Origin: Balanoglossus misakiensis
Taxonomy: Eukaryota; Animalia; Hemichordata
Assembly: GCA_040954595.2 (NCBI GenBank)
Contig: CM082592.2
Span: 4,356,735-4,420,734, forward strand
Direction: 5' to 3'
DNA length: 64,000 bases
Shown: piece after piece, positions 1 to 64,000 of the stretch
How the letters are laid out: each line of letters begins with the position of its first letter
How positions within the stretch are numbered: position 1 is the stretch's first letter
Notes under the pieces: generated by a model
The model's input: the letters and a program-made list of their open reading frames with translations, nothing else
Database searches by the model: none
What the model was told of the DNA's origin: nothing
Position numbers and translations under genes: made by a program

Positions 1-3000
1 AAAATTCGCTAAGTCGAAAAATTGTCATTTTTTGATGATTTTCATGGGCTATAACCCATGATTTATTTAAAAAATCAAGAAATTTTGATATTTCGGAAAG
101 TCGAAAAATTGTCATTTTTGGATGATTTTCATGAGCTATAACCCATGATTTTTTTAAAAAATGAAGAAAATTTTAAAATTCGCAAAGTCGAAAAATTGTC
201 ATTTTTTGATTTTTTTCATGGGCTATAACCCATGATTTTTTTCAAAAAATCAAGAAATTTTGAAAATTCGAAAAGTCGAAAAATTGTCATTTTTTGATGA
301 TTTTCATGGGCTATAACCCATGATTTTTTTCAAAAAATCAAGAAATTTTGAAAATTCGCAAAGTCGAAAAATTGTCATTTTTTGATGATTTTCATGGGCT
401 ATAACCCATGATTTTTGTCAAAAAATGAAGAAATTTTGATATTTCGGAAAGTCGAAAAATTGTCATTTTTGGATGATTTTCATGAGCTATAACCCATGAT
501 TTTTGTCAAAATATCAAGAAATTTTGAAAATTCGCAAAGTCGAAAAATTGTCATTTTTGGATGATTTTCATGGGCTATAACCCATGATTTTTTTCAAAAA
601 ATGAAGAAATTTTGATATTTCGGAAAGTCGAAAAATTGTCAATTTTGGATGATTTTCATGAGCTATAACCCATAATTTTTGTCAAAAAATGAAGAAATTT
701 TGATATTTCGGAAAGTCGAAAAAATTGTCATTTTTTGATGATTTTCATGAGCTATAACCCATGATTTTTGTCAAAAAATCAAGAAATTTTGATATTTCGG
801 AAAGTCGAAAAATTGTCATTTTTGGATGATTTTCATGAGCTATAACCCATAATTTTTGTCAAAAAATCAAGAAATTTTGATATTTCGGAAAGTCGAAAAA
901 CTTTCATTTTTTGATGATTTTCATGGGCTTATTATAACCCTTGATTTTATTCAAAAAATCAAGAAATTTTGATATTTCGGAAAGTCGAAAAAATTGTCAT
1001 TTTTTGATGATTTTCATGAGCTATAACCCATGATTTTTGTCAAAAAATCAAGAAATTTTGATATTTCGGAAAGTCGAAAAATTGTCATTTTTGGATGATT
1101 TTCATGAGCTATAACCCATAATTTTTGTCAAAAAATCAAGAAATTTTGATATTTTGGAAAGTCGAAAAACTTCCATTTTTTGATGATTTTCATGGGCTAT
1201 AACCCTTGATTTTATTCAAAAAATCAAGAAATTTTGATATTTCGATAAGTCGAAAAATTGTCATTTTTGGATGATTTTCATGAGCTATAACCCATGATTT
1301 TTGTCAAAAAATGAAGAAATTTTGATATTTCGGAAAGTCGAAAAATTGTCATTTTTGGATGATTTTCATGAGCTATAACCCATGATTTTTGTCAAAAAAT
1401 CAAGAAATTTTGATATTTCGGAAAGTCGAAAAATTATCATTTTTTGATGATTTTCATGGGCTATAACCCATGATTTTTTTAAAAAATGAAGAAAAATTTA
1501 AAAATTCGCAAAGTCGAAAAATTGTCATTTTGGATTATTTTCATGAGCAATAACCCATGATTTTTTTCAAAAAATCAAGAAATTTTTATATTTCGGAAAG
1601 TCGAAAAATTGTCATTTTGGATTATTTTCATGAGCTATAACCCATGATTTTTGTCAAAAAATGAAGAAAATTTAAAAATTCGCAAAGTCGAAAAATTGTC
1701 ATTTTTTGATGATTTTCATGGGCTATAACCCATGATTTTTTTCAAAAAATGAAGAAATTTTGATATTTCGGAAAGTCGAAAAATTGTCAATTTTGGATGA
1801 TTTTCATGAGCTATAACCCGTAATTTTTGTCAAAAAATGAAGAAATTTTGATATTTCGGAAAGTCGAAAAAATTGTCATTTTTTGATGATTTTCATGAGC
1901 TATAACCCATAATTTTTGTCAAAAAATCAAGAAATTTTGATATTTCGGAAAGTCGAAAAACTTTCATGTTTTGATGATTTTCATGGGCTATAACCCTTGA
2001 TTTTATTCAAAAAATCAAGAAATTTTGATATTTCGATAAGTCGAAAAATTGTCATTTTTGGATGATTTTCATGAGCTATAACCCATGATTTTTGTTAAAA
2101 AATCAAGAAATTTTGATATTTCGGAAAGTCGAAAAATTATCATTTTTTGATGATTTTCATGGGCTATAACCCATGATTTTTTGAAAAAAATCAAGAAATT
2201 TTGAAAATTCGCGAAGTCGAAAAATTGTCATTTTTTGATAAATTTCATGAGCTATAACCCATGATTTTTGTCAAAAAATCAAGAAATTTTGATATTTCGC
2301 AAAGTCGAAAAATTGTCATTTTGGATTATCTTCATGAGCTATAACCCATGATTTTTGTCAAAAAATGAAGAAATTTTGATATTTCGGAAAGTCGAAAAAT
2401 TGTCATTTTTGGATGATTTTCATGAGCTATAACCCAGGATTTTTGTCAAAATATCAAGAAATTTTGAAAATTCGCAAAGTCGAAAAATTGTCATTTTTTG
2501 ATGATTTTCATGGGCTATAACCCATGATTTTGTTCAAAAAATCAAGAAATTTTGAAAATTCGCAAAGTCGAAAAATTGTCATTTTTGGATGATTTTCATG
2601 AGCTATAACCCATAATTTTTGTCATAAAATCAAGAAACTTTGATATTTCGGAAAGTCGAAAAACTTTCATTTTTTGATGATTTTCATGGGCTATAACCCT
2701 TGATTTTATTCAAAAAATCAAGAAATTTTGATATTTCGGAAAGTCGAAAAATTGTCATTTTTTGATGATTTTCATGGGCTATAACCCATGATTTTTGTCA
2801 AAAAATGAAGAAAATTTAAAAATTCGCAAAGTCGAAAAATTGTCATTTTTTGATGATTTTTTATGGGCTATAACCCATGATTTTTTTCAAAAAATGAAGA
2901 AATTTTGATATTTCGGAAAGTCGAAAAATTGTCAATTTTGGATGATTTTCATGAGCTATAACCCATAATTTTTGTCAAAAAATGAAGAAATTTTGATATT

Positions 3001-3520
3001 TCGGAAAGTCGAAAAATTTTCATTTTTTGATGATTTTCATGGGCTATAACCCTTGATTTTATTCCAAAAATCAAGAAATTTTGATATTTCGGAAAGTCGA
3101 AAAATTGTCATTTTTGGATGATTTTCATGAGCTATAACCCATGATTTTTCTCAAAAAATCAAGAAATTTTGATATTTCTGAAAGTCGAAAAATTATCATT
3201 TTTTGATGATTTTCATGGGCTATTACCCATGACTTTTTTCAAAAAATGAAGAAATTGTGAAAATTCGCAAAGTCGAAAAATTGTCATTTTTTGATGATTT
3301 TCATGGGCTATAACCCATGATTTTTTTTTAAAAATGAAGAAATTTTGAAAATTCGCAAAGTCGAAAAATTGTCATTTTTTGATGATTTTCATGGGCTATA
3401 ACCCATGATTTTTTTCAAAATATCAAGAAATTTTGAAAATTCGCAAATTCGAAAAATTGTCATTTTTTGATGATTTTCATGGGCTATAACCCATGATTTT
3501 TTTCAAAATATCAAGAAATT
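1..3520. repeat. AT-rich tandem satellite, ~87-88 bp monomer, about 40 copies, truncated by the window edge
   Basis: AAGTCGAAAAATTGTCATTTTT recurs at 11, 98, 185, 273, 361...; consensus ~AAGTCGAAAAATTGTCATTTTTTGATGATTTTCATGRGCTATAACCCATGATTTTTKTCAAAAAATSAAGAAATTTTGAWAWTTCGSA; ends abruptly near 3520. Confidence 0.97.
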
Positions 3521-6469
3521 TGTCTGTGTGTTATATTTGTACAATGTATTGGGATATGTTTTTTTAAAACTATTTATGTGTTCATGTGCCGGTGCTCTAA
3601 GTACAAAATACATATCCTTTTCTTCAGACGAGATACATAAGTGCATATAGTGAGGGACACGTTCATGAAAACAGTTCAGATGGTGTATTGTAGACGGGAA
3701 TATACATCTGGACAATATCATTTTTTGACCCCCCCCCCCTCCGCATTCTGTTGTCTGTGCCTTTCCTACTGGGTCTATATCCCGAATCAATGTGAAACGA
3801 AGTACCCGTTTCACTTTATCAAGAGACCGTGAACCACTTGGTTTAATCCTCTGAACAAAGCCAGGAATAACAGGCCTTAATGGTGGATAGCTTACAGTCA
3901 ATAGAAGGGAAGGGGTCTTAAAAGAGGGCTATCCTCAATGCAGCTGTTTCACCCTGAACCGGGGGAGATTTTCTCAATTGTTGTACGGCTCAGCACTTTC
4001 ACTAGGCTAACTAAATATTATTCCTAGCATTGTCGTCGTCGACACAGATGCAGTACACCAATCGACAAACACAAACAACGCCCAGACACCCTTTGAATTA
4101 GAAAACTGGGCGTAAGATGACGGTCACATGACCAGGCGGTTTAAACAGGCAAACACGCGTTTCAATATAAGCTTATACATATATTTATTGCAAATACAAG
4201 TGTTATCACAAAACATATTATGAATATGTAATAAAACGTTGAAAAGGGATCATCATTAAACAGGATAAAAAGTGCAGTGGTCATCTAATCCAGGATATTC
4301 CAGCCTTTTGCTGAAATGCCGAATGGATTATTTCAAGTTCAATGACACAAAATGACACAGGTTGGCCCGAGCAAGCAAGCCCACCTCGAACGTCACATAA
4401 TCACTGAGCTTACATTGTTCTTACAACTTTTCTATCTGTCTAAAAGTTCGGTCTGCGATCAAACCAAGAAGAATACTGTACGGTTACCGTAAAACGATCA
4501 GTATTGTCGTAAAGTACGACAGGACGCGCATCCCCTCCTTTCTGACCCTGGTGTATACCACCAAGGTCGAATTAGGGCACGTCACCAAATAAGATTTTCA
4601 TAAATAAACACCGCGTCTCTAGTACATGTTACCAAGGGTTAACCCGAATATCAATATTTTACATTCTCGTCAAAGTCTTAATCAAACATACAATCGGCAT
4701 TGTAAGGCACTACTCTTTTCTGAGTCAACATACATTTACTATTATGCGTCATTTTTCCTACGCTTGACATACTCTACAAAGCAATAGACAAATTTCCGGA
4801 CATCGCGATACCCTACGAGATCTCGCGTGGCTAGGCATTTTATATGGTATGACATTCTCATGTGACGCAGTCGCAGGACAAACAGATGACCCATTGTGTT
4901 AAACGTCACTAAAACTACAATTATTGTTCAACTTTGTACCTATTCTACTTTCATACAAAGTTTGAATTCTATCACATGGCTATCAACCCGTTGCTACGGT
5001 AATTAACCAAATCTCGCGAGATCTCGTAATAAGCGGAAAATCATCTTTTGATTTTGAATTTGAGGTGCTATAGTAAGTTATGGTTTGCATTTTTTCCTTT
5101 GCATATATGATACGAGTTGGTCGGATATCTTTAACCTGGATCATACAAATCCAGTTACAATCGATACTCACAGAACCGAAGATTCTTAAAAATGCATTCC
5201 TGAAATTTGTGTTCATTACCGGAGGATTTTGTGAAATGTTCTTCTAGTTTCCAGTTACAGTTGCTACTCTGAATATTGCAAAGCAATCTGTATAACGCTG
5301 TCTGTACTAGGTCAATGTGGATAACTGATGAAAGATCTTCTTTAAATTCGAGTATCGAGCCAATATAGTTCCAAGTTCCATACGAAAACAATCACTTAGA
5401 AACTCAATATTGTCAATACTGGCGGGCTGTATCGTTCTGTTAGTGTTGTGATGTTATACAATAGATGCGACAAACATTCATATCCAAAGGAAAATAATAA
5501 AAGAACGAAGAGAAAATATAGGCAAACACAAAACTCCCAAGTTAATTGTGGAATCAATACGGAAGATTGTCAAAACAAGACGCTGATAGCAAATGACAAG
5601 TTAAGTGTGATACTAAGGGTATATGTAACAGCAAAAAAAATCAGGCGAAAATGATCTTTTGACTGGGTTTTTTGTAAATTAGACCTTAAACGACTCTTGG
5701 GTCGACAATGCACAATGTATATAGTTGCATTCCCAAACATATCATACATTTAAAAATATGTAGACTATAAGATTTGTGAACTAAATATTAAATCACATGA
5801 AAAAAGCTGATCTGAAACGGGCTATCATGCAACCTTAAATATTGTGGATGAAATAAACGTTTGTAATTGAAATTGTCATTCTCGCTTTGTTATACATGTA
5901 ATTTCCTTACTTAGAATAATCGTTGGACTAGATTTGACGTCTCATTAACTAGTTGTTTGCGCAGGCGCAGAACCGTCGACGGATGCCCTTGACCGCGGCC
6001 TTGACTACTAGAATGCATTTGAATTTTCTCTGAACAGCCTTCACTCCTTAAAATACTGAGAATTATTTGAATTTGTTGGAGGGATATAGTAACCCCTTAC
6101 TTGAGTTTTCTTCAAAACGAGACAATACTGTAGATGGTACTTACAAAACAAAATAGTGTGATTTTAAAAACAAACAAACAAACAAACAAACAAACAAATC
6201 AATGAAAGTTAAACGTAGTATCAGAGGCGTTTTTGTAAAATCATCTGTGACATACAACATTTAGTAACAGCCATCGAAAAAATTGAGAAATGTCAAAAAA
6301 TATACATACAATTAACTCAATGTGTAAAAATAAATCTTGCTATGTCAAGTGAAGCATCGAGTTAAAGTGATGATGATTCAAGTAAAGGTAAACAGATTTG
6401 TCGAAGATGTGTCAAAGTTCCAGTACATGTACTCCCTGCCAGGTTTGTAGCTACAGTAGACGAAGTCGT

Positions 6470-24160
<17,691 letters not shown>

Positions 24161-25695
24161 TGTCCTCAGTGACGAACTGACAAATTTGCGCGCATCAGCT
24201 ACCGAGTATGAATAGACGTTGTCTCCATGGAGACCGGTTGCCGTGACGACTGCTGTATGAAAACATTAACGGTGACTCGCCTGTCTGATACGATGTGTTG
24301 CATAACGGCTGCAGACGTTGAAGCCGTATTAAGGTTTAATCGATTTCACCGGGTCTTTAGGGGAGGGGAAGGCAGGGGAGGAGGTGTTTTTTTTAATAAA
24401 GAAGAAAAATCTACATCTTCGCGCAATTTTGCCTTGAAATTGGTCTATTCACAAACGACGTTGGAAATGTGCCCTGCAGGCCGCGTTGTCATCCCTCGCG
24501 TCATCATGCACGATGTTACTTTGATGTTTTCGACATGTCAGTCAGGCAAATCGATTTGGTTCAAAGATGGTTTTCACGATTACGAAAGAGTTGCAAAACG
24601 TAAGTCTCTGTCCAGAGGAGTCTCTTCAGACCAGAAAGGAAGGACATAGGGTCATTTTCAACACGTGGGATGGGACTCTTCCTTACAGAAAAACGAGTTA
24701 CAAAATGAGTTACCTTTCCCAAGTTGTCGTGCATAAAGTATAATTTTAGTGCACGATACATTTACACAGACAAATGTTCATGTCAAAAGAATGGGATCAA
24801 TTTCCGTTAGAATACAAGGACAGCTAACCCCTGTGTAGCTTGTACGCCTTGGGCACCAATACTTCATTACTATGAGTAGAAAAAAAAGATTCTGAAGGAC
24901 TTGATTCCGCCGACGTACTGAGTCGCAGTAATCAGGTCTCATTCACCTGTACCGAAGCGGATATGGACGACAGAGCCCCCCCCCCGCCCCCGCCCCGGGG
25001 TTACCCCCCCCCCCTCTCTCTCTCTCTCTTCATGACTTTCCACCGTGTCGTTTAGCTGAGATTTCACAGACTGAAGGACGTGCCTTGAACGCTCTTAAAT
25101 TACGCAAACAGTTGCTTGGAAACGCAACGGAGCGTGTTCTGTTACAGTAATAGCCGTTGCGTTGAATACAATTGACACCTATTGTGGCCGCTGATAATTT
25201 TTCGGATGCCTATTATTTCAATAACCCCGCGGACAACCAAATGTCCAGGGGAGGTCATCGCGTCGCCGTTCTAATTGGGCAATTTCGAACGGGGTGTAAA
25301 TTGCGGCCGGAAAGACCGTCTCCGTGGATTCACGCGATCGGTGGTTGCAGAGATCGAAGTGGATATGACTCGCAAGATTAATTCCCCCAAGTCTCGTTAA
25401 TGTTGGTGTCGTGTTGTGTCAAGCTGGGCATTAAAGTAAAGCAAATTGAGCCAGAATGCGCCCCATCAGTGATGATTCAACATTATGCTCTGCAAATAAC
25501 AACATTTATACCATACGACGATGCGGTAGGCCTATGATTTTTGTTTCGTGCAAGACATGTCGCATGTTTAGACACCCGCACTATTGGATCACCTGCAATG
25601 TATGGGGTGATTTCACACCCCACCCCGCACCAACCCACCGTCCCGCGTCCCCCTTACCAGATCACGCGAGATTTTGAAATGAACCAACCCCGTTT

Positions 25696-26152
25696 CAGTT
25701 TCATGCATAGCCGTGGTTCTTACCGAAAAATCGTGGTTCTTACCGAAAAATCGTAGTTCTTACGTTATACAGCCTACAAAGTCAAAAAAATTCAAGGTTC
25801 TAGCTTACAAAGTCTTAATTTTAGTCTATGCAATGATAATTTCGCATTAAAAATTAACAATTACCCTCTATATCTCTCTCGTATCATCAAGGTTCTTAGA
25901 TAGGCAGTTTCATGCATAGCCGTGGTTCTTACCGAAAAATCGTGGTTCTTACCGAAAAATCGTGGTTCTTACGTTATACAGCCTACAGAGTAAAATATTT
26001 TCAAGGTTCTAGCTTACAAAGTCTTAATTTTAGTCTATGCAATGATAATTTCTCATTAAAAATTAACAATTACCGCTCTATAGCTCTCTCATATCATCAA
26101 GGTTCTTAGATAGGCAGTTTCATGCATAGCCGTGGTTCTTACCGAAAAATCG
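25696..26152. repeat. Tandem repeat, ~210 bp unit x ~2.2, with nested 20 bp CGTGGTTCTTACCGAAAAAT repeats
   Basis: CATGCATAGCCGTGGTTC at 25702, 25911 and 26121. Confidence 0.9.
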
Positions 26153-27121
26153 GTATGAGAGATTATTCAGGAAAACTTGCGCTTTTGAATACACGTTGTT
26201 CTGTCGGTTTGGGAGAACACCGCATTGTAACAACTGAAACAATCAAGGCACTCGTTTGCGTTGGTGGATGGGTGCATTGACTTTGCCACGGGCGTGTAAG
26301 GAAATGTTATGAAAACAGTTCTTCCATGGAAGAGATGTCAACGTGAACATTGGCGAAAACAACATGGCAACGCCCACACGATTACCACTACCGAGAAACA
26401 CACGGTGGGGTGTGTGACTGTGCCTGAAAGAGCGACATTGTGCCCGTTTTCGTCAATTATCGGCTAAAGTCACGGCCTTGTATTTCAAAAAACAAGCGCA
26501 ATGACCCCTACATTTTATAACAGATTTTTTTATTATGCTTACAAACGAGAAACCAAAAATCCACACGAAAATCAACATTTAAAAGACTTTTACTGAATTA
26601 AATGGCTTTACTGAATCACTCATGGTAAATATGCGACGAAGCCAGAGAGCGGAAATGCCAGTGAAATAATCCTTTTCCGGGAAAACATTCAAAAGTAAGT
26701 AATTCGATACAAAACAGAGAGATATGTAGGTTTCTGTTTCGGGAAATCTTACAAGTTTATATACGAGCAAACCCACAACGGTTCTACTATACATTGATTT
26801 ATTTCATAAGAAACATGATACAGTCTATTACACGTAAGCCTCCAGTATTCACAGCTACCCCATGCTCTACCATGGCAAATAAAAAATCTCGTGCATGACT
26901 ATGTCAGAAACAGGATTTCTGTCGCTATAAATACTTAAGCTTGCTGTCATGCAGCAATGTACAATATCTGATTAATACATAAAACACAAGCCTATCTGAT
27001 CACTATTTTCAACACTGTCTTCATTTATACCGTATGGGCACAAGTACTTGTTAATCACGATTTGGTAACAGCTGTAAACATTGCCGAGATCTTCGTACAT
27101 TTTTAAAACACTAGGGATGGC

Positions 27122-27420
27122 TTAAAGGTTGGCGATCGTCTTATGCGCATGTGCGTAATTTCGTGTGTAGGCTACAAACATCATGTCTGCAAATGTTCTG
27201 CAAATTTTGCGTTCGACGCATTCAAATAGCGGTCTGCCTTCGCTTCCTTCCATATTTCATGCGCACCGTATATGTAGAGCTTTCCCTTCTTTTCACCCAA
27301 TTTGTTGTGTTTCTCCGATACAGACTACGGTCGCCGCCATATTGCCTGCTGCTCGGACAGGACGCGGGCTTGTGGCATTGACTGAATACATTTGGGCACA
27401 TGCGCATATGAGATCGATCA
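27122..27420. mobile_element. MITE family B copy (TIR ~TTAAAGGCCGACGATCGTCTYATGCGCATGTGC)
   Basis: Shares termini and internal sequence with 33610-33893, 29282-29365 and a fragment near 55913-55946. Confidence 0.7.
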
Positions 27421-27545
27421 TGATGACGTGTGTACGTCACATCCAGGCCAACCACCTCCCTGATGCCGTCTGTGTCTCAGTGTCTGGACGACGTTTATAT
27501 ACAACAAATCTTGCAAGGAAATGACGAAACTGTCAAGTTCAACTT

Positions 27546-30500
27546 TCAGAACAGCGCCTCCCTCGTCGTGTCTTCATCCCCTCCTCTTTCTGCAATATTG
27601 TCGTTAAGTCTGTGAAAAGTCCAGAGAAAATGAGAATTAAATTAACACTAAATGGGCGGTTATAGATTTTGTTCCGTCACGTCTGCACATATATGCTTCA
27701 ACGACCCTTCACCAAAGGCATATGTCGCCTGACCAAGTTGATTCAGACTGATTTCTGACAAATTTGACAATCTTGTTTTGCAGTCTGACCTACAATGGTC
27801 GACTGGCAGCCATTTTGTTTTCATTCAAGGTAAACTTACCTGGGATCCTCGTCTTTGGTTTTCGAAGCTTGACTGAAAAACACAAATTTAAAAACACTGG
27901 CTATAGTGTCGGCATGAGGGCGGGGTTGTCCCGTCCGGTGGCTAGCTTCAGATACGGGGTTCCTAACGACAGTTGCTTCAGTCAAATTAAGCAAAAAGTG
28001 TACACTGCTACAGTATACACCATAGCAAATTATGTGGTTGTTACTTTTTATTACAATGTACATCATGGCAAGATTCATTCCTTCAAAATGACCATGAACA
28101 GAGTGAAATTTAAAACAACTTACAGAGCGTCTTGTGGCAAGGCACTTTTGTATCCATCTTTCGAAATGAGAAAATAAGTGGTGAGCAGCCCTTTCCCCTG
28201 CAAGACAACAATTTAAACGACGGTTTGAATATTTCAGAAATACAGATACATGTATTTTCAAAATGTATGAAAGAAAGTGCGGTTCCACGTGTATAGGCTA
28301 CAATGACGACAGACAAAGCCTTTTTTGCGAAATGTGTACGTGCACAAAAGCGACATGACGACACCGCAACATAGCGTGACGTGGGCCGGGCGGTACACAG
28401 TTTACGCAGTTCGTATGCATTACATGTGCCTGACGTCATCACATGATGTGGGGGAGAATCTACATCGGATTTTCAGGATCACCGGATTGAAGATGAACTA
28501 ACACGGGGTTTTGTCTTACCTTCACGTTCACTTCGCCTCTCATTTTCATATGGTAACCCAAATTCATATCAGACAGGGCAGTGAACGTCTGTTTACTGAT
28601 GTGTATGTGAAATGCTATCAGAAATACAAAAATATGTTAAATGAATACCAAAAATATTGTCATTTTTATAATTAAGCAATAACCCCCGCCATAGGCAGGT
28701 ATTGTGTACAATTCGCGTTAGGCGAGTGGTATATGGAGCGATTTGTAGCCAAATCTCGACTGAGGCAGTGGTTATTGCTATTACATTATATCAAAAATGT
28801 ATTGTGTGGCATATCAGTGTCATCTTCTAAGAAGCATCAGAAAAAGTTAGCAGTGCAATAGATTGAGTATTTTAGCATCGCTGGATTGAGCCCTCGTACT
28901 ATCAGAATGACGGATGGTAACATGATATAATATAATTATAAATATTCGCTTGTTTGAAGCGTTAATGTTAAATTACTAGTAACTCGGAGTTGATTGAAAA
29001 TGATACAATTTCCCACCAAAATTGTCCGATTCTGGAGAAAGAATCGCTGATGGATACTGGCAAGCGAAAAAACTGGCCCTGCTGTTTCAGACAAAATGTG
29101 CACGCAACAAATTTACACATCACTATTCGTCCGAAGACAATGAGCTAATTCTACAGGTGCGTTGTGCTGTTTTCATTATTGTTCTCAGCTGTGCGTGGGT
29201 GTAGCTTGTAGCTCTACAGAATATTCATAATGGACGGATGGAATGAAAACCAAGCAGAGCCATTGCCGTCTTTAAATAAGTTTAAAGGCCGACGATCGTC
29301 TTATGCGCATGTGCGTAATTTCGTGTGTACATGTACATACACTCAGGATGATCGCCGCCCTTTAAAGAGGCATAGCCTAATATTCTTTACCCATACTACA
29401 AAGTCCCATGGTCGACAGTGGTACCGTCACTTACGTTTCCCCGTCGACTCCATTCGGGACGCCAAGTTGATGGTGTCACCGAACAGGCAATACCGAGGCA
29501 TGACGAGGCCGACCACGCCTGCAACGACGGGACCGGTGTGGATGCCGATGCGTAGCTGGAGCTTGTCGCGCGGGCGGTGGCGTATCTTGAAGTGCGTCAC
29601 GGTGCTCAGGAGATCCAGGGCACAGTTGGCGATCTCCGCCGAGTGGCGGTTGCCGTTCCTCTGCGGGACGCCGGACACTATCATGTACGCATCCCCGATG
29701 GTCTCAACCTGGCGAGGGGCAAAGCACATTGTGGCAACAAAAAAACTGAGCTCACTATTTACCACCGCGACCGTGAAATTCTGCGATGTGACATCAACTG
29801 TCCATATTATAAATCTCGGTTGAATTCTTCTGTTGATTAATGATGACATATAAACGCAAGAAGCCAATTTGCTGTGAATTGTCACTCTGACGGAAGTACT
29901 TTATTTGGCGCCAAAAATGCAAGCCACTCTCTACTCTGTTCGCTTTCAACATTTAACATTCGAACCAGCATTAGGGATTTTTGAAGGGGGTACAATATTT
30001 AGTTTTAAAGACAATCGGCTGAAAAGAGAGTGTGGCCTGGAGAGAGAGAGAACGTCCGCGGTCCTGTTGTTTTTAAAATATTGGTAAATGAACCGAATTG
30101 CTTTTCTGTAATTCCAGAACTGCTCGATGGCCAATCCAATTATCTATTTTTGTTCTAAAAATAAAAATAGTGTAATAAACTTCCCAGTAGGCATAGCACT
30201 TTCTGAAGGTCGACGTCTTCACCTTTGGGCGTGCGTTCTACCTGAATACAGTTCCAATGCCATTTTTGTGAAATTCATGACATGGATATAAAAGTGCCAT
30301 GCTGGACTTAGCCATCGTTTAGTTAGCCAGAACATAAATGATTACGCTCACCTCACACCATTAGTGGGTGGTATTGGAACGCAGTGGGGGTAAACATCAA
30401 ACAATGACTCACCTTGTACACGTCATGGTTGGAAATAAGTGCATCAAAGCAACTGTACAAGTCATTGAGGAAGTCGACAACCTGTAAAAATAACCAGAAT

Positions 30501-32576
30501 GACCTTTGAATATTCATCTACTACCATATATGGAAATCTATAAAAATCACACTGAAAGTGTAAGTCTTTGATGCATAGTACGTCATTTTTTGCGTCTACT
30601 CGTACGCCATTAGTATTATTGGACGGGTTTGGCTGCACGTTTTCCGAGCACGTGAACGCGACGCGTGACTGCGAATACGAGTCTCGGTGCTAAAAAGTAT
30701 TAAGATAGGGGGTTGTACTCATCTCCTGATAAAAAGGGGGCTTTTTCGGCGTGAATACAAAAGTGCGTTTACGCTGACGCGAGTGTAGATTTTACAAGTT
30801 CATGTTCGAGTAACGTGTAGACACAAGGGTGAAACATTCGCCAAATGGGCAGCGAGAAAGAGAGACTTTCTCCCTTTATTGCATTTGCAAAAAAATGAGA
30901 AATATACTCGAGATTAGAATTAACACGTATAATGAGCCGAGTTGTGAGAGTGCGGCTGTTTCAGTTCAAATTAAAGCTAGAACTTTAGACTTCCGATGTA
31001 GGATTAACTAACTGCCCAGTGTTCTATATTCAGATTACTCTCTTACCGTAAAATTCATGTCCTGGGCATAACCTACTGTGTGAAGCAACAAAAGCTCACC
31101 TGTATCGGCGTACTCTCTGACGACAATGTCGTAAAACCTACAATATCAGAGAAGTAGACAGTTGCAGACTCGTAATTCTGAGGCTCCACCATCTTGCCGA
31201 CTTTTAACTGCTCTGCAACAGTCCTGATAAATGAAAGAAACATCACATCTGTACGCCTTTTCTTCATAAACAGGGCGCCCGTCCAAGACGACGCGAAAAC
31301 GAGGCCAGTAGGTCACAGAGTAAACACTTTATTGTCTTGGGTATCGTCGCTATAGTTGGGATCGACGTTCGACAGCCACATTTTATTGTAAGGTAGGTGT
31401 ATTACAAGCAACCAGACGAGCTCGAGCAGTATTCTGTAACCTAATGGAATCGTTTGCGCGTCGTCTGCTTGGAGATGACGCCATGTTTTGGAAGGGCGCC
31501 ATCTTTACGAAAAAAAGGCGTATGCAAGCACATGTTAGTGCTCCCGTATTTTGTTATAACAAGTTCTGAAACATGCGCAGTAGTAATACATTGACATGAA
31601 AGGTTTGACCCAAATATGCCGACCGGCCTCCTCAGTGGCACTATAATAAAACCTTGCATTCTGTAGCTAACTCGTTCGTTTTGTGTCATATCGATAAAAC
31701 TGACTTACGGTGGCAGCATACGATACAGCAGACGATCAGTTTTCCTTTTTTCTTCCAGTAGCTGTTCTGTTCGTTCTTCTACAATTTCTTCCAAATTGTT
31801 GGAATATTTTTCCATCATGTTCATAATGTTATCCATTATACTCACATTTCTATCAAGAGACAAGACTTGTGATAAATATATTGCCTTTCTATCGCTGTAA
31901 TTTGCATATTTAAGCAATAACCCCCGCCGCAGGCGGGTATACACGAGATTTTGGTACAATTCGAGACATATAGCACGAGCCGTTATATATGGAAAATCCC
32001 CGCCAATTTTACAGCAAACCGAAAACATCATATCACATTCCTTCCTCCAATAATAAAGTGCAGGGGAGATATAATGGCTTCTCTGCCTTCTCCTGACTAA
32101 TATTAAACTGTTTTACGAATGGGAAGATTCGTTAAAGTGTGATTTCCTTCAATCGAAACCCAACATGAACGATATCCGCACAAAATAAGGCGGGAACACC
32201 ATGCGCGCGCAGGCATGTAGTTTCGTATACTGTGTTTCACCAGTCACTCACTCTCCTCCACAGATACTTTTGATGTCTCCTCGTATTTTGCTTGCACTGG
32301 GTCGGTCATCGGGATTCTCACTCCAACATTTCACCATGAGATGGAGAACAGCCTCTCCCATATCCTCTGTTTGGTTGTTACTTTGTAAAATGGGACGATA
32401 AGGGGTGCTTTCTCCGTTGCGAATGCGGTTGACAACATCTATGGAAAGGAAAACATGTTTCTAGGTTACTATATCCACCAATCGATAAATCAATAAATCC
32501 ATCCATCCATCCATCCATCCATTAATCGATCGATCGATCGATCGGCCGACTGACCGATCGATCGATTGATCGACCG

Positions 32577-32633
<57 letters not shown>

Positions 32634-35600
32634 GCAAGTAAGCAATCAAGCAAGCAAGCAATCAAGCAAGTGATCGATCAATGATCGCCCAATCAATCAA
32701 TGTTTGATTGACTGGTTGCATGGTTGGTTGATTGTTAAGTTGGTTGGTTGAGTGAGCGTGATTAAACGGGACCAACGGGCCAGTTTTAGTGTGTAGTCAG
32801 TATTAATCGGTTCCACACGCATCAGTATAGCATATACCTACCTCGCGGAGTTATGTGGTCAAAGGCGTACGGACGGGATCTCTCGATAATCTCGAACAGA
32901 ATGATAGCAAAGCTATAGATGTCCCCCTTCTGAGTTCCGTACACGGGCGGGAAGTTCATGCGAAGAAGTTCAGGCGCAGTCCAAAGCTTGCCTATGATAA
33001 AAGAGGGTAAGAGATAATATGTTTAGGCTGATACTGAAATAGTGAAACTTGTGAGGGAATCAACATTAGCCTATCGAGTACGGAATACCATAGTTTCTGG
33101 GAAAATACATGTAATACTCGTCTGAGAGCCTGGGCAGAATTAACAGGTGGCTGGTGCGATGATGACAAACCATAAACAATGTGTTCTGTACTGTTTCCAT
33201 TCCTTTCATGGTGTTTTAGACCCTTCATGGGTGCACCTTTAAATTTTCAAAAATACCTTACCCAAATAAAGTTCATGTTCATCGGCATTAACGTTTCTGG
33301 CTTGACCCTGCATAAAGCTCTGGAGACCGTAGTCGGTGATTTTCACCACCCATCGGCTGTCAATCAGGCAGTTGGATGATTTCAGGGTGCCGTGAGACCC
33401 GTTTCCGTGTTTGCTCTTGTGCAAGTACTCCAGTCCCTATGGAGGCATTGACAGAAGATTGTGAAATTGCTGTCAGAGCCGTTACAGACGTTATATGCTG
33501 AATGGCATCATACTAGTATTTGCAGTTTTGCTGAATGCACAGATTGTATCGTCGCTAGACATTTTCGTATTTTCAGACAAAGGTCAACAATGCCTGAAAG
33601 CATCGACAATTAAACGCCCACGATTACCTAATGCGCATGTGCGTAATTTCGTGTGTACAAACATTACGTCCAATCCAAATGTTCTGCAAATTTTGCGTTC
33701 GACGCATGCAAATAGTGGACTGCCTTCGCTTCCTTTCATATTTCATGCGTACCATATAAGTAGCCTCTTGTTTTATCCCTGACCCAATTTTCTTTCTTTT
33801 CCCGATCTGCCTTATAGCAATGACTGTATACATTTTTTTGTTACCAGAGTCTCTGGTTTGGCACATGCGCATGAGACGATCGTCGGCCTTTAAACTTATT
33901 TTTGTCACCTTTATTATATCAGCGAAGAAAGAAACTTTGAAGGCACGGTCGAGTTTGATGTCGTCATTCTCCAACACATCCTGTTGAGGAGACAGAAAAG
34001 GCGTCAACATTGGAGTACTTTCCACATATTGTCAACAGTAACACTGCATTTGGCAAACATATTCGAAGGAAAATAATTCTAAGGAGTGAAAGGGCAAGAA
34101 ACGTCAGCGACAGCGGGTCATGTGATGATACCAATTCAGTTTCATTTTCTTCAAAGGTTGGTTCAACCTCTGACCTTGCCTGTGGCAAGGTTCACGTTGG
34201 GAATCATGGCCCATAAATATACATGCAATTTAAACGAAATTCTCGCTAACTTAAAATAGCTTTTATACATGATTGGAGGGGTCAAATCACATAATAATAT
34301 CAACACATTGGTATTTGCTCTGTCACAAAATTCCAGTTATGCAGTATGATCAACATCAATTTAACTTATGAACGACGACCATCTTGAAATTTTGTCGACT
34401 GCTTGAGAATTTTCTCACTCACCTAGGTAGTAAAAAAACTACTTAATTCAGTGATGGTATATGAAAATATGGGTCGGGGATATTCAATCATTGTCTATAG
34501 CTAGCAAAGTATAATGCGCCTCGAAATTTAATGCTTTTTTATTCAAAAGCACGTCACAAGGTTTTAGTACAAGGTAAGAAATAAGATTTTTTTTATCTTA
34601 CAGACGTCTCGAGGCGCATGGTACCTTGTCGAAATTTACATATAGTACCTGTAGACTTCCTTTGTGGCAATATTGCCAGACCAGGCAGAGATCGGGATAT
34701 ATAACACAAGCCCCGAAAAATATATTCAGGTTTTCGTGATTGAGTTGACGTATCTAAAGTAGAAATGTAATACACACATTTGCACACAACAGACCAGTTT
34801 CACGACCCTTGCGTGACCTATTTCAAGACGGTGTTTTTGGTGGTATGTGGCGACCGAAGTTCAATTTGTTTGTTGCGACAAACGTCAACATTCCCTGAAG
34901 ATGAGATAGAGTGGAGGGGGGTTCAATTAAAGGGAAGGGGTCGTCGCGCCGCGTGGGTGTCCCTCTTGTTGAGAATATGTCCTCCCATACCAGCACAAAC
35001 CCCACTACAGTCGCCACGACCTACTAGGATCTGCAGTTGCTGTCATGCCCAGTCTACGCTACGGTTGGCTGCTTCGTTCATTCTAAGAATTATCTTATTT
35101 GAGGGATTTGTGGATGAATTGTAATGTTTATAAACAAACAAACGCGGCGTGACGACCCCTTCACTTTAAGTGCAAGTGCAAGGTCGTCGAAGAGGTTTCA
35201 AAGAACTTTGAACTGGTGGATTCATACCAGCAAAAACAACTGCATGGTTGTAAGGTCACGTAGAGTCCATGAAAATGGCGGAGAACAAACAAACTACCTG
35301 TAGGCTCCCTCTGGCACAGTATTGCCACACTATGAAGATGCAACCGGGATCCACGCATGCGCCGACGAAATTGTTCAGGTTCTCATGATTTAACGTTCGT
35401 ATCTGGACGAGAAAAATCGCGAATTACAATGGTTGTACCATGACACAGGGCAATACGATTGAGCTTGCACAGTCCGCCATCTTCTTGTCACTCATGTGCA
35501 CTGCAGCGATTAGTTGTGTACAATTTGAGAGTTGTCAATGTTATCATAAATTAATGCATGCATTCGACACGCGAAATGTGATTTTTACCCCCCCCCCCCA

Positions 35601-38600
35601 AAAAAAAAAATAAAACTACAAAAATGTAAATTTCGTTACAATTCAATCATGGTCACTCCTACTTGCTGGCCATACAAAAATTCAAAATAGTTGGATAGAC
35701 AGATTCAGGGTGTCAAAATTGTCCCAATTTAATACATTTCACATTTCGTTAAAACGTCAATAATTTGACTGAGATAGCCCCTAGTGACCTCTATCCTGAA
35801 TGTCAAAGTTGTACGGCAATACGTGTGGGTTTTTTAAAAGAAGCCTAGTGTATTGACCTACGATGGACAGATGATGTAAGCACAGCGGACGACGATGGAC
35901 AGTCGAACTGCCCGAAAAGTGCTACGTCAATGACAGCTGATCTAAAATTTGCTCAAAATATAACATTTCAGAATATATTGGGGAAAATCGGATTTAGATC
36001 ACAACTGCGGACCAGCATACCAAATTAATCGGGCAGGTGTATTCTGAGAAGAACACATCAATTTTTTTACCAAATCGGTAGAGATTGCCCCTAAAATAAA
36101 ATTCCCAGTCGTCAGAAATTGAACAACTATGGCTCAGATGATCCCCGGTGGCACGTACACCAAATAGCAACGCTAATATGAAGAGTGGTTTCTGAGATGT
36201 CGGTTGTTGACGAGCGGAAGCTGAACACCGCCGTCATCGGACGTTGGTGTGGACAGGAAGAAATGCCTTACTGTATCGTGTTACTGTATCGTATTACAAA
36301 ACAATCTGGCATGTTACTCACAATATAAATTCACACCACTACAGTGAAATCAAATCGAGGACACGCAACTGTCTATATGGTGTATTACACGTTTACTGGG
36401 ACAGAGAGAAGAATATAGTTATTCCCTTCGGCTAAGAAAGCGTCTCGATTTACACCTTTCATAAAATCCGCAATTATCAAAACGCCTCAAGTATACACGC
36501 GGGGAAATGAAAATCACCCATTGTGATCTGTAACCATCTGCTCAGACTATGTTACCATGGCAATTGCCTCGCGAGAATTTTAAAATGTCGCTACTAGAAG
36601 TAGCCGGCTGTGGTACATGTGAAAATAAAAATTCATCGATAAAATGAGTTATTAGACTTGCAAAAAGGTGCGCCACCATGGCCTTTGTTACACTTGGACA
36701 CGCCTTTCCAACCATATACGGGCAAATGTAAATTAGAGGTGATTGACAGGGTTACCTCACTGAATTCCACCAGTACTGTGCGGTTGATTTGCATGTGCTC
36801 TTTGTTTATCTTCTTGAGCGCCACTTGCACGCCTTTGTAAATCCCTGTCTTGCAGAAATATTGCACGCTCCGCGACGTGGCGTTGCTCTCAACGCCAGTG
36901 CCGTTGGAACCAGTGGATCCCACGTTGCTTGCGCCTGGCTTATTCAGACTTCCCTGAAGAGGACGACAACAAACTAGTCAAATTTGCTCGATAAACTACT
37001 ATAAAGCACGGCAGCAGAATGATTATAGCAGTCGGTTCCCGATTATAGGTAATTACATTATTCGGCTGATGATCGCCCTGTGAGTAGCTGCAATAATTGT
37101 AGCCTTGGTCACGGTGGGCTGGTTTGATCGAGCTGCATGATGGCCACCCAGCTCGATCAAACCAGCCGGCCGCCCACTAAGGCTACAGTTATCGCACCTA
37201 CTCTGTGAGCGGCGTGAAATTCTCGGCACCGGACAATTTTCAATAGTTTATACTTGAAAAAAGCTGCCAAAATATACACACGACATGTATAACAGATATA
37301 TCCCATGTGTTAGAACATTTCCCAGCAAAAATGAGATTTTAAAATTGCCTGTGCAGGGAAACTGTACAATGGAGATACAATTGTGTAATCCTGGCACCAC
37401 CAGTCGACAGCATAAAGTACAGTGAACTTGAACTCGCGCGAGCGTACCTGACTGTTGCTACCTGTTCCACGGTGTGACCCCAAATTCAAAAGCTGTATTT
37501 CGTCATAGAGAATTCGCCATCGCATGTTTATCAGGTCTGCTTCGTACTGAAAATGCCTGAGAGGAGAAGGTTGACGTAAATGATATGCAAATTCAAAGTT
37601 GCAAAAAGGTCAGTCAGAGTTCAAGACTAATGCATGCCCTGCACCTGCAGCGACAAGAACTGACCAATCAGAAGCAACCTTACCTAATTATAATATTATA
37701 TACAATAGCTCGGTGGTAAAATGTTATAATGCAGGTGGTTCTGAAATATTGCCAACTGTTTTTAAGCGTAGATCAAGAAACCAAAGTCAACACACCGACA
37801 GCAGTACAACTACTCTGCCGCCCGCGAGTATCCGAAATCTTTACCCACCTAAAAAGATACACAAACAGAATTGTGCCGACAACAATGACCAATGCACCAG
37901 CAGCGAACGATATTATGTAGATATAGGTATCTGCAGAAAAAGGGGGAAATGAGACAACCGTTAGAAACCGTCCAGAGTTTTGTAGTTCGATTGTTGTCTT
38001 TTAATACAAACAGTGACACGCATTTGTAGCTCCTGAGCCGGCCTTGCAATGAAGGGCACAGTCAGTGACAGCTTCCAGTGGGGCGTATTGAATGGATAAT
38101 GGTCTGGGCAGTATTACGTGCGGGGGGGGGGGCACTGGTGTTTTTTTTTAAATCTAGATCCACGAAAAATAGCGACCTCCTCCATAATCTGTTCATGAAA
38201 AAAGACATTTTCGGGGTTTGTTTTATTTTCTGTACTTACAGTCCTCGCCTTTGCACAGCTCGCCGTCAAATCCACAGATTGGTGTATCGGGAGGCGCGAA
38301 CTCATGACCCACGCGCCCATCTCCCCAGCGAGGTGGTGAAATATGACGCATTATCTGCGAAGGAGAAACGCAGATTGGATCCTACATTGGCAATCTATAT
38401 CCATAGTATCTTTGATCACATATCTTGTAAATTTGAAAGTGAATCGGTGAACGGTATAAATGTTCGAACGCGCCGGTAGCTATAGGCAGAAACTGTTTTC
38501 AGTATCGTTTTATTTTTTATTTCCTCCAGTGAAGACTATTCTCTGAGGTACAAGCTGGCATTTATTTATGTCATGTATTATCGGTATAGTTTGTCCCGTT

Positions 38601-41600
38601 GTCTCCTTATCATAATTTCGAATGTGTACAAATTCGCCATTGCGGAGAAATATCCCACAATACCCTGCGTGGTACTTACACGCGTTCCATTTTCCAGGTT
38701 CAGTATTTCAGATATCTTCTCGAAGATTCCATTAGATTTCAAGTCTGTAATCCAGTAATCTGGTTCGCGGTCGCCAAACTCGTCCATGAGCAGGTTACCT
38801 GTCATCCCTTGCGAATAAGAGGGTTTGGAAGGAAGGACAACATTAAACTAGTCTGTCATTTGAAATGTCTAAGAAATTTGCATTGTATTCACGGAGGTGG
38901 TCGTCTTGAAGTCTTGGTTGTGACGTCACACGGCGGCCATTTTAATTTGCTCAGAATCCTGACAGTATGGCAACTCTGGCTGCGTTAAATAGGTGTGTAC
39001 AACTCACCGTAGTAAGGGTTTGAAGAAATGATGTATTAAAACATTCTTTCTTGTATTTAACATATTAAACTCATTGAACTTTTCTTTTTCACATTTTGTC
39101 ACTTTTTACACAAAGTTTCAGAATGACCCAGTATCACTTTAGCTAATGAACTTCCAAAAATCGGCCATCTTGAAATTGTGTCGACTATATGAGATTTTCA
39201 CCACTCACCTAGGTAGCCAAAACCTATTTAAGATAGCGAGAATATTGGCGCATACCTTACCCTTTGCACGGCGCTGCCAGAGGTAGAATTCGGACAGGGG
39301 AAGTTTTACTAGTACCCTATTCAGACTTGGACTGATGAGGGCGTTGTTCAAGTGGCTCGTAGAATTTGAATTCAATGATTTTCTGTGAAAGTGCTCAAAC
39401 TGCAATCGCACTTACCTTTGAAAAATTTCCCAGACATAGCCTGCAACATCACTTCGCCATCACGGTAATCGTTGCCATTGGATACAGTCTCGTTGAGTGC
39501 GATGACGTAAAGTATTAGGGCATCGTGGAGAAAGGCGGCGTACTTATTACCCTGCGGTAAATCAGAGATTGGAAACACGTGACAGTGCACTTGGTTCTCG
39601 CATCATATACCTGGATGTTACGTCCCTGTATAACTCTATATAGGTACGTGCAGTTTTTTCCTTTGTTATGTACTGTGTGTTTTGGGGGTGTATAACAGAC
39701 CAACCCGGTTCGGTTGCGAGCCCAAATAACATCGGCGCGCATTCCTGAACTATTTTCTTTCTCATTCCTCCGCGCGCGTTGTGTTATCCGTAAACGTTCT
39801 GTCCGTAAAGCGCATTAGCTCGCAGGCCTCATCATGGCTTTGATGGTATAGCTACGCGAAAAGCTTGCGACAATGACCAAGCGGGAACTATATCGTTGCA
39901 AATATTAAAAAAAAAAATTGTGGCTGGCCAAATTTGGCCACCCACACACGTACATACATAAATATACTTACACCTGATATTGTTCGTAAAGTTGACCCAC
40001 TCTATAAATATATAAATGCAGGAATGCGTTTTAGATCTGTTATGAATATCGGTCGCTCACCATAGCCGTGGAAATTTGGTTCCCACTGATCATGTATTTG
40101 CCGGTTTCAAGGACCCCCGTCAACAATGTCAACAGCAGAAAAGATGAACTCGACCACGACCATGACTCGACAAATCGATCTTGCCGCTGTTTGTTTTTTT
40201 GCACTGACACCGACAACGTTTTTAATGACAACTTCTGCGGATGGTCGAGAACGATTACTTGCAACGCTATCAGTCCTAGGTCTGCAACTGTGTGACACAT
40301 CATCTCCCGCAACATATTGTGCGACGTGCCAACAATTTTAGTGAATCGACGCGTCAAAAAGATCCGTCACGCGAAGATATTCAGTTCATATCTGGAGCCA
40401 TTATTAAACCATTGTTGAATCACTTTTCTTCAGACCTGACACTAAGACACTGTGCCATCAAATTCACGCCTACGTCAATTATATTTGTATTGCAATACTA
40501 TCCAGTATGGCCGATAGGCGGCCATTTTGTTACGATTTTTCATGTCCAGAGCACTTTCATACACTTCGCGACACAAACCAATATGGTCGTCCGGTGGCCA
40601 TTTTGTTTTGATTTATTGTCGTCTGGAACAATTAATCAGACATATCTGAGCCGACATTGGCATAGATATTATATTATACACGTTCAATTTGTGACATGAC
40701 ATGATCCGATATGATTTCATTCCGACAATATGCTTGCCTATCACTCAAAACTGCCAGAACCATTTTATAGTTGACTCACGGGTATAATCGCGTTTGACTG
40801 AAGAGCTATGGCGTGTTTGTGTATTTCAGTTTGCATAATAATATGTACAAATGTGGCTGCCAGGTAGCCATTTTGATAAATTAAACACGATCCAGCGGGA
40901 ACTATGTCATTGACAACAATGACATTGTTAAGCCTTGGCTACTGTCGTTGCAAATATTTAATATTTTTCCTTTTTGGCCGGCCAGGTTTGATCACCTACA
41001 CACACGTACATACATGAACATACTTACAGCTGTTATTGTTGGTAAGGTTGTGAGTGACCCATGCTATAAACAAATGCAGAAATGCGTTTTAGATCTGTTG
41101 TGAATATCGGTCGCTCACTATAGCCGTGAAAATTTGGTTCGGGTTGGGAGAAAGGAATCCCACTCACTCCCCTCCTTTGCCTATAGGTGCATGCCAAGAA
41201 ATGCGCAAAAACGTTTTCAATGTCCAATACCTTGATCCCTTCCTGTAGAGTCTGGTTCCAGGGGGCGTCCTGTAAACGACGCGCCACTTCAATTGTGAAA
41301 TCGTCGATTTGTCTGCCACTCAATGCTGCCAGCGAGACCTGGGAACATTAAAGGTACACTGGCTCTAATTTTTGTTATTTGGTCATTTGATTTTTTTTCT
41401 GAAAATGATGAATATAGAGATCAATAGAACTCGTCCAAATTTCATATTAGTTACCAGATACCTGTCCACACCCTTCAGCATGGATTCAATAACTGTACAA
41501 GTTCACACTTAAAGATGACACACTTACATGAAACACCGACTCAAATGCCTGCCTGGCTTCATCGTTTCTTCCGTCGTCTCCTAGATACGTCTCCTCCGCC

Positions 41601-43901
41601 GTGACAACGTCTTCGTCCGGCAACATCTCCACGGTGTAGTACACGAAGTCGCCGTTGGTCATTCCCATGGAGTAGGCTTCCAGTAGGAACATGCGGCGGT
41701 CATTTTTGGGCGCCGATATAAAGATAACTGAGGAGAAATATAAGACACAAGAGTATCCAACAGGCGTTCATTTAGCTGCACGGGATATTACTGGAACAGC
41801 TGCAGAAGAAGCGATGCTGTGCACGCTGTATATATAGGTACCTGCACAGCGTCTGAAATTGTTCGTTCGAAACCATCTCACGTGGAAATCATATGAGCAT
41901 CACTGATTGCTATGGTCATGCATTGTTCATGGTGGAAGCGTCAAGCTTTATGCTTTTCGCCCTGATTTAAGATACAATAAGTTGACGAAGCCCAAGAATG
42001 CAACTTCTAGCACTATTGTTGTCTGCTCTTGTAAATAAAAAAAAAACAATCGCGCGAGTTATGCATGGCAAAATGCTGTTTTTCTCTCTGAATAACCGAA
42101 CAAAATCAAACAATTTGTGAAAATGCAACCAGACTGAATCGCAGCTTTAAGCTTACTGTATATACGGTTTCATGACGCTATAACCAGATATAAAAATGCA
42201 CGTGCAAGTATATATTTTTCTGGTAGTATACTTACTGCGTCCTTCCGCCTTTGCCTTTGTAAGTATGTTTCGCACTTGCTTAATGGTAGGATTGTTGTCG
42301 TAGGCTACATAGTACGCGATGGTGATGTTGTTCTCGCCGAAAGTCTGAAATACAAAGGTTAACGATCAAACCTTTCTCCATGTGAATCCATGAGTATACT
42401 GGGTATATATTAGCATGCTGTTTGGACAAGTTAAATAATTGCATTTGACAATGCAGCTCAAATAAAGGTCGAGTGTCCCACCTTCAGAAAGGCCTTTGAC
42501 GCATCCTGATAGAGCAGAAACGTCGACGAAATCAGGACGACTCGCTTCCAGTTGTAGTTGTTCAGAATCTCGTTCAGAAAGAAGCCGAGTTTGCTGAACG
42601 ATCCCAGGGTTCGGCCCAGAGTGGTGTACGTGGCCGTCTTGTCGTTGAAATCTGGATCCGTCGCCACCCACGATATGATTGGAATATTCCAGAATGATGC
42701 CAGCTGTGCTGCTGTCATACATGCTTTGGGAAATAAATAAATAAATGAATTAACAAACAAACAAACAAACAAACAAACAAACAAACAAACAAACAAAATC
42801 ATAAATAGAAACAATAGATTAATGGAAGCTTAGAGTAAATCGGATCCGCAACTCAACAATTGTTTTCATTCTTGTCGTGAAACGTCGCAATTTCGTGTTC
42901 TCATGCACTGTAACACATACCCTATGCTATATTTAATCTAAAACAAGTGTCGTAAGGAAAACTGTATACCCTCAAAAGAAAATGAATTATCCAACAATTC
43001 GGTGAACAAAAGTTCTAGTACACGCCTAATATTGAATCGCATGGAACAATATTTTCTCTAACAGTCCTTACTTTTTCGTACCAAAGAAACTCACCTATTG
43101 AACACGGAGGGCCTATGACGACATCAACACGCTCTTCGACGTGGAGTTCCACCATGTAGCCACCGGCCTGTTTGCTATCACATGCCGAGTCTCGAGTGAC
43201 GATCCTAGAAAAGAAGGGGATTCCAATAAAAACAATTCTTTTCAAGGTATAGTTTGCGCTTCGAGAACAGATAATCCCCAAAACCGTTCGATACATCGCT
43301 ATATCAAAGTACGTGGGACGTCATTTTGATATTTTTCATGAAAAAAATGATTTGTGCGTTTTCTTACTGTGGTCAATCTCTGAAATGCTCTATTTTATGT
43401 GAGGGACTTCAAAATGTTTGGGACTTCTTTGGCTTCGTCAGTGATAAGTTTTCAACCACACCCCCCTTCATCCTCCGCCACTACAAAGTGTGTGCCCTCA
43501 CTCTTTCTGTTACCCCCAAAAAATTGCCCTGAAACAGGGAACTTTTGCGTGGGGAAACATGTATAATTCGAGATTCAGTTACTACACGTTCTAAAGCTAA
43601 TTCTCAACTCGAATTTTGTGTTATGACAATCAGGGTTTTCTAGAAAACGTTATAAGTGCGGCTGCCACGTCGACACTTACTCGAAGTCAACCTCTTCAAC
43701 CAAGTCCATAGTCTTGATGTAGTCTATGGCGATGTTCAGCGCGCCGGCGCTCGTCTGGCCGCTGAAGTTATCCAGTTCGTCGATGTTGGTCCACGGTGCC
43801 AGAAAACCAACTTTGATTTTCAGGACCGAGTCGCCTCTCTGGATGCAGACACTTAAAACCACCACCACCGCAATTAACAGAATATGTAATCGACGACGCA
43901 T
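27546..43901 (-). CDS. Receptor guanylyl cyclase paralog 2 (NPR/GC-A-like), spliced, with a duplicated kinase-homology exon
   Basis: Exons (minus): 43681-43901, 43095-43204, 42482-42723, 42236-42344, 41528-41727, 41231-41338, 39416-39551, 38680-38807, 38240-38354, 37849-37930 (TM), 37448-37556, 36756-36953, [35298-35402 or 34649-34753], 33909-33980, 33262-33436 (HGTLKSSNC), 32842-32991, 32252-32438, 31709-31849, 31100-31223, 30413-30481, 29435-29708 (VETIGDAYM...MPRYCLFGD), 28520-28614, 28124-28197, 27840-27872, 27546-27609 (...REALF*). GT-AG boundaries; phases consistent where checked. Confidence 0.94.
29282..29365. mobile_element. MITE family B, internally deleted copy
   Basis: TTAAAGGCCGACGATCGTC...GATGATCGCCGCCCTTTAA, 84 bp. 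Confidence 0.65.
32498..32700. repeat. (CCAT)/(CGAT)/(CAAT)/(CAAG) compound microsatellite
   Basis: Read directly. Confidence 0.92.
33610..33893. mobile_element. MITE family B copy
   Basis: TTAA flanks; 3' end GCACATGCGCATGAGACGATCGTCGGCCTTTAA; internal AAATGTTCTGCAAATTTTGCGTTCGACGCAT shared with the 27122 copy. Confidence 0.72.
34649..34753 (-). CDS. rGC-2 alternative exon 13b (tandem duplicate of 13a)
   Basis: 105 nt, phase 0-0, acceptor TTTCTACTTTAG, donor GTACTA; [35 protein letters not shown], no stops. Confidence 0.88.
34794..35278 (-). other. Predicted intronic RNA stem-loop between rGC-2 exons 13a and 13b
   Basis: 34794-34847 is imperfectly complementary to 35223-35278; 34927-34954 is complementary to 35142-35169 at 26/28 positions. 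Confidence 0.8.
35298..35402 (-). CDS. rGC-2 alternative exon 13a (kinase-homology domain)
   Basis: 105 nt, phase 0-0, AG/GT flanked; [35 protein letters not shown]. Confidence 0.9.
37082..37203. repeat. ~120 bp foldback hairpin in rGC-2 intron 11
   Basis: Perfect 19 bp stem 37117-37135 / 37149-37167 plus an imperfect outer stem (GAGTAGCTGCAATAATTGTAGCCTT / AAGGCTACAGTTATCGCACCTACTC). Confidence 0.8.
39061..39243. repeat. Dispersed repeat family A; other copies at ~16662-16858, ~34325-34447, ~51890-51972
   Basis: Shared core GGCCATCTTGAAATTGTGTCGAC...CACCTAGGTAGCCAAAACCTATTTAAG in introns of all three paralogs, at non-homologous positions. Confidence 0.8.
39880..41140. repeat. Imperfect ~200-245 bp direct repeat pair in rGC-2 intron 6
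   Basis: ~39880-40082 resembles ~40895-41140 (AATGCGTTTTAGATCTGTTRTGAATATCGGTCGCTCACYATAGCCGTG). Confidence 0.75.
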
Positions 43902-45014
43902 TTTGAAAATCTTCGTTTGATGTGCGACACGGTCGATCGGATCTGAAGCGAAATCGGATCACGTACGCTATGATATATCTGCTGCGAATGAAGTCGCACA
44001 ATCAAGGCTTTTGAATCGTTTTAAGAATTTGCTGGAAAGCTCGGTATTTTTCAGTCTCCTGTGACGGTCATCTCCTGTGAGATCAATGTAAAAACAGTAA
44101 TTATTCACTGAACGTTTGTTTATTTCGGGAGAAAAACAGTAATTATTCGCCCCACGTGTGTTCATCTCGTCCATAATTGACGCAGTTGGCGTCGTCGCTG
44201 GTACAGACGACCCGCTGTTCAGACTGGTTACCATGGATTTTTAAAGGCCTGCCAAATTTTCCTGCGCAATCAGATAAGCTTAATCAGCATAATTATAGGA
44301 GCTCATCGAGGCGGCAAGACATCTTTCAAAACCATGGGTTCGGATTTTGCCAGGGGCGAGGGCGGCAACGGGATGAACAATTTGCGAATCGGGGACAATC
44401 CCCCCGCGTGGTCGCGGGCAAGCCGAACTTTCTCACCCGGACAGAGAACGGTGCGCATGAATATGGTAATGGCCGTTCCTGGCAGGACAAAATGTGACGT
44501 ATATGACCTCCAAACTACGAACACCCACCTGAGTCGACACCTGGCCTTCCGGTGCACGAAGGCACGATGAAGACCAACGGGTTTTTGATTGCAAAATAAC
44601 AATTTCACCCTTCATTATTATACATTTTCCTTTCTATGTACACAGTCATGTCTTTGTTTTGTAGGATTTATGCTGGAAGATCCATCACATGAGGTGCTAG
44701 GGCGAAGCGACAGACCTTGTAATCTTTATTCGGTTTTGCAGAAAAATGACATTTTAGAAGGAATTTATAAGTACATTAATTCAACCATGGAAAACGCAGA
44801 CAGTCAGTGTCACTTTAGGTGACGTCACTGATAATGAATGACCAAGGAGGGCAGTGTATGAGGTAATGTCACCAAAGGTCGGAACTTGACTGGAAGTCCG
44901 GTTCCACCGGAGGTTGTCACCGGAGACAGCAGCGAATCAGGGGAATGCGAAAAAACAACTATGCTAAAACATCGGCATTGTAGCTAGTAGCCTCCAAGTT
45001 GCCTTCAAACTTTT

Positions 45015-45311
45015 AAAGGCCAAAAAAGTGTTTCTGGGCAGCGTGTGCGTCACTTGAATAACAGCGCGTCACCCCTTTTTTCTTGAGGGACTGTGGTTTG
45101 TGGTGGCGGGCACGGCAAACTCGAACTGTTTCAACTAGATACAAATCACTGGACACTTTGGTGCACGTGGTCAGTGACTGCGTGAACAGTATACATGTGA
45201 CTCTATTGCTAAAACTATAAAACTGGCCATCCTTCCTCCCTTGAGGGAAATAATCGCATCGCCTTTCCATGTCTTAAAGAAAGGCCTGACCAGAAACATT
45301 TTTTGGCCTTG
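45015..45311. mobile_element. MITE with TIR AAGGCCAAAAAA(G)TGTTTCTGG; related copies at ~22017-22200 and (inverted, partial) ~21675-21825
   Basis: Terminal inverted repeats; core CAGTGACTGCRTGAACAGTATACAT...AAAACTATAAAACTG...CCTTCCTCCCTTGAGGGAAA shared with the 22017 copy. Confidence 0.7.
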
Positions 45312-46304
45312 GATAGGGTTTGATAGTTACTAATTACTATGTCAATTATTTAATTGAATACCCTGAACTTCTTTTTACTGTCAAAACTCCACATTATCTC
45401 AATGAGTGGGAGATAAGTGCAACAATGAAGATCCACACACAATCACATACGTCAATCGAGAACATTTTGTTTTGTTTCAAACACGTATTTATTTTGTCTA
45501 ATAAATTGACAGTAACAGAGTAAACGACCATGAAAATGATCAAATAACAATAATTCATAATAATAATTGAAACTTCACATTAAGTTCGGACTGGAACTAT
45601 GTACAGCAATACCATAACACAGCTCACTGATTTGAAAGGGCTTGCGTAATCCGTACCCCGGGTAGGACATATTGGCTTTGACACCATGCCAGTGGTGTGA
45701 CGAAAACCAGTCCAGAAATTCATCTAGGCGCTGCCATAAACGACAATTACGACAGTTAAAACATTAAAACAATTTACAATTAAATCAAATATAGACACTA
45801 TGAAGAATTTTAAGGAGTGGGTCATTTTGATGACTTGGGAGGAACTGGAAGATTTTCGAACAAAAATGTTGCCAGACACAGAAAAAAAAGTCCGCTTCAG
45901 AGAGGTCAAATTTTGCTGTAATCCATTTCATCAGTGATCTGAGCTGCTCGGTATACGGAGATATCTGAGAGCAATTATGCTAGATCTTGCATCAACTACG
46001 CAAAACAAATTTCTTCGAAGAAACGCTTGGGAAACAACTGTCGTCACACTGGCAAAAAATTATTACCCTTTCCTCCAGCTCCTCCCCCAAATATCAAAAG
46101 GGTTGCCCATAATGAAACAAAACAAAACTTTGACGTAATTTTGAAAACAGCAATCTATATATATCTATGCTCTTCTGTGTGCGTAACACATCTACTAGTA
46201 ATATACAAAATGCTGGACACCACTGAGTCAGAAGTAAATCTCGATATATCACGTACTTCCAGAAAAGGAATCCTCGAAAATTGCGGAATTAAATAACAAT
46301 ATTT

Positions 46305-46978
46305 AGGGGTTATTACACGGATTTTGGTCGATAACGCGTCGTATTTGAGTGATGTCCGTATTTTGACGAGTTGCGCTTCGCAACGAGTCGAAATACGGAC
46401 ATCACGAGAATGCGTCGCGTTATCGACCAAAATCCGTGTAATAACCCCTTTATCATACATGCCTACCTATAAAACAGTATGATTTGCGAAAATGCGCCGA
46501 GAAAAACAATTTCAAATTTGAACCAGGCGCTGGGATCACGGCAGTAGCCATGTTGTGACGTATGACGTGTGGGCCGTAGTATAATTTTAAGGGGGTTGGC
46601 AGCTTTCATTACGATGGGCACATCCGCATTCTAAATAAACTTGTCTACGTTCTCTTTCAAAATATCATGTTAACAATTATTTCGCATTGAGAATTTCGAA
46701 GAAGTAAAAATGATTCATTCAACATGGCAAAACCGCCAGCTTTGAAAACGTTATTTCAGCTTCTAATAACCGAATTTTACAACACCCCTCTCCACTAGCG
46801 TCCTATGCCCCGTACGTCGCTCGCACGCGCAGCGAACTGTCGTGCGGCGCGGTCTCAAAAATTGGTTGAGACGCGGAGTGTAATACCGTAAAATATCGCG
46901 CTCAGTGTAATACCGTAAAATATCTTCGGGGCGAGAACAATAGAAAGTGCCAAATACAGGCGTTGCATGTATGATAAA
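46305..46978. mobile_element. Unclassified hairpin-bearing element
   Basis: ~145 bp imperfect palindrome at 46305-46449, then TTTATCATACATGC (46449-46462) inverted as GCATGTATGATAAA (46965-46978). Confidence 0.6.
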
Positions 46979-47454
46979 AGCATATTTTTCAAAATATTTC
47001 CAACAAATGAAATTATATCGTCTCAGGAGGATGCAAGCAGCCTATACTATGTTCTTTTGTCGAAATCTACAAGTGATTTTTTACAAGCTTGACTGAATTA
47101 ACTCAACATGTAGTTTATTGAAGAATATCTCATAAATATAGTATACAGTATATATACATGTACACACACACGCACACACACACACATTCATATATAGTAG
47201 TACATGTAATTAAATGTTGTAATCGGAAAAAAAACACAACTCCGTACAATTCATTTTATAGCTCTAGTTCCTCTATTGAGTATTCTATCAGTCCTGTGAA
47301 GACATCATCAATCTACTGCTATGGTTAATTTTCCTTGATGTATCACAATTGAAACTAATATATTATTGTACACGTTTCACAGGTGTTTGACTAGAAAAAA
47401 AAATCCGAATCTGAATCTGACTCAAAAAAAGACCTTGAAAGGGTCCTGGCTTGA

Positions 47455-50400
47455 TTATGCAAATTTATGCAAAGTCGACGCGGTAGACGGCTCATCAGCT
47501 GTCCCCTCCTTGTAACCGTCACCGACATCGCTGTTGTCGACGCTATTTTCCCTGTGGGACAGAAATCCGAAAAAGAGAGTGGTTTTCATATTTGCATGCA
47601 ACTTGGTGGTTGACATGTCTGTGTATCGCGACGAGGCAGAGTGCGGATGGTCTGCTGATGACACGCAAATGCATTGTGATGTTTTTGAATGCATTGTGAT
47701 TTTTTTTCAGGCACAGCAGTCGATGTCGAGCTAGCGGAAGAGAAAGACCGCAACTTGAAACATCTACTTACTGCCCACCACCGCCTTCCGCAGCGAAGTC
47801 ACCGCCGATATTCGGCCCCCTTTTGAACTCACTACAAGGAAGAAAGAACAGGAGAAAGTTAAAAGGGACCAAATCGGGGGACCACTTGCACTTGAAATAC
47901 AGGTGAGATATAGGTGTACCATTCAACGGCCATTGTGTCAGCCGTTGAAGGCAACAATATAAACTGTCCTTACTTGGATATCTTCGGAAGTGGCTTTTTG
48001 AATCCATCCTTTCCATGTAGAAAATAAGTTGCTACCATGCCCTTTCCCTGAAAAATACAGATGAAAATGATTAGAGGGAAAGTCATTTTACATATAGCAT
48101 TGTCATTTGAATCGCCGTATTCAAATTAGCTCATTACTATGCAGAAATGTATCAGTGACTATGGACGTCCATTTCCAGGACGTAGATTTAGACAAAATAG
48201 ATTCAAAGATCCTTCAGATAGGATCTTAAAGTCAAAGTCAAAAGTCACAGGAGAGAGCTGAAATCCCACCTTCACATCGATATCACCACGAGGCATCATG
48301 TGGTAACCGGCATTGCTGTCACAAAGAGCTGTGTACGACTGTTTGCTGATATGAATATGGCACGCTTCAAACCAAAGAAAGGTATAATTATTGGGGAGTT
48401 ATAATTAATTAAATAATTACTTATTTATTTATTAATTACCTGCGTATTATTTATTTATTCATTCATCCAATTATATATTTCTTAAGTTGTCTGTTTGTTT
48501 GTCTATTGGTTTGTCTGTCTGTCTGCTTATTATTCATCTATTGATTGATTGATTAATATATTTGTTTGTTTGTTTTCTCGTTTATTTATTTATTTTATTT
48601 ATTTATTTATTTATTTATTTACCCTTGCCAGTGGATTCCATTCGGGACGCAATATTGACGGTGTCTCCAAACAAGCAATAGCGAGGCATGACCAGCCCGA
48701 CCACGCCGGCCACAACAGGTCCCGTATGTACGCCAATGCGCAGCTGCAGTTTCTGTTTGGGTCGGTGACGTATCTTGAACTTAGTGACGGAGCTGAGCAA
48801 GTCCAGTGCGCAGTCGGCGATCTCTGTCACGTGGCGATGTCCGTTGCGGTGAGGCAGCCCGGACACTATCATATAGGCGTCACTGATCGTCTCGACCTTT
48901 GAAGGAAAAAAGAATTGGAGAGAGACTTGGTGTTGAAAGTTACGAACAATACATCACTGACGTTAAGTAAAACCTCTTGAAATTGACAATTGTAGAAGTG
49001 GGTTTTCTGGCAATGAGTGACCAATTCCGCACGTTTGTACTGAGCGTATATCCTTTTAGGATGTATGTTCAGTAAAATTGAAAGAATTGTCATTTCTTTT
49101 AATTGAAAGAAATTACCTTGTAGATATCATAGTTGGAAATGATGTCATCAAAGCAGCGATATAAGTCATTCAGAAAATCTACAATCTGCAAAACGAAAAC
49201 AAATCGAAATGATAATTATAAAGAATATAAACTGTGTGGAGCTTTAATTTTAATTATACAGTCCTATACCTGGAACTATGCTCGAGTGTCGAGATATTGG
49301 AACGGTGTGAACTTTCTGAGGTGAGACATGTTCGCGACGGATTCAGAACACTGTGTTTGCGATTGTCATCTTGCATTGGGGTGTGCTGTGTGCACATGAA
49401 CACTGTGAGGCGCGAATCATTCTACTCCTATTACCTGGAATGGCGTACTCTCTGACGACAATGTCGAAAACCCGACAATGTCCGAGAAGTAGATGGTCGC
49501 GTTGTCGAAGTTTTCGGGGTCCACCTTTTGGTTCATCTTCAGCTGTTCTGCAACCGTCCTAATAAAGACACACAGATGTATCTAGATGCGATTATTTTTT
49601 CACCACTACAAAGGCACATAGGCGAGTCGCCACAAATACACAACCCATCGCGCTTCAAATAATTAGTATTCATCCATCTGGAAATTGTCATAGGCGTCTT
49701 TAAAAATATTTAACCCTGTCGTGAAATTGAAATGAAAAGCGAGAAAACAGCAGCGGCGGGATGCAAATATCTAGGGACATTTCAAATGTAAAATCATGTA
49801 AGTGTAAATTGAAATCTTTGTCCAACCGCGCATCAAATGCATGCTAGCTCTTTGTCAACAAAGCTGTACACTTCCTTATCAGTTTCCCTTACGATGGCAG
49901 CATCCTGTACAACAGACGATCAGTCTTCCGTTTTTCCTCCAAGACTTGCTCAGTTCTTTCTTCAACTATCTCCTCCAAACTGGTGGAATATTTCTCCATC
50001 ATGGTCAAAATATTATCCACGATGTTAATTCTGTGGGTTAAAGGCACACTATCACCGCCAGTTTACATATCCCAATAGAATTGCTTAGGGCGTGTCAGTA
50101 ATCCTCGTGGATGGTACACTTTCTTTCACGTGGCCACCCAAGCGAAAAACTGTGATTGGATGGGTTTCTAGAGCACGATTCTGGCACCTACAGCATCGTG
50201 CCGTTAAATGGCTCAAGAATGGAATGGGTCTTTATCAGTAATTAAAACAACGACGAGAATATTGATGTTATAAAACAATCCTAGAAAGGCCCAAATGCAT
50301 AGAATTGTCTATAGTGTATTAAACTGAAATGGAGCTGGTCCATAATTATGCAACCCTCCTGCTGAAGTATAATACTCACTCTTTGCCGAGAATCGCCTTC

Positions 50401-52441
50401 AAGTCTGTCCGTATCTTGGTAAATGTCGGCCTGGCGTCGCTGTTCTCGCTCCAGCATCTGTACATCAGGTCGAGCACGCCGTGGTCAAAGTCGATCCCTT
50501 CCACGCCGATCTGTGACGTGGGTCGAAAAGGTGTACTCTCGCCATTTCGGATACGATTGACCACATCTGTAACAAAAAATAGAACACGCCGGGTGACCCA
50601 TCGACCGAATAGCGATAAACTTGCCATGTATTAGTCTGCTGAATGAAATATGGATACAAAAAAAAATTTAGTAATTAAAGCTCCATAGCTGTAACTTTGC
50701 GCCATGTTTTCCATATTTTGTTTGGTGTATCTACTGCGGTTTCTTGTTCAAATCCCTGAAATATGATGAAATGCCCAGGCTATATGTTGGCACTCGGAGT
50801 ACTGGGTGTATTATCATGCTGTTTGGAGTAGAACAGAACAGAACAGGACATTGCATTTGCTGCACAGAACAATAATACTGAAAATAAAGCCAAAAGTTAC
50901 ATCTAAGGTCCCTTTAAAAAGTCTGTGCACTTTCCCCTTTAAATGGCACAGTACTGGAACTAAATGATAACGTAGGGCCAGAAAGACAACATTCATCTAC
51001 AGATACAATCCTGACAGTTTCATCGGTGCTCACCTCGTGGAGTTATATTGTCGTACACGAAGGGCGGGGCTCGTTGGACAATCTCATACATGATTATAGC
51101 AAAACTGTAGACGTCGCCTTTCTGTGTGCCGCCCGGAGGAGGAAAGTTCATGCGAAGGATTTCTGGAGCTGTCCAAACCTTACCTGAAAAAAGAGAAGTG
51201 AATGTGAGAAAGAATAGCAAAGAGTGATTTCTACCGTAAGCACACACTTGCGTAAAATATAAGCAACCAGGCTTCAATTTGCCATTTCGTATTTTATACG
51301 GCTAACGCAATAAGAACTATTCTGGGGTTACAAGACACTTTATAGTGTTTGTAAAATAGATTCAATTCTGCAATGCTTCCCTTTAAATATTCTTCCTGGA
51401 TTTCACTGGGAACGGTGAGGGGTGTCTATACAGTAGACTTACACATGAACCTCTCCTGGTCGTCGATGTCACTCGAGGATTGGCCTTGCACAAAACTGGG
51501 CAATCCGTAGTCTGTCACTTTGACAATCCATCGGCTGTCCACCAGACAATTGGACGACTTCAGGCTGCCGTGGGCGCCAAAGCCGTGCCTGCTCTTATGC
51601 AAATATTCCATTCCCTGCGAAAAAGGATAAAGGGAGAGACTCAGGACCGGTACCGTTAGATGTTTGCCTATTGGAGATGCCCATGCATGTGCTAGGTAGT
51701 CCAAAATTGCACTGTTCTGTTTCTCAGTCTCCCAGCAAGAAACTAATATTTCATAGATCCTGGACTGGCAGAGGTTAATGACATCCGGGTCAAACATTCA
51801 GTTAATTTATATCATTGTCATCGCCCAAACCCCTAACCCACCGTTTTATCAAACCACTCACCCAACTTCCCTCCCTCCCCCCCCCCGGAGGCCATCTTGA
51901 AAATGTGTCGACCATATGACATTTTCACCACTCACCTAGGTAGCAAAACCATATTTAAGGTAGCGAGAATTGAGATCAGGTTTCAAGAAACTCAATAATG
52001 GAATTGCTATTGTTGAGAAGGCGATTAATTTTACCTTTACTGTATCAGTCATGAAGGATATTTTGAAAGTTGAATCTAGTTTGATATCATCATTCTGGAG
52101 GACGTCCTGTAAAAGACAATATGGGTTATATTCACAAACATTTGGACATATGAATAGCGTAAGATAAAAATAACGAACAACTCTTTCTCTGTGTAACAAC
52201 CAAACAAACAACAGACAGCAGTTTGGACATTGGGCTAGACCTAAGTGTCAATTACAGAACCGAATCATCCTACCTGTAAACTTCCTTTGGCACAATATTG
52301 CCAAGCTAAATAAATGCTGCCCGTCTCAACGCATGCACCAATGAAAGGATTCAAATTGTCGTGGCTCAACTGCCGAATCTAAAATAAATTTAGAAAGGTT
52401 GAATGTTAACTTTTAATTTTATTCATGATGGTGATGATGAC

Positions 52442-52509
<68 letters not shown>

Positions 52510-55500
52510 GACTGCACATACTCATACATACACAAACACACATACATACATACATACATACATACATACATACATACATACATACATACATACATACATA
52601 CATACATACATACATACATACATACATACATACATACATACATACATACATACATACATACATACATACATACATACATACATACATACATACATACATA
52701 CATACATACATACATACATACATACATACATACATACATACTAAAATAGATGCGTGCAGGTCACGTACACCAAGTGTTTTGCAGCGTGGGGAAATGTAAA
52801 AGAAAAAAGATAGAGGATCACACGACTGCTCTTAGGTTGTTCATCAATATGATGAGTTTACAAAGTTTCGACGTTTCACCCCATGATTAGGGCTTATTCG
52901 TGCATATTTAATTATAACTAACCTCATTAAACTCAAGCAACACGGCCCTGTTAACCTGAATGTGTTCCTTGTTGATTTTCTTCAGGGCGATAGAAACACC
53001 TCGATACGTGGCTGTTCTGGCGAAGTACTGCACAGTGCGATTGGATGGGGCTGAACTCTTGCCGTCAAAACTGCGCTGTGAGGTACTGGATGAGTGTTTA
53101 GACATGGCAGATGGCGAATGTGAACCCGAGGTACCCGGCTGTGAGAGAGAGAGAGGGGGGGAAGAGACAATGAGACAGAGATAGAGAGAGAGGGACAGGA
53201 AGAGTATTGCACAAAATATGATGTAACCTACTCCGAATGTTGACGTCACAGAGTAGACGTGACAAATAAGTCTACAGTTTCAAGCAGTCTCTATGAGGAC
53301 ATCGATGGGTGATATATATATGGCCAGAACATTCTCATTTGAGAGTACGGTTAGCGTAACAAAGAGTGGTAGAGGTATTTATTTGCAGGAAACATCCGTA
53401 ACAAGGGCGTGTATAAGAGGTGTGGTTTATCCAAATTGGTGCAAATAATATTCATGCCAATATATGATGAGACATTCAGTGTTGCACCATCAGGTATTGA
53501 CGAAAATTGATACAGATTGAAGGGATATAAAACGTGTGTAAATATTCGTTCTGTATACGTGATTTAAAGTAGATCGCAAGGCGAATGGTGTGAGGTTAGA
53601 TCAAACTGGCATTGTTATGTTTTATCGCATCAACAAAAATACTGAATGTAAATTTCACGCATGTGTCGAGGAAATTTGTCAATATCTTACATGGCTACCC
53701 TTTTCAAGAGAACCGAATTTTCCAAAACTGCCGGAACCTCCAGAGATGAACCGGACCTCTTCCATGTGCACCTTCCATCTCATGTTCAACAGCTCGCCTT
53801 CAAATTTGCTGCGCCTGAAACATAGATGTAAAAAACTAGTTAGAATATTGTCATTTTCCTTATGTTTATATATATTGTTTATCACTTAATGTTAAAGTGA
53901 ACCGACACCTTCCTTGTAGAGAGATTCTAATAAAATCTTTGTGAAAAACATGAGTGATTTGCGTCGTTTTTATTCACTTTCACTTATCGCGCAGCAGCGT
54001 AGCGTCGATCTCGATATGCAGCGTGACGTCACAAACTAGTCACCAGTAGCAGACGCCACCGTGCGCACGCTAACGTACACAGACAGTTGACATGGGTGGC
54101 TGCCTCGCAAGTGGGAGCAAAAACAGAGTTGGCAAAAACACGGCGAAAGGTTTTATAAAAGTTCCCGACCCTTCAGGGACAGTCAAAATGCAAATCGAGC
54201 TGGAAATTGGGTGTCAAACATTGGCATATTATTTCGGTGCTTATTGCTGAGACAGATGATACTTTTGCTTCGGAAATGTTCGTGTTCAACTAGGCCCTAT
54301 ATCGTGAAGCATATTGCAAAAAAAAACTACACAGCAAAAATTGTCGAAACAGCCGGGGCTCCTGATTACCTTTGATCACCATATGACGAAACCGATTTTT
54401 TGGCACTGTAAATCAAAACTCTGATCGGAAGAAAGTAGTGTGGCGGAAATAGGCCTACTAGTGAACACTGTGTTTGTCGCGTACCCAAGCTGTGAATGCA
54501 TCGCAAAACCATTTCCAAAGACAAAAACGACCACCTCTACCATCTGGAAGCACCACAGATGTACTCGAAACATGACAATCGGAGTTTCTGCCTCCCTTTG
54601 ATCAACAAAGCCGCATCTTTTCACAGCTGTTGATCAACGTAAAGGATGGTAGACACGTGTGGTAGACATTTTCGCGAGAGTGTCAATAGGTTTACTTTCT
54701 ATTCTTTTGGGAAATCACGAGGGTGCCTATTATGACATGGGTGACTAAATGTCAAAAATTATCGCATGGCTTCGTGATATGTCGTTCAAGTCTTTATCTA
54801 ACGGCCTTGTCAAGAAATCTATTTCATGGCAGCACCGGCATTCCTTGACAGTAGAAATAACTTCGCATTTACCGCAGCGCAGCTACACCATGAGCGTGAT
54901 GAAAGACGAAGCCGATCACTCTTCTCGATCGTCTTTGCTGTCTACACTTGCCTCTGTACTATTGGAATCAGTTTCACTTGAGTCGCCTACCATCTCATCG
55001 CTGCTGTATTCGGGTTCGTACAAAAATCCGACGATATCTTCGTTTGAAAACTCCATATCGCGTGGTCGTTTTTGTCTTTGGAAATGGTTTTGCGATGCAT
55101 TCACAGCTTGGGTACGCGACAAAAACAGTGTTCACAAGTAGGACTATTTCCGCCACACTACTTTCTTCCGATCAGAGTTTTGATTTACAGTGCCAAAAAT
55201 TCGGTTTCGTCATATGGTGATCAAAGGAAATCAGGAGCCCCGGCTGTTTCGACAATTTTTGCTGTGTAGTTTTTTTTTGCAATATGCTTCACGATATAGG
55301 GCCTAGTTGAACACGAACATTTCCGAAGCAAAAGTATCATCTGTCTCAGCAATAAGCACCGAAATAATATGCCAATGTTTGACACCCATTTTTCAGCTCG
55401 ATTTGCATTTTGACTGTCCACCGAAGGGTCGGGAACTTTTATAAAACCTTTCGCCGTGTTTTTGCCAACTCTGTTTTTGCTCCCACTTGCGAGGCAGCCA

Positions 55501-58500
55501 GCCATGTCAACTGTCTATGTACGTTAGCGTGCGCACGGTGGCGTCTGCTACTGGTGACTAGTTTGTGACGTCACACTGCATATCGAGATCGACGCTACGC
55601 TGCTGCGCGATAAGTGAAAGTGAATAAAAACGACGCAAATCACTCATGTTTTTCACAAAGATTTTATTAGAATCTCTCTACAAGGAAGGTGTCGGTTCAC
55701 TTTAAGGACAGCGCATAAGAGCACTTTTCTTGCGGTAAAAAGACATATCATCGATCGTGAATGTTTTACTTACCGGTATAACCAAATGCCAAGGGTTGTA
55801 ACCGCGCCGGCCACAATAAAACTGGCGGCAAAGGCAGCAACGTAGATGGATGCATCTAACAAAAATAGACGTGGCTTTAGACTGTCATTTTCTCGTACGA
55901 ATGTTTTTGCTGAAAGGCCGACAATCGTCTCATGCGTATGTGCCAGAACAGTATATACTATACTTACAGTTATTTCCTTTGCACCCCGAAAAGCCGCACA
56001 CGGGCGTGTCCGGCGGGGCGTACTGGTGCCCGACCTTGCCACCCGGCCACCGAGGTTCCCGAAGCTGGCGAAACACCTGAAACAGAACATTGAAACAGCT
56101 TTCAGTCCAGCTGCGCGCGTCCCTCCCACAGAATGGTTCGAACGCGTTGCTTCGGACTCCCGCCAAATAGGTCATCACAGAACATGCAGGAGGTCGTTGG
56201 TGACCGTCTCTAAGGGCAGTTTATTAATTCAATAGTCAGTGTGTCGACCTCATTTCTATAGACTGCAGTCTATAGAAAGTTGTTCAAACTAATAGCTCGG
56301 TGATTGGAAAGTATCCGCGACCATGGACAAGTCAAATGTATGCGTGCTGTACTGTTAATGGACCAGTGAGTCAACACCTTATGTATATACACGTGTCATT
56401 CTTTCAGCATCGAACAAGATGCGGCCAGTGAAGATATTATAAATCTGATTGTTATCCCCAAATAACGCCTGTTGTACCCCAATAATGCCTCATCTTACCC
56501 TTGTACCATTATCCAAGTTCACAACTTCAGAAATCTTCACAAAGACGCCGTTCGGTTGCAGATCTGTGATCCAGTAATCCGGCTCCCGGTCGCCGAATTC
56601 GTCAATCAGGACATTTCCGGTCATCCCTGCAATAAGTTTTGACAAATTTAGTGAGATAATGTTTGCAGAAACGCTGTGTTCATAACTAATATAATGGTAA
56701 CATTTAGCATAGCAGAACTATAATGTGTTAATCAAGAACAATATTATCGCCTATACTATTAGTTCAATGTAATGCACTTTAGCACATCAATGTTGTGTAA
56801 TCTATATAAATCAATTTGATTATCTGAAAACTAATGTTTGTTGATTTTTGCAGTTTCCAGTATGTTTCACACCATGGCCAATGGTTTTCGTGTAATTAGC
56901 AAGAAAGATTACACAACTTGCGATTTTTAAGAGAAGCATAGTGGTAAAGGATTGTACCAGCTCTGAAGCTCACTATTATATACCTCAAATTTTAGACATC
57001 TTGCCAATCACAAATTTTTACCCTAGGCCAGGCAAATTAAAAAGACACGTCTTTTTATGCACTGTATATGGCCAAATGATAATTAGTGGTTACCATTTAC
57101 CATGGAAACCTTCAAATGCCGTAGTTATGGTTACCAAGTGATCTGCAGCGGGCCTCCCTGTGGTGTATCAAATCAAAACCGCACTATCGATCGTTGGAGC
57201 AGATTAATGTACAATTCTTTAAAAAACCCAAATGTCAACTGAGAGACACTTTGCTACCTTTGAAGAATAAACCGGAGAGAGCGTTTGCGATAATCGTGCC
57301 ATCTCTGTAGTCGAGACCCTGTGACACTGTCTGATTTAGAGCAAGCACGTAAAGAATGATGGCGTCGTACAGGAAGGGGGCGAACTTATTGCCCTGGAAG
57401 AGAGAGAAAGGCATAACGAGCTCGTCTTAGAAAACGGTGAAGAGTATATACGACAAGTCGGTGTCCAATCCTGTCAGAGACCCTCATTTTGCGTGATAAC
57501 TGGAGCCCATCAAAACTCAATCTGGTTAAAATCAGGTGTAGGGTACGCCGACGTCTTTTACTTACACGGTACGGTATTCTTAACGGTCGAATGTATGGTA
57601 TGATATTATACCGACGAAAACTACCAAGATGGGACGCAGGCATAGTGATCGTAAAGGGGTTCGCATAGTGAATGTCGCAAGACAGACGGCTTTACCCAGC
57701 TCGGTTGCCCCATTTTGATGACTTCAATGATAACGGGCTAGAGTAACGATATAATGAGGGTCTCAGACAGAACTAAGCGTTTTCACAGAGGAGCCACTGC
57801 CAACCACAATTGAAGGTAATTCTCGCTCACCAGTCAATGGGTACTAACATCGCCTCTTGCGTCACAAAAAGACAATTATCTGACAACATTTCACATTGCA
57901 ACCTTTAAATGCCGGTGACAGTGGCTCTTCTGGGACTGCCACATGCGTGTATAGTACCTTTGAAGAATTTATTTCGCATAGCGTCGAGCATAACCTCGCC
58001 ATTTCTATAATTTTTCTGAGCAGCGACAGTTTCGTTGAGGGCGAGGATGTATAGTATCATAGCATCATAGAGGAACGCAGAATACTTGTTGCCCTATCAA
58101 AAGATAAAGGGTCGTCAAATTCACATTGTAGAAAAAAAATACATGTATTATGTATATATTTCCGATTCTCACATTCGCTTTATATATTACCTCCCAGAAG
58201 AAAGCCCAGTATAACGTTTCCCAGGTATAATCTTTGATAATAAGTACCTGACTGTATTCCTGTCATTTAATTTCCTTGAAGTAAAAGAACATGGAACTTA
58301 TGCAGTTGTTATTAATTGTGAATTTAATTAAAGTCACCAAAATATATGTATGTATTCCAAAATTGAAATTCGGTGAGCGAATATAAGTTCGCGACGTACC
58401 CCCTCCCCTCCATAAGTTTATGGACTTCGCATTTTGAACTTCAGCAACAATCTTGGACAGTCCCGAAGTTGTCGGCGATAGGCCAAGTTTGGCCAATCTC

Positions 58501-61500
58501 TTTGCCATGGATGAAAGAACAGAAGACGCGTAGCGAGCGAATCTTTAAAGGGACATTAGCTGTAACTTTTGGCATTATATTCAGTATTTTTGTTCTGTGA
58601 AAATGCAATGTCTTGTTCTACTCCAAACAGCGTGCTTAGATACCCGCAGTACTCCGCTTGTCAACATAGCCTGTGTGTGTATAAACCCCACTGTTATTGT
58701 TGACAAATGAACTCTAGTCCGGGCTTGAATTCAAATTTTGCACAATAACACCGCTGACTATATACATAAAGGTTATGTTAATAAATTGAATACTAGGCAT
58801 TCTAACATGCTTCAGGGATTTGAACAAGAAACCGCAGTAGATACACAAAAGTAAAATTACTGAAAAAATAGCGAACGGTTACAGCTATGGGGCTTTAAAT
58901 TGGTCTCACCTGTGAAAATGCTGAGAAGGTTGCCTTAAATATGAAGGATATATGGTTGTTGATAAACAAGATAATTGTTCCAAAGAAGCTGCTAATCGAC
59001 ACTTTATCATCGTGAATTTTTACGAATAATCGCCAAAATCTGTGACGCCATAAACCCGTTCCGTCCATCGGGGAGAACGGTATCTTTTGGGAACGTTTTA
59101 AATATAAAGGAATTTAAATTGCAATGGGTTTCAATTCTATATAGGGCGTATGTATTTTATTGTACACAGGCTGTCAGCATATATATGGCCCGGTTTCAAT
59201 CTAAATTGAAAATCAACATCATTTGGCTTTGTTTCATTACACATTATACACATAAGGAGTATGTGGAGTTTGTCGGCAAAAAATACAGCAAATAAAGTAA
59301 ATAAGAAAAGATGGACTTTGGTGCAGGGCTTACCTTGGATCCCGGTGGAAGGGTCATGCTCCACGGGGGTTCCTCCAACCTCCGAACAACTTCGATCGTG
59401 AAGTCGTCGATTTCTGTGGCTGTTAGCGCCGCCAGTGACATCTATCGGTGCAACAATGAAAGAAGAAATGACCATGATAAAAAGTGTTTCTATGGTGCAC
59501 GTATCCTTGCCGTAACCTATGGAGGTCCATCGTACAATATACGAATCCCATAACCATGCAAATAAGCACACGTATAGTCCAATAACAATTCAAATAAGCA
59601 CGTGGAGTCCAATAATATCACTGTTGAAACTTACGGACAGAACCAAAATATGTGTCGTTAGGTGCGCTAAAATGTGCCGTAGAACCGTGTGTGTGTGTGT
59701 GTGTTGGGGAGGGAATAGGGAAATGGTACTTACAATATATAGGGGTAATTTGACAATTCGAATGCCTAAGAGTAACATACGGGGTTTCACTTGTAGAACC
59801 TACATGGAAAACAGCCTCAAAGGCCTTCCTTGCGTCCTCGTTTCTACCGTCGTCTCCCAGATACGTCTCCGCTGCCGTGATGACGTCTTCATCCGGCAGC
59901 ATCTCCACGGTGTAGAACACGTATTCGCCGTTGGTCATGCCCCTGTCGTGCGCCTCCAGGATCATCTTGCGTCGGTCCATTTTAGGGGCACAAATTACTA
60001 CGACTGCGAAAAAAAACATCGTTTTTGTTGAAGTGTGGTAGACAGTAAGATTAAACAGTAAACATCATGATGTTATAGGGTTCACGTATCAAAACGTTTT
60101 CGCGTGAATAGAATTTCGCGTATTACTGACAATTACTAGTAACTCCGTTATTGTTTGTCCATTTACACGCGTACGCTCTTTCTATATTCACAATGCAATT
60201 ATGCTCCAAGCTTATATAAACATAGGTTAATAATTTCATTCCTTCCTTCCTTCCTTCCTTCACTCACTCACTCACTCACTCACTCACTCACTCACTCACT
60301 CACTCACTCACTCACTCACTCGCTCACTCGCTCACTCACTCATTCTTTATGCGTTTTGTACTCGTTTTAGAAAGTTTACACTCGTTTACTCACTTCTCCC
60401 TTCTCTGCTAGTTTTTTTCAAAATATTTTGGACTTGTCTGTCGGTTGGATTATTGTTGTATGCCACTTCGTATCCGATAGTAACATTTCTTTCCTTGAAA
60501 GTCTGTATACAGGTTTCAACAAATGTGAAATATATAGTTGAGTTACGTAAACATCAAGGTATTCTGTTTGTTATGAAATTGCATCCGGTTGCGACCGGTT
60601 GTTTTATTGAAATTCTTATCCTTGGGTGTTTGGGTGCCGGTACATGTACTGGGGTCGGGAAAGGGATCTCCCAAAATACTTCACAAGCAAACATTTAGAA
60701 AACATGCAGCTTTGAAGTACACACACGAAAGCACGAAAACATTATTTTTGCTCGAGGTACCAGAGTGCCGGTCACGTGACACGCACCTTAACGATAGCCC
60801 TGCCGGCATCGCCGTACATCAGATAAGTCGAATAGATGACAACGGCCCTACTCCAACCGTAACTGTCCATGATCTCCAACAGGAACACACCAAGTTTGCT
60901 GAAGGGTCCCAGGGATCGTCCGAGGGTGGAGTACACCCTTTTGTCGTTGAACTCCGGCGACGTCGCCACCCACGATATGATTGGAATGTTCCAGAACGAC
61001 GCCAGCTGTCCAGCGATGAGACAGGCTGGGGAAAAACCGTGTTTTGTCCGTAAAAATGGACTAAATTTGACTTAAAGGTGGGAGGATGGGTTACATAAAA
61101 TGTTGTGTTTTTTTTTAAATTGCCTTGACGATCAATCACCATAGACTACTGTTCAACACTCCTGAATGTTTCTCCATTGAACATACATGTATAACAAACA
61201 AACAAAAAAACAAACAAACAAACAAAACGAAACGAAACAAAATAAAATATAACCACTCACACACAGCCTGAATTGTCAAAGAAAAGAAAGTCGACCAAGA
61301 AACATGTTTATCGAGTCACATCTTCTGCCCCCGACGTATAATTGATCAAGTACCTACCATCTGAACACGGCGGGCCAATCAGTACATCGACACGTTCTTC
61401 GATGTAAAGATCGACGGCGTAGCCGCCAGCTTGTCTGCTGTTACACTCCGAGTCACGCGTCACGATTCTGTGAAAAATGAACCAAGTATTAAAGTTAATC

Positions 61501-62112
61501 ACATTATCTGGGTCTCATGGTGCATGTATAATGTCAAGGATATCTACAGTTGTATTTTAGGGACTTTTCCCCAGGTGATTTTTTATTATAAATTGTTATG
61601 AATTGCTATTCTATCACTATCTTAGAATTCTGCGTAAAGTATGGCAAACAACATCTCCATAGTGAAAGAAAAATAACACAGAGAGGTGGGTTGATAGGTT
61701 AAAAATTATCAAGACAGGGATATGTAATAATAATGATTCTTTGTTTTAAATAGTAAAGAATATATTGTACACACGATTGCGTCAGTGAAGCTGTAAATTT
61801 TATCTCAGATGCTAAATCGCATTAAGTCTCAGTAGAAGATAGTTTAATATAGTATTAGATAAACTTTGTGGGTTATAAAGTCATCGAACACGACCTGACT
61901 TACTCAAACTCCACTTCTTCGACGAGGTCCAGTTCCTTGATTTTATCGATTGCAATACTAATTGCACCGGCACTCGTCGCTCCGCCGAAATCGTTCAAGA
62001 CTTCGAAGTTGGTCCACGGCACCAAGAAGCCTAACTTGACGTTGATGACGGCCGAGGTGGGTTGGCTGCAAGCAAACGCCAACAGGAGCGCGTTGAAGAC
62101 GCGTACAGACAT
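47455..62112 (-). CDS. Receptor guanylyl cyclase paralog 3 (NPR/GC-A-like), spliced, with a duplicated extracellular-domain exon
   Basis: Exons (minus): 61904-62112, 61358-61467, 60787-61025, 60394-60502, 59804-60003, 59334-59441, [57958-58093 or 57258-57393], 56499-56626, 55968-56076, 55774-55855 (TM), 53691-53814, 52923-53138, 52274-52378, 52035-52106, 51443-51614 (HGSLKSSNC), 51034-51183, 50380-50566, 49893-50030, 49435-49558, 49117-49185, 48623-48896, 48270-48364, 47974-48047, 47772-47831, 47455-47551. Confidence 0.93.
50675..50917. mobile_element. TTAA-flanked MITE (Kolobok-like), family C copy 1
   Basis: TTAAAGCTCCATAGCTGTAAC...GTTACATCTAAGGTCCCTTTAA; homologous in reverse orientation to 58545-58898. 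Confidence 0.75.
52425..52740. repeat. (GAT)n and (ATAC)n microsatellites
   Basis: Read directly; source of the poly-D/M/H/I and YIHT ORFs. Confidence 0.98.
53892..55705. mobile_element. Kolobok-like non-autonomous foldback DNA transposon with ~640 bp inverted arms
   Basis: TTAA at 53892-53895 and 55702-55705; termini AGTGAACC...GGTTCACT; arms 53896-54534 and 55062-55701 are near-identical reverse complements; decayed THAP-like and Cys-rich coding remnants inside. Confidence 0.85.
57258..57393 (-). CDS. rGC-3 alternative exon 7b (tandem duplicate of 7a)
   Basis: 136 nt, phase 0-1; [45 protein letters not shown](G); acceptor TTTCTCTCTCTTCCAG, donor GTAGCA. Confidence 0.9.
57471..57932 (-). 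other. Two predicted intronic RNA stem-loops between rGC-3 exons 7a and 7b
   Basis: 57471-57488 pairs with 57753-57770 (17/18); inner 57541-57557 pairs with 57679-57697 (bulged); second hairpin 57786-57819 pairs with 57901-57932 (core 15/17). Confidence 0.75.
57958..58093 (-). CDS. rGC-3 alternative exon 7a (extracellular domain)
   Basis: 136 nt, phase 0-1; [45 protein letters not shown](G); acceptor CTTTATCTTTTGATAG, donor GTACTA. Confidence 0.9.
58545..58898. mobile_element. TTAA-flanked MITE (Kolobok-like), family C copy 2
   Basis: TTAAAGGGACATTAGCTGTAAC...GTTACAGCTATGGGGCTTTAA; shares TTGAACAAGAAACCGCAGTAGATACAC with copy 1 (reverse strand). Confidence 0.75.
60239..60342. repeat. (TTCC)n-(CACT)n microsatellite
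   Basis: Read directly. Confidence 0.95.
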
Positions 62113-62979
62113 CGCGAGTCATCCACTCCGATGCAAGTCTTGAAGGAGTTGTTTTGGTTTTTGAAACTGGTTTTTGCGAGCATTGGAGCTGTGCAGCTAA
62201 GACACTTGTGGCTTAACGCTAATTGAACTGGTGGAGAAATAGTCAGCGGGGTTAACTGATTTAGTTTGAAGTGGTCTTGGGTCCAGTTTTATCTCTCGAT
62301 TAATAATGACTATACCACAGATACGATAGTCCCACGGGGGTCTTCCTGTGCTGTGCATTTTGGACGAGGCCGCGTGTGACTCATAATTATAGCTGTTGGT
62401 GACAGCTCGCGTGTGGTAACGTATAATTATTCAATTAGAATGGGGCGATGCGTGATAGCACCCCACCAGTCAAACCAGCGGTAGCTGAACATTTTAAACA
62501 CCATGTGGTCCTCGGCATCATAGAAACGATTGCATTGTAATATATTTTTTCTGGAAGAGTTTATCTGAATCTTTGACTGTACCCAACTGTACATAACAGG
62601 GTGGATTGGATTGCATTTTATTCTTTCTGTAAGAGTTGGTCTGATTGCTTGACAATACTCACCTGTACATGAAATGATTACATTGTAAGTAAGTGTTGTC
62701 AAACAATTAAAGTAAATTTTGCTAGTACATGTACCGTATCTTGCATAGTTAAGCATATGGTTTGTTCTTTATGCGACGGAGACTTGGTATATTTTACAAG
62801 TGTTAAACAATCCAACCTTTATAAAAGAAATGCGATGTCTTAAAAGTAAGCGCATACGTATCTTCGTCATGTTCATACAGCATTGCTCTCTCCTAGATCC
62901 GTGACTGTGTGTCATTTTTCTACATCGCTCTCTCGTCCTGCTAGGAAAACTTTGGAAAAACAAAAGACTGCGACAAGTT

Positions 62980-63045
62980 GCTCGCGAGGGGGCCACAAAT
63001 CACGTGACACATTTCAGTGATCGCGGGAAATTTCAAGATGGCTCC
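62980..63045 (+). promoter_or_regulatory. Putative housekeeping-type promoter of the XNDC1N-like gene
   Basis: CTCGCGAG (~62981), E-box TCACGTGA (63000-63007) and YY1-like CAAGATGGC overlapping the start codon. Confidence 0.5.
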
Positions 63046-63970
63046 CATTGAGATGAAATATGTTGTGTCGTTCAGTTCACAGGTAAGACTTCACCGCAAA
63101 ACTGGCACATTTTACTGTCATAAATACCGTTGATGTCTGGTTAGATTGAATACCTCACGATATAGCGTTGAAGTCTGGCATACGAATCTCAAAAGCAGTC
63201 GATATTGCCTTTTGGTTTCTGTGGTACGTGGTGGGTCCCAGCTGCAATGATTGTACATATCAGCTATGGTAGGTTCATAACAATAACATTCGTGGTAAGA
63301 GTGTGAGGCTATGGTCGCAGCCATAGCCCCACACACAGCCGCTTGTTACTAGGGTAATTATATCAGAACTGTGCCGCTATGACAAGGAAATGGGGAGATT
63401 GCTGGGTACACACGGACCTATGTGTATTTCTATGCCAAAAGCCACGGGCTCTAACGTAAACAACTGGAAGCTTACATAATAAGTACAATAAGCGTTTCCC
63501 ACAATTTATGTTTCATAATAGGATCCACAACACAAAGCAGAGAACCTTCTTAGCCAGGCCAGTGGTTGGAAAAAATGGCTGTCACGCCGAGACGACAGAA
63601 GCGGGACTTTAGAAGCCGAATTTCAACTAGTGAAGACAAGTAATATAGGTTATATCGATATAGGTGAGCATTCATATTGCTACAAGAGTCTTTTCAGCCA
63701 CCAGAACAAGTGACAGAACCACGGTGGAGTGACCGTGACAGAACATACAGAGAAGACAGCAGATGCTAAAAAAGCCAAGACAATGTTTATTCCAGAAATT
63801 TCTTTCATTGCCAGGTAACTGTGGCTCAGCATTTATTGAAATCTGGGTTGGTCGTGCGTCCTGGTCCAGAAATAAAGACTACACTTGTCTGCTTCCCGCA
63901 ACCTCCCTGATGAACATCGTGGACTGCAAACTAGGCAGAAATAAGAACACTGTCAAGATGTTGAACAAAG
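63038..63970 (+). CDS. XNDC1N: XRCC1 N-terminal-domain protein (XNDC1N-like), first three exons; gene continues past the window
   Basis: Exons 63038-63082 (MAPIEMKYVVSFSSQ), 63522-63663 (DPQHKAENLL...EAEFQLVKTSNIGYIDIG), 63815-63970 (NCGSAFIEIWVGRASW...LLPATSLMNIVDCKLGRNKNTVKMLNK). Resembles recalled XNDC1N motifs VVSFSSQDP, GYIDVGNCG, LLPATTLM; XRCC1 itself is the alternative. Absent from the ORF track. Confidence 0.85.
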
Positions 63971-64000
63971 GTAAGTTTATAATTAGTGTTCATGTGCAGG

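Follow-up and report, generated by a model that had tools for sequence, protein, structure and literature searches.

Two neighbouring receptor guanylyl cyclase genes of the acorn worm Balanoglossus misakiensis each carry one exon in two versions, 7a/7b in rGC-3 and 13a/13b in rGC-2, which judged from their sequence are probably mutually exclusive. We see about an even chance that these twins are spliced singly and that the choice is set by a central element of the intron between them, for which two alternative partners are predicted. The window analysed, a stretch of 64,000 nucleotides, holds a tandem trio of receptor guanylyl cyclase genes on its minus strand, the strand of all features given below. 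These are rGC-3 (47455..62112), an orthologue of the Glandiceps protein P0002, rGC-2 (28120..43901), an orthologue of P0011, P0001 and P0005, and rGC-1 (9206..24160), which was used for comparison; the 3' ends of all three are approximate. An exon-by-exon match to P0001-P0003, the Pfam domains of these proteins and a tree gave a single-chain architecture of ANF-receptor, pseudokinase and cyclase domains. The Pfam domain set is identical to that of the natriuretic-peptide-receptor-like cyclases NPR-A and GC-C, and P0002 matches NPR-A over its full length (E 9e-212). Among the papers listed by literature searches there was no tandem exon pair in receptors of the NPR-A/GC-C type, and the combination of twin exons with an RNA switch, known from human ATE1, is apparently new for receptor guanylyl cyclases. 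To our knowledge, splicing switches with competing structures have been proven in few genes, mostly of insects.

The two versions of an extracellular exon in rGC-3 and of a pseudokinase exon in rGC-2, which the initial annotation had described, were confirmed at their positions. Exons 7a (57958..58093, residues 326-370, donor GTACTA) and 7b (57258..57393, donor GTAGCA) comprise 136 nt each, are identical at 24 of 45 amino acids and 80 of 136 nucleotides, and are separated by an intron of 564 nt. Exons 13a (35298..35402, residues 587-621 in the pseudokinase's N-lobe, donor GTAGTT) and 13b (34649..34753, donor GTACTA) comprise 105 nt each, with 23 of 35 amino acids and 64 of 105 nucleotides identical, and flank an intron of 544 nt; both intron sizes are as first reported. 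When the entire minus strand was scanned without gaps using 15 exon groups, real copies scored at least 89 and the next-best hits at most 30; the scan detected four copies each of exons 7 and 13 and three copies of each of the other 13 groups. The claim of a single corresponding exon in the other paralogs therefore held; rGC-1, for instance, has one exon 7 (17397-17262) and one exon 13 (14163-14059). The donors are weak, as had been noted: a G at position +5 is present in 50 of 61 constitutive donors and in none of the 4 alternative ones (Fisher p=0.002).

If one copy of each pair were silent or recently abandoned, each gene would make a single protein. This would agree with the lack of an a/b isoform pair among the hemichordate orthologue proteins listed and with locus L020, where exon 8 is duplicated and one of its copies has apparently decayed; an open frame alone is also weak evidence of use, since a neutral exon stays free of stops in 28-42% of substitution-only simulations. 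However, within each pair the length and phase are equal, the AG/GT sites are intact and the pyrimidine tracts are normal. Branch-specific changes are concentrated at third codon positions in all four copies (Fisher p 0.0003-0.016), and this excess resembles that of single-copy paralog exons. Annotated rGC-2 orthologues carry, with weak support, an a-like exon 13 in Saccoglossus and a b-like one in Glandiceps. Exon 13 is missing from P0011, which may be a gap in the annotation. By these sequence measures all four copies are intact and under purifying selection, and a silent copy appears very improbable. The exon anatomy supports the previous estimate that five receptor isoforms are possible from the three genes.

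The two pairs differ in what double inclusion would cause. Joining 7a to 7b shifts the frame and leads to a stop at codon 373, so that in rGC-3 decay alone could police co-inclusion, a safeguard that requires no structure. Exon 13 is in frame, and a message with 13a and 13b would evade decay and hence needs an active block. One explanation traces exclusivity to the weak donors and to splicing factors, joined in the case of exon 7 by nonsense-mediated decay, and regards the stems in the introns as decayed foldback or transposon remnants without a role. In line with it, the introns of duplicated exons 8 and 9 in other animals contain conserved motifs without a folding signal, and for Drosophila Rdl exon 3 both structure models failed when tested, according to the accessible text of PMC13762713.

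The folding of the two introns was compared with shuffled sequences and control introns. With 100 shuffles the z scores were -2.5 (7a-7b) and -4.3 (13a-13b). Values below -5 occurred in 5 of 39 control introns (12 shuffles each), so strong folding, the check proposed at the outset, is in itself nothing special; many introns here contain inverted repeats, which favors stems without a role. Confident long-range pairs (p>0.8, span of at least 100) gave a different result. In a comparison of 41 introns, each 300-720 nt long, the 7a-7b intron ranked first with 71 such pairs covering 90% of its length, and the 13a-13b intron second with 66 pairs covering 81%. By rank alone the odds of taking the top two places are about 1 in 820, for a measure that was picked with the finding in mind. 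This argues against stems without a role, as does the absence of further copies of either intron from the 64-kb window. The confident stems begin 19 nt (7a-7b) and 26 nt (13a-13b) past the donor and stop 73 nt and 39 nt short of the acceptor, and the 7a-7b intron forms two serial hairpins instead of a single spanning stem. The description of both introns as mostly spanned by stems thus stood for their starts and coverage and had to be modified for rGC-3. The two introns are mutually unrelated, as the initial annotation had judged by eye, since 47 of 200 shuffles score equally well. The same annotation had named a dispersed MITE family as a possible source of the stems; no copies were detected within the 64 kb, but the complementarity is strand-symmetric. 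The stems showed no G.U strand bias (12 G.U versus 9 A.C oppositions) and the antisense strand folds equally well, which favors remnants without a role. Strand symmetry is expected of plain DNA inverted repeats and fits mostly Watson-Crick RNA stems too, and the test is low-powered. An Rfam search of 33900-59500 gave no match.

A further explanation, close to the shared steric design proposed initially, is static: the folded intron would put the donor too near the branch point, proteins would choose the exon, and cross-exon pairings would be incidental. Exon 17 of Drosophila Dscam, a two-exon cluster, was reportedly found by Yue et al. in 2013 to combine steric hindrance with RNA structure; compared with this case, the effective distance fits rGC-2 only. 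A distance from donor to branch point below about 50 nt blocks joining, according to the accessible parts of PMC5740500 and PMC7969005. With branch points approximated by position -25, the unpaired path from the donor amounts to 32 nt in rGC-2 and to 84 nt in rGC-3, where the median graph distance is 49; this median is also below 50 in 13 of 39 control introns. The static design consequently suits rGC-2 and is marginal in rGC-3. The top ranks of both introns for confident spanning pairs and the active block needed for the in-frame exon 13 speak for it, and so does locus L034 with three copies of exon 7, whose first intron of just 64 nt would be a size-based version of such a block. Neither the folding z of entire introns nor the graph distance was retained as a discriminator. 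Exclusivity through a distant branch point was rejected, as the AG-free zones measure just 25 nt (7b) and 52 nt (13b); OGDH 4a/4b has a similar distance-based block, yet needs a long AG-free zone in the available text of PMC7969005.

The static one-state view overlooked that one arm per intron has a rival partner across an exon, which points to a two-state switch like that of ATE1. In rGC-3 the predicted central docking element D (57782..57819) pairs either with Sa (57902..57936, beginning 22 nt past the 7a donor; -40.3 kcal/mol) or with Sb (57107..57163, beginning 95 nt past the 7b donor; -40.6 kcal/mol), and the second pairing would loop out 7b. Stem II of the same intron (57472..57770, arms 57770-57732 and 57511-57472) is compatible with both states. 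None of 300 shuffles reached the energy of D:Sb, and when 4258 windows covering the entire minus strand were ranked as partners of D, Sa and Sb took the first two places. D:Sb was also recovered blind, with the second most extreme z (-5.5), in a screen of 456 arm-flank tests on 38 introns; in an earlier cross-exon run of 228 tests its z was only -2.3. Such cross-exon partners also turn up by chance: z<=-2.5 was reached in 19 of the 456 tests of the blind screen, spread over 15 of its 38 introns, and in 7 of the 228 earlier ones. The segments after the two donors are homologous: a block at 57074..57121 corresponds to 57914-57867 with 73% identity over 48 nt, a match that none of 100 shuffles equalled and that exceeds the 59% of the exons, and the block reaches into the 3' portions of both Sa and Sb. 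In ensemble folding the expected pairs for Sa:D and D:Sb varied with the folded window (19.0:0.8 or 10.5:7.4), and D:Sb fell under the reporting threshold at 20°C. The in silico evidence that two flanking elements can each pair with overlapping bases of D is strong. The two colinear partners of D, one past each duplicate, speak against stems that have no role, an explanation we consider rather unlikely.

In rGC-2 the predicted central element X (35252..35292) lies directly past the 13a donor and pairs with U (35462..35502) at -34.4 kcal/mol or with Y (34792..34820) at -33.6 kcal/mol. The upstream partner U stops 60 nt short of the 13a acceptor and its pairing would loop out 13a. The downstream partner Y, which stops 39 nt short of the 13b acceptor, covers two of four TNA branch-point-like adenines; neither U nor Y overlaps a pyrimidine tract. 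Nested inner stems (34828..35243; 35243-35208/34864-34828 and 35172-35142/34954-34924) are present in both states, and a hairpin (34505..34628, arms 34628-34609 and 34524-34505) follows 21 nt after the 13b donor. The energy of U:X was reached by 2 of 300 shuffles, and U and Y are the second- and third-best partners of X among the 4258 windows. Ensemble folding gave 19 expected pairs for U:X and 14 for X:Y, and blocking one competitor diverted the pairing to the other in rGC-2 and rGC-3 alike. U:X had a z of just -2.1 in the earlier cross-exon run and was absent from the arms picked in the blind screen. The similarity of U and Y is not significant, the alignment of their two introns being no better than that of 93 of 100 shuffles. 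A second cross-exon match, of the inner arm 34954-34927, was set aside as probably due to a poly-G run near 35600. The in silico case for a dual complementarity of X over overlapping bases is marginal. We regard a competing-pairing switch as plausible in both genes. The static explanation leaves Sb, the homology of Sb and Sa, and U without an account and seems to us unlikely; steric approximation can also operate within the switch, as one of its two states.

In the proposed switch of rGC-2, the X:Y state would close the whole intron and partly cover the 13b branch region; the 13a donor would lie about 30 nt from this region and splicing would link 13a to exon 14. In the X:U state 13a would be looped out and 13b used. 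The switch of rGC-3 would be a mirror image on the donor side. In the D:Sb state 7b would be looped out and 7a used, and in the D:Sa state the hairpin at +22 would crowd the 7a donor and pull it towards the 7b branch region, favoring 7b. Messages of rGC-3 with both 7a and 7b or with neither would be shifted in frame and directed to nonsense-mediated decay. With donors this weak, the exons would respond to the intron structure, and the expected outcome is an rGC-3 with two extracellular versions and an rGC-2 with two versions of the pseudokinase.

The order of U, X and Y in rGC-2 is the same as that of R1, R3 and R4 in human ATE1, where the intronic R3 pairs with R1 or R4, located upstream of exons 7a and 7b, a competition proven by compensatory mutants (available sections of PMC7797038). 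According to the same source, R1 and R4 resemble each other, whereas U and Y do not do so significantly. In the accessible accounts, ATE1-type competitors abut the 3' splice sites and pyrimidine tracts, whereas U and Y are predicted only and lie 60 nt and 39 nt before the acceptors; the rGC-3 elements Sa and Sb differ from ATE1 by their position on the donor side. In the model of Ivanov and Pervouchine, duplication of an exon together with one stem arm gives two selectors for one docking site, and Sa and Sb have the appearance of arms duplicated in this way; the accessible part of this work (PMC6071210) places the docking site left or right of the cluster, unlike the position of D between the twins, and describes internal introns as showing no mutual pairing tendency. 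Exon 4 of Drosophila srp uses bidirectional pairing (PMC4691838, partial text), but with two separate pairs and no common site in the portion of PMC6071210 available, whereas here one element is shared.

If the switch is real, the two neighbouring candidates of about 1 kb, one in frame and one frameshifting, one on the acceptor and one on the donor side, would offer a small system for testing how duplicating an exon gives rise to exclusivity. By eye, the positions at which 13a and 13b differ line up with residues 528-544 of GC-C, the segment inside the Hsp90 channel in the available text of PMC10400071, and the two isoforms could therefore differ in pseudokinase regulation. A wider proposal is tentative, and we hold it to be somewhat doubtful as a whole. 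The subfamily would be a bilaterian hotspot of exon twinning, which affects exons 7 and 13 in the acorn worm and exons 7, 8 and 9 elsewhere among animals; the cluster would have built a docking toggle between twins twice, in an ATE1-like form on the acceptor side and in a mirrored form on the donor side that is unmatched in the literature searched; and the exon-13 switch would rewrite the stretch that passes through Hsp90 in GC-C, tuning the receptor's control by chaperone or ATP.

Regarding the age of the duplications, trees of the exons (45 and 35 columns) do not reject a 7a+7b clade (p-AU 0.14) or a 13a+13b clade (p-AU 0.17) and cannot date the events; from a weak tree signal, the exon-13 duplication may predate the split of rGC-2 and rGC-3. 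Members of the hemichordate protein clusters differ through other annotation changes. Of 12 introns lying between duplicated exons of related receptors in other animals, 11 fold no better than shuffles, and the consensus fold of four exon-8 introns comprises short helices only (-14 kcal/mol); the receptor family can thus retain twin exons without such stems. Nine loci flagged as exon-7 duplicates were dropped, because their hit lengths read as one exon split by an intron. The scan of related loci also flagged L060 and L022/L079 as putative cases.

Three receptor guanylyl cyclase genes (rGC-1, rGC-2 and rGC-3) lie in tandem on the minus strand of the window, which is animal DNA. The exon models were built by protein-guided alignment and then refined to AG/GT boundaries. 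The closest relatives of exon 7a, one of the twin extracellular exons of rGC-3 (7a and 7b), are acorn-worm proteins (Glandiceps 78%, Saccoglossus 60%), and a quick tree of 17 proteins placed rGC-1 and rGC-2 as sister to Ptychodera flava proteins and rGC-3 with the Glandiceps protein P0002, which points to an acorn worm near P. flava as the host. The coordinates, intron lengths and donors that the initial annotation had assigned to 7a/7b and to 13a/13b, the twin pseudokinase exons of rGC-2, were all correct. Scanning 15 exon groups also bore out its view that these exons are single copy in the other paralogs: a fourth copy was found only for exons 7 and 13. When spliced with only the a or only the b copy, rGC-2 and rGC-3 have an open reading frame through all modelled exons.

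Within each pair, about 40% of bases are different between the copies. Along every one of the four branches (7a, 7b, 13a and 13b) third codon positions take most of the changes, which argues that all four exons have been kept as coding sequence. The donors of all four had been described as weak, and indeed none of them carries +5G, compared with 11 of 61 constitutive donors lacking it, or 10 of 61 if one probably misplaced constitutive boundary is discounted. In rGC-3 an early stop results from co-inclusion of 7a and 7b and likewise from skipping both; in rGC-2 all four inclusion and skipping combinations of exon 13 are in frame. Judged from the sequence, the twin exons are very likely real and probably mutually exclusive.

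Alignment to NPR-A assigns exon 7 to the extracellular domain and exon 13 to the pseudokinase. The differences between 13a and 13b are concentrated upstream of a common WQYC motif, and this variable stretch matches, on alignment by eye, GC-C residues 528-544, which are described as sitting in the Hsp90 channel (PMC10400071). We hypothesize that the isoforms differ in function.

Exclusivity had initially been attributed to one static steric design in both genes, with the donor brought too close to the branch point by complementary stems that span most of the intron. The folding z-scores were -2.5 for intron 7a-7b and -4.3 for intron 13a-13b. In strength alone the two introns do not stand out, since 5 of the 39 control introns have stronger folding than both, several via obvious inverted repeats; for confident long-range pairs and fraction enclosed, however, they take the top two places among 41. 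Their distinguishing trait is coverage by long-range pairing. Steric exclusion is reported to require a donor-branch point distance below about 50 nt (PMC5740500, PMC7969005). With position -25 as branch-point stand-in, the effective distance is 32 nt in rGC-2, which fits the steric design, but 84 nt in rGC-3, where the fit is marginal; a graph distance below 50 also occurs in 13 of the 39 controls. Distant branch points as the cause of exclusivity are unlikely because the AG-free zones are short. We regard the steric state as one of two states and not as the whole design.

The initial annotation overlooked predicted competing partners across the exons. We see an even chance that a competing switch, in which a central element docks with either of two partners, is the main mechanism; how pairing would translate into exon choice is inferred throughout. 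In rGC-3 the central element D lies between 7a and 7b, and its partners Sa and Sb follow the 7a and 7b donors, respectively. A duplex scan from exon 6 to exon 8 gave stem II (in intron 7a-7b), Sa:D and D:Sb as the top three helices, and when all of the minus strand was searched (4258 windows) Sa and Sb were the two best partners of D. The energies match (-40.3 kcal/mol for Sa:D, -40.6 kcal/mol for D:Sb), and 300 shuffles reached neither. The post-donor segments of 7a and 7b are homologous, the sole pair among 42 intron pairs matched by no shuffle. In a blind pipeline with 38 introns D:Sb (z -5.5) was second of 456 tests. In ensemble folding the division of D between Sa and Sb shifts with folding window and temperature.

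In rGC-2 the element X, just after the 13a donor, can pair with U (before 13a) or Y (before 13b), which are its second and third best partners in the 4258 windows, behind a microsatellite region. The U:X energy was reached by 2 of 300 shuffles and is marginal once about 12 arm-flank choices are allowed for. Ensemble folding divides X between U and Y at both 37 and 20°C, and Y covers two of the four branch-point-like adenines of 13b. Under thresholds chosen post hoc in the blind pipeline (at least -28 for both helices and at least -2.5 for z, in the favorable direction), the two twin-exon introns were the only ones to pass; the rGC-2 matches were arms other than U:X. The switch is better supported for the rGC-3 pairing than for the rGC-2 pairing. 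In control tests chance cross-exon partners were common, the antisense strand folds equally well, and the stems lack a bias towards G.U over A.C.

The order of elements in rGC-2 (partner before 13a, central element, partner before 13b) is that of R1, R3 and R4 in human ATE1, for which more of the ATE1 exon 7a is reported after breaking R1R3, more of ATE1 exon 7b after breaking R3R4 and more double inclusion after mutation of R3 (PMC7797038). By analogy, X:Y pairing would lead to 13a and U:X pairing to 13b, and the rGC-3 switch would be a donor-side mirror image of the ATE1/rGC-2 order. The ATE1 competitors resemble each other, whereas U and Y have no such mutual similarity. Like the initial annotation, which knew of no such case for these receptors, our literature searches on guanylyl cyclases with mutually exclusive or duplicated exons, on hemichordate guanylyl cyclases and on exclusive exons in hemichordates, with most subscription journals outside their coverage, found no prior description of this case among the records listed.

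The two structured introns are unrelated, as had been judged by eye, which fits separate origins. A tree of 35 columns weakly (79/88) placed 13a with rGC-3 exon 13 and the exons of Saccoglossus, and 13b with rGC-1 and the rGC-2 orthologue of Glandiceps; rejection of a 13a+13b clade was not supported. Intron 13-14 of rGC-3 (52251-52192) shows faint similarity to the Y region upstream of 13b (26/1000 shuffles, uncorrected), which may be what is left of a lost b exon, and exon 13 is missing from the P. flava rGC-2 model. Together, the tree, this similarity and the P. flava model hint at an old exon-13 pair and at loss of the b copy from rGC-3.

Two related proteins, P0023 (a match in the 7b search) and P0043, run through two exon-7 homologues in tandem. 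Metagenome contigs yielded 103 related loci, of which 80 were retained. Exon 8 was present twice in 10 of the 80 (L001, L006, L010-L013, L018, L020, L046 and L048; 37 loci had any exon-8 match) and exon 9 twice in 4 (L043, L047, L053 and L067). One locus, L034, carries three exon-7 homologues in tandem, each 154 nt long (1673-3514), whose donors all lack +5G, and its first inter-copy intron is 64 nt. Because many loci are near relatives, there were perhaps three or four independent duplication events. When 12 inter-copy introns were folded, 11 were no better than shuffles; only that of L011, which carries an extra palindromic insert, beat them. At the exon 8/9 duplicate loci the acceptors are purine-rich and strongly conserved, intron motifs are conserved as well, and a folding signal was not found; these duplicates are candidates for protein-controlled exclusive exons. 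The 80-locus survey and the 12-intron folding indicate that exon twinning recurs in the receptor subfamily and that spanning stems are particular to the window.

The exon 7 homologue is seemingly split by an extra intron in L035-L037, L039, L040, L042, L044, L046 and L048 and unsplit in close relatives, which suggests recent intron gain or loss. Scallop isoforms P0012, P0015 and P0016 combine a common C-terminal part with three different N-terminal extracellular halves, a further route to ectodomain variation in the receptor family.

Within rGC-2 intron 6 lies a 200-bp direct duplication (39893-40082 and 40945-41140, 80% identical), in which no exon-like copy was detected. A short dispersed repeat occurs in introns of all three genes (34376-34446, 39162-39231, 16777-16846 and 51892-51948). 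Intron 10 of rGC-3 harbors a 1.8-kb element (53892-55705) that has 644-bp terminal inverted repeats (98% identical) and TTAA flanks, encloses a broken cysteine-rich reading frame and is presumably akin to a non-autonomous Kolobok-type transposon.

Follow-up and report, generated by a model that had tools for sequence, protein, structure and literature searches.

Our study showed that the 13th coding exon of a receptor guanylyl cyclase gene of the acorn worm Balanoglossus misakiensis is present as two tandem copies, 13a and 13b. The reading that we favour, and consider rather probable, is that the pair is an old tandem duplication in an intact gene, maintained by selection and likely used one copy at a time, with competing RNA folds of the intron between the copies enforcing the choice. 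On their anatomy and the pattern of selection, as read from the gene sequence, the two exons would belong with the tandem-duplicated mutually exclusive exons.

The window, by which we mean the whole 64-kb stretch of DNA analysed, carries three receptor guanylyl cyclase genes in tandem, all on the minus strand, the duplicated exon lying in the middle one:

62112-47400, minus strand: gene 1, a receptor guanylyl cyclase of the tandem cluster
43901-27546, minus strand: gene 2 (rGC-2), a natriuretic-peptide-receptor-like guanylyl cyclase with 24 coding exons, 1095 aa with either exon 13
24160 to about 6470, minus strand: gene 3, a receptor guanylyl cyclase of the tandem cluster

By its domain set and cyclase motifs, gene 2 is an intact receptor (transmembrane) guanylyl cyclase. 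An extracellular ANF-receptor domain, one transmembrane helix, a kinase-homology domain, a coiled coil and a cyclase domain are all present in its open reading frame, and it keeps a KVETIGD-type motif at 927 and RYCLFGDT at 999, with the E of KVETIGD and the C of RYCLFGD, which we take to be the guanine-specifying residues. The pseudokinase catalytic loop, HGTLKSSNC at 660, is without the HRD aspartate. The Glandiceps ortholog (P0001) matches PF01094, PF07714, PF07701 and PF00211 and aligns to human GC-A with an E-value of 2.7e-218. In a quick tree of 26 proteins chosen from about 130, built with exon 13 left out, gene 2 grouped with Ptychodera flava P0008 (support 99; 81% identity) and was joined next by Glandiceps P0001 (98) and then by Saccoglossus P0124 (94); gene 1 grouped with Glandiceps P0003 and three Saccoglossus proteins, and gene 3 with P0011 and P0010. 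The named proteins nearest to the window genes are those of acorn worms. Four related cyclase models lie on one 276-kb contig in Saccoglossus, and the Glandiceps orthologs of genes 1 and 3 have consecutive accessions. Gene 3 has an exon (11013-10821) without the intron that divides exons 19 and 20 in genes 1 and 2 (193 nt = 124 + 69), and a satellite array with an 88-nt unit in about 40 copies occupies positions 11-3521 of the window.

Two equal-length, stop-free, AG/GT-flanked exons had been noticed in gene 2 in a preliminary description of this DNA, and their coordinates and translations were confirmed, on the minus strand and at 105 nt each. The surrounding gene structure is as follows:

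36756..36953, minus strand: exon 12, with the beta3 lysine (VALKK) and alphaC; phase-0 end at 36756; weak donor GAG/gtaacc
35298..35402, minus strand: exon 13a, 105 nt, phase 0-0, ccag/ATA...CAG/gtagtt
34754..35297, minus strand: intron between 13a and 13b, 544 nt
34649..34753, minus strand: exon 13b, 105 nt, phase 0-0, ttag/ATA...CAG/gtacta, weak donor
33909..33980, minus strand: exon 14, phase 0-0, starting at 33980

A six-frame profile scan of the window returned exactly four exon-13 segments, one in gene 1, one in gene 3 and two in gene 2, with scores of 92-104 against a best background of -0.5. The single exon 13 of genes 1 and 3 has the same length and phase as in gene 2, and the scan turned up no additional copy of either exon 13 or exon 7 in the window, intact or decayed. 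Beginning 21 nt past the 13b donor is a 20-bp local hairpin (34628-34607 with 34526-34505), and the intron downstream of 13b also holds one copy of a short dispersed repeat, about 70 nt long and with about 80% identity between its copies (34376-34446, 39162-39231, 16777-16846 and 51892-51948).

The gene structure makes it likely, in our judgement, that 13a and 13b are mutually exclusive; each mRNA should carry a single copy, since the kinase fold should not survive the doubling or loss of its alphaC-beta4-beta5-hinge segment. Several of the established devices for such exclusion do not apply here. The preliminary description argued from the 0-0 phase that double inclusion stays in frame and that NMD cannot enforce exclusivity, and the reading frames agree: the protein would be 1095 aa long with 13a or 13b, 1130 aa if both were included and 1060 aa if both were skipped, so that all four combinations are in frame and NMD was rejected as the enforcer. 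Incompatibility of U2- and U12-type sites was rejected as well, the donors gtaacc, gtagtt and gtacta not being of the U12 type when compared with the U12 donor consensus. A linear steric lock of the alpha-tropomyosin type was rejected on the 544-nt length of the intron, linear steric interference being described in the text of PMC5740500 for distances of under about 50 nt from donor to branch point. No YTRAY motif that could mark the branch point was found in the last 130 nt of this intron, its only two such motifs lying 132 and 174 nt from the 13b acceptor, and a non-consensus distant branch point is possible; YTRAY is also absent from the last 70 nt in 34 of 69 window introns.

The 544-nt intron contains nested inverted repeats and is predicted to fold into one long rod (-172.1 kcal/mol, z -4.30, equalled by 0 of 100 shuffles). 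The predicted elements of this fold, and of an alternative to it, are:

35473..35484, minus strand: element upstream of 13a, forming a 12-bp helix with 35271-35282 that loops out exon 13a
35268..35282, minus strand: shared switch element, pairing with 35473-35484 (encloses 13a) or with 34793-34804 (closes the rod)
35223..35267, minus strand: 5' arms of two rod helices, the middle and the outer, pairing with 34804-34847 at probabilities of 0.96-1.00
35142..35172, minus strand: 31-nt 5' arm of the inner rod helix, with 28 Watson-Crick pairs to 34924-34954
34924..34954, minus strand: 3' arm of the inner rod helix, pairing with 35142-35172
34793..34847, minus strand: 3' arms of the rod base and of its outer and middle helices, with 34793-34819 as the counterpart of the arm 35253-35279

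With the rod closed to its base, the 18 nt left free past the 13a donor and the 39 nt ahead of the 13b acceptor would be too short for 13a-13b joining, and 13a would be spliced to exon 14; in the alternative fold, 35268-35282 would pair upstream instead and enclose 13a, and exon 12 would be spliced to 13b. The rod-closed and 13a-enclosed folds are 4.6 kcal/mol apart, and the 13a-enclosing helix has a pairing probability of 0.97 in context and ranks first among 66 internal exons (9 of 2000 shuffles). Helices that surround 13b do not stand out, with ranks of 16-22 among the 66. By rank measures that were chosen after the fold was seen, the intron comes first of 57 introns of 220-830 nt in confident long-range pairs (34 pairs spanning more than 70% of the intron, the next having 20) and second of 62 in the duplex between intron ends (0 of 300 shuffles). 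An Rfam search gave one match, at E 0.7 and far under threshold. Hairpins that shorten an intron often favour its splicing instead of blocking it. In our estimate, the proposal that RNA structure is the device enforcing the exon choice falls just short of an even chance.

Exclusivity could also be imposed by splicing proteins acting with weak sites, the rod being a palindromic mobile-element remnant or a chance fold-back and stray products being removed at protein folding; we think this unlikely. It would fit with the frequency of inverted repeats in window introns, 10 of 69 having a higher self-complementarity z-score (several of them repeats or microsatellites), and with the missing strand asymmetry of the rod, the opposite strand folding equally well (z -4.49) and the five arm pairs holding 5 G-U pairs versus 4 A-C mismatches, which does not favour the transcribed strand. 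Most human clusters are, in the account given in the text of PMC5740500, unexplained by steric or frame mechanisms. An origin in a mobile element or by chance is harder to reconcile with the uniqueness of the rod, no copy of the 544-nt intron having been found elsewhere in the window. The best pairing in the rod is internal rather than terminal, and no target-site duplication was seen by eye; the rod covers nearly the whole intron, and an independent helix, that enclosing 13a, overlaps its base.

Both copies bear the marks of selection. The preliminary description had read the divergence of the nucleotides alongside the retention of motif residues in this way, and the substitution rates and a simulation of neutral decay bear it out. 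The copies are identical at 64 of 105 nt and 23 of 35 aa, with 25, 26 and 13 of the 35 codons identical at positions 1, 2 and 3, respectively, pS being 0.87 (saturated) and pN 0.25. Because silent sites are saturated while pN is low, both copies are, to judge from these rates, long kept by purifying selection. All eight columns conserved in at least 90% of 73 homologous segments are kept in 13a and in 13b, and the profile scores of the two (88.7 and 85.9) are within the natural range, 14 and 11 of the 73 segments, respectively, scoring lower. The simulation counted a copy as intact if it retained splice sites, frame and at least 23/35 identity. At 0.5 changes per site, 0 and 1 of 20000 runs ended with an intact copy, and from 0.75 changes per site upwards none of 20000 did.

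It is quite improbable, we believe, that one copy, more likely 13b, has recently gone out of use and that only the other is spliced in. Such a history would be in keeping with the weaker donor of 13b, which is above only 3 of 65 constitutive donors (16 of 65 score below the moderately weak donor of 13a), and with its residues F13, I18 and Y19, which are rare among the 73 segments of the family. Weak donors are frequent in alternative exons. A very recent loss of one copy is compatible with the simulation, since 44% of neutral copies were still intact at 0.1 changes per site. The intact set of eight invariant columns and the saturated silent sites, which imply that both copies were kept long, speak against disuse, as does the fact that a non-acidic residue at exon position 18, found in 3 of the 73 segments, is common to 13b and the Glandiceps ortholog. 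That both copies are still used is, in our opinion, very likely.

The ortholog models hint, at the level of protein models, at an old pair that has been annotated one copy at a time. The Glandiceps model has one exon 13 (VVPPHLYLVW), which is 13b-like, and that of the Saccoglossus model (VDVGNIYVLW) is like 13a and gene 1. In an exon tree on 35 columns and 21 rows (omitting NPR2_P0040, Bla_P0021, three more backbone rows and the Ptychodera model without the exon), 13b joined the Glandiceps ortholog segment (81/84), and 13a joined the Saccoglossus ortholog, the gene 1 group and the annelid Dimorphilus (80/79); this tree is weak, and the AU test (p 0.27) leaves room for a recent shared origin in which 13a and 13b are sisters. 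The distance between 13a and 13b (23/35) equals that of each to the exon 13 of gene 1 (23/35). In Ptychodera flava, the RefSeq model of P0008 (XP_070573591.1) joins exon 12 to exon 14 without exon 13, which may mean that the exon is truly skipped, that it has been lost or that the annotation slipped where an exon is duplicated. Annotation pipelines appear to give one copy or none at the orthologous loci of XP_070573591.1, XP_077978153.1 and XP_077863909.1, and no isoform pair differing at exon 13 was present in the nine hemichordate clusters examined.

An exhaustive protein search with 13b returned 255 matches at E <=0.001, with no identity to 13b above 67% among the 150 listed; several short matches stop at SLQ/V, as exon 13 does. 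Doubled exons were not found in the 14 matches inspected, the cases with several matching stretches being repetitive ORFs, two-kinase-domain proteins and short fragments. No candidate came from a word-based protein search in which exon 13b was extended by five intron-coded residues, and a metagenome scan reduced 173 pattern matches to one locus with a 12-residue match, which was set aside as unrelated.

The Ptychodera model, together with the open frame of all four combinations, could be taken to mean that 13a and 13b are independent cassettes, proteins with both (1130 aa) or neither (1060 aa) being made on purpose, for example as ATP-uncoupled or dominant-negative cyclases. We regard this as highly improbable: the segment is core N-lobe, and the models are imperfect, that of Ptychodera being truncated at its N-terminus (711 aa) and that of Glandiceps appearing to be without the transmembrane exon. 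An assembly artefact, with two haplotypes or a collapsed paralog set side by side, has a practically negligible chance and was rejected: 41 of 105 nt differ between the copies, their silent sites are saturated, no similarity links the introns on either side, and exon 13 alone is doubled.

If the two copies are exclusive, as we favour, the gene would exchange one defined part of its kinase-homology domain. Exon 13 aligns to residues 556-589 of human GC-A (NPR1) and on this alignment, combined with the Src-family kinase numbering, presumably covers the alphaC-beta4 loop, beta4, beta5, the gatekeeper and the hinge. The preliminary description placed the segment in the beta4-beta5-hinge part of the fold that lines the ATP site; the location stands, and extends from the alphaC-beta4 loop to the hinge, whereas the implied tuning of the ATP site is made less likely, the gatekeeper and hinge being identical in the two copies (WQYC at positions 26-29, together with GSL at 32-34). 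The 12 residues that differ are at positions 3, 11, 13, 18-24, 30 and 31, and seven of them are consecutive (18-24), in the beta4-beta5 loop and the start of beta5. By a statistic chosen post hoc and applied to related sequences, none of 781 natural pairs with 10-14 differences differed at all seven of these positions. In the GC-C-Hsp90-Cdc37 structure, as the text of PMC10400071 describes it, residues 528-544 of the unfolded N-lobe are inside the Hsp90 channel. These correspond to exon positions 16-32, by a match made by eye on the YC.RG motif, and contain nine of the 12 differences. The exchange would leave the nucleotide pocket unchanged and swap the beta4-beta5 surface of the N-lobe, and the altered surface could change domain stability, handling by Hsp90/Cdc37 or partner contacts and, through these, the set-point of the cyclase. 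From the positions of the differences, we infer that ATP binding would distinguish the isoforms less than the surface, stability or chaperone handling of the N-lobe. All three window genes and some annelid relatives have a tryptophan at position 26-27 (WQ or WH, compared with TE in GC-A), which we take to be the gatekeeper position, and this tryptophan could narrow the nucleotide pocket of the subfamily.

A second duplicated exon is found in gene 1:

57958..58093, minus strand: gene 1 exon 7a, extracellular domain, 136 nt, phase 0-1
57258..57393, minus strand: gene 1 exon 7b, 136 nt

The two share 24 of 45 aa, again with saturated silent sites (pS 0.75, pN 0.31), and their donors are weak (of 65 constitutive donors, 3 have a lower score than the donor of 7a and 4 a lower score than that of 7b). 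Inclusion of both causes a frameshift with a stop after 372 aa, so that on reading frame NMD could apply to this pair. For the 7a-7b intron the predicted fold is likewise a rod, accompanied by a hairpin, with a weaker signal (z -2.5, 2 of 100 shuffles). Both copies are closer to exon 7 of the gene 2 orthologs than to that of the gene 1 orthologs. Intron 10 of gene 1 is filled by a 644-bp inverted repeat (55062-55705 and 53892-54534, 98% identical), which is either a fold-back element or a recent inverted duplication.

We know of no duplicated exon in the human GC-A and GC-C genes. Gene 2 shares its domain order with human GC-A (NPR1; PDB 9bcv) and GC-C (PDB 8fx4) and, unlike GC-A, belongs to an invertebrate subfamily with Trp-Gln in place of Thr-Glu at the gatekeeper and hinge. 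The closest kinase-fold example, as far as the text of PMC9741552 describes it, is FYN, where tandem duplicated mutually exclusive exons give rise to FynB and FynT. In both genes, on that description, the duplicated exons are in the N-terminal part of a kinase-fold domain, and as the FYN paralogs kept one copy, gene 1 here seems to have only a 13a-like one. FYN, on the same description, is an active tyrosine kinase in which the exons run from the SH2 linker to the ATP site, whereas here the domain is a pseudokinase that regulates a cyclase, and both copies have the same residues along the nucleotide site. The equal length, phase and homology of 13a and 13b, their place in a folded domain and their age are features that the texts of PMC5740500 and PMC8373072 give for known tandem mutually exclusive exons; unlike those, exclusivity here comes from gene structure rather than from transcripts.

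Competing RNA structures also have precedents. In Lepidoptera, exon choice in 14-3-3 reportedly involves both inter- and intra-intron pairing, and Dscam exon 17 is said to combine steric hindrance with RNA structure. Pairings that compete for a shared element and loops that enclose an exon are described in the texts of PMC6071210 and PMC11802352 for the docking site and selectors of Dscam and for exons 7a/7b of human ATE1. Gene 2 would resemble these systems, so described, in having one element with competing partners and a predicted exon-enclosing loop. It differs from Dscam, 14-3-3 and ATE1 in that its main structure lies wholly inside the inter-copy intron and is known from prediction in one species. 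We found no report of duplicated exclusive exons in any guanylyl cyclase in open-access full text, and no cyclase is named in the main texts of PMC8373072 and PMC9741552. What is new here is the guanylyl cyclase case; tandem exclusive exons and structure-based exclusion were already known.

For the question of how the kinase-homology domain sets the output of receptor guanylyl cyclases, the natural pair of exons in gene 2, with 12 differing residues and none in the gatekeeper/hinge core, offers a ready test of whether the beta4-beta5 surface tunes the cyclase. The locus further offers a compact setting in which exon choice can be tested, with two in-frame exons, a long intron, neither NMD nor linear steric hindrance applicable and a specific RNA switch predicted. 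In its most complete form, our proposal is that the pair predates both the split of the acorn-worm families and the duplication of genes 1 and 2, that the RNA element either folds the 544-nt intron into a steric block or wraps 13a, and that the isoforms differ in a loop handled by Hsp90/Cdc37; all of this together is speculative, and we would not expect every part to hold. If it were true, the chaperone dependence and basal activity of a pseudokinase would be set by exon choice and, with exons 7a/7b of gene 1, exon duplication would have struck receptor cyclases repeatedly.

Follow-up and report, generated by a model that had tools for sequence, protein, structure and literature searches.

Predicted competing RNA pairings around a duplicated exon in a hemichordate receptor guanylyl cyclase gene

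In human ATE1, according to the available sections of PMC7797038, two elements located upstream of exons 7a and 7b, R1 and R4, respectively, compete for a third element, R3, that lies between the two exons. Breaking R1R3 increases the use of 7a, breaking R3R4 increases the use of 7b, and blocking R3 leads to double inclusion (PMC7797038, same sections). A duplication model, in the excerpt available (PMC6071210), predicts that the two competitors resemble each other. For OGDH exons 4a/4b the accessible part of the report describes branch points at a linear distance of 25–41 nt from the donor, and exclusivity that was impaired where transposons had inserted (PMC7969005). A linear donor-to-branch threshold of ∼50 nt is cited there and in the excerpted human survey of steric MXE (PMC5740500), while modelling in yeast, as given in the accessible text of PMC12350175, sets a minimum linker of 42 nt, above which intronic stems help splicing.

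In the hemichordate Balanoglossus misakiensis, folding predictions from one genome point to a comparable arrangement at a duplicated exon, 13a and 13b, of a receptor guanylyl cyclase gene. An element between the exons, D, would pair either with an element upstream of 13a, U, or with an element upstream of 13b, S (Table 1). In a tentative reading, to which we give a little less than even weight, these competing pairings govern the choice between 13a and 13b and form a switch for an old, frame-neutral exon pair.

Table 1. Coordinates of the genes, exons and predicted RNA elements in the window
Feature	Position	Strand	Basis or remark
GC-A	about 62100-47950	minus	NPR-like receptor guanylyl cyclase
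GC-B (exon 13 host)	28100..43901, last-exon end approximate	minus	GT-AG introns, open frame, homologs, tree
GC-C	about 24160-9200	minus	NPR-like receptor guanylyl cyclase
Exon 13a	35298..35402	minus	105 nt, phase 0/0, part of the kinase-homology domain
Exon 13b	34649..34753	minus	105 nt, phase 0/0
Outer stem 5' arm (predicted)	35208..35279	minus	fold, arm alignment, single-copy depth
Outer stem 3' arm (predicted)	34793..34864	minus	fold, arm alignment; two branch-like adenosines (-61, -47)
MITE (inner stem)	34927..35169	unassigned (.)	contig depth, loose ends, terminal structure
Element U	35473..35484	minus	71-82 nt before 13a; predicted 12-bp helix with D that loops out 13a (R1-like)
Element D	35268..35282	minus	16-30 nt after the 13a donor; predicted arm common to U and S (R3-like)
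Element S	34793..34804	minus	40-51 nt before 13b; outer-stem basal helix with D (R4-like)
Upstream arm of predicted 11-bp helix	35513..35523	minus	pairs with 34790-34780, p 0.89
GC-A duplicated exon 7 case	57258..58202	minus	7a 58093-57958, 7b 57393-57258
GC-A 7a flanking helix	58202-58192 with 57935-57925	minus	predicted; loops out 7a

The gene cluster and its duplicated exon 13

The window, the whole 64,000-nt stretch of DNA that was analysed, contains three tandem NPR-like receptor guanylyl cyclase genes, all on the minus strand, and the best relatives are hemichordate proteins. All 63 modelled introns of the three genes, a set that excludes the introns of GC-C exons 4 and 10, are of the GT-AG type. 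The GC-B model comprises 23 coding exon positions and encodes 1075 amino acids with either exon 13. In a tree built by a quick method without exon 13, GC-B groups with Ptychodera flava XP_070573591 (82% identity, support 100), followed by the Glandiceps ortholog (96) and then by the Saccoglossus ortholog (80), a placement that suggests an acorn worm as the source.

GC-B contains two copies of exon 13, while GC-A and GC-C each contain one. The copies, 13a and 13b, are tandem homologs of equal length and phase with intact splice sites and frame, and are identical at 64 of 105 nt and 23 of 35 residues. Matching GC-B exon 13 to human NPR1 by way of the ortholog P0003 places it in the kinase-homology domain where, in our own reading, it runs from the last part of helix C as far as the hinge. 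The frame is kept in all four combinations of 13a and 13b; inclusion of both exons gives 1110 amino acids and of neither 1040, an early stop being absent in each. As joint inclusion and joint skipping are both frame-neutral, nonsense-mediated decay cannot enforce the choice between the two exons. Different codons are used at 15 of the 23 residues that 13a and 13b have in common, a ratio equal to that between 13a and the GC-A exon, and the copies are, judging by sequence, old. Alternative use of 13a and 13b is probable, and we infer that both are expressed and that they exclude each other.

It is very unlikely that the pair is used in a non-exclusive manner, with one exon a silent relic or with both-in and both-out transcripts being made, and with the intronic stem acting as a zipper that aids intron removal. 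Such use would agree with the neutrality of the four combinations and with the promotion of yeast splicing by zipper stems (accessible text of PMC12350175), but both copies have kept their frame, their length and their splice sites even though third positions are saturated and, as the exon lies in the kinase-homology fold, its doubling or loss would likely break the domain. P. flava XP_070573591, which lacks exon 13 and joins exon 12 directly to 14, also fits non-exclusive use, although this model was produced automatically. Two copies of exon 13 are found in none of the hemichordate ortholog models P0003, P0012 and P0100.

Comparisons with other sequences bear on the history of the pair. In an exon-13 tree 13a falls with the GC-A exons and the Saccoglossus ortholog (support 79/73) and 13b with the Glandiceps ortholog (32.5/65), values that are too weak for dating the duplication. 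Exon-13 scores place the Glandiceps model nearer 13b (138 versus 127) and the Saccoglossus model nearer 13a (128 versus 116); both are automated models, and such differences between ortholog models at exon 13 are weak hints. A cluster look-up of 10 proteins revealed no alternative exon-13 isoform among the members examined. A metagenome scan identified 49 distant loci (43–60% identity), of which two carry extra, degraded-looking copies; none of the 49 is an ortholog, and blastn gave no match to the 13a–13b intron.

The 13a–13b intron and its two stems

The intron between 13a and 13b (35297–34754, minus strand) is of the GT-AG type and 544 nt long. Its coordinates are those of a preliminary description of the sequence; the inner arms pair at 26 of 28 positions and the outer motifs quoted in that description sit where it placed them. 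It also held that the intron folds from end to end. Folded alone, the intron does so at −172.1 kcal/mol (z −4.30, matched by 0 of 100 shuffles), but this fold combines two different things, as the inner stem is a multi-copy element. A search of 33900–36800 against Rfam found no family at the gathering score; its one match (E 0.7, 21 bits versus 59.5) lies outside the intron. Windowed duplex scans between introns returned long scattered duplexes of similar energy everywhere and so were uninformative.

The inner stem is almost certainly a MITE. Repeat depth was obtained by placing contigs of public DNA runs on 32800–37600; the contigs derive from one sample, which may be the one that the window itself came from, and summed depth does not equal copy number. 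Depth in the bins over 34893–35053 was 184,667 (X1) and 647,653 (X2), compared with 54 (X1) and 147 (X2) in the left-hand bin, which holds the outer 3' arm, and 66 (X1) and 192 (X2) in the bin holding most of the outer 5' arm, and is thus thousands-fold above the flanks. Loose contig ends pile up at 34927 (107, 79 and 8 in three runs) and at 35169 (103, 77 and 9), which are the ends of the inner stem as first described, and the flanks of these loose ends are unlike each other (agreement 0.35–0.47). TTAA occurs at 34927–34930 and 35166–35169, with 235 bp between the two, and the terminal inverted repeats match at 26 of 28 positions counting TTAA. Both ends start with AG, the left terminus, AGGGA, fitting AGGRR and the right, AGTGA, being one change off. 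The TTAA ends also raised the possibility of piggyBac, the end of which is CCC; it was rejected because the termini here are AG. In the part of PMC6004289 available, TTAA together with a terminal AGGRR is the mark of T2 MITEs, and Kolobok is recognised by TTAA with RR termini. The element is likely of the Kolobok/T2 type on the evidence of its termini: it resembles these MITEs in its TTAA ends, AG termini, AGGRR at one end, short terminal inverted repeats and very many copies, and differs from them, within the same part of that source, at the right end.

The copy in the intron departs from the family majority at six or more places; on this basis the MITE probably arrived long after the exon was duplicated. 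No empty site was present among the joints listed, where the junction contigs reach just 26 and 30 nt into the MITE. Further TTAA-bounded inverted-repeat elements lie at 33610–33893 and 53892–55705. The preliminary description had named a multi-copy transposon with terminal inverted repeats as a finding that would count against it. The inner stem, multi-copy and with TTAA ends, is such an element, but the outer stem, at single-copy depth, does not fit this description. When the MITE is removed, the remaining 305 nt form the same outer stem (z −2.44, 3 of 200 shuffles). The inner stem therefore provides most of the folding z-score (−4.3 to −2.4 on removal) and contributes nothing to the donor–branch geometry, and its interior is not predicted to compete for the outer 3' arm (p 0.0). 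A striking end-to-end intron fold can thus be largely transposon, which calls for caution.

The outer arms align over 77 columns, comprising 56 Watson-Crick pairs, 3 G-U pairs, 4 A-C and 14 other mismatches. Their alignment score of 48 was matched by none of 2,000 shuffles and ranks second among the 46 introns of at least 301 nt, 17 of the 63 being left out; the first rank is taken by an ordinary GC-A intron (score 120), which a large TTAA element folds nearly end to end. Among 2,951 random frames four reached the outer-stem score, all at one locus. The inner helices of the outer stem have p 0.95–1.0 in every fold containing both arms.

The origin of this stem bears on how the exon choice is made. 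It is somewhat unlikely that the stem is a decayed inverted-repeat element or a neutral inverted duplication, the U:D pairing arising by chance and the choice being set by splice-site strength and proteins. Inverted repeats bounded by TTAA are common here, the two elements listed above included, and one of them folds an ordinary GC-A intron; the ends of the outer stem, however, are without TTAA and display just two 4-nt direct repeats within 6 nt. A decayed or neutral repeat would also fit the composition of the stem, in which neither strand bias nor G-U bias was found. The initial proposal that some mismatches become G-U pairs on the transcribed strand did not hold up, as the outer arms give 3 G-U against 4 A-C on that strand, and the folding energy of the opposite strand is no higher (−174.8 versus −172.1 kcal/mol; −82.5 versus −76.7 without the MITE). 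The outer arms resemble the MITE interior over 15–25 nt, as a relic might, although in local alignment this likeness is weak (14 and 19 of 1,000 shuffles, in four comparisons) and the arms are at single-copy depth at an 80% identity cut-off, below which an older decayed element would escape. The 13b donor ranks 60th of the 63 donors of modelled introns, consistent with a role for splice-site strength.

Predicted competing pairings and donor-to-branch geometry

U (35484–35473) and D (35282–35271, 16–27 nt after the 13a donor) are predicted to form 12 contiguous pairs, one of them G-U, with an energy of −18.1 kcal/mol, and the pairing is predicted to extend to about 35444 and so to cover the 13a donor. 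The 11-bp helix listed in Table 1 would enclose 13a together with nearly the whole 13a–13b intron and, in the U:D form, would place the upstream intron 26 nt before 13b. The same D stretch serves as the basal 5' arm in the outer stem, and U:D and D:S are therefore mutually exclusive. In folds starting at 35560 U:D has p 0.94–0.99 at every length, D:S 0.03–0.09 and the inner helices of the outer stem 0.99–1.0, with the same outcome when the MITE is left out, and conformers forced into the two forms differ by 4.6 kcal/mol (U:D −259.3 versus D:S −254.7).

When the helices flanking the 58 internal exons were ranked (120×60-nt window), U:D came first; it was first in 14 of 20 window settings and among the top four in all 20. 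Its strength was matched in 1 of 1,000 shuffles and at 18 of 1,500 random positions, while none of 28 distinct foreign exon-13 flanks reached −16. The 120×60 window was picked after U:D had been seen, and the rank of GC-A 7a, given below, is alone out of sample. The nearby flanking helices of the second copies, 13b (rank 16 of 58) and GC-A 7b (rank 37), are not comparable to U:D. A motif present in both U and D, GCCATYTT, which we take to be YY1-like, occurs 17 times in the window, 14 times on the plus strand and three times on the minus strand. No likeness was found between U and S, 936 of 2,000 shuffles scoring as high. The repeated motif, the dissimilarity of U and S, the low probability of D:S and the ranks of 13b and 7b all speak against competing pairings.

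The preliminary description argued that, with only 19 nt after the 13a donor and 40 nt before the 13b acceptor outside the fold, the donor-to-branch distance falls below the ∼50 nt needed and the joining of 13a to 13b is blocked. These flanks lie where they were placed, but the geometry is confined to folds that lack the upstream sequence, the basal helix falling to p 0.03–0.09 once the 158 nt upstream of 13a are folded in. The last 40 nt of the intron contain no strong branch consensus. Candidate branch adenosines at −28 to −13 would give a donor-stem-branch linker of 29–44 nt in the D:S conformer, compared with a linear donor-to-branch distance of about 520 nt; adenosines with U at −2 occur at −15 and, inside the outer 3' arm, at −47, −61 and −70. 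As the linker is at or below the minimum modelled in yeast, a steric block is possible in the D:S conformer. Folded distance was computed from the donor to position −25, using helices with p >0.8, for 55 of the 63 introns, eight being left out for length. It is 40 for the 13a–13b intron with or without the MITE, but 15 of the 55 introns fall below 50, 12 of them between non-duplicated exons, and a value below 50 nt is therefore not diagnostic of blocking. Arguments of this type call for caution, as short folded donor–branch distances are common in predictions. The first reading was right about the setting, a duplicated pair, and about a possible block in one conformer, but that conformer is predicted to be minor and short folded distances are common.

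A steric block acting alone, in which the outer stem is stable to its base, the donor of 13a lies too near the 13b branch point and U:D is due to chance, is unlikely. The rarity of the outer stem among introns, shuffles and random frames and the high probability of its inner helices are as this account would have it, but U:D out-competes the basal helix on which it depends. In its favour, the linker of 29–44 nt stands against a modelled minimum of 42 nt (PMC12350175) and a threshold of ∼50 nt (PMC7969005, PMC5740500), each as given in the accessible text, although donor–branch stems usually help splicing in yeast according to the same portion of PMC12350175. The stems of the GC-A 7a–7b intron also run from about +30 to −36, yet the folded distance of that intron is 87, and the criterion of less than 50 is shared by the 15 introns noted above.

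Under the preferred reading, competition of U and S for D, the U:D helix would precede D:S in the course of transcription (p 0.99 as soon as D is present), and its extension would mask the donor of 13a, with 13a itself looped out, leading to 12-13b-14. Displacement of U from D by S would free 13a. In the resulting D:S form the 13a donor would be too near the 13b branch point, given the short linker, or the stem would bury a branch adenosine at −47 or −61; either would block the joining of 13a to 13b, and 13a would be joined to 14, leading to 12-13a-14. The MITE would likely be a passenger in the loop of the stem.

GC-A contains the only other duplicated exon found in the window, 7a/7b. The helix flanking 7a ranks second of the 58 internal exons, was matched in 6 of 1,000 shuffles and at 29 of 1,500 random positions, and is among the top five in 15 of 20 settings, its rank dropping to 10–37 when the upstream window is cut to 80 nt. 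Of the 58 exons, the two with the strongest flanking helices are both first copies of a duplicated pair, which argues against the relic account of the outer stem, in which U:D is chance. The 7a–7b intron is predicted to contain two 12-bp core stems with extensions (z −2.09), which are at low-copy depth and have a repeat in their loop. Against the parallel with GC-B, the U:D pairing of GC-A and stem 1 overlap in just 3 nt of the core helices and would for the most part occur together (0.49 and 0.91). The GC-A exon 7, at 136 nt, shifts the frame, and a frameshift could enforce exclusivity there. A second haplotype at GC-A 57743–57970 displays 19 letter differences and five gaps. It is rather unlikely that GC-A and GC-B, each having evolved its own duplicated exon, one in an ATP-regulated pseudokinase and one in a ligand-binding domain, have both acquired the same RNA design, in which a loop-out helix and a long intronic stem would form a lock that, unlike OGDH, is insensitive to transposons in the loop.

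Comparison with known systems

In the literature covered (titles and abstract starts, with most subscription journals outside coverage) we found nothing on this locus, on exclusive exons in the kinase-homology domain of receptor guanylyl cyclases, or on stems of this kind that contain a MITE. If the competing pairings operate as proposed, a hemichordate would have an ATE1-like switch of about 1 kb, with a similar case in the adjacent gene, and a receptor guanylyl cyclase would be seen to switch isoforms within its pseudokinase domain. The loop MITE would provide a natural test of whether the folded rather than the linear distance matters. Dscam exon 17, for which Yue in 2013 reportedly described steric hindrance with RNA structure, is alike in that the D:S conformer would likewise bring donor and branch point to within about 50 nt. 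The same likeness extends to OGDH 4a/4b (PMC7969005) and to the human steric MXE survey (PMC5740500), as far as the accessible sections go. In contrast to OGDH in those sections (PMC7969005), the shortening here would be produced by predicted folding, and an insertion into the loop leaves the predicted distance unchanged.

Drosophila srp exon 4, in the portion of PMC4691838 available, is similar in that an upstream element pairs with an inter-exon selector and the first exon is looped out. Looping out of the second exon in that system depends on another pair (same portion of PMC4691838). The sole candidate for such a pair here, 34832–34820 with 34390–34378 (13 bp), has its far arm in a repeated stretch and is absent from the helices of p ≥0.3 in the fold. 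Yeast zipper stems likewise link the donor and branch regions through an intronic stem, but according to the available text (PMC12350175) they require a linker of 42–85 nt, with the branch point 20 nt or more away, and their effect is to promote splicing. The linker in the D:S form would be 29–44 nt.

The closest parallel is ATE1, in which, as here, one inter-exon element pairs with an element upstream of the first or of the second exon (available sections of PMC7797038). R1 and R4 of ATE1 are alike, are conserved in vertebrates, overlap splice sites and have been proven by compensatory mutation (same sections of PMC7797038), whereas U and S are dissimilar and lie 40–82 nt from the acceptors, and the pairings are predicted. 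The D:S side, unlike ATE1, runs on into a 70-nt imperfect stem. As the likeness of the two competitors fails, the GC-B pair is better said to work like ATE1 than to be a member of its class. With this distinction, the locus is a credible candidate of an already known, ATE1-like kind, with a sister case in the neighbouring gene.

The 13a-13b intron and exon 13b of GC-B

Within the intron separating exons 13a and 13b, the duplicated exon 13 of the receptor guanylyl cyclase gene GC-B, a segment of the interior of the high-copy MITE (34986-35000) directly matches the 5′ arm of the predicted outer stem (35223-35237) at 14 of 15 positions. This likeness was reached in 0 of 300 shuffles in one test; when local alignment was used instead, 14 of 1000 shuffles reached it. 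The match is not predicted to give rise to a competing pairing.

A hairpin is predicted to begin 21 nt past the donor of 13b, which is weak (rank 60 of 63), and the 3′ arm of this hairpin lies within a bin of raised depth. A 13-bp complementarity, 34820-34832 with 34378-34390, would on pairing loop out 13b; the first arm is the internal loop of the outer stem and the second falls within a repeated stretch.

Features in GC-B, GC-A and the remainder of the window
Feature	Position	Strand	Description
Hairpin (predicted)	34505-34628	-	13-bp and 7-bp helices, predicted with high probability
Exon 7a	58093-57958	-	136 nt, GC-A, extracellular domain
Exon 7b	57393-57258	-	136 nt, GC-A, extracellular domain
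High-copy element	33610-33893		From depth; TTAA ends, terminal match 22/28
High-copy element	~58545-58900 (right end approximate)		From depth

Duplicated exon 7 and repeats

In the region 57258-58202 (minus strand), GC-A carries a separate duplicated pair of its own, exon 7, the copies of which share 24 of 45 residues. A flanking helix and two stems in the 7a-7b interval are predicted for this pair. The other haplotype of 57743-57970, a region that covers the 7a donor and stem 1, differs by 19 letters and 5 gaps.

The element at 53892-55705, bordered by TTAA and with inverted repeats of ~644 bp (98% identity), gives a near end-to-end fold of a GC-A intron. An AT-rich tandem array (period ~88 nt, copies ~91% identical) occupies positions 1-3521.

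Exon structure in GC-C and other genomes

The intron between exons 19 and 20 of GC-A and GC-B is absent from GC-C (10821-11013, minus strand). Degraded-looking extra tandem copies of exon 13 occur in two distant metagenome loci (L002:1500-1934 and L007:1866-2250). In the automated gene model of the Ptychodera flava GC-B ortholog (P0076, XP_070573591), exon 12 is joined directly to exon 14.

What the first reader, a model, noticed from the sequence alone, without database searches (positions are those of the whole stretch)
57258..58093. rGC-3: duplicated 136-nt extracellular-domain exon (7a/7b)
Seen: two intact 136 nt phase 0-1 exons exactly 700 bp apart, both homologous to the single exon in rGC-2 (39416-39551, [23 protein letters not shown]) and rGC-1 (17262-17397). 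Both keep an N-glycosylation sequon (NET vs NQT), but the C-terminal halves differ in charge ([13 protein letters not shown] vs [13 protein letters not shown]). Including both or neither shifts the frame, so a productive mRNA must contain exactly one. Inference: two ectodomain variants with possibly different ligand or partner properties.
Basis: partly seen in the sequence, partly recalled or inferred. Interest (0 to 1): 0.8.

Follow-up and report, generated by a model that had tools for sequence, protein, structure and literature searches.

The report
Twin swappable exons in cyclase receptor
A receptor guanylyl cyclase gene, likely from an acorn worm, carries two old, intact copies of one exon for its outer domain, and only one copy keeps the reading frame, so the gene likely makes two receptor versions by either-or splicing, a known device that related genes appear to have evolved repeatedly.

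Summary
Observation confirmed. rGC-3 has two 136-nt, phase 0-1, AG/GT-bounded copies of exon 7. Either copy gives a 1077-aa receptor; both or neither stop at codon 373 or 327. The copies are old (24/45 aa identical, synonymous sites saturated) and both are constrained: 0 of 1722 stop-free neutral simulations reach 7b's family fit. Best reading: a mutually exclusive exon pair (about 0.72). It is not shown, because no RNA reads could be examined. The ligand inference is weak: the exon maps to NPR-A 314-358, outside the peptide contacts I read (62-195). Recurrence is the interesting part. Neighbour rGC-2 has a duplicated kinase-homology exon. In unnamed metagenome contigs, exon 7 is triplicated in 1 of 80 loci, exon 8 is doubled in 10 of 36, and exon 9 in 4 of 14. 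One exon-8 copy is dead, so copies also decay. Introns between both window pairs fold unusually well and carry competing-pairing candidates (suggestive only). The scan earlier noted a kinase-domain pair in an Owenia rGC (unchecked). New member of a known kind.

The parts
47970..62112 (-). rGC-3: NPR-like receptor guanylyl cyclase gene (signal peptide, ANF-receptor ectodomain, TM helix, kinase-homology domain, cyclase); 23 coding exons counting one exon 7; 1077 aa
   Evidence: Gene model by coordinates; orthologue group with Glandiceps P0009 and P. flava P0179
59334..59441 (-). exon 6, single copy, ends in phase 0
57958..58093 (-). exon 7a, 136 nt, phase 0-1, NET sequon, weak donor; same type as the exon in the P. 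flava RefSeq fragment
57258..57393 (-). exon 7b, 136 nt, phase 0-1, NQT sequon, strong acceptor, weak donor, long branch but family-type residues
56499..56626 (-). exon 8, single copy, enters in phase 1
57394..57957 (-). 564-nt intron between the copies; folds more stably than shuffles (z -2.51, 2 of 100 shuffles as good)
57912..57944 (-). candidate shared RNA element just after the 7a donor; predicted to pair either upstream across 7a or downstream inside the intron (predicted only)
58188..58207 (-). candidate upstream partner 1 (duplex -22.9 kcal/mol); would loop out 7a
58453..58469 (-). candidate upstream partner 2 (duplex -22.3 kcal/mol)
57782..57807 (-). candidate downstream partner (duplex -32.6 kcal/mol)
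57467..57774 (-). second long stem, arms 57774-57752 and 57489-57467 (-33.5 kcal/mol, mean pair probability 0.98)
35298..35402 (-). rGC-2 kinase-homology exon copy Ka, 105 nt, phase 0-0 (parallel case in the neighbouring paralogue)
34649..34753 (-). rGC-2 kinase-homology exon copy Kb, 105 nt, phase 0-0; 23/35 aa identical to Ka, pS 0.87, pN 0.25
39416..39551 (-). single exon 7 of rGC-2 (consensus donor)
17262..17397 (-). single exon 7 of rGC-1

Best explanation
rGC-3 carries two old, intact, frame-matched copies of ectodomain exon 7 that are likely spliced in a mutually exclusive way, which would give two full-length receptors differing at 21 residues of a segment predicted to lie outside the canonical peptide pocket. 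Shown: the anatomy, the frame logic, the age of the duplication and constraint on both copies. Inferred: both copies are used in mRNA (about 0.72). Likely mechanism: both donors are weak, so each exon is marginal. Messages with both or neither exon carry an early stop and would be removed by nonsense-mediated decay (established knowledge). A predicted RNA element just after the 7a donor may switch between pairing across 7a (selecting 7b) and pairing inside the intron (selecting 7a and hindering 7a-7b joining); I put this switch at about 0.35. The likely effect is tuning of surface, folding, trafficking or partner contacts, not a new peptide pocket (inferred by homology to NPR-A).
For: Frame test. 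pS 0.75 versus pN 0.31 between the copies; neutral decay at 0.5 or 1.0 substitutions per site kept 40 or more of 45 second positions in 0 of 5000 runs each. 7b family-profile score 111.9 versus a maximum of 90.4 in 1722 stop-free neutral descendants; third-position changes 27 versus a mean of 7.2, reached in 0 of 3000. 7a groups with the P. flava orthologue exon (SH-aLRT 83), so the 7a/7b split likely predates that species split. Both flanks of the pair are rGC-3 type. Donors of 7a, 7b and Kb outscore only 4, 6 and 4 of 62 reference donors. Parallel old duplicates in related genes: exon 7 x3 in L025 (154 nt each, pS 0.67-0.74, pN 0.16-0.26) and x2 in protein P0017; exon 8 x2 with position-specific acceptors shared across 7 aligned contigs; exon 9 x2. 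The two introns between duplicates rank 5 and 7 of 35 for folding z. 7a and Ka rank 1 and 3 of 64 exons for pairing across the exon.
Against: There is no transcript evidence for 7b in any source. The RefSeq relatives found carry one exon-7 version each and no isoform pair. All 17 metagenome loci that span exons 6-8 have a single exon 7, so this duplication is not a family-wide feature. Copies do die: the first exon-8 copy in L021 has a frameshift and a lost donor, and L015, L022 and L065 hold only the second-type copy. 7b has a long branch (0.78 versus 0.25 for 7a), which fits relaxed constraint as well as divergence. Weak exon-7 donors also occur in single-copy loci. Five other introns fold as strongly. 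The collapsed-distance measure did not separate duplicate from ordinary introns. The 400/120-nt cross-exon window was chosen after seeing 7a, so only Ka's rank is an independent test. No covariation test was possible for the window's elements.
Confidence: 0.72

Rival explanations
1. 7b was functional for a long time but is now silent: a recently dead copy that has not yet decayed, with 7a constitutive.
For: Long branch of 7b. The P. flava model uses the 7a type. A decayed copy of exon 8 in L021 shows turnover in this family. A 42-aa insert in an old Saccoglossus model weakly fits a decayed exon-7 copy. At 0.1 substitutions per site a neutral copy still keeps frame and splice sites in 48% of simulations.
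Against: 7b has no stop and the stronger acceptor (above 35 of 41 references). It keeps the sequon and all 14 columns invariant among the four window exons. Its residues are family-type.
Confidence: 0.15
2. The pair is the scar of an unequal crossover that fused two old rGC-3-type paralogues (5' half ending in 7a, 3' half starting at 7b), so the age of the copies reflects the parent genes and one copy is a passenger.
For: Tandem paralogue arrays of this gene exist: three rGC-3-type genes on one Saccoglossus scaffold.
Against: Identity to the P. flava orthologue fragment is 78-88% for exons 4-6 and 79% for exon 8, against 58% for 7b and 71% for 7a. The 5' and 3' trees both place the gene with Glandiceps rGC-3. 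No second rGC-3-type gene is in the window.
Confidence: 0.07
3. The second copy mainly acts as a regulated poison exon or makes a short secreted ectodomain: joining 7a to 7b stops at codon 373, before the membrane helix.
For: Frame test. The 564-nt intron gives no linear steric block (threshold under 50 nt, PMC5740500 passage).
Against: A poison exon needs no amino-acid constraint in its original frame, yet 7b is constrained there over its whole length.
Confidence: 0.06

Closest known systems
Tandem-duplicated mutually exclusive exons (human catalogue, PMC5740500; passages read)
   Same: Homologous neighbours of equal length and phase. Length not divisible by three, as in 377 (60%) of the human clusters.
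   Different: Not RNA-validated here. It lies in an invertebrate receptor guanylyl cyclase ectodomain; three full-text searches for this combination returned 0 papers.
ATE1 exons 7a/7b, competing R1R3/R3R4 pairing (PMC7797038; passages read)
   Same: Two-exon tandem duplicate. One predicted element can pair with an upstream or a downstream partner.
   Different: The ATE1 elements are conserved and were tested by mutation. Here they are predictions from one genome rich in inverted repeats.
NPR-A / NPR-C ectodomain (1dp4, 1jdn)
   Same: Same domain family; the exon maps to NPR-A 314-358.
   Different: Ligand unknown. The gene sits in a clade with hemichordate, Priapulus and Paralvinella proteins (SH-aLRT 99); vertebrate NPR1/2 were not in that tree.
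Bactrocera eclosion-hormone receptor isoforms BdmGC-1 / 1B (recalled; paper not held)
   Same: A splice variant of a receptor guanylyl cyclase ectodomain, recalled as changing hormone sensitivity.
   Different: Recalled as an insertion, not a swap of duplicated exons. Orthology to this clade was not established.
Alternative N-terminal cassettes in RefSeq rGC isoforms of P. flava and Lineus
   Same: Ectodomain variation from one gene.
   Different: Those swap the first 240 or so residues, which include the positions of the NPR-A peptide contacts, in another rGC clade. The present pair swaps 45 internal residues.

Membership tests
Tandem-duplicated mutually exclusive exons | Adjacent homologous exons of equal length and phase between single flanking exons | tested here: met
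Tandem-duplicated mutually exclusive exons | Either copy alone gives a full reading frame; both or neither do not | tested here: met
Tandem-duplicated mutually exclusive exons | Both copies under purifying selection | tested here: met
   recent silencing cannot be excluded
Tandem-duplicated mutually exclusive exons | Each copy found spliced to the common flanks in transcripts, never together | not testable with these tools
   no run was available to lay reads from
Tandem-duplicated mutually exclusive exons | Pair conserved in related species | tested here: inconclusive
   No relative's genomic DNA was available. 7a groups with the P. flava exon. Relatives' protein models hold one copy.
Steric-hindrance MXE | Donor to branch point under about 50 nt | tested here: not met
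   The intron is 564 nt; a branch-like motif lies 37 nt from its end; a distant branch point was not tested
U2/U12-incompatible MXE | One U12-type splice site | tested here: not met
   Donors GTACTA and GTAGCA do not match the U12 donor consensus (recalled)
Competing-RNA-structure MXE (ATE1, Dscam type) | A shared element with two mutually exclusive partners | tested here: inconclusive
   Overlapping duplexes predicted for both window pairs; ranks 5 and 7 of 35, and 1 and 3 of 64; distance measure not discriminating
Competing-RNA-structure MXE (ATE1, Dscam type) | Conservation and compensatory changes of the pairing | not testable with these tools
   no orthologous introns held
NPR-like receptor guanylyl cyclase | Signal peptide, ANF-receptor ectodomain, one TM helix, kinase-homology and cyclase domains | tested here: met
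Eclosion-hormone receptor orthogroup | Phylogenetic grouping with CG10738 / BdmGC-1 | not tested
   No such sequence was held. The supplementary file of PMC6660194 is cut and gave no receptor motifs.

The most novel reading that the evidence does not exclude
An orphan bilaterian receptor guanylyl cyclase clade is a hotspot for either-or exon cassettes. Exons 7, 8 and 9 of the ectodomain and a kinase-homology exon have each been duplicated independently in different phyla and kept under selection. In the acorn worm both pairs are switched by the same competing RNA pairing next to the first copy's donor. This gives functionally distinct receptor versions from single genes.
Probability: 0.3. Interest if true: 0.65.

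Novelty: new member of a known kind. Interest (0 to 1): 0.45.

Why it matters
Mutually exclusive duplicated exons are a well-known device, so one more pair is modest. The value lies in the pattern. I found no paper describing such exons in receptor guanylyl cyclases, yet this clade shows them at four exon positions in unrelated animals, with signs of gain and loss. That marks the C-terminal part of the ectodomain, away from the known peptide contacts, as a repeatedly diversified region of an orphan receptor. It gives a ready test of how that region tunes signalling. It also warns that current gene models of these receptors likely miss isoforms. The rGC-2 pair keeps the frame whether both, one or neither copy is used, so it is a clean case for testing an RNA-structure lock.

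Tried and rejected
RNA: no RNA holder was listed for window 55950-60200; this is no evidence on expression, and read laying could not be used. No whole genome is held. The homolog search with 7b alone found 13 candidates and none passed; it was insensitive. AlphaFold of full-length P0009 with an 8-row alignment failed (mean pLDDT 35.5) and was not used; the second job and fold searches were not run, and the two spliced ectodomains were not folded. Assembly artefact rejected (59% nt identity). A chimera of rGC-3 and rGC-2 rejected. No degenerate second exon 7 in rGC-1 or rGC-2. No unusual pairing involving the intron after 7b (9, 14 and 17 of 25 shuffles as good). The collapsed donor-to-branch distance was uninformative. 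None of the 11 RefSeq pairs compared in the first script, nor the Priapulus pair, showed an exon-7, -8 or -9 swap (12 pairs). The orthogroup could not be named: the PMC6660194 supplement file 3 is cut when stored and may bear on this. Chang et al. 2009 and one structural review were not held. The family tree is the quick version on 48 rows (47 chosen hits plus the window protein; most fish GC-G hits left out); the careful search did not finish. Earlier-findings look-ups by sequence and by place returned nothing.

Full report
Observation. The finding is real. On the minus strand, 58093-57958 (7a) and 57393-57258 (7b) are 136-nt exons with AG and GT ends, 700 bp apart, homologous to the single exons at 39551-39416 and 17397-17262. 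All-against-all translation shows three tandem receptor guanylyl cyclase genes, every other rGC-3 exon being single. My coordinate model of rGC-3 (62112-47970) gives 1077 aa with either copy, a stop at codon 373 with both, and a stop at 327 with neither. Profile searches find four copies of this exon in the window and no decayed extra one.

Origin. The best named relatives are enteropneust hemichordates. rGC-1 matches P. flava P0008 at 913 of 1219 aligned residues. rGC-2 matches Glandiceps P0004 and Saccoglossus P0001. rGC-3 matches Glandiceps P0009, a P. flava fragment P0179 and three tandem Saccoglossus genes. A quick tree of 48 rows puts these with Priapulus and Paralvinella proteins (SH-aLRT 99), apart from another NPR1-like clade. 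The ligand is unknown; PMC6878697 (passages) says most non-vertebrate ligands are. Whether this is the eclosion-hormone receptor group could not be tested (PMC6660194 passages and supplements; PMC12393706 passages).

Age and constraint. 7a and 7b share 24 of 45 residues, with pS 0.75 and pN 0.31. A neutral copy at 0.5 or 1.0 substitutions per site kept the observed second-position conservation in 0 of 5000 runs each; at 0.1 it kept frame and splice sites in 48%. Neutral descendants with as many amino-acid changes as 7b scored at most 90.4 on a family profile built without the window exons, against 111.9 for 7b (0 of 1722 stop-free runs), and showed a mean of 7.2 third-position changes against 27. 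In a 29-row exon tree 7a joins the P. flava exon (83) and 7b is long-branched and unresolved. Both halves of the gene group with Glandiceps rGC-3. So both copies were functional for most of their history; recent silencing of 7b is not excluded.

What the swap would change. The exon aligns to NPR-A 314-358 and the matching NPR-C stretch. Receptor residues named as peptide contacts in bioRxiv 2020.07.09.196394 (passages and section 7) run from 62 to 195. PMC13230927 (passages) describes activation as relative motion of rigid monomers and gave nothing on this segment. Of 21 differences, 4 fall in the 18 columns that are at least 70% conserved; 1 residue of 7a and 2 of 7b are unseen among 27 family rows. 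A changed peptide pocket is therefore unlikely by homology. A changed surface or stability is the better guess (inference).

Recurrence. A profile search of 1.84 billion proteins ranked first P0017, an unnamed gene call holding two tandem copies of this exon. A metagenome scan returned 80 loci of animal-type genes. L025 has three 154-nt copies after single exons 5 and 6, pS 0.67-0.74 and pN 0.16-0.26, grouping with each other (87) and so likely independent of the window pair. All 17 loci spanning exons 6 to 8 have one copy. Exon 8 is doubled in 10 of the 36 loci that hold it. Eight have two complete copies (L068 and L069 are identical in protein), with pS 0.80-0.99 and pN 0.10-0.19, and each position keeps its own acceptor sequence across the 7 loci aligned. 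L003's second copy is cut by the contig end and L021's first copy is broken. Exon 9 is doubled in 4 of 14 (pS 0.71-0.99, pN 0.18-0.30). L071 was dropped as a split exon, not a duplicate. In the window, rGC-2 has a duplicated 105-nt kinase-homology exon that keeps the frame in every combination. An earlier scan note reports a kinase-domain pair in an Owenia rGC (unchecked). A 42-aa insert after exon 7 in an older Saccoglossus model, read in a shifted frame, fits the exon profile at 48.8. That is above 400 of 400 shuffles (maximum 48.0) and 400 of 400 real windows, and in the right register, but far below true exons (98-124) and without two invariant residues: a weak hint of a decayed copy.

Mechanism. 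Shown: the frame rule, and weak donors (7a, 7b and Kb outscore 4, 6 and 4 of 62 reference donors, Ka 13), although weak donors also occur on single copies elsewhere. Established knowledge: early stops far upstream of the last junction trigger nonsense-mediated decay; PMC7797038 and PMC5740500 (passages) list this, steric hindrance, spliceosome incompatibility and competing structure as routes (PMC11802352 passages, agree on Dscam and ATE1). Linear steric hindrance and U12 sites do not apply. Predicted: the 7a-7b intron folds at z -2.51 (2 of 100 shuffles as good) and the Ka-Kb intron at z -4.30 (0 of 100). They rank 7 and 5 of 35 introns of 350-800 nt. In both pairs a stretch within 50 nt after the first donor can pair upstream across the exon or downstream within the intron, ranks 1 and 3 of 64 exons. 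Against this, five other introns fold as well, the distance measure failed, one window was chosen after the fact, and no covariation data exist. I give this switch about 0.35.

Literature. Searches for receptor guanylyl cyclase with mutually exclusive exons gave 0 papers. Listings showed none by title or abstract start. Subscription journals are mostly not covered. The Bactrocera isoform precedent is recalled only.

Verdict. Likely a genuine mutually exclusive exon pair (0.72), a new member of a known kind, without transcript proof. The repeated duplication of neighbouring exons in this receptor clade lifts interest to 0.45.

Noticed in passing
window 35402-35298 and 34753-34649 (-): rGC-2 has a duplicated 105-nt kinase-homology exon, old and constrained, with no frame penalty for any combination. 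Its 544-nt intron is predicted to close from +19 to +505 (mean pair probability 0.97).
   Followed up: partly
L005, L008, L009, L012, L020, L038, L068, L069 (exon 8); L027, L029, L036, L047 (exon 9); L025 (exon 7): Tandem duplicated ectodomain exons in related genes, with position-specific conserved acceptors and conserved intronic blocks between the exon-8 copies.
   Followed up: partly
L021 about 1140-1275: First exon-8 copy is broken (frameshift, lost donor): a dead duplicate.
   Followed up: yes
P0197/P0198/P0199, P0239/P0240/P0242, P0243/P0244: RefSeq isoforms of other rGC genes in P. flava and Lineus share the C-terminal part and swap a divergent N-terminal block of about 240 aa, like alternative first-exon cassettes.
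   Followed up: no
P0013 (Saccoglossus XP_006814368.1), insert after exon 7: 42-aa insert that weakly fits an exon-7 copy read out of frame; absent from the newer model P0001.
   Followed up: partly
window 53892-54534 and 55062-55705: 644-bp inverted repeat at 98% identity inside rGC-3 intron 11, likely a recent transposon or MITE-type insertion.
   Followed up: no
window 58544-58899 and 50675-50918: Related short inverted-repeat elements in rGC-3 introns 6 and 17; inverted repeats are common in these introns.
   Followed up: partly
window 1-3521: AT-rich tandem repeat of about 88 bp, about 91% identical between units.
   Followed up: no
window 48896-48623 (-): The rGC-3 cyclase exon has Ser in place of the usual Gly in the ETIGDAY motif, shared with Glandiceps P0009.
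   Followed up: no
L030, L032, L038, L041, L045, L057, L061-L070, L072 and others: In some loci exon 7 appears split by an extra intron after about residue 29.
   Followed up: no
L025 1827-1890: Only 64 nt separate the first two exon-7 copies, close to the range of steric exclusion.
   Followed up: no

Follow-up and report, generated by a model that had tools for sequence, protein, structure and literature searches.

A folding intron between tandem exons 7a and 7b of a Balanoglossus misakiensis receptor guanylyl cyclase gene and its predicted role in mutually exclusive splicing

Results

Tandem copies of exon 7 in a receptor guanylyl cyclase gene

We examined a window of 64,000 nucleotides of Balanoglossus misakiensis DNA (contig CM082592.2), in which three tandem paralogs with matching exon layouts occupy the minus strand (window 9200-62100). 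The last of the three, a receptor guanylyl cyclase gene with the Pfam domains ANF_receptor and Guanylate_cyc, contains exons 7a and 7b, and its open frame comes to 1020 aa over exons 1-21, whether 7a or 7b is chosen (Table 1). Its closest named relatives are ANP-receptor-like proteins of the acorn worms Saccoglossus and Glandiceps (72-78% identity over exon 3). P0006, for which human NPR1 is the nearest solved structure, had its best score with the 7a/7b gene, and P0008 had its best score with paralog 2.

Exons 7a and 7b have the anatomy of mutually exclusive tandem exons: they are adjacent homologues of equal length and phase (80/136 nt identical), both carry AG and GT ends, and the frame is open with each. 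Their pS is saturated (0.75) with a pN of 0.31, so both copies have been maintained as coding sequence. Joining 7a to 7b places a stop at base 6 of 7b, 128 nt ahead of the next junction and thus within the rule for nonsense-mediated decay (a stop >50 nt before a later junction), which bears out the frameshift and decay backup proposed in a first-pass annotation of the locus; skipping both exons leads to a stop in exon 8. From this anatomy we infer that 7a and 7b are used in a mutually exclusive manner, a choice that exchanges 21/45 residues of the receptor's extracellular domain.

The exon of the acorn-worm ortholog shares 29/45 aa with 7a versus 22/45 with 7b, and the exon of every named relative is farther from 7b than from 7a (22-29 vs 26-35 of 45 aa). 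Exon 7 occurs as a single copy in each of the two other paralogs and in 10/10 related proteins. A tree of 11 exon peptides (0/8 inner branches starred) gives no age for the duplication, and exon 7b used alone as a query found 0/13 candidates. A 24-nt AG..GT bracket at 58910-58933 was rejected as an additional exon, being unneeded: related proteins run directly from exon 6 to exon 7. Elsewhere in the gene, an inverted-repeat element of ~356 nt with many contig copies lies in the intron upstream of 7a (58544-58899) and has a second copy in intron 16-17 (50675-50918), and a long inverted duplication with mirrored frames and sequence, likely a fold-back element, spans ~53900-55720 in intron 10-11.

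Table 1. Features of the 7a/7b gene and of the exon 13 pair of paralog 2, in window coordinates.
Feature	Position	Strand	Remarks
Receptor guanylyl cyclase gene	48623..62112	-	coding exons 1-21 as modelled; further exons to ~47460
Exon 6	59334..59441	-	ends in phase 0; from splice sites and frame
Exon 7a	57958..58093	-	136 nt, phase 0 to 1
Intron 7a-7b	57394..57957	-	564 nt, GT-AG
Hairpin I 5' arm (element A)	57901..57932	-	second copy: one change, G-U to A-U
Repeated 48-nt stretch	57867..57914	-	distal half of arm A and loop
Hairpin I 3' arm (hub H)	57786..57817	-	second copy: three changes, 0 on Watson-Crick pairs
Linker, closing helix 5' arm	57778..57784	-	7/7 pairs; second copy identical
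Hairpin II 5' arm	57753..57775	-	core 57753-57770, identical in second copy
Inner stem 5' arm	57679..57697	-	not conserved
Many-copy repeat fragment	57518..57582	.	within hairpin II loop; contains inner stem 3' arm
Hairpin II 3' arm	57466..57488	-	core 57471-57488; second copy: four T shortened to three, stem retained
7b branch zone (element B)	57420..57436	-	predicted branch A 57427; pairs with 57778-57794
Exon 7b	57258..57393	-	136 nt, phase 0 to 1
Element D	57074..57182	-	lies past 7b; divergent repeat of arm A that also partners hub H
Exon 8	56499..56626	-	starts in phase 1; from splice sites and frame
Paralog 2 exon 13a	35298..35402	-	105 nt, open
Paralog 2 intron 13a-13b	34754..35297	-	544 nt, three nested helices
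13a-13b intron helices	35142-35172/34924-34954; 35223-35238/34832-34847; 35253-35278/34794-34819	-
Paralog 2 exon 13b	34649..34753	-	105 nt, open

Stems of the intron between 7a and 7b

The first-pass annotation had described four stems in the intron between 7a and 7b, and all four were located at the described places on the minus (transcript) strand. Hairpin I starts 25 nt past the 7a donor, as claimed, but its 3' arm is two bases shorter than had been given; over 32 positions it has 25 Watson-Crick pairs, 2 G-U pairs and 5 mismatches. The 18-bp core of hairpin II has the one mismatch reported (17/18 Watson-Crick), with G-U pairs that extend the stem to 57775/57466, and every position of the short closing stem pairs. 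Recomputed unpaired lengths agreed with the earlier values of 117 nt with the strong stems and 62 nt with the closing stem, and the CTAAG motif is found at 57430-57426.

Folding of the whole intron gave z = -2.51 against shuffled controls (2/100 shuffles as good), and the two main helices scored 18 and 17.5, values that 0/1000 dinucleotide shuffles reached (best shuffle 15.5). Among same-size tiles of the window, 12/91 hold one equally good helix, so the existence of the stems alone is weak proof in this genome; two equally good helices occur in 3/91 tiles, all three nested in one element. The 5' arm of hairpin II had a pair probability of 0.94-0.99 across six folds of both copies, and the probability of hairpin I as a whole ranged between 0.09 and 0.81, depending on which stretch and which copy were folded. 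During computed transcription hairpin I is the first to form, and it holds in 6/7 folded prefixes. The closing helix has an energy of -5.6 kcal/mol, and the lowest-energy fold pairs over the 7a donor, dependent on the stretch folded.

No Rfam covariance model (miRNA, snoRNA or other family) matched the stretch 56600-59400 at E up to 1, and relics of the hairpin arms were absent from the paralog introns. For the repeat fragment in the hairpin II loop, 80 and 74 contigs carry one variant at 57548, and its ends at 57518 and 57582 are loose. A GCAUG at 57942-57946, 12-16 nt past the 7a donor and identical in the second copy described below, is a candidate Rbfox-like motif.

A second sequenced copy of the intron

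In the DNA contigs from two runs of one sample the intron exists in two versions, assembled as contig pairs with comparable depth; the versions are most likely alleles and possibly a recent duplicate. In the 417 fully listed nt the versions differ by 34 substitutions and 5 indels; 57502-57582 was omitted from the variant test because repeat contigs mask differences there, and 57440 lies outside the tested stretch. The stems had been named from sequence before these variants were known. Hairpin I, the closing helix and the core of hairpin II together have 91 Watson-Crick positions, which carry 0/34 substitutions, with 7.4 expected (hypergeometric P 0.00016; 0/416 circular shifts), and the sparing held against a base-matched null for broken pairs (P 0.001) and with clusters as units (P 0.006); taken singly, each stem is weak in this strictest, cluster-based test (P 0.07 and 0.19). 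Loop positions changed at 10/83 and 15/183.

Changes in the arms of hairpin I comprise two conversions of G-U to A-U and, both on mismatches, one substitution and one deletion. A third G-U/A-U swap lies in the extension of hairpin II; a deletion scored on hairpin II turns four T into three and leaves the stem intact. All three pair-type swaps (3/3) give G-U on the transcript strand and not A-C, an outcome expected 1 in 8 by chance. The swaps are one-sided, with no double-sided compensatory change between the two copies, and the conservation test consists of this one second copy from one sample. The two main hairpin stems are real and under constraint.

The inner stem is present in the window copy, as first annotated, but is lost from the second copy, where four substitutions, two of them on G-C pairs, weaken the duplex from -19.5 to -12.8 kcal/mol; it was rejected, with the qualification that three changes in 57502-57544 are hidden, so that compensation remains conceivable. 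Over the branch zone and most of element D the contigs are collapsed or give no cover (none is listed for X2 at 57144-57185), so that the conservation of these two elements is only partly tested. Exons 7a and 7b have no difference listed in the two contig sets, in which collapsed contigs may mask single changes; a rough depth estimate permits about one hidden change in 198 nt around 7a. The copies diverge by ~8% in 57394-57957, more than in the intron contigs on either side, where 16 differences fall in one stretch of 576 nt and 13 in another of 248 nt.

Rival partners of one hairpin arm

Hairpin I's 3' arm, here called hub H, has two rival partners that the earlier account missed, the 7b branch zone and element D. 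The branch zone forms 14/17 pairs with its partner (1/1000 shuffles, in a window picked after seeing the helix), a helix that is the closing helix extended into the base of the 3' arm of hairpin I; the second-copy deletion at 57790 also falls on a mismatch of this longer helix. In element D, 57074-57121 repeats 57867-57914 at 35/48 positions (0/300 shuffles, 0/97 real tiles), and the loop part of this repeat is not conserved in the second copy, where 34 nt show 3 substitutions and a deletion of 4 nt. The duplex of hub H with 57095-57185 reaches -41.9 kcal/mol versus -42.0 for hairpin I (A:H), a value matched in 1/300 shuffles and 0/98 real tiles (next at -40.7). In context the D:H state is 4.5 kcal/mol less favourable, with forced ensembles within 0.5 in another calculation, and its probability was ~0.2 in 3/4 folds and ~0 in the fourth.

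By computation, then, hub H is an element of the intervening intron with exclusive partners of similar energy, as in ATE1-type systems, and the balance of its pairing states varies with the stretch folded. ATE1-type partners each cover one 3' splice site; those of hub H cover the 7b branch zone only, the 7a acceptor zone being absent from its best partners. Docking-site/selector systems have a docking site in a flanking intron, and here the two copies of the 48-nt repeat share no best partner in any flanking intron. Two candidate pairings were rejected: 57773-57793/58905-58925 as an upstream docking site, in which the second copy breaks three Watson-Crick pairs, and 57868-57914 with 58890-58937, which falls on bases differing in the second copy. 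A G-rich stretch at 58379-58422 is predicted to be able to pair across the branch and acceptor zone of 7a (-27 kcal/mol, 1/100 shuffles) and could serve as a cover of the 7a acceptor.

Donor-to-branch distance in the folded intron

Motif prediction gives the A at 57427 (-34) as the best branch candidate, within the motif pointed to earlier, with further candidates at -45, which carries the second-copy difference at 57440, and -20; other introns of the gene have CTRA motifs at -22 to -26. The AG-free zone is only 27 nt, so there is no distant-branch layout. Along the sequence, 530 nt separate the 7a donor from the predicted branch A, more than the classical limit for steric exclusion, which the parts of PMC7969005 and PMC5740500 available to us place at ~50 nt from donor to branch. 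Folding shortens the path to 73-83 nt if only the strong stems are counted, which begin 25 nt past the donor and end 38-43 nt short of the predicted branch A, and to 28 nt if the closing helix is added. In a yeast study, stems with a 42-85 nt linker are modelled as compatible with A complex/spliceosome (PMC12350175, in the portion available). Since 73-83 nt exceeds ~50 nt and lies within 42-85 nt, the two strong stems alone make no steric block by these rules. The closing helix pairs bases 3-9 upstream of the predicted branch A and covers bases that U2 must read, so that it would be as much a mask as a spacer. The steric exclusion first proposed is partly supported, by its constrained stems and by a like design in the neighbouring paralog described below, but not in the strong-stem path, which is longer than the threshold; the 28 nt would depend on the closing helix.

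A second exon pair in paralog 2 and copies in other animals

The same fold-shortened design was found next door, between the in-frame exons 13a and 13b of paralog 2, which belong to the kinase-homology domain (23/35 aa identical; pS 0.87, pN 0.25). Double inclusion of 13a and 13b stays in frame, so decay cannot police this pair. The outermost of its intron's helices begins 18 nt past the donor and ends 40 nt ahead of the acceptor, and folding gave z = -4.70 (for a stretch one base off). Within this intron 34830-34854 could pair with 35223-35238 or, via a 15-nt direct repeat, with 34979-35003, again a hub pattern.

We compared 48 of the 63 introns of the three paralogs (250-900 nt; ends in paralogs 1 and 2 approximate). 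The shortest strong-helix paths were those of 13a-13b (~35 nt) and 7a-7b (81 nt), the rest being >=155 nt. This measure was devised after a whole-ensemble path measure failed to discriminate (inter-copy introns at ranks 10 and 4 of 48, not singled out), and it was hence checked in 21 scoring settings: the two inter-copy introns rank 1 and 2 in 10/21 and both stand in the top 7 in 21/21. By excess folding energy they rank 5 and 8 of 45, 7a-7b being 8.

Among 69 metagenome loci, 11 had more than one hit cluster, of which 9 are one exon in two pieces and 2 are tandem copies. The two-piece matches to the exon 7 equivalent (L038, L053, L061-L066, L068) suggest an extra intron in those animals. In another animal the exon 7 equivalent is present as three copies of 154 nt each (L024:1673-3514); 64 nt separate the first copy from the second, with CTGAA at +31, as in a classical linear layout. 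The second L024 intron (1316 nt) has helices at 2536-2556/2647-2667 and 2931-2951/3205-3225, and 2650-2674 alternatively pairs with 3773-3797, past the third copy. L018 holds an intact copy and, upstream of it at 1350-1784, a decayed copy without frame start and donor, which two 24-nt helices directly precede, and at the protein level P0013 reads as two exon copies with a short spacer. The L024, P0013 and L018 copies are an analogy and not evidence on the 7a/7b locus.

Discussion

A proposed folded lock between 7a and 7b and its alternatives

We lean towards an account in which the folded intron acts as a lock, by crowding and by masking of the branch site, with rival pairings setting the choice and decay as a backup; its role in splicing is a prediction. 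The exons are intact tandem copies, likely used singly, and the folded intron would hold the 7a donor against the 7b branch site and pair over that site, so that 7a is not joined to 7b. Hairpins I and II would shorten the 530 nt from donor to branch point by ~450 nt, and hairpin II would set the linker beside the branch zone, which would enable the closing helix (path 28 nt, U2-binding bases covered). Hub H would have three near-equal partners: pairing with arm A would leave 7b weakly masked, and pairing with the branch zone or element D would mask 7b or loop it out, so that 7a is favoured. Messages in which 7a and 7b are joined through leakage would be cleared by nonsense-mediated decay. The lock would account for the non-joining of 7a and 7b; repression of 7a upon choice of 7b falls outside the proposal. 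In its favour are the spared Watson-Crick positions of the second copy, the short strong-helix paths of both inter-copy introns, the branch-masking helix and the repeat shared by arm A and element D. Against it, once U2 opens the closing helix (-5.6 kcal/mol), the path that holds would be 73-83 nt; the variable probability of hairpin I, the weak result for each stem singly and the ranks in the whole-ensemble measure count against it as well.

In an appreciable, if rather unlikely, alternative the stems give a splice-friendly distance or set the 7a:7b ratio, and decay of 7a-7b messages is the main enforcer, possibly as a way of turning the gene down. The strong-stem path and the placing of the stems near donor and branch A fit the yeast rule as far as it is given in the accessible text of PMC12350175, the early stop in 7b supplies the enforcer, and some intron structures of ATE1 and SCN9A set the ratio with exclusion unaffected, according to the parts seen of PMC7797038 and 10.1101/2025.08.16.670673. 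Such an account meets difficulty next door, where the in-frame pair folds to ~35 nt, under the range of the yeast stems and with no decay backup, and it leaves the closing and masking helix unexplained.

We consider it improbable that the stems are inert relics of old fold-back insertions, their low arm variation being due to chance or to DNA-level homogenisation of inverted repeats. Strong hairpins are indeed common here (the 12/91 tiles), the upstream intron carries the 356-nt inverted-repeat element, and a repeat fragment sits in the hairpin II loop; yet the arms occur at two-copy depth only (depth being a rough guide), no target-site duplication is seen by eye, the variant pattern has P 0.0002-0.006, none of the three pair-type swaps yields A-C in place of G-U in the transcript (a chance of 1 in 8), and both inter-copy introns are the most fold-shortened. 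Least probable by our estimate is that 7b is a dying copy kept silent by structure, with 7a alone in use, as its greater distance from all named relatives' exons (22-29 vs 26-35 of 45 aa), the two of three folding states that mask or loop it out and the one copy in each of 10 related proteins might suggest, for 7b is free of stops and indels, keeps its splice sites intact, has pS 0.75 vs pN 0.31 and shows no listed difference in the two contig sets, whereas the decayed copy of L018 has lost its frame start and donor.

It is possible, though we would sooner doubt it, that steric exclusion is built here by folding, two independent duplications having each gained a ~550-nt intron that folds to the size of the tiny introns serving this end in other animals, and that the 7a/7b lock doubles as a three-way hub switch. 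In that case exclusion would be predictable from the folded and not the linear donor-to-branch distance, and linear surveys would miss the class. The available part of a human survey (PMC5740500) assigns no mechanism to most mutually exclusive clusters and counts steric cases by linear distance in introns <500 nt; were folding able to make a steric limit, part of the unexplained clusters would be testable through a simple computation and through minigenes with compensatory changes. Two such cases lie side by side at this locus, 7a/7b with a decay backup and 13a/13b without one.

Comparison with known systems

Exons 2 and 3 of alpha-tropomyosin are mutually exclusive through steric interference. 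Vertebrate OGDH 4a/4b belong to the same class (PMC7969005, seen in part), which makes up 9% of human mutually exclusive clusters in the portion of PMC5740500 at hand. Like these exons, 7a and 7b are tandem copies whose joining would be blocked by a branch point too close to the upstream donor; steric-interference systems, however, are close in linear terms (<~50 nt), often with a distant branch point, and the 7a/7b intron has 530 nt and a normally placed candidate that comes near only when folded. Human ATE1 7a/7b, as far as PMC7797038 could be consulted, likewise has, in the intron that separates the two exons, an element for which partners compete, among them one over the acceptor region of the downstream exon. 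Unlike in ATE1, the hub's rival partner directly follows the 7a donor, a third partner is situated beyond 7b, and no pairing of the hub with the acceptor of 7a was seen among its best partners.

A duplicated arm after each exon copy, with both arms complementing one site, is shared with docking-site and bidirectional systems (Dscam, 14-3-3zeta, Mhc, MRP1, srp), and such a repeated arm is a prediction of the duplication model in the part of PMC6071210 available. The 7a/7b locus differs from docking-site/selector systems in that the shared site lies between the two exons, with no conserved flanking docking site found. The SCN-alpha elements lie downstream of the second exon (10.1101/2025.08.16.670673, available in part). 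Yeast zipper stems, in the accessible portion of PMC12350175, also draw donor and branch point together, and the 73-83 nt path fits their 42-85 nt rule; they promote constitutive introns, whereas the 7a/7b intron has side-by-side stems and a branch-site helix between alternative copies.

A related combination is Dscam exon 17, for which Yue et al. in 2013 reportedly described a linear steric limit with RNA structures that tune the choice. That two-exon cluster unites steric hindrance and RNA structure as 7a/7b would, with the difference that its limit is linear and that of 7a/7b would be created by folding. No description of fold-made steric exclusion, or of this gene's exon pair, was found in the literature searched, which left most subscription journals outside, and the Yue paper of 2013 or a 2018 WIREs review may already contain a fold-made case. 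The 7a/7b arrangement would work like steric exclusion and like ATE1, yet it departs from the first in linear distance and from the second in the pairing of the hub with the upstream acceptor. We place it as a variant of RNA-structure-controlled mutually exclusive splicing, new in its folded form.
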